The notes under the pieces were generated by a model. That model worked only from the letters and a program-made list of their open reading frames with translations, was not told where the DNA came from and searched no databases. 20,000 nucleotides of DNA from an uncultured virus (IMG/VR IMGVR_UViG_3300027754_000074) (taxonomy: Duplodnaviria; Heunggongvirae; Uroviricota; Caudoviricetes). Position numbers and translations under genes: made by a program. Of the stretch, positions 1 to 20,000 are shown piece by piece; within the stretch, counting starts at the first letter, position 1; every line of letters starts with the position of its first letter. The stretch lies in the IMG/VR virus record IMGVR_UViG_3300027754_000074; one strand, 5' to 3'.

Positions 1-85
1 GCGCGTCCGCGAGATTGAAGCGGGCGAGCGCCGCCCGGACGGCTCGCTCATCGAAGACCTCGAAGACGACGACGCCGACGAATAG
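1..85 (+). CDS. 3' end of upstream gene (partial), acidic C-terminus
   Basis: Frame from position 2 reads RVREIEAGERRPDGSLIEDLEDDDADE to TAG at 83-85; same orientation as downstream genes. Confidence 0.55.
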   Translation, partial: RVREIEAGERRPDGSLIEDLEDDDADE

Positions 86-119
86 GGGTTAGGGGCTCCG
101 GACAATCTGGAGTCCCCCC

Positions 120-359
120 GTGAAATTCCCTCTCGTTACCGTGCTCCTGCGTATCGCGCAGGCGCTCCCCGCTATTGTTGCCACCGTGACCGCCGACGTG
201 AAAGCGGACAAAGCCGCTACCAGCGACGGCGGCACGAAGATCACCGCCGCCGAAGTGGGCGTGATCGTCGGGCACATTTTCGAGAAGCTGGGGGCCGCCG
301 TGCTCCCGGTAGTCCTGAAAGCCAACGACATCGCTACGGCGCTCGCGTCCACGATGTAG
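120..359 (+). CDS. small hydrophobic hypothetical protein (79 aa)
   Basis: GTG start with GGAG just upstream; hydrophobic N- and C-terminal segments. Confidence 0.65.
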   Translation: MKFPLVTVLLRIAQALPAIVATVTADVKADKAATSDGGTKITAAEVGVIVGHIFEKLGAAVLPVVLKANDIATALASTM

Positions 360-388
360 CACAAAGCGAGCACAAAGCGAGCACGTTT
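358..388. repeat. tandem 11-bp repeat AGCACAAAGCG x2 followed by AGCACGTTT
   Basis: Seen directly at 358-368, 369-379 and 380-388; related to the AGCAC motifs at 4221 and 12226-12260. Confidence 0.7.
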
Positions 389-446
389 ACCCGGTGCCCG
401 GCGTGCGCCCGCGTGCTACCCTCGCATCAACGCGCCCCTTTGGGGG

Positions 447-475
447 TTGACGCGCTTTCGCATATGCTATAGTAT
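447..475 (+). promoter_or_regulatory. sigma70-like promoter
   Basis: TTGACG (447-452), 17 bp spacer, TAGTAT (470-475); overlapping extended -10 TGCTATAGT (465-473); AT-rich patch in GC-rich DNA 25 bp before ATG 500. Confidence 0.7.
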
Positions 476-497
476 GTGCAAACAACCCTCGGAGATT

Positions 498-1140
498 CCA
501 TGTACCGCCGTAACGCTTCCGCCTCATCCGCCGACACTACCGCCGCGACGGAGCTTGCCCTGTTCGCAGCCAACGACGGCGACCTGTACCGCTCGCAGGC
601 GCAGCCGATCATTACGAACCTTGCCAAGAAAATGGGGAAAGGACAATATGACGAGGCGAAAGCCGCGAAGCTGTGGGGCTACTTCGCAAACACCGCCGCG
701 CAAAAGTACGCATGGGAGTTCGGGGATCGCAAGCGCGGAACCCGGTCATGGCGGGAGCAAAGCGTAGACGGTAACGGTATGTTCAACGCGGCGACCCGCC
801 GCTTTGCGAGCGCGGAGCTTGAACACCACTACCGCGACGAGGTGACCTCGTTAGCGACCACGGCGCGGATGTCGGCGCGCAGCAACCCCCGTTCGAGCGG
901 GCAGACCTACAACGGGCACCCGTCGCGGGCACATTGGAACGTCGCCCTGTGGGTAGCAAACGACTACGGATTGTATCAAGCCGTCTCGCGCATGGGGAAA
1001 GCAGAGGCGGTAGAATTCCTCATGGATAGTTTTCCGCGCACACCGGACGGCGTGAAAATGACGAAAACCCTTGCCGCCTACGCATGGCGCAGCTTGAAGG
1101 ATTGACCCCCATGTACCGCCGTAACGCTTCCGCCTCATCC
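498..1140 (+). repeat. identical 32-bp direct repeat at 498-529 and 1109-1140
   Basis: CCATGTACCGCCGTAACGCTTCCGCCTCATCC in both places; encodes MYRRNASASS. Confidence 0.95.
500..1105 (+). CDS. two-module phage protein (MYRRNASASS leader, ARMSARSNPR linker)
   Basis: GGAG at 491-494 and ATG at 500 (track start 476 is probably too early). Module 1 ELALFAANDGDLY...KKMGKGQYD...KLWGY; module 2 YNGHP...WNVALWVANDYGLY; both resemble small phage hypothetical domains. Confidence 0.8.
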   Translation: MYRRNASASSADTTAATELALFAANDGDLYRSQAQPIITNLAKKMGKGQYDEAKAAKLWGYFANTAAQKYAWEFGDRKRGTRSWREQSVDGNGMFNAATRRFASAELEHHYRDEVTSLATTARMSARSNPRSSGQTYNGHPSRAHWNVALWVANDYGLYQAVSRMGKAEAVEFLMDSFPRTPDGVKMTKTLAAYAWRSLKD

Positions 1141-1475
1141 TCCGTACTCGACGCCGCACGCGCCGTCGCGGATCTTTCGCGCACCCTGACCGCCTCCTAT
1201 GTGAGCGCCCGCCTGTCCACGCTGGGCGGGGAAAACAGGGCTTCTACCATAATCACCGTTAGTCTCGACCCCAAGAGCGCGTGGACTAACGGCGTCCTCC
1301 AGAATAGCCGTTATGCGTTGTTTTCGGTGCATCCGGCGGATGGGACTATCGAGCTTTTTTCGGGCTCCGGAATCCCGAAGTTTCGCAAGGCTCAATTCAA
1401 GACGCCTGCGGAAGCCGTCGCCAAGATCGAAGCGTGGGTGGGGAAGGCGCGGATGTCGGCGCGCAGCAACCCCCG
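862..1475 (+). repeat. identical 30-bp direct repeat at 862-891 and 1446-1475
   Basis: GGCGCGGATGTCGGCGCGCAGCAACCCCCG in both places; encodes ARMSARSNPR. Confidence 0.95.
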
Positions 1476-2289
1476 CGTGCCGCGCACCCTCCACCCCGGC
1501 AAGGGCACCTACGGAGCCTACCGCCGCCGGCCCGGCCCTCAATGGGATGCTAACTTTACCGACGAGGAAAAGCGCAACTGGCGGCTGTTCTACCATTCGC
1601 CGCAGGGTCGGGCAACGCAGAAAGCACTACTTACGGCGCGTGGCCCCGACGAAACCGCTCACTTCCGGTCGGAGAACCCCGCACACGCTCCGCGCCATAA
1701 TCCCGGCTTCGGGGACTACCTCGCCGCCGGTCGCCGGCACCTCGCTACCGGCTTGACGAAAGCGGCGGAAGAGGCGCAGCGCGCCGCCGAGCGCGCCCGT
1801 GCCGCCGCCGACCGCGAAGCCAAGCGCCGCCAATGTGACGCCCCGACCCCGGAGCAGGCGATCCGCGTGCTGGCACAGGCGGTAGGCGTGGCGAAGCTGA
1901 ACCCCCGCAAGAAAACCCCTTATGGCCCCAAGTTCAACCGCGACGGAACCGTTACGCTGTGGGATGTCTACACCCAAAGTTGGGATCGTACCTCTCAACC
2001 CAGCGACCGCGATCTTGCCTCGCTGGACGCCGCAGAGCGCGCCCGTGTTATCCGGCACTTGAAGCTAAACCCCCGCAAGAACGCCGGGCAGAACGCGCCG
2101 GGCCTTTATCCAATTTCCAGCCTAAAAAAAGGCGAATTCTTCAAGCGTAAGCCGGATGCGCGCAAGGTTTACGTCAAAGGCGACTATGACCGCTCGGAGC
2201 GCACCTACACGGGGACGGACACGGAAGACATTAGCCGGGCTATCTACCTCAAAGGCACTACCCGCGTATACGTCGGCTTCGACTACTAG
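1111..2289 (+). CDS. multi-module polyprotein-like phage protein with xNP linkers
   Basis: ATG at 1111 gives the same MYRRNASASS leader. About five modules separated by RSNP, SENP/RHNP, KLNP, KLNP; last module LKKGEFFKRK...VYVKGDYDRS...VYVGFDY. Confidence 0.8.
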   Translation: MYRRNASASSSVLDAARAVADLSRTLTASYVSARLSTLGGENRASTIITVSLDPKSAWTNGVLQNSRYALFSVHPADGTIELFSGSGIPKFRKAQFKTPAEAVAKIEAWVGKARMSARSNPRVPRTLHPGKGTYGAYRRRPGPQWDANFTDEEKRNWRLFYHSPQGRATQKALLTARGPDETAHFRSENPAHAPRHNPGFGDYLAAGRRHLATGLTKAAEEAQRAAERARAAADREAKRRQCDAPTPEQAIRVLAQAVGVAKLNPRKKTPYGPKFNRDGTVTLWDVYTQSWDRTSQPSDRDLASLDAAERARVIRHLKLNPRKNAGQNAPGLYPISSLKKGEFFKRKPDARKVYVKGDYDRSERTYTGTDTEDISRAIYLKGTTRVYVGFDY

Positions 2290-2323
2290 CCCGTTTCCCG
2301 CCCGGAGGCGTTAGGCTCTCGCT

Positions 2324-2845
2324 ATGACCACCGCTACCGCCGTTTTTACCGCCCCCGTCTCCGATACCGCTGAAGCCCGCGTCACGCGGGATGAGCCTAT
2401 CGTGCGCGAAATGGTGCAATCCCTCGAAGTGGCGATAGCTCGGTGCGCGCTCGATCCGGAGCGGGACGCCCTCGAAGAGCGGGCGATCCTCAAAGCGGTA
2501 CGGCTACTCGACAAGCACCTGAGCGACGTGTTCGGGCCGGATAGCGTGCGCGCCGCCTTCCGGCAGGCGTTGTACGCGCTGGGCGACCTCCGGGCGACCC
2601 GTACCCCGTTCCTGCTCTCCGACGACGTGACCGTGCTGTGGATTGACCTCTACCCGGCAGCGGGCGAAGACGGGCGAGCCGCGCACGTCTACCTCGACGC
2701 CGACCGGGTGACGCTGAAGGCGCGGGCGCGCTGGGCGCGCATCGCTCCGAAACCGACCAAAGCCGTAGCCGCGCCGATCCTCCCCGACATCCTGACCGCT
2801 CCGAAGCCCCCGCGCCCCTCGAAGCGCATGGAGAGTAGCCCGTGA
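2324..2845 (+). CDS. hypothetical protein (173 aa)
   Basis: ORF in the operon orientation; stop overlaps the next start (GTGA). Confidence 0.7.
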   Translation: MTTATAVFTAPVSDTAEARVTRDEPIVREMVQSLEVAIARCALDPERDALEERAILKAVRLLDKHLSDVFGPDSVRAAFRQALYALGDLRATRTPFLLSDDVTVLWIDLYPAAGEDGRAAHVYLDADRVTLKARARWARIAPKPTKAVAAPILPDILTAPKPPRPSKRMESSP

Positions 2846-3696
2846 ACGAAATCCAACCGCTGATCATGCCCGCAGGCGTCACGGCTACCCCCGTGACCCT
2901 CGATCCGCCGAAGACCTACCACCTCCCCAATTGGGGGCGGATGTCCGATCCGGATCGCCTAAAGTTTCTCCGCTCGGTCGCGGAGCAACGCGGGCGCGAC
3001 CCCCGGATCCGTGAGCTTGCGTTCACGTTGATCGCCGGCACGCAGGAACGCGACTACCCGGCGCAAGCCGCCCGCCTCCTGAAAGCGGTGCAACCCGGCG
3101 GCCCTCTCATGGCTTACGTCAATGAGCCGGGCGAGGTATTGCAGGATCCGATCTACACCCTGAAGGTAAAGGCCGGCGATTGCGACGATGCCGCCTTGCT
3201 TTTGTCGTCTCTTTTCGAGGCGCTTCGGATGCCTTGGCGCTACGTCCTCTCCGGCATGAACCCGATCACAAAAGAGCGGGTTCGCTGGGTAGAAGGTACG
3301 CCGTACCCGCACGGCGTCCGCTGGGCGCACATTTACACGCGGGTAGGCTGGCCGGTCTTCGCGCCGAAAACGTGGGCGTGGGCGGAGCCGACCGTCCGTA
3401 ACGCCCCCCTCGGCTGGGACGTGACCGGGCACATGGAACGCACCGGGCAAGCCGGCTTGCCGGAGCTTGGAGACGCGGGCGCTCCGGCGCTCCCCGTGAG
3501 CAACGCCCCCGTGACGATTACCGCCCCGCCGTCTGCTCTCCGCGACATCGCTACCCGCATCGGCGGCAGCGTGGCAGGTAGCGGGCAGCGGGGGCTTGTG
3601 GAGACGGTGCTCCTCAGCGTGGCGGCTACCGTGCTCGCTACCGCCGTGCTCGACTACCTACGCGCCCGCAAAGTGATCCCGACGCCCTCCCGATAG
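2842..3696 (+). CDS. transglutaminase-like (papain-fold) Cys protease with C-terminal TM anchor
   Basis: GDCDD (catalytic Cys), WAHIY (His), WAEPT (acidic residue); upstream Y.NEP..E.LQ.P..TL motif; C-terminal hydrophobic helix followed by RARK. Confidence 0.8.
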   Translation: MNEIQPLIMPAGVTATPVTLDPPKTYHLPNWGRMSDPDRLKFLRSVAEQRGRDPRIRELAFTLIAGTQERDYPAQAARLLKAVQPGGPLMAYVNEPGEVLQDPIYTLKVKAGDCDDAALLLSSLFEALRMPWRYVLSGMNPITKERVRWVEGTPYPHGVRWAHIYTRVGWPVFAPKTWAWAEPTVRNAPLGWDVTGHMERTGQAGLPELGDAGAPALPVSNAPVTITAPPSALRDIATRIGGSVAGSGQRGLVETVLLSVAATVLATAVLDYLRARKVIPTPSR

Positions 3697-4088
3697 TGGC
3701 GGGTGCGCGTGCGCGTGCATATACGCATCGTATGTCACACGCTTTTGTAGAGCTTCCGGAATGGATCAATCAAAACACCGTCGAAGAGGCGTACCGCCTG
3801 TGCAAAATGGCGCAGGAAGGTCGCCGCCAATCGCTCGCTAACGCCGGGATGCGCGCCGCTCGCGCCCGTGACGCCCGGTTGCTAAAAGCGCTCGAAGGGG
3901 GCGCGGAAGTTTTGCACCGGATGAGCGAGCGCCAATTGGGCGGTACGTTCAACGTCGGGGGGCTTCGGGTACAGTCTACCGAATTCCAATTGTGGCGCAA
4001 CGCTTACGAGCGCGCCGACGAAGGCGTAGCGGACGGTCACTATGAATGGATCTACGGCGCGGCGGCGCTGCTTGCGGGGCTCGCCTAA
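3696..4088 (+). CDS. hypothetical protein (alternative ATG at 3732)
   Basis: Start overlaps the preceding stop; helical, protein-like composition. Confidence 0.65.
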   Translation: MAGARARAYTHRMSHAFVELPEWINQNTVEEAYRLCKMAQEGRRQSLANAGMRAARARDARLLKALEGGAEVLHRMSERQLGGTFNVGGLRVQSTEFQLWRNAYERADEGVADGHYEWIYGAAALLAGLA

Positions 4089-4161
4089 GCCCTTTCCGGC
4101 GCGTTTGGAGCGCGGGGGGTGCCACGGCTCCGGTTACGCCCGCCGGTGAGCTTCCCGGTTT

Positions 4162-4233
4162 ATTTTACCGGTAGAATGTTTCGCCCTTCTCTCTGGAGCG
4201 TAGGGGGGTAGCTCTGGGGTGTAGCACGTTTCT
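4162..4233 (+). promoter_or_regulatory. putative promoter/operator region upstream of the membrane-protein operon
   Basis: TAGAAT -10-like element (4172-4177) overlapping ATTTTACCGGTA (also at 16844-16855); GTAGCACGTTTCT at 4221-4233 (also at 12248-12260). Confidence 0.45.
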
Positions 4234-4287
4234 ACGTTGCCCCGCAGGGCCATAAACGGTACTCTCTCGCACTTAGCGGAGTGTGCT

Positions 4288-4881
4288 GTGATCCCTTTTT
4301 CCCCTACCGTGGCCGCCTTGATCGCAGCCGCCGGTGAGATCGTGCCGTCTACCTTGGCCGGTCGCATCGCCCTACTCGACCGCCGCGCCGGAATTGAGCG
4401 CGCCGCCGCCGCCAAAGCCGTCCGCGAGCACAAGCCGGGATGGCGCGTCACGCGCACGTTTCACCTGACCCGCTCGCGCTATCTGGAGCAGGAAGCGGTG
4501 CGCCTCCGCGCCATTCTGGCCCGTCAGTCGCGCCCCGCGCCCTTCCGCCCGCGCCCGTTGGTGACACCTTCGAGCTTCCGCCCCGGCTACCGCCCCCCTC
4601 CGCCCGCGTACTACGCGCCGCCCGTCTACACCCCGCCCGTGCGCCCCGCTCCCCTGTTCGCGCCGGGCGTCTATGGCCCCTCGGCGGAGATGGAAGAGGC
4701 CGCCCCCGCCGTTATGGAACCGTCCACCATCGCGCAGCAAGAGAACGCCTCCGCCCTCCCCGATGTCGGGCCGTGGTACACCCGCCCGCTCGGCGTGGGC
4801 GCGCTGGTGTTCGGCGGCGTGGTTGCCGTGATCGCCCTCCGCAAGAAGGGCAAGAAGGGCAAGGCGGATAAAGCGGCATGA
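4288..4881 (+). CDS. putative virion membrane protein, Pro-rich, C-terminal TM plus basic tail
   Basis: GGAG 4278-4281, GTG 4288; ends PWYTRPLGVGALVFGGVVAVIALRKKGKK. Confidence 0.75.
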   Translation: MIPFSPTVAALIAAAGEIVPSTLAGRIALLDRRAGIERAAAAKAVREHKPGWRVTRTFHLTRSRYLEQEAVRLRAILARQSRPAPFRPRPLVTPSSFRPGYRPPPPAYYAPPVYTPPVRPAPLFAPGVYGPSAEMEEAAPAVMEPSTIAQQENASALPDVGPWYTRPLGVGALVFGGVVAVIALRKKGKKGKADKAA

Positions 4882-5138
4882 GCTTTAGTTCTGCGAGCCT
4901 CCTACCCCTCGGCGTCAAGCTGGCCGATTTGGTCAAGTCCGCCGTCGATCAATACGCCGTCCTGAAGGGCGCGGGGATTGAAGTCAGCGCGGACGTGCTC
5001 GGCGCGTTCCTACTGGCGAAAATGGACGGGTGGGCTCCCACCGTAGCCGGTCGCCGGGTACTCTCTGACGACGAGACGCGCACCGCTTTTGCACGGGCGC
5101 TTGCCGGTATCGCCTTCGACCTTTCACGCGGAACGTGA
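4878..5138 (+). CDS. small hypothetical protein (86 aa)
   Basis: ATGA overlap with the previous stop. Confidence 0.7.
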   Translation: MSFSSASLLPLGVKLADLVKSAVDQYAVLKGAGIEVSADVLGAFLLAKMDGWAPTVAGRRVLSDDETRTAFARALAGIAFDLSRGT

Positions 5139-5141
5139 TCT

Positions 5142-6107
5142 ATGTACGGTACAACCTCTGATTCGATGTTCGGTGACGATGGGATGTTCGCGGGCGATTA
5201 CGGCGCTCCGCCGGCTATGCCCGCGTCCGGTATTCCGCAGGTGCCGGGTACGGTGATCTCCGCTGAAGCCGCGTTGCCGCCGGGCGTCAAGGCGCAGCCG
5301 GGTACGGTCATTGTGAGTCAGACACCGCTCCCGGCGGGCGTCAAGGCGCAGCCGGGTACGGTCGTGGTCGCGGATGTCTCCGCAGCCCCCCGCGTGCCGG
5401 AGTTCGCCACCGTGCGCCCTCTGTCCACCGTAGGACGTGGCGGGCGCTCGATCAATGGGGGGCTCCCGCCTCTCCCGGCGGGGCAACCTCCCGGCATTGA
5501 CACAACGCTGTGGATGACCGGAGGCGGTACGAATATGCCCCTACCGGGCCGCCCTGTAGGCTCGACACCCTACCCCTACGATATGCAGCGTTTTCGCGGC
5601 GAGACGGTCGGGAGCTACTTCGGGCAGATGAAACCCGGTATGGATTACTGGTCAGGAACCGACGTTACCTACCGCGACGTGAAGAGCCTAAACTACGCGA
5701 CGGACGGCTACGTTTACCGGCTCTACAACGATCCGGCGCAGTCTATCGACGTGATCAAGGCCGGGAAGGTCGTAGCCAAGCGGATCACCGCCGCGTCCAG
5801 CCCGGCGGCGTACAAAGCCATTATGGACGAAGTACAGGGCAAGAAGCGGGTAGACCCCGCGCTGCTGATTGCGGCGATCAACGCAGGTACGATCATCGGC
5901 GTAGCCGCCGTAAGCGCCCTCGCCCCGAAGCCAAAGCGGCGTAAGGCGTTCGAGGCGTCCGCAGCCGCCGCGCCCGTCGCGGAGCCCGTCTCGACGGGGA
6001 TCCCGACGTGGGTATGGGTTGCAGGCGGCGGCGTCGTGCTCGCCGGTATCGGCCTTATGGTGTTCGGTCGTCACTCCGAGCCCGAAAAGGCGAAGGGCGC
6101 GGCCTAA
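5142..6107 (+). CDS. putative virion membrane protein with two hydrophobic helices and an internal 18-aa repeat
   Basis: PGVKAQPGTV repeat; C-terminal PTWVWVAGGGVVLAGIGLMVFGR anchor. Confidence 0.8.
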   Translation: MYGTTSDSMFGDDGMFAGDYGAPPAMPASGIPQVPGTVISAEAALPPGVKAQPGTVIVSQTPLPAGVKAQPGTVVVADVSAAPRVPEFATVRPLSTVGRGGRSINGGLPPLPAGQPPGIDTTLWMTGGGTNMPLPGRPVGSTPYPYDMQRFRGETVGSYFGQMKPGMDYWSGTDVTYRDVKSLNYATDGYVYRLYNDPAQSIDVIKAGKVVAKRITAASSPAAYKAIMDEVQGKKRVDPALLIAAINAGTIIGVAAVSALAPKPKRRKAFEASAAAAPVAEPVSTGIPTWVWVAGGGVVLAGIGLMVFGRHSEPEKAKGAA

Positions 6108-6439
6108 TGCCCCCCGCCTTCGATACCGGGCGGGCTTACGGTGCGTTCGATGTGAGCACTATCGATCCAACCGTGCTGGTAGAGCTTGTCAAAAGCACTA
6201 CCGCTATCACCACCACAGGTATCAAAACGGCGGCGGAGTTAGCCGCCGCGAAACGGGAAAAGGACGCTAAAAAGAAGAAAACCTCTTCCGCCCCCGCCCC
6301 TTCCCCCGTGGTCGTCGCCGCCGCCCCGCGCTCCGCCGTCCCCGGCTGGGCTATCGGGCTGGGCGCGGTCGCCGTGGTCGGCGTCGTAGGTCTGATCCTG
6401 TTTTTGCCGAAGGCGGCTCCCGCGAGGACGAAACGATGA
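6107..6439 (+). CDS. putative virion membrane protein, C-terminal TM
   Basis: TAATG coupling gives ATG 6107 (MPPAFDTGRAYGAF); ends PGWAIGLGAVAVVGVVGLILFLPK. Confidence 0.75.
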   Translation: MPPAFDTGRAYGAFDVSTIDPTVLVELVKSTTAITTTGIKTAAELAAAKREKDAKKKKTSSAPAPSPVVVAAAPRSAVPGWAIGLGAVAVVGVVGLILFLPKAAPARTKR

Positions 6440-7017
6440 ATCTTTACCTCCCCTTCCCTCCCCCCGGAAAAACGGAGCCCGCTACGGGCAACGTCCGCGT
6501 GGTCTATGGGCCTAACGGTCGCCGCCGTAAAACCATGCTGCTCCGCCGCGTGGCGCAGCCGCCGCAGCCGGTCGTGATCACCCCGTCCCCCTACATCATC
6601 GCGTGGGGCGCGACGGACAACCGCGCCACCGAAGCCTCGAACCGGGGGCCGGAGCCCTTCGAGGATCAGTTTCAAGCGTACCTGCCTACCGCCGTGCAGG
6701 CGGTCAGCGCCCTAACGGAAGGGGACGCCCGCACGCAGGTAAATCTGCTTGAAACGAAGATCCGCAACTACGAAAACATGAAGCGGACGCCCCCGTACAA
6801 CGTCGTGCCCGGCACGCTTTGGTACGACAACGAGATCGCCAAAATGCGCGCCCGCTTGATCGCCGCCCGGCAAAAGCTCGCCCTCACCCGCGAGGGGGAA
6901 AGCGCGACCCGCGATTGGCGCAACCTCGGACAAACGGCGCTCGGCGTCGGCATCGTCGCCGGTGTCGCGTTGGTCATGCTCACCCTTGCGGGCACCGCTC
7001 GCGTAGCACGGCGGTAA
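6436..7017 (+). CDS. putative virion membrane protein, coiled coil plus C-terminal TM
   Basis: ATGA coupling; ends LGVGIVAGVALVMLTLAGTARVARR. Confidence 0.75.
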   Translation: MNLYLPFPPPGKTEPATGNVRVVYGPNGRRRKTMLLRRVAQPPQPVVITPSPYIIAWGATDNRATEASNRGPEPFEDQFQAYLPTAVQAVSALTEGDARTQVNLLETKIRNYENMKRTPPYNVVPGTLWYDNEIAKMRARLIAARQKLALTREGESATRDWRNLGQTALGVGIVAGVALVMLTLAGTARVARR

Positions 7018-7019
7018 CC

Positions 7020-7457
7020 ATGTTCGACGCTTACGGAGCCCCCGCCCTTACCCCCGCCTGCGCCGCCCTGCTGGCGCAGCGAAAAGCCGCGCTGCGCGAA
7101 ATGGCACGCTCCCCCTTGTTTAGCCCCCGCCGGAGAGCGGCGGAGAAAGAAGCGAACCGCTTAGGGAAGCTCTACAACGCTTGCAAGCGAGCGGCGCACA
7201 AAGCCAAAGTGGAAGCCCGGAAAGCGAGCGCGATCCGTTCGAGCCGCCCGGCCCCCGCTCCCGAAGCGGAGCCCCCGGACGTGCCCGAAGTGGTGGATAC
7301 CCCCGCCGGGATCGTCGCGGCCCCCTCTGGCCCGTCTACTACCGTGCTCGTCGTGGGCGGCGTAGCCGCGCTGGCTATCGTGGGCGCGCTCCTGTTCGCC
7401 GGCAAGGGCGGCGGATCGGCCCCCGTCAGCTACACGTCGCAGCGGAGGCGCAAATGA
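7020..7457 (+). CDS. putative virion membrane protein, C-terminal TM
   Basis: ATG 7020 (MFDAYGAP) 2 nt after the previous stop; VLVVGGVAALAIVGALLFAGK anchor. Confidence 0.75.
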   Translation: MFDAYGAPALTPACAALLAQRKAALREMARSPLFSPRRRAAEKEANRLGKLYNACKRAAHKAKVEARKASAIRSSRPAPAPEAEPPDVPEVVDTPAGIVAAPSGPSTTVLVVGGVAALAIVGALLFAGKGGGSAPVSYTSQRRRK

Positions 7458-8092
7458 CGACCCAATTTCTCCCCCTCGGATATGGGGCTCCGCCTCCGGA
7501 GGTCGCGGACTACTCGACGGACACCGAAAATATGGCTCGCGGGCGCGCTGGGCGCAAGGCCGCCGTAGGCGTGGCTATGTCCGCAAGCTCCCTCGTACTC
7601 AGCGCCGCTATTGGCACGGCGGCTATCCCTGCGGTGCCGTGGACGCAGATCGCCGCCGCCGTAGGTGTCGCCGTCGCTGGGTGTCTCGCCGCCGGAGAGG
7701 CTATCGGAGCGCGCAACGAGAAAATCCTACGCGGCGACGAATCCGCGATTGTGCCCTTCATAAAGGCGGTTTCGCGCTGGAAGTCTGACAAGCGCAAGAA
7801 GGTCGCGGAGCGCCTGCTAAAAGAGTATCAAAACCACCTCCAACACGAAAAGACCGGCGTGTTTGCGAAGGCGTGGCGGATCCGGAAAAACGCGCTCGCT
7901 ATGAAAATGGGCGCGTTGTACGCTGCGGAATCGCATAATCGGCGTAAGCCAAACGTCGCCCTCGACCCCGCCGGCCCGACCCCCGCACAGGTAGAGGCGG
8001 AGCCGGAGATCCCCGCGTGGGTGTGGGTGGGCGGCGGAGTCGCCGTTTTCGCTATCATCGGTGCCGCCGTAGCGCGGCGGAGGTCGTCGTGA
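7454..8092 (+). CDS. putative virion membrane protein, several hydrophobic helices
   Basis: GGAGG then ATG 7454 (ATGA overlap); ends PAWVWVGGGVAVFAIIGAAVARRRSS. Confidence 0.75.
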   Translation: MTTQFLPLGYGAPPPEVADYSTDTENMARGRAGRKAAVGVAMSASSLVLSAAIGTAAIPAVPWTQIAAAVGVAVAGCLAAGEAIGARNEKILRGDESAIVPFIKAVSRWKSDKRKKVAERLLKEYQNHLQHEKTGVFAKAWRIRKNALAMKMGALYAAESHNRRKPNVALDPAGPTPAQVEAEPEIPAWVWVGGGVAVFAIIGAAVARRRSS

Positions 8093-8658
8093 ACACTTAC
8101 GGAAACATCCTTACTTGTCACTTCGGAACGTACAATACCTGCGCGTGGGAAGAGAGCGCGAAGGTGCGTACCTACGGCGATTTTCTGCTGCTGGCGGCTA
8201 CGGCGCTGAAAATGGCGAATCTGTCCGCTATGGCCGCCGCCCCCGAAAAGGTGCTCGACGGCAGCGGGCGGGCGTATTTTCCGCCTCCCTCGACGGGTAC
8301 GACGGTAGCCTCCCTGTTCGCACGCCTCAAAAAGCTGGTAGCGACAAGCCCTACCGCTGTCGCGCTGGTCGTCTCGAAAGCCTCCGAATACTACACGAAT
8401 GTAGAATTGGCGACGGGCAAGGACTACAAAGCACCCGTAACAGGTACGCAAAAGCGCGGGCCGGGCGTCCCCGCCGCCTCCGCCGCGCCGACGTTTCAAC
8501 CCTCGACCCCCTACGCGCCCCCTGCCTCTGTAGCTCCGGCTCCGGCGGTCGAAGTGCCCCCGGAAACCCCGTTCTATCAGCGGGAATGGTTCGCGCCCGT
8601 CGCGGTCGTCGCGGTGCTCGGTGTGGCCGCCCTGTTCCTTTTGCCAAAGCGAGCGTAG
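8089..8658 (+). CDS. putative virion membrane protein, C-terminal TM
   Basis: GGAGG then GTG 8089 (GTGA overlap); ends PFYQREWFAPVAVVAVLGVAALFLLPKRA. Confidence 0.75.
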   Translation: MNTYGNILTCHFGTYNTCAWEESAKVRTYGDFLLLAATALKMANLSAMAAAPEKVLDGSGRAYFPPPSTGTTVASLFARLKKLVATSPTAVALVVSKASEYYTNVELATGKDYKAPVTGTQKRGPGVPAASAAPTFQPSTPYAPPASVAPAPAVEVPPETPFYQREWFAPVAVVAVLGVAALFLLPKRA

Positions 8659-8910
8659 CCATGTGGTTATCCCTTTTCTCATCCTCCGCCGGAGCCTCCG
8701 CCGGAAGGGGCATCGCATCATCGTTTTTCGATACGGGTAAGGCCGCCGCGCCCGCCGCGACCGCCGCGCCCGTGTTCCAACCTTCGACCCCCTACGCGCC
8801 CCCCGCGCCCCCGGACGCCCCGTTTTACCAGCAAGGATGGTTCGCGCCCGTCGCGGTCGTCGCGGGGCTGGGCGTAGTCGCCTTTTTCCTTTTGCCGAAG
8901 CGAGCGTAGC
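8470..8910 (+). repeat. diverged duplication, about 8470-8659 versus about 8751-8910
   Basis: Includes identical 29 bp ATGGTTCGCGCCCGTCGCGGTCGTCGCGG at 8586-8614 and 8837-8865, and a shared AAGCGAGCGTAGC end. Confidence 0.9.
8661..8909 (+). CDS. small membrane protein; paralog of the C-terminus of 8089-8658
   Basis: ATG 8661; ends PFYQQGWFAPVAVVAGLGVVAFFLLPKRA. Confidence 0.7.
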   Translation: MWLSLFSSSAGASAGRGIASSFFDTGKAAAPAATAAPVFQPSTPYAPPAPPDAPFYQQGWFAPVAVVAGLGVVAFFLLPKRA

Positions 8911-8913
8911 ACC

Positions 8914-9594
8914 ATGTACTCCCCTCATTCCCCGTGGGCGTCCCCGTCCTACCTCGGCGGCGACAACGAAAAGAAGCCCGCCGCCCCCGTGTTCAAGATT
9001 TACGATCCTCCGGCGTGGGCCGATGCCGCCCGTGCGGCTGCGGGCGGTGTCCCGGTAACGAAGCTCCGGGCGGCGGCGGAGTACCAAATCGCCAAAGCCT
9101 ATATCGGATCCCGCCTCTCCGATATGTCGCAGGCGGAGGACGTTTCCCTGTTCGCCCGCTCCGCAATTGACGACGTGGGCGCGCACTACCGCGCCGCCTA
9201 CTGGATCGCCGTGGCGGCGCGTATCGTCGGCTCGCGGTCGCTCGCGTTCGCAGCGGACAAGCAAGCGGTCAAGGCAACGCTACTCGGCGCATCGAGCTTC
9301 GTAGGCAAGCAATTTGTATCCAACGTCGGGCCGATTTTCTCGGACGCCGCCGCCACCGTGCGGAGCGCCGCCGGCTCGAACGGGGCGGCGCTCGCCGTCG
9401 CCTCGAAGCTCGACGCGCTCGCGCTCGAAGCGCAGGGGGCACCCGTGCAAACGGAAGCCGCCCGGCAAACCACCAATCCGTTTGACGACAAGGGGGTAAC
9501 CGGGATCAAGGTAGCCGCCGGTATCGCGGCGCTCGCCCTCGTCTACTACCTCGCCACGCGGAAGAGCGCGGCCCCCGCGACCGGAGCGCCCTAA
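8914..9594 (+). CDS. putative virion membrane protein, Ala-rich helical, C-terminal TM
   Basis: Ends IKVAAGIAALALVYYLATRK. Confidence 0.75.
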   Translation: MYSPHSPWASPSYLGGDNEKKPAAPVFKIYDPPAWADAARAAAGGVPVTKLRAAAEYQIAKAYIGSRLSDMSQAEDVSLFARSAIDDVGAHYRAAYWIAVAARIVGSRSLAFAADKQAVKATLLGASSFVGKQFVSNVGPIFSDAAATVRSAAGSNGAALAVASKLDALALEAQGAPVQTEAARQTTNPFDDKGVTGIKVAAGIAALALVYYLATRKSAAPATGAP

Positions 9595-10181
9595 TGCCGA
9601 TAAACCCTAAAACCCGGTACAAAAACTGGCATTGGGGCATCCCTTCTACGAAGGTCGTACAATGGAAAGATCCGGACTACCCCGACGAATTGATCGAGAT
9701 TGGGCGGCTGGCGGAGCTTCATTTCAAGCGGAGCAAGGCCGCGCCGTCGCAGATTATCAACGTCTCCCGCGAGTATATCAACCGGTCGCACGTCGCTTTT
9801 GACGCGAACCACAAGGCGCAGCGGATCTACCTCTACACCCCGACCGAGGTACGCCGGGCAGCGCTGCGGGCGTTCTGGAACCCTCGCGGGCAACGGTACA
9901 CCCTGCGGGAGCTATCGCGCATGGCGGGCGGGCGGCACGCGGACACGGCGCAGGGGCGGAATAGCTACCCGGATGTCGAGGTACAACCTATCGGTATCTT
10001 TACCGATATTACTTATTTTACGCACAAAAAGGGCGACGACGACGACAAGGGCGGATCCTACTACATTCACGAATTCGGGGAGGAATCGGGGATCCGCCCG
10101 ATCCTCGCCGTGGACGCGGCGGGCCGCTTTTGGATCGCCGGCGGTAACTACACTTGCCCGAATCCGGGCATTACAGATTAG
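9594..10181 (+). CDS. soluble hypothetical protein (195 aa)
   Basis: TAATG coupling; motif-like segments WHWG, LIEIGRL, YFTHKKGD, YIHEFGEESG, IAGGNY. Confidence 0.8.
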   Translation: MPINPKTRYKNWHWGIPSTKVVQWKDPDYPDELIEIGRLAELHFKRSKAAPSQIINVSREYINRSHVAFDANHKAQRIYLYTPTEVRRAALRAFWNPRGQRYTLRELSRMAGGRHADTAQGRNSYPDVEVQPIGIFTDITYFTHKKGDDDDKGGSYYIHEFGEESGIRPILAVDAAGRFWIAGGNYTCPNPGITD

Positions 10182-10191
10182 CGGAGGTTCT

Positions 10192-10392
10192 ATGTTTGGA
10201 TTTAGTGTCCCTTGGAAAGAGGTAGCCGTTGTTTTCGCCGTGGGCGCTGCTATGGCGTTCACCGCAAAGAAGCTCCCCGTAGTCAAGCGTGCCGTCGCTA
10301 ACCCTGTGATCGCCGGCGCGGCGCTCTACACGGTAGGCTACCTGCTCGCCACCAAGCGCCCCGCAGGCGGCTATCCCATGCTCGCAGGGTAG
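10192..10392 (+). CDS. small two-TM membrane protein (66 aa)
   Basis: GGAGG 10183-10187, ATG 10192; two hydrophobic helices. Confidence 0.7.
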   Translation: MFGFSVPWKEVAVVFAVGAAMAFTAKKLPVVKRAVANPVIAGAALYTVGYLLATKRPAGGYPMLAG

Positions 10393-10397
10393 TAGAC

Positions 10398-10652
10398 GTG
10401 GATCCGACTATCTCTCTGCCTCCCGATGCTTCCGTGGATCATTCTACCGGTGAAAACATTGGGGATGCTCCTTCGAGCGTCGGAGCCACCTCTGCGCCGC
10501 CTGAAGACTCCGGCGCGTCCTACAGGCCCGTTTCCGGCGATTTTGCGGCCCCCCCGCTTATCGTCGCTACGGGGATCGTTTGCCTGCTGTGGGCGCTGGT
10601 CAGCGCCACCACGCGCCGCCGGAAGCCCCCGGCGGAAAAGAGTACCCCGTGA
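10398..10652 (+). CDS. small protein with C-terminal TM plus basic tail
   Basis: LIVATGIVCLLWALVSATTRRRK. Confidence 0.6.
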   Translation: MDPTISLPPDASVDHSTGENIGDAPSSVGATSAPPEDSGASYRPVSGDFAAPPLIVATGIVCLLWALVSATTRRRKPPAEKSTP

Positions 10653-11098
10653 ACCCCGCCGACTCCGCACCTGTCGAGACGCCCGCCCCCCCTGCGGAAG
10701 CGGTCGCCACCGTCGCACCTGTCGCCCCCCTTGTGGAGACGATAGCCGCCCCCTCGGTGCCTACCGGGCCGTTTCGCACCCTTTACGAAAGTTTCAGCGG
10801 AACGCTTACCGCTGTGGCTATCGGCGTGGTGATCATTGTCGGGATTCAGTTTGTTGTAAGCCGCATTTTCAACGGTGCGCGTTCGATGTCGGATAGCCTG
10901 ACCACGTTTGCTACCTCGATGGTCGCCGTGCTTGTCGGGATCTACGTCTGCGACCTATTGATCGCCGGCCCCGATACCTCCCTGCTAAATGCGAGCGAGC
11001 GCACAACAATCGTGACGTTTATCAAGGACATTTCCCTTATGTGCTTCAGTTACTACTTTGGGAGTAAGACCGGAAGCGCGCCGGGAGACAACCGGTGA
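10649..11098 (+). CDS. three-TM holin-like protein
   Basis: GTGA-coupled start; three hydrophobic segments and a terminal YYFGS, typical of 3-TM holin-like families; lies upstream of the endolysin. Confidence 0.55.
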   Translation: MNPADSAPVETPAPPAEAVATVAPVAPLVETIAAPSVPTGPFRTLYESFSGTLTAVAIGVVIIVGIQFVVSRIFNGARSMSDSLTTFATSMVAVLVGIYVCDLLIAGPDTSLLNASERTTIVTFIKDISLMCFSYYFGSKTGSAPGDNR

Positions 11099-11427
11099 GC
11101 GACGATACCCGTCCGCTCGCCGTGTCGGAGGATAGCTCAGTCGCCATCCCGCTCCGAAGTCTGGTGAGCTTGCTCGCCGCCGTCGCTACGGCGGTGTGGG
11201 GGTACTCGGAGCTAAACGGGCGCGTAACCACACTCGAAAACAAAACCCTGAGCATTGACGAGCACGTTTCCCAACTGGAGCAGTCCAATCGTGACGCCGC
11301 CACGGGGGTTGACCCTTGGGCGACCGACGTAGAGCAATCTACCCGGATCGGGCGCATCGAATCCGACATCAAGCGCATCGAAGAACTGTATTTGCAAGCA
11401 CATAACGATAAGGAATGTACCCCGTGA
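11095..11427 (+). CDS. single-TM plus coiled-coil protein, probably lysis accessory
   Basis: LVSLLAAVATAVWGY followed by heptad repeats; between the holin-like gene and the endolysin. Confidence 0.6.
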   Translation: MSDDTRPLAVSEDSSVAIPLRSLVSLLAAVATAVWGYSELNGRVTTLENKTLSIDEHVSQLEQSNRDAATGVDPWATDVEQSTRIGRIESDIKRIEELYLQAHNDKECTP

Positions 11428-11876
11428 ACCTCTCCCCGCACTTTACGCTCGAAGAGCTTACCCGTACCAGTCAAACCGCGTTGCAAGCTAAGAACCGCGA
11501 AGAGGCGCAGGCGTACATCCCCTCGCTTACGAAGCTGGCGGAGCTTTTGGAGGTTGTACGGGCGCATTTCGGAAAGCCTCTGAAGATCAATAGCGGTTTT
11601 CGTGGCCCCGCTGTCAACGCGGGTACGCCCGGAAGCAGCAAAACAAGCCAGCATATGCGCGGGGAAGCGGCTGATTTTGGCATCCCCGGCGTAGACGACG
11701 CGGAGCTACACCGCTGGATCGTGAAGGATTCCGGCCTGAAATTTGGACAATGTATCCTCGAACGCCCGCCGGGCCGGTCGTGGGTACACGTCTCGATTTG
11801 CGGCACCCGCGACCCGTCCCGCTGCGGCGAAGCCCTGACGTTCGACGGCTCGAAGTACGCGCCCTATAAAGGCTGA
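11424..11876 (+). CDS. peptidase M15-family zinc peptidase, probable endolysin
   Basis: LSPHFTLEEL...SGFR...N...SQHMRGEAADF...WVHVS matches the M15A (Peptidase_M15_3) pattern; start GTG 11424 or ATG 11415. Confidence 0.9.
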   Translation: MNLSPHFTLEELTRTSQTALQAKNREEAQAYIPSLTKLAELLEVVRAHFGKPLKINSGFRGPAVNAGTPGSSKTSQHMRGEAADFGIPGVDDAELHRWIVKDSGLKFGQCILERPPGRSWVHVSICGTRDPSRCGEALTFDGSKYAPYKG

Positions 11877-11877
11877 A

Positions 11878-12165
11878 TCAACCGGGGCGGATCCCCAACG
11901 GATCCTCCCCCGCCTCTCCGGCGAACGGCGACTCCCCCGTGAACGGGCCGGCGCTCGCCACCAACAATATCTCCCGCTCGCGCCGCTCGACCCAATGCGT
12001 CAGGCACTCGCGCACCCCATCCGAGAGATTCCATGCGCCGTGGGTGCGCTCCCTGTCCCACTCTACGATCCTGTGGATCCGGTTCAGCAGCATCCGGCGC
12101 ATCCGTACCCGCATGATCACGGGCTCGCGGATGTCCCCTACAGCGTATTTTTTTCTGGCGGCCAT
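11878..12165 (-). CDS. ribbon-helix-helix (CopG/Arc-like) transcription regulator
   Basis: ATG at 12165 with GAGG upstream; VIMRVRM strand, LLNRIHRIVE helix, NLSDGVRECL helix; the only credible minus-strand gene. Confidence 0.65.
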   Translation of the reverse strand: MAARKKYAVGDIREPVIMRVRMRRMLLNRIHRIVEWDRERTHGAWNLSDGVRECLTHWVERREREILLVASAGPFTGESPFAGEAGEDPLGIRPG

Positions 12166-12225
12166 GTACGAAACCTCGAAGCGGACGGGTGAAAAGAGAG
12201 CGTTATCCCGAAGGAAACGAAAAGC

Positions 12226-12260
12226 GTAGCACACACAAGGCCACAACGTAGCACGTTTCT
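12226..12260. promoter_or_regulatory. candidate operator/promoter with repeated GTAGCAC between divergent genes
   Basis: GTAGCACA (12226-12233) and GTAGCACGTTTCT (12248-12260), 22 bp apart. Confidence 0.45.
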
Positions 12261-12337
12261 GTGCCGGATCGCGTTGCCCGTCGCGCCTCGCCGGGGGAAG
12301 ATGCCCCATCCTTCCGTTCACCTCTCTGGAGTACCCC

Positions 12338-13543
12338 ATGATCCACCGTCGCAACCCGATGCCCATGTCTGGGGCTATTTTCCTGACCAACGGCAAGCGC
12401 CGTAACGGCAAGCGCCACAGCAAGAAGCACGGCGCGCACGGTCGCGTGATCGCTCGCTTCAACCGCTCCCGCAAGCGCCGTAACGGTTTGGCCGTTCGTA
12501 CCAACCGCAAGCGCCGTAACGGGCTCGCCGTCCGCACCAACCGCAAGCGCCGTAACGGGCTCGCCGTCCGTACCAACGGTTTGGCCGTTCGTACCAACGG
12601 AAAGCACCGCCGTAACGGAAAGCACCGCCGTAACGGGCTCGCCGTCCGTACCAACGGAAAGCGCCGCAGCGGCGGCGGCGGCGGCTTGTCGCTCAACGCC
12701 ATTTTCTCCCCCGTCGCCAAGATCCTGAACAAGATCCCCGGCGGCAAGATGATCACCCCGTACCTCGCCCCGGCGGCGTTCGGCGCGCTCGGCCTGCTCG
12801 GCGTCCATATTGGTCTGAAGCTCGGCGCACGCTTCATTCCTACGATGGTCAAGGGCTACGTCACCCCCGTAGGCTACACCCTCGGCGGCCTTGTCCTCGG
12901 CGCGCTGGTGCAGTTTGTCCCCGGTATCGCCAAGAACGACAAAAAGGCGCTCGCGGCGGCTATGATCGTCGGCGGAGCCGGCGTTGACGTGTTCCGCAAG
13001 CTCACCAACTCCACCACGCTTGGCGACGAGTACGGCGAAGGCGGCCTGTGGCAGCTTGGCGGCGACGAACTCGGCGGCGAGATGGCGATGAGCTACCACG
13101 ACGCCGACGCCGCCGCGCTCGGTTCCGAGTACGCCGACGCCGAAATGGCCGATGCCTACTACAGCGGAGCCGACCTTGACTCCGTGGAAGGCGAGGCCGC
13201 TTTGGCTGGCCCGAAGAATTGGCGTCGTCGCTTCCCCGCGACCCGCCGGGCCTCCGGCGCGAAGACGGCGTGTAGCCGCCACGCGCAGAAGCACGGTCAC
13301 CGCTGGGCGTGGCTCTGCAAGCTCGTCGGTTTCCAGAATTTCCAAGCGATTGTCGCTCTCCCCGCTGAACAGCGTGTCGCCTACATCGCGCAGCTTCGGC
13401 AGCAGGCGATCAGCAGCATCCCCGGCGGCAGCTACCCCCGCTCCGCTGAGCTTTCCATGAATATGCCTTCCGGGCAGAATTCCGTGATCGAAGGCTACGG
13501 CGCGACCATGTACGCCGGTGGCGGCGCTGGCGCAGCGTTCTAA
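12338..13543 (+). CDS. putative core/DNA-condensing membrane protein with Arg-rich RRNG/RTNG repeats
   Basis: GGAG before ATG; basic tandem repeats, then 2-3 hydrophobic helices, an acidic Gly-rich linker and a C-terminal domain; immediately upstream of the capsid candidate. Confidence 0.8.
   Translation: MIHRRNPMPMSGAIFLTNGKRRNGKRHSKKHGAHGRVIARFNRSRKRRNGLAVRTNRKRRNGLAVRTNRKRRNGLAVRTNGLAVRTNGKHRRNGKHRRNGLAVRTNGKRRSGGGGGLSLNAIFSPVAKILNKIPGGKMITPYLAPAAFGALGLLGVHIGLKLGARFIPTMVKGYVTPVGYTLGGLVLGALVQFVPGIAKNDKKALAAAMIVGGAGVDVFRKLTNSTTLGDEYGEGGLWQLGGDELGGEMAMSYHDADAAALGSEYADAEMADAYYSGADLDSVEGEAALAGPKNWRRRFPATRRASGAKTACSRHAQKHGHRWAWLCKLVGFQNFQAIVALPAEQRVAYIAQLRQQAISSIPGGSYPRSAELSMNMPSGQNSVIEGYGATMYAGGGAGAAF
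12470..12667 (+). repeat. coding tandem repeat of 18/36-bp units (RKRRNG, LAVRTN[G], KHRRNG)
   Basis: Near-identical units such as CGCAAGCGCCGTAACGGGCTCGCCGTCCGTACCAAC; two synonymous variants of LAVRTN. Confidence 0.95.
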
Positions 13544-13548
13544 GCTCT

Positions 13549-13576
13549 TCCGCCGCCTCTTCACGGGGGCGGCGGA
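13549..13576 (+). other. strong RNA hairpin upstream of the capsid candidate (processing, stabilising or attenuating)
   Basis: TCCGCCGCCTC / GGGGCGGCGGA 11-bp stem followed by a long pyrimidine tract. Confidence 0.55.
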
Positions 13577-13618
13577 TCCCCTTTCCCTGTCTCTCTTTTC
13601 CTGACTTTTGGAGTTTTC

Positions 13619-14338
13619 ATGTACCACGCTCCCGGTTCTATCGTTCTCGGCACTGACACCGGTGCCGCTCTCCCCCAGATGCCCCTTGACGCGCCGAAGC
13701 AGCTTTTCCGCTACGGCGAGCAGTCGATTTGGTCGAGCCAGTTTCACGCTGGCGCTTCCGCTATTGTAAACGGCACTTTCCGCCTGTTCACTACCCCGCA
13801 GGGGCAGCAGGGGCAGGGCTATAACGGCGGTTTGTCCATCGCGGAAACCAACCTGAAAGAAGGAGGCAGGATCCCCAACGGCGTCGCTTACGACGTGTTC
13901 GGTATCGCTCTCCAGCCCGCGCACTTCTCGCAGGCTGCGGACTCGCAGACCGCCGGGCAGGCTGTTGACAACGCCGTTGAAATTGGCGACCTGACCAACA
14001 TCCTTGCGAACGGTGTTGCGACCTGGGACTTCACCCAAACTACCGTCGATGTTTGCCCCCTCACCCTCATCGGTGCCGGCGGCGGCGTCTTCGGCGCTCT
14101 CGCGGCAGCGGTCGGCGCGGTTCCTACCGCTGGTGCGGCGATCACCACGGTCGGCAACATGAATAATGGTGCTGGATCCGTATGGCTTTATAGAAAGTAC
14201 CCGATTGCTTTGCCCGGAAACACGACTTTTGCGATGCTGCTTCGCTACGGTTCCCGCGCTCCGAACATCGGCACCAACGCCATCGAGCTTCGCTTCGTCC
14301 TGCTTGGCTACTATAAGAACATTATTGAGATTGCGTAG
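13619..14338 (+). CDS. probable major capsid protein (beta-rich, jelly-roll-type candidate)
   Basis: Clear GGAG RBS, codon usage of a highly expressed gene, hairpins on both sides, alternating beta-strand pattern (FRLFTTP..G, ETNL..GGRIP.G..YDVFGI, IELRFVLLG). Fold is inferred. Confidence 0.6.
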   Translation: MYHAPGSIVLGTDTGAALPQMPLDAPKQLFRYGEQSIWSSQFHAGASAIVNGTFRLFTTPQGQQGQGYNGGLSIAETNLKEGGRIPNGVAYDVFGIALQPAHFSQAADSQTAGQAVDNAVEIGDLTNILANGVATWDFTQTTVDVCPLTLIGAGGGVFGALAAAVGAVPTAGAAITTVGNMNNGAGSVWLYRKYPIALPGNTTFAMLLRYGSRAPNIGTNAIELRFVLLGYYKNIIEIA

Positions 14339-14387
14339 CTTATACCTACGTTTCTCGCGGATGTTGTAGTCCAAAAGAACACCCGTT

Positions 14388-14420
14388 AGGCGGTACTCTC
14401 TCGCGGGGGTGCCGCCTTTC
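14388..14420 (+). terminator. intrinsic terminator-like hairpin after the capsid candidate
   Basis: AGGCGGTACTCTC-TCGC-GGGGGTGCCGCCT stem-loop followed by a short T run. Confidence 0.6.
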
Positions 14421-14488
14421 GCGTAGCGGGATAGCGATAGCTTCCCTTCCTTTTCCCTTTGCCCCCCGCCCCCTTCGGAGCCGCCTCA

Positions 14489-15202
14489 ATGTACCAAGAC
14501 TCTTTCGGTCGCCCTTGCGATCAAAACGGCTACCTCGTTGACCCGCGCACGAAAGAGTACATTCGGGGGCCGAACGGGCAACCCGTACACTCGTCGCAGG
14601 CTCCCGCCGCGCCGGGGTACGGCGGCATGAACACCAGCAACTACGGGAAAGAGCCGCCTCCGCCCCCGATGGACGCCTCTGCGACCCTGACGCAGCCGAA
14701 AATGGCCGACCTCGGACGCCGCGACGACGGGCAGCCGGAGTGGTATCGCATGGCGTGGTTCCCTACCTCGCCGTTTTTCAGCACGCGCCCGGACGTGGGC
14801 TATCAACCCCGCTTCTACTCGGTCGAGGTACTGAACGCCGCAGCGGGTACGGAGGTCGTCTCGACCATCCAATTTGACCTCCCGTGCCGTGTCGTGGCGA
14901 TCAATGGATCCTCGTTCTCGACCGCCGCCGGAAACACGCTCCCCGTGGGCGTTGGCCCCCGCGATTCCTTCATGTTCCGTATGGAGTACACCACGGGCGA
15001 CCGCCTGCACATCAACAGCCGGATCGCCTCTCTGTACGTCGGTACGGCGGAGCGTCCGGGTGAGATCGGCGGCGTCGGGTACACCATCGACGGCGGATCG
15101 GTCAGCATCGGGATTACCCCGCTGATCGCCAACCTCCGGATCAATATCGCGCTGCATTGTGTCGAAATGCGCGGCCCCCGCAACTACGTCACTAGCCGGT
15201 AG
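14489..15202 (+). CDS. putative minor capsid/vertex protein: low-complexity N-terminus, beta-sandwich C-terminus
   Basis: GGAG 14477-14480, ATG 14489; C-terminal ~120 aa of alternating beta strands. Confidence 0.6.
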   Translation: MYQDSFGRPCDQNGYLVDPRTKEYIRGPNGQPVHSSQAPAAPGYGGMNTSNYGKEPPPPPMDASATLTQPKMADLGRRDDGQPEWYRMAWFPTSPFFSTRPDVGYQPRFYSVEVLNAAAGTEVVSTIQFDLPCRVVAINGSSFSTAAGNTLPVGVGPRDSFMFRMEYTTGDRLHINSRIASLYVGTAERPGEIGGVGYTIDGGSVSIGITPLIANLRINIALHCVEMRGPRNYVTSR

Positions 15203-15220
15203 CACCGGGATAGAGGGACT

Positions 15221-15883
15221 ATGCCGCAAGGCCCGAGCAATTCCGGATGGCCCCCGTCAAACCCTCCGGGGTTTTTCGGGCCGTTCAACCCCGTGGGGCC
15301 GTCTGCGAACCCCGGCGGCACAAACCCGTTTCCGCTCCCGTCCAATCTCCCTGTTCCCTCGCATGACTTCCCCCGCAACCTGCTAACGTGGGTAGCGGGT
15401 AGCCCCTCCGGAAACCCGGTGTCAGGCGTGACGGAAGCAACGCTGTGGACGGCGACGTGGAACACGGCGATCCTCGACCTCCGCCCGGAGCTTCGCGCCT
15501 CGAACGTAGCCGCGCCCATGAACGTATGCCCCGTGTGGCGGCAGACCTACGGGGTGGGCGGTCAGCTATTCGTGCAGGTAGAAAACCTGCTCGGCACGAT
15601 CCAGACCAACGGCAGCACGCCGAATTGGCTAAATAACCTCGTTGTAAGCTCTATCGAATCGGCGCACCCGAACGATCCGGCGCTTGTCGCCACGGCGATT
15701 CAGCCGGAGGACATTTCGAGCAACTTTACCAACCAGCAGCAGGCGGCGATCCTGACGTTCACCCCGCCCGGTTTAGGGTGCCCCGTGCGTTACTGGCAAT
15801 CGACGCTTGTTTTTGACATCCTCGATGTTCCGGGCTCCCCTACCCCGCCCCCCATTTTCTTTATCTCTGCGGCGTACTACTAA
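15221..15883 (+). CDS. putative structural protein, Pro/Asn/Gly-rich N-terminus, beta-rich body
   Basis: GAGGG RBS; position in the structural block; TAATG coupling to the next gene. Confidence 0.65.
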   Translation: MPQGPSNSGWPPSNPPGFFGPFNPVGPSANPGGTNPFPLPSNLPVPSHDFPRNLLTWVAGSPSGNPVSGVTEATLWTATWNTAILDLRPELRASNVAAPMNVCPVWRQTYGVGGQLFVQVENLLGTIQTNGSTPNWLNNLVVSSIESAHPNDPALVATAIQPEDISSNFTNQQQAAILTFTPPGLGCPVRYWQSTLVFDILDVPGSPTPPPIFFISAAYY

Positions 15884-16269
15884 TGCCTATCGCACGTCCC
15901 TACGGCAACGGCAGTACGGCGGCGACCTCGCCCCCGTGCAACCTCCGCCGCACTATCACCCTCGCCGACGACAACACGTTTGCGACGACGCCCCTGCTTG
16001 TCGAGGGCTTGCCAAACCTGTTTTTATGGGCGTGGCAAACGAGCGGCAACGTGGCGGGCACGATGCTCTGGCAATGGTCGGCACGCGCCACCACAGGCCC
16101 GCTCGATGAGTGGTTGCCCTTGCTTCCCTCCACGGGTACGCCGCTTGTGGTCGGATCGAACGTCTACTACAACGTCCCGGCGTTCAGCGCGAAGCGGATC
16201 CGCCTGCAACTGACGCGCTCGCTGGGCGTGGCTACCACCGTCGAGATTTTCTACGGCGGCACCGTCTAA
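15883..16269 (+). CDS. putative small beta-sandwich structural protein (128 aa)
   Basis: Short strands ending KRIRLQLT...VEIFYGG. Confidence 0.6.
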   Translation: MPIARPYGNGSTAATSPPCNLRRTITLADDNTFATTPLLVEGLPNLFLWAWQTSGNVAGTMLWQWSARATTGPLDEWLPLLPSTGTPLVVGSNVYYNVPAFSAKRIRLQLTRSLGVATTVEIFYGGTV

Positions 16270-16278
16270 GGGGGGATC

Positions 16279-16833
16279 GTGTTTCTGCTCCCGCTTACGG
16301 TCATGCCGAAGATCACGTCACCCTTTGGCGGGCGGTTCGATCCGTACTTCAAGAAGCAGCACATCCATAACGGGCTCGATATGGCCGTCCCCTCCGGTAC
16401 GCCTGTACTGGCGGCTGCGGCGGGTACGGTAGTCTCCGAGTGGACGGCGACGGCGGATGGGAAGGCGCAGCCGAACGGTAACGCCTTGAAAATCGATCAC
16501 GGCAACGGGTACGCGACCGCCTACCTGCACCTGTCCTCGAAGGCGGTAGCGAAGGGGGCGACGGTGCGCGCCGGGCAGGTGATCGGCTACGTCGGGAGCA
16601 CGGGAGCGAGCACAGGCCCGCACCTGCACTTCATGGTGTACCAAAATGGGACGCCGGTGGATCCGAAGCCCTTTATTGTCTGGAGTGTCGGCACGCAGAT
16701 CGCCGGTGTCGCCCGGTCGGCAGCGATGACGTGGTGGGTATGGGCGGGTATCGCAGGGATAGGGCTTTTGGTCATTCTACGGGCTCGCGGGAACGCGGGC
16801 ACCCCGAAGCCTACCCCTACCTTCCCCGCTTGA
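16279..16833 (+). CDS. peptidase M23 family metalloendopeptidase with C-terminal TM anchor
   Basis: ITSPFG..R, HNGLD (HxxxD), YLHL, GSTGASTGPHLHF (HxH), VDP; then WWVWAGIAGIGLLVILRAR. Confidence 0.92.
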   Translation: MFLLPLTVMPKITSPFGGRFDPYFKKQHIHNGLDMAVPSGTPVLAAAAGTVVSEWTATADGKAQPNGNALKIDHGNGYATAYLHLSSKAVAKGATVRAGQVIGYVGSTGASTGPHLHFMVYQNGTPVDPKPFIVWSVGTQIAGVARSAAMTWWVWAGIAGIGLLVILRARGNAGTPKPTPTFPA

Positions 16834-16860
16834 CGCGCAAACCATTTTACCGGTACAAAT
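16830..16860 (+). promoter_or_regulatory. possible sigma70-like promoter
   Basis: TTGACGCGC (same 9-mer as at 447) and AT-rich GGTACAAAT shortly before ATG 16865, which has no clear RBS (possibly near-leaderless). Confidence 0.4.
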
Positions 16861-16864
16861 ATCC

Positions 16865-17575
16865 ATGCCTGTCCGTTACTACCTCTCCCCCCTGACCAAC
16901 CCGCTACCCCCCGGCGAACGCGAACGGCGGGCGCAGGAGCGCCGCGATTATTACATTGACCTGCGCGCCTCGGAAGCGGCCCGGAAAGCCCCCCGGATAG
17001 AAGACGCGATTTGTATACAATGTGGCACGGCGTTTCCGAAACGCGTCGGAGGGCGGGGCCGCCCGCCGGAGTATTGTAGCGAAGAGTGCCGGGAATTCAG
17101 CGCGGCGCTTACGATCCTCAAAAAGTGGGCCGAGCCTGTGGCGAAGCGGTCTACTGCGGCGGCGTGGTCGAGTGTCCGCACGGATCTTTGGTCGTTAGCC
17201 AACGCTGCGCCCGCGTTCCAGAAGGACATGGCCGCCCGCTCGAAAGCCCGCAAGGCGGAGATTGCCGCCGCGCAAGCTGCGGGCATTATTCCGAAGCGAG
17301 AAAAGCTAAAAGTTACGTTCGAGCTTGTTATCGGCGGAGCCCCGCTCGATAAGGTGTTTGATCGGAAGGCCGCCGCCGAAAAATACGCGGAAGCGTTCAC
17401 CGCAAAATACCCCGGAAAGGTCGTTGACGTTCGCACGACGCTCGGAAAGGAACGCAAATCCCGATGGTACAATGGCAAGAAGATTGAGCTATTGGATTCC
17501 TATGTTGAAATGCCCGGTCAACCGGACTTGCGGCGTAATCGCGGTCGCGGTCGCGGACGTGGGCGCGGTCGGTAG
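16865..17575 (+). CDS. Zn-finger protein (CxxC...YCSxxC) with RG-repeat tail
   Basis: CIQCGTAF...GRGRPPEYCSEECR; ends LRRNRGRGRGRGR. Confidence 0.75.
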   Translation: MPVRYYLSPLTNPLPPGERERRAQERRDYYIDLRASEAARKAPRIEDAICIQCGTAFPKRVGGRGRPPEYCSEECREFSAALTILKKWAEPVAKRSTAAAWSSVRTDLWSLANAAPAFQKDMAARSKARKAEIAAAQAAGIIPKREKLKVTFELVIGGAPLDKVFDRKAAAEKYAEAFTAKYPGKVVDVRTTLGKERKSRWYNGKKIELLDSYVEMPGQPDLRRNRGRGRGRGRGR

Positions 17576-18180
17576 TGGGCGCGCTCTCCGCTTCCATCGT
17601 CGGCGTGTCTGCGGACAAGCTGGCTTTTGTGGACTTGATCGAGCGCGAATTCGTGGCTGCGGGGTACTCGCTCCCGGTGGCCGCCGCCGCCGTGGTCAAC
17701 GCTTACGCGGAGAGTAGCCTAAACCCGCTCGCTGTCGGGGATAATGGGCGGTCGGTCGGTCTATTCCAACTGAATATCCGGGGCGCGGGCGCGGGAATGA
17801 CGACGGCGGCCCGGCAGGATCCGCTAACGAACGTGCGGACGCTGATCGCCCGTGAGCGGAGCGCGCTCGGCAAGGTGGCGGCGGGCGCTGCTGCGGGCGA
17901 GGGGATCCCCCGTCTCGCCGCCCTGTTCAGTACCTACGTCGAGCGCCCGGCGAACAAGGCGCTATCGGAATCGTACCGGAGCGCGCTCGCTTTCCGCCTG
18001 TTCCCGCTGGGGATACGGGCGGAGGTCGCCGCGCCTGACCGTAGCACGCCGGAGGCTACGAAACGTAGCACAAACACCGTTTTCCTATGGGGGCTCGCTG
18101 GGTTAGCCACCATCGGACTACTCTCCGCCGTCCTACGCGCTCGCAATCTCGCGGAGCGTGCTCCCCGCTCTGGAGCCTGA
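17575..18180 (+). CDS. lysozyme-like (phage tail lysozyme type) muralytic enzyme with C-terminal TM anchor
   Basis: AAAAVVNAYAESSLNPLAVGDNGRSVGLFQL (catalytic ES, GLFQ), later VERPA; C-terminal VFLWGLAGLATIGLLSAVLRAR. Confidence 0.8.
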   Translation: MGALSASIVGVSADKLAFVDLIEREFVAAGYSLPVAAAAVVNAYAESSLNPLAVGDNGRSVGLFQLNIRGAGAGMTTAARQDPLTNVRTLIARERSALGKVAAGAAAGEGIPRLAALFSTYVERPANKALSESYRSALAFRLFPLGIRAEVAAPDRSTPEATKRSTNTVFLWGLAGLATIGLLSAVLRARNLAERAPRSGA

Positions 18181-20000
18181 CCCCTTGCAAGCCTTGATCG
18201 TCGCCGTGCTCCCGATGCTGATTAGCGCGCTCAGTAGCGTGCTGGGGAAGAGCGTTTCCGAATTCAACGCGCTACCGCGTAGCGAGCGCCCGGCGAAGCT
18301 CCGGGCCGTTCTGCGCTCCAAATGGATGTGGACAAACCCGCCCGCAGCTATCGCGGCGCGGGCGCTGGCCGCGACCGACGCGGGCGTAAACGCGGCGGTC
18401 AATGCGCTTGAAAAGTACGGCGCGGGGGCGGTCGCCGCCGGAACCGAAGCGGCGCACGCCGCCGCCGAAAAACACCTCACTAAGAACCCTCGCTCCGGAG
18501 GCCGCATGGCCCGCGTCCGTATCGCCCCGTCTATCCCGTCCTACGCCCTCGACCGCCTCGACGTGACCCGCGCCCGGCGGAACGGCGCGCACGTTTCGCC
18601 CGATACTCTGACCACGCTAAACGTCGGGGATCGCTTCGTTATTCGGGACGAAGATAGCCCGGATCGGGATTCGCTTCCATACACCGTGACGTATCGCAAG
18701 TTTGACGATGTGAAGGCGGAGACGATTACCGGCGGAAGCGTAAAGCTCTTCGCGGACGGGGCTACCGTAGCCATTCAGGGCAAGCGTGGCACCCGTACCG
18801 TCTACAGTATCCGCCGCGTCAACGGAGCCCGCAAAAACGGCTACTCCCGCCGCCGTAACTGCGGCGGGGATTGTGCCTGTGCGCCGTGTCAGGCCCGGTC
18901 GAACCCGGATCCGTTCGCCGCCGTCCGTCGCGCTATCGAAAAAGAGGTAGCCCGATTCGTTGAAAACGGCGGGGGCTTCGGTCAACGTAAGCTCATGGAT
19001 GCCGCGTACCGCGTCGAAAAAAAGCATTGGACATTGACGGGCGAGACGCTTCCCGTCGAGGCGGTCGTCGCCGAAATCAACGCCGCCCGCACCCGTGCCG
19101 AAGGGCTCCGGAGCGCGTACAACAAGCGAGCCCTGCACGCGGCGGAGCAGGCGTACCGCGACGAAATGCGCGGGCGGTCTTCGTACATGAATCCTCGCGC
19201 TCGCCGCAACGGAATGGGCACCGCCAAAGATACGACGATGCAGATTGAGCAGGCGGAACGGCTCATCGCGCAGGGAGACTTTGCGGGAGCCAAAAAACAC
19301 ATCGAAGCCGTCTACCAAGCGGCCCACGCGGCATGGCCGGCGAAGTGGGCGCAGGCTGCAATCCTCGACGTGAGCCTACTCCGGCGTGCTTGCGAGAAGG
19401 CAGGCGTTGCCATCGACCGCGTGAAATCAAACCCCCGCCACACCGCCGCTCGCCGCAACCACCATATCCGCGTCGGCGGCACGTTCTACACGCCGGGCGG
19501 GCGCATGGGGACGGTGCTCGCGGAGGCACGCGGCGGGTACTACCGGGTACGCTGGTCGGACGGCACGATGGGGAGCGTGCAGGATAGCGAAATGGCCGCC
19601 TACCCTACCGCCGGGAGCCGGGCGCGCACCAACGGAAAGAGCGATTACTACGCTATCGTGGTGGATATGGCAGGCAACGAGCACATGGTAGGCCCGATGG
19701 ATATGCGCGCCGCGCAGGATCGCGTCCGCGCCTTGGAGTCCAAGGGGATGCCCGATGGTTACGGCGGCCTCCGCCCGCTGAAGCGCGGGGCGGGACACAT
19801 CCGATCCGCTCAGGCGGTTATGTCTACCGCGCTGCTGAAGTACCGGAACCCCGGCACGCGCTCGAACGGGCGGAAGACGTTTCGTGTGCGCTTTCACTCC
19901 GCCGTAGGGCAAGGCTCCCGACTAAAGCAGGTTGTAGAGCGTTGGGGCGGAAAGGTCGGCGGGGGCGGAGTAGCTACGTTCTATGCTGCCGACGATGCCG
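18158..20000 (+). CDS. large modular polyprotein-like protein (partial, >600 aa) with [RK]xN[PG] linkers; not in the ORF track
   Basis: Hand translation finds no stop from GTG 18158 (alternatives TTG 18185, ATG 18215) to the window end; N-terminal hydrophobic segment, then roughly 55-100 aa modules separated by KNP, RRNG, RKNG, RSNP, MNP, KSNP, RTNG, RNP, RSNG. Confidence 0.85.
   Translation, partial: MLPALEPDPLQALIVAVLPMLISALSSVLGKSVSEFNALPRSERPAKLRAVLRSKWMWTNPPAAIAARALAATDAGVNAAVNALEKYGAGAVAAGTEAAHAAAEKHLTKNPRSGGRMARVRIAPSIPSYALDRLDVTRARRNGAHVSPDTLTTLNVGDRFVIRDEDSPDRDSLPYTVTYRKFDDVKAETITGGSVKLFADGATVAIQGKRGTRTVYSIRRVNGARKNGYSRRRNCGGDCACAPCQARSNPDPFAAVRRAIEKEVARFVENGGGFGQRKLMDAAYRVEKKHWTLTGETLPVEAVVAEINAARTRAEGLRSAYNKRALHAAEQAYRDEMRGRSSYMNPRARRNGMGTAKDTTMQIEQAERLIAQGDFAGAKKHIEAVYQAAHAAWPAKWAQAAILDVSLLRRACEKAGVAIDRVKSNPRHTAARRNHHIRVGGTFYTPGGRMGTVLAEARGGYYRVRWSDGTMGSVQDSEMAAYPTAGSRARTNGKSDYYAIVVDMAGNEHMVGPMDMRAAQDRVRALESKGMPDGYGGLRPLKRGAGHIRSAQAVMSTALLKYRNPGTRSNGRKTFRVRFHSAVGQGSRLKQVVERWGGKVGGGGVATFYAADDA

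Follow-up and report, generated by a model that had tools for sequence, protein, structure and literature searches.

Proteins of an uncultured virus lineage carry a short basic motif at their module joints and termini that looks like a common address or docking tag of putative function, and the motif is a protein-level trait of the entire lineage. We analyzed a window of 20,000 nucleotides, in which all features described below lie on the + strand, and every site named for the motif [RK]xN[PG] in the original prediction is present in its proteins. A better description of the motif is a basic context around a core R-[RK]-N, followed by P in preference to G, and by G in preference to A, S or T. 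Compared to 2,000 within-protein shuffles for each of the 26 window proteins, the strict motif [RK]xN[PG] is in excess in proteins 1084–2289 (4 observed, 0.31 expected, p = 0.0005), 12338–13543 (10 against 0.62, p < 0.0005) and 18158–end (8 against 0.49, p < 0.0005). The signal is weaker in 476–1105, which has one strict copy (0.12 expected, p = 0.12) and reaches 2 against 0.34 (p = 0.045) when A is also permitted after N. No strict copy occurs in 22 of the 26 proteins, in agreement with the predicted scarcity in membrane and lysis proteins.

The excess extends across the lineage. Among 89 related loci we counted 332 copies of [RK].NP against 53.3 expected, a 6–7-fold excess that holds in 25 low-GC loci (143 against 20.5) and thus is not an effect of DNA composition. 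An unbiased scan of 879 ORFs from 90 sources, defined by an ad hoc calling rule and including homologous, non-independent proteins, placed R.NP at the top of all gapped triplets (233 against 29.6) and RRN (238 against 40) and RKN (200 against 33) near the top. [RK]xNP reached 1.5-fold and 0.25-fold in control cellular MAG contigs and 3.1-fold in one control phage, and R[RK]N is enriched 5.8–7.9-fold in the lineage versus 0.5–1.9-fold in controls; the plain NP dipeptide shows an approximately twofold excess that is not lineage-specific (1.8-fold in one control phage). It is hardly credible that the motif arises by chance, from the composition of high-GC proteins rich in Arg, Asn, Pro and Gly, or from a few tandem repeats. 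Tandem and dispersed DNA repeats do supply part of the window count and 476–1105 is by itself not significant, but this reading is contradicted by the shuffles (p ≤ 0.0005 in three proteins), by the lineage-wide excess with low-GC loci included and low controls, and by the coincidence of the motif with the edges of homology matches (131 of 922 edges against 45.4 ± 8.4).

The window comes from a phage that is rich in membrane proteins and apparently tailless, and whose large lineage is undescribed. Seven C-terminally hydrophobic proteins are encoded between 4237 and 9594, and a complete relative of 73 kb has terminal repeats. We detected no terminase, portal or tail families in the window or in this relative (74 and 58 proteins scanned), barring M23, SLT and NUDIX matches to tape-measure and portal-fusion PHROGs.

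Within the window the motif marks accessory proteins built of several modules. A two-module protein at 500–1105 (476–1105 in the frame beginning at GTG 476), whose ATG at 500 is preceded by a GGAG-like ribosome-binding site, begins with the tag MYRRNA (N codon 512; RRNA at aa 10–13 of the GTG-476 frame) and contains the linker ARMSARSNPR (N codon 884; RSNP at aa 134–137 of that frame) and a C-terminal DUF7249/phrog_871 module. Its neighbor at 1111–2289 (longer frame 1084–2289) also bears a MYRRNA tag and has linkers RSNPR (1468), RSENP/RHNP (1675, 1699), KLNPRK (1900) and KLNPRKNA (2068, 2080), giving the motif set RRNA, RSNP, RHNP, two KLNP and RKNA. Residues 44–121 of this protein match phrog_3308 and residues 343–401 match entire 63-aa stand-alone phage proteins, bearing out the expectation that modules would have stand-alone or reordered homologs. 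A conserved WHWG-family protein (9594–10181) starts with MPINPK, and its homolog in related locus L007 is fused C-terminally to other modules through the junction RFNPKPKSNPNKKK. The protein at 16865–17575 is a marginal motif carrier: LTNP lies close to its N-terminus, and RRN lies in its C-terminal tail DLRRNRGRGRGRGRGR.

The protein at 18158–20000, truncated by the window end, comprises approximately seven modules and combines 8 strict sites with 13 N[PG] dipeptides, its basic linkers placing N at aa 110, 142, 222, 227, 249, 345, 351, 425, 492, 564 and 570. A structure model predicts distinct, confidently folded modules separated by basic, low-confidence linkers: 7 of the 8 strict sites fall inside segments with pLDDT < 50 (p = 1.7e-4); such segments account for 22% of residues and contain 22% K/R and 6% D/E. 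The expectation that the motif lies in disordered linkers thus agrees with prediction in this protein. The polypeptide carries at least two unrelated domains, and module order varies among its homologs; the module at aa 10–112 recurs at residues 668–761 of a 764-aa protein, and in collinear homologs motif sites persist or shift locally. The edge coincidence described above places the motif at the boundaries of such homologous, shuffled modules, as had been proposed. Motif-rich proteins of relatives match ART-PolyVal (L065, E = 1.2e-7), ParB_N, SNF2 and GNAT; window proteins match only DUF7249, phrog_871 and phrog_3308, and no hallmark polyvalent Pfam family. ART-PolyVal and ParB_N are counted among the hallmark domains of polyvalent proteins, as are DdrB-like ParB, MTase-helicase and MPTase, and their presence in relatives agrees with the proposed strings of effector domains.

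Several joints are identical or nearly so at the DNA level. A 36-nt linker/tag repeat (498–533 and 1109–1144, 97% identical) precedes modules that are unrelated to each other, a 30-nt repeat encoding ARMSARSNP (862–891 and 1446–1475) is identical at 30 of 30 nt, a 21-nt repeat encoding KLNPRK (1893–1913 and 2061–2081) is 95% identical, and tandem repeats with periods of 36, 21 and 18 nt (12469–12636) encode a KRRNGLAVRTN/KHRRNG array. Part of the motif signal in the window is repeated DNA, and these occurrences are non-independent. In 25 long sources, motif zones cover 2.3% of the sequence and hold 19.6% of the nucleotides that belong to dispersed exact repeats 18 nt or longer. These repeats, together with the unrelated flanking modules and the shuffled homologs, favor a convenient, functionally neutral joint, in which a turn or helix cap formed by Asn-Pro or Asn-Gly within a basic spacer would be spread by recombination of linker DNA that allows module cassettes to be swapped, reflecting copying and not recognition. 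N249-P250 of the 18158 protein, two residues ahead of a predicted helix, and the mild NP enrichment in the control phage also fit. We nevertheless consider this explanation unlikely. The motif survives among 50%-identity relatives and, with different codons, from 38% to 68% GC, it is rebuilt at shifted positions in homologs, and its arrays have different repeat units across genomes; it is also enriched at N-termini, where nothing is joined, and S-P, D-P and Q-P turns in the lineage have no basic context.

Terminal placement is also seen outside the core-protein family described below. With that family excluded (703 ORFs), 21 ORFs carry the motif in the first 15 aa against 5.7 expected and 12 in the last 15 aa against 5.8; for R[RK]N the corresponding counts are 29 against 2.5 and 10 against 2.7. 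A NUDIX enzyme of a relative, for example, begins MKVRRNGSD. The core protein (12338–13543), encoded immediately upstream of the capsid genes, is conserved. Its N-terminal basic arm is followed by hydrophobic helices, then by a Gly/Asp-rich acidic part and finally by a GHRW.WL domain that is itself conserved. The arm (aa 1–137), which would face the DNA, is 30% K/R and 0% D/E and holds 10 motif copies. The 72 members of the core family contain 183 motifs against 29.3 expected. In 57 members the first TM helix could be located: 192 motifs precede it (14,588 aa; 27% K/R, 4% D/E) and 12 follow it (15,698 aa).

The adjacent capsid gene block (13619–16269; 13619–14338, 14459–15202, 15221–15883 and 15883–16269) is motif-free, and capsid families are depleted (1 against 13.6 and 1 against 7.4 expected). 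The product of 13619–14338 is a putative jelly-roll-like major capsid protein with approximately 800 homologs in marine, freshwater and groundwater data. Its model is beta-rich (pLDDT 59.2, pTM 0.64), Foldseek capsid matches are weak (all E > 0.001), and the best VIA match is the CPMV coat protein (Z 6.2, rmsd 4.1, 139 aligned residues), tied with carbohydrate-binding sandwiches. We identified neither a packaging ATPase nor a capsid structure, and the model of a virion interior therefore rests on weak fold evidence.

We tentatively favor, at somewhat less than even odds, a putative role of the motif as a common basic docking tag, which would bind to the polyanionic inside of the virion and recruit polyvalent accessory modules. 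The motif is used in three settings: it is the repeat unit of the strongly positive N-terminal arm of the membrane-anchored core protein, it joins the small, freely shuffled modules of polyvalent accessory proteins, and it tags the start, more rarely the end, of single-domain accessory proteins. Each basic "sticker" could dock its bearer onto DNA, onto acidic lipid or onto the core protein's acidic tail, so that tagged modules would be collected into a nucleoprotein core and carried along with the genome; trimming at Asn by a viral protease may occur in addition. Enrichment, lineage spread, disorder, boundary position and identical joint DNA are directly seen, and from them we infer binding, packaging and delivery. 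The motif sits at extreme N-termini, less at C-termini, and in a dense array within a very basic arm, a distribution that suits a cutting site no better than a binding tag. Against docking, two to three basic residues at an N-terminus alone would bind weakly, simple charge binding needs neither an invariant Asn nor a following P or G, and a plain polyanion hook predicts no bias toward N-termini over C-termini. At several sites the next residues are acidic or neutral (RSNPDP, RRNPDA, RKNPTP), which is more suggestive of a specific recognition site.

The main rival to docking is a protease processing site, in which R-x-N would be recognized and the chain cut before P or G; N-terminal tags would be removed, modules freed from polyvalent precursors and the core arm fragmented, in parallel to T4 gp21 with its capsid-targeting sequence or to adenovirus protease with pVII/pX. 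We regard this as the less probable of the two readings. It would account for sites near N-termini, at module boundaries and in disordered linkers, for the stronger conservation of R, x and N than of positions following P/G, and for the depletion of capsid proteins. The enzyme could be a membrane-anchored transglutaminase-like Cys-His-Glu protein (2842–3696; GDCDD ... HIY ... AEPT, C-terminal TM helix), the sole candidate protease in the window and itself without strict motif copies, or the zincin-like modules of some relatives, such as the HEYSH module carried by 3748–5631 of L007. The transglutaminase-like family is recurrent in the lineage (seven loci including the window, plus two further records), and C114, H163 and E182 are invariant in six sequences. 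Its window member matches Transglut_core at 18.9 bits (E = 0.002), under the Pfam cut-off of 23 bits, and relatives match better (L003, 32.8 bits; E = 9e-8 in a relative); a search with the family profile yielded no relative of solved structure. The original prediction had named this protein as the protease; it retains the weak fold match, and we found no link between it and the motif. A homolog was not found in two of four searched records, both incomplete, and the enzyme could as well target peptidoglycan, like the neighboring M15, M23 and SLT enzymes. Most proteases also disfavor Pro at P1′, and linker cutting alone leaves the dense arrays and the RRNA, RRNT and RRNY variants unexplained.

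Cleavage could also proceed at Asn through a succinimide, separating modules independently of a protease, and it is suggestive that the Asn is invariant, that Pro or Gly comes next, both of which give Asn special chemistry, and that the sites are predicted to be exposed. We judge self-cleavage very unlikely. Known Asn lyases require a folded catalytic environment, whereas disorder is predicted at these sites, and neither TH nor another conserved partner accompanies them (residues after NP are R, M or variable); moreover, Asn-Gly chiefly deamidates rather than cleaves, and the RRNA, RRNT and RRNY variants do not fit. The suggested parallel to FlhB/YscU autocleavage fails on this context, as sites lie in linkers with pLDDT < 50 that lack NPTH, and the parallel to C13 legumains fares no better, with no C13 enzyme found and the sites disordered. 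Docking and cutting might be combined in an addressing-and-release code of a major undescribed group of tailless phages, which we hold to be rather improbable: enzymes and polyvalent modules directed against the host would be docked by their tags on a complex of DNA and core protein inside the internal membrane, the conserved membrane-anchored protein, as a transglutaminase-fold protease, would cut at Asn to release them at maturation or entry, and identical linker DNA would allow cargo cassettes to be swapped by recombination.

Should the motif prove to be a genuine code for addressing or processing, a simple sequence rule would predict which proteins are carried in the particles of this widespread, uncultured phage lineage. 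The motif would then reveal how small host-takeover modules are assembled into strings and traded as cassettes, and it could serve as a tag for loading cargo into such particles. A core protein that condenses DNA and is anchored in a membrane would be a further implication, of which, to our knowledge, there is no example in cultured phages. Even as a preferred joint only, the motif would be a clean natural case of a short linear motif that is specific to one lineage and marks domain boundaries, and would help parse otherwise unannotatable proteins.

In protein architecture the motif-rich proteins resemble polyvalent proteins, which in the parts of the description considered here also combine many small unrelated modules in shuffled orders and for which processing and delivery with DNA have been proposed as a class (Iyer et al. 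2017, PMC5512222). Its passages on cleavage, autoproteolysis and asparagine mention no linker or tag motif common to such proteins, and the words 'linker' and 'transglutaminase' do not occur in PMC5512222. Motif-rich proteins of relatives share ART-PolyVal, ParB_N, SNF2 and GNAT domains with this class; unlike this class, the window modules match no hallmark Pfam families and the virus is apparently tailless.

Asn-Pro at a break point is common to the motif and to reovirus mu1 and FlhB/YscU NPTH, which are single self-cleavage sites in folded domains with conserved partners; nodavirus coat proteins are a further case of Asn self-cleavage. Here, by contrast, sites are many, lie in disordered basic sequence and include G, A and T variants. 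SPKK/SPRR turn motifs and AT-hooks (RGRP) are short basic turns that serve as auxiliary DNA anchors in arms, linkers and termini. The motif resembles them in use and is not a member of either group, as its core is R-[RK]-N-[PG], with Asn in place of Ser/Thr or Gly-Arg, and not RGRP or S/T-P-[KR]-[KR], and S-P lacks basic context. Encapsulin cargo-loading peptides are short terminal or linker peptides that address unrelated cargo into an HK97-fold shell, but are hydrophobic, Gly-rich and free of arrays. In T4 and giant phages, many internal head proteins bear close to their N-termini a short peptide recognized by a herpesvirus/S77-type prohead protease of a tailed phage, and core proteins contain it several times over; the T4 capsid-targeting sequence couples targeting with gp21 trimming, and its motif ends in Glu and is non-basic. 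By analogy, the motif here occurs near N-termini and in core-protein arrays. No S77/herpesvirus-type prohead protease was found in the 26 window proteins or the complete 73-kb relative (74 and 58 proteins). Adenovirus pVII and pX are very basic DNA-condensing core proteins of a jelly-roll-capsid virus, matured by the clan CE cysteine protease adenain at a consensus (M/L/I)XGX-G common to several precursors. Adenovirus core proteins are not membrane-anchored, unlike the core protein here, and we detected no homology of lineage proteins to that system. If true, the proposed dock-and-cut code would be a bacterial-virus counterpart of both adenovirus protease/pVII and the T4 capsid-targeting sequence/gp21, with a new site and a new protease fold.

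The sites listed in the original prediction are all present in the window proteins, and the predicted excess of the motif over composition-shuffled background appears in three of them (p≤0.0005), with a fourth marginal. Against 2000 within-protein shuffles of each of the 26 window proteins, strict [RK]xN[PG] copies number 4 versus 0.31 expected in the modular accessory protein 1084-2289 (p=0.0005), 10 versus 0.62 in the core protein 12338-13543 (p<0.0005), and 8 versus 0.49 in the multi-module protein 18158-end, whose gene is cut by the window end (p<0.0005). Taken alone, the other modular accessory protein, 476-1105, shows a marginal excess because it carries one copy versus 0.12 expected (p=0.12), or two versus 0.34 when A is permitted after N (p=0.045). 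A strict copy is absent from 22 of the 26 proteins. Repeated DNA accounts for part of the window count: the 12338-13543 array is the product of tandem repeats at 12469-12636, and the first two genes have near-identical linker DNA.

The window has a GC content of 64%, carries every plausible gene on the + strand, and encodes few recognised families (Pfam, PHROG). Family matches, all on the + strand, comprise an M15 peptidase (11415-11876), two proteins with similar C-terminal hydrophobic anchors, namely an M23 peptidase (16279-16833) and an SLT/lysozyme-like protein (17575-18180), a transglutaminase core matched weakly (2842-3696), and three small domains of unknown function within the first two genes (DUF7249/phrog_871, phrog_3308); a series of proteins with C-terminal hydrophobic helices, read from sequence, lies on the same strand at 4237-9594. 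Blastn of window 12001-20000 against phages returned a sole match of 147 nt in M23, tblastn of the 18158 protein against phages no match, and a single-protein scan of viral contigs nothing; an alignment of the capsid family was needed as query. Among 4170 candidates, 797 are homologues (E≤0.001) of the putative capsid protein 13619-14338; almost all of them are metagenome proteins, with a few in Gemmatimonadota MAGs, and the capsid block (13619-16269) is a member of a very large virus lineage. Contigs with capsid homologues derive from marine, freshwater and groundwater sources. A model of 13619-14338 is beta-rich and of low confidence (pLDDT 59.2, pTM 0.64); Foldseek gives weak jelly-roll coat matches, every E-value >0.001, the best VIA match is the CPMV coat (Z 6.2, rmsd 4.1, 139 aligned residues), tied with carbohydrate-binding sandwiches, and a family-profile search yields no solved relative. 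A complete relative, an IMG/VR contig of 72,988 bp with a terminal repeat of 127 bp, encodes a family-A DNA polymerase, integrase, SNF2 helicase, primase, Sak4-like protein, UDG, NUDIX, M15 and M23, and scans of its proteins (74 against Pfam, 58 against PHROG) turned up no terminase, portal, HK97 capsid or tail family. We therefore read the window as the part that encodes structural and accessory proteins in an undescribed phage lineage, probably tailless and membrane-containing, of uncertain capsid fold.

Several further features of these genomes were recorded. GC falls to about 0.60-0.62 over window 10-12 kb. Gene calls are uncertain at 7181-8909 and 10181-10580, where long frames opening at TTG have implausible, Arg-rich N-terminal portions and translation probably begins further downstream, and a minus-strand ORF at 12203-14374 (723 aa) overlapping the core and capsid genes looks spurious. 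Gene 5142-6107 contains a 54-nt tandem repeat at 5243-5363 (2.2 copies, 81% matches) encoding PGTV(I/V)...LP(P/A)GVKAQ units of a membrane-anchored protein. The 16865-17575 protein contains two pairs of Cys (CIQCG ... CSEEC) that may form a zinc ribbon, and a C-terminal tail RGRGRGRGRGR from a 6-nt repeat at 17539-17571. Among the relatives, locus L008 carries an HNH/NUMOD4 homing-endonuclease gene (11150-12040) directly downstream of its major capsid gene (9983-10714), and locus L044 encodes at 5858-6208 a protein homologous to MC1, an archaeal chromatin protein (Pfam MC1, E=2.4e-8), a putative second kind of DNA-compacting protein within the lineage.

Capsid homologues were aligned and 89 related loci retrieved with that alignment, giving 879 ORFs from 90 sources, called by a home-made length and GC3 rule, for an unbiased scan that covered every dipeptide, tripeptide and gapped triplet. 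The top enriched dipeptide is NP (1049 versus 504) and the top gapped triplet R.NP (233 versus 29.6), with RRN (238 versus 40), RKN (200 versus 33) and NPR (159 versus 30) also enriched, counts that are inflated by homologous proteins; the neighbours of these tripeptides in the scan are otherwise signals from the conserved capsid protein. Enrichment of [RK].NP reaches 6.2x in the 89 related loci (332 versus 53.3) and 7.0x in the 25 loci below 45% GC (143 versus 20.5), compared with 3.1x in a control high-GC tailed phage (6 versus 1.9) and 1.5x and 0.25x in two sets of control cellular MAG contigs (G004, 4 versus 2.6; G003, 1 versus 4.0). R[RK]N is likewise 5.8-7.9x in the lineage versus 0.5-1.9x in controls. 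Plain NP is about 2x in the lineage, an excess that is not lineage-specific because the control phage reaches 1.8x. NP sits in a basic context: R is enriched 3.3x at -2, T/K/R are over-represented at -1, and R/K from +2 to +5; S-P, D-P and Q-P occur without this context. P is the commonest residue after Asn, and G, A, T or S takes its place throughout entire arrays (RRNG, RKNA, RRNT). The excess is thus neither confined to the window nor a composition effect, and chance is a very improbable explanation for it. Because low-GC relatives retain the motif, we rejected a DNA-level origin as the general cause and retained it as a local layer only. In the 18158 protein, site 492 (RARTNG) aligns to RANP, RVNP and RRNG in collinear homologues and N at site 249 is kept in 27 of 31 aligned rows, data that show a motif retained or rebuilt amid rapid turnover.

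The original prediction also placed the motif at module boundaries and suggested checking for disordered linkers and stand-alone module homologues, and each of these found support. A profile-free search run exhaustively with the 18158 protein gave 55 matches, whose local extents delimit modules at approximately residues 10-112, 138-227, 246-350, 356-427, 429-493, 464-561 and 562-614; these modules recur elsewhere and reordered in the matched proteins, with the motif often flanking them there too. Interior match edges lie ≤8 residues from a strict site in 44 of 81 cases (random 17.3 ± 8.8, p=0.004), and lineage-wide 131 of 922 partial-match edges lie ≤8 residues from a motif (random 45.4 ± 8.4, maximum 76 in 2000 trials). 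An AlphaFold model of the 18158 protein (mean pLDDT 70.6, 44-row alignment) has confident modules with segments of pLDDT <50 between them; these segments make up 22% of residues, hold 7 of the 8 strict sites (binomial p=1.7e-4) and 9 of the 13 N[PG] dipeptides, and consist of 22% K/R and 6% D/E. The last module of 1111-2289 (aa 343-401) corresponds to an entire 63-aa protein that stands alone, and is without the motif, in Roseobacter phage CRP-125 and in Pseudomonas phage Kremar, and another module matches S-CAM7 gp097. Motif-rich proteins of relatives carry ART-PolyVal, ParB_N, SNF2 and GNAT, hallmark domains of the polyvalent-protein class defined by Iyer et al. 2017 (PMC5512222), the relevant passages of which describe no shared linker motif. 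Related modular arrangements were observed elsewhere. In an uncultured 485-kb phage (LR745208.1; L092 1411-1839), a phrog_3308-type module homologue sits behind a different N-terminal helix (…LIRLAHENPALRPQLLPLL…), so this module travels with other leaders outside the lineage. A 285-aa protein at G001 43395-44252 (= L098 3395-4252) strings together phrog_2859, phrog_17747 and phrog_14910, the latter two as full-length matches to 63- and 80-position profiles, and is a further example of concatenated mini-proteins.

Repeated DNA coincides with these joints. The first two genes have a common 36-nt start region (97% identical) and 30-nt linker (100% identical), and the second gene (1111-2289) contains a 21-nt linker twice at 95% identity; BLASTP detects no similarity between the modules that these repeats enclose. 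In 25 long sources, motif zones constitute 2.3% of the sequence and contain 19.6% of the nucleotides in exact dispersed repeats (≥18 nt), so the joints also coincide with DNA that is identical within a genome. Such identity is compatible with exchange of cassettes, or recent copying, at the linkers, with cause and effect indistinguishable. The motif could accordingly be imagined as a neutral joint spread by recombination, which we consider rather unlikely.

Protein termini and the core protein are further sites of concentration. Of 752 complete ORFs, 85 have NP among their first 12 residues, versus 20.1 expected. Among 703 ORFs with the core family removed, [RKH]xN[PG] occurs in the first 15 residues of 21 (5.7 expected) and the last 15 residues of 12 (5.8 expected), and R[RK]N counts are 29 versus 2.5 and 10 versus 2.7, respectively; terminal enrichment is the same with one representative per cluster. 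The C-terminal excess is modest in this wider test and absent from the 12-residue test that includes the core family. In the window, ATG codons at 500, 1111, 12338 and 9594 each follow a GGAG-like site and open proteins starting MYRRNA, MYRRNA, MIHRRNP and MPINPK, respectively, and the NUDIX enzyme of the 73-kb relative begins MKVRRNGSD. The 72 homologues of 12338-13543 are always encoded directly upstream of the capsid gene and hold 183 motifs versus 29.3 expected. In the 57 placeable members, 192 motifs fall in the 14,588 residues before the first hydrophobic helix (27% K/R, 4% D/E) and only 12 in the 15,698 residues after it. Repeat units of this arm vary by genome while the motif stays constant (KRRNGLAVRTN in the window; RKNPVRKRK... 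in L007, at 39% GC). Short hydrophobic stretches (GLAV, YAILT, TLLMNL) separate the motifs, and the alternation of basic and hydrophobic residues suggests that the arm may form beta-hairpin or amphipathic repeats rather than plain random coil. Capsid families are depleted (1 versus 13.6 and 1 versus 7.4 motifs, in related sequences that are not independent losses), and none occurs in the replication enzymes of the 73-kb relative. Overall, the short linear motif is shown to be specific to the lineage and to mark arms, joints and ends of non-capsid proteins within disordered basic sequence.

We tentatively prefer to read the motif as a shared basic docking tag that would bind a polyanionic particle interior, whether DNA, acidic lipid or the core protein's conserved acidic tail, and would thereby gather tagged modules into the particle core. 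Such a tag explains arrays, joints and both termini. The main rival, possible though less probable, is a protease site cut at Asn, which better explains the invariant Asn, the conserved residues preceding it and the N-terminal bias, and for which the conserved membrane-anchored transglutaminase-like protein 2842-3696, with C114, H163 and E182 invariant in relatives, is a candidate enzyme. However, no tie connects this protein to the motif, and Pro following the cut would be unusual. Complex prediction pairing the transglutaminase-like domain and the 18158 protein (aa 405-500) gave no verdict (score 0.00) and counts neither for nor against a tie, and a search of the family profile against the PDB gave nothing significant; either protein or peptidoglycan is possible as substrate. 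The protein has a C-terminal membrane anchor and invariant GDCDD, HIY and AEPT, a possible Cys-His-Glu triad, and relatives repeatedly have its gene ~7-10 kb upstream of that for the capsid. Self-cleavage at Asn we consider very improbable.

Other known signals were considered and dropped: a Tat signal, since most tags have no hydrophobic region behind them; 2A-like NPGP ribosome skipping, since the NPGP consensus is absent and the mechanism eukaryotic; an N-glycosylation sequon, excluded by Pro following Asn; and sortase or exosortase signals, whose form does not match. A literature search weak on subscription journals found nothing on the motif or lineage; among the matches listed, RRNP, RKNP, NPRR and RRNG gave unrelated abbreviations only, and protamine-like phage core protein, phage Asn-Pro autocleavage and new single-jelly-roll families gave nothing on either. 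The novelty would appear to be a new shared tag on polyvalent or core proteins that are themselves of known kinds. Docking tag and protease site are not mutually exclusive. T4 and adenovirus pair targeting or DNA binding with trimming.
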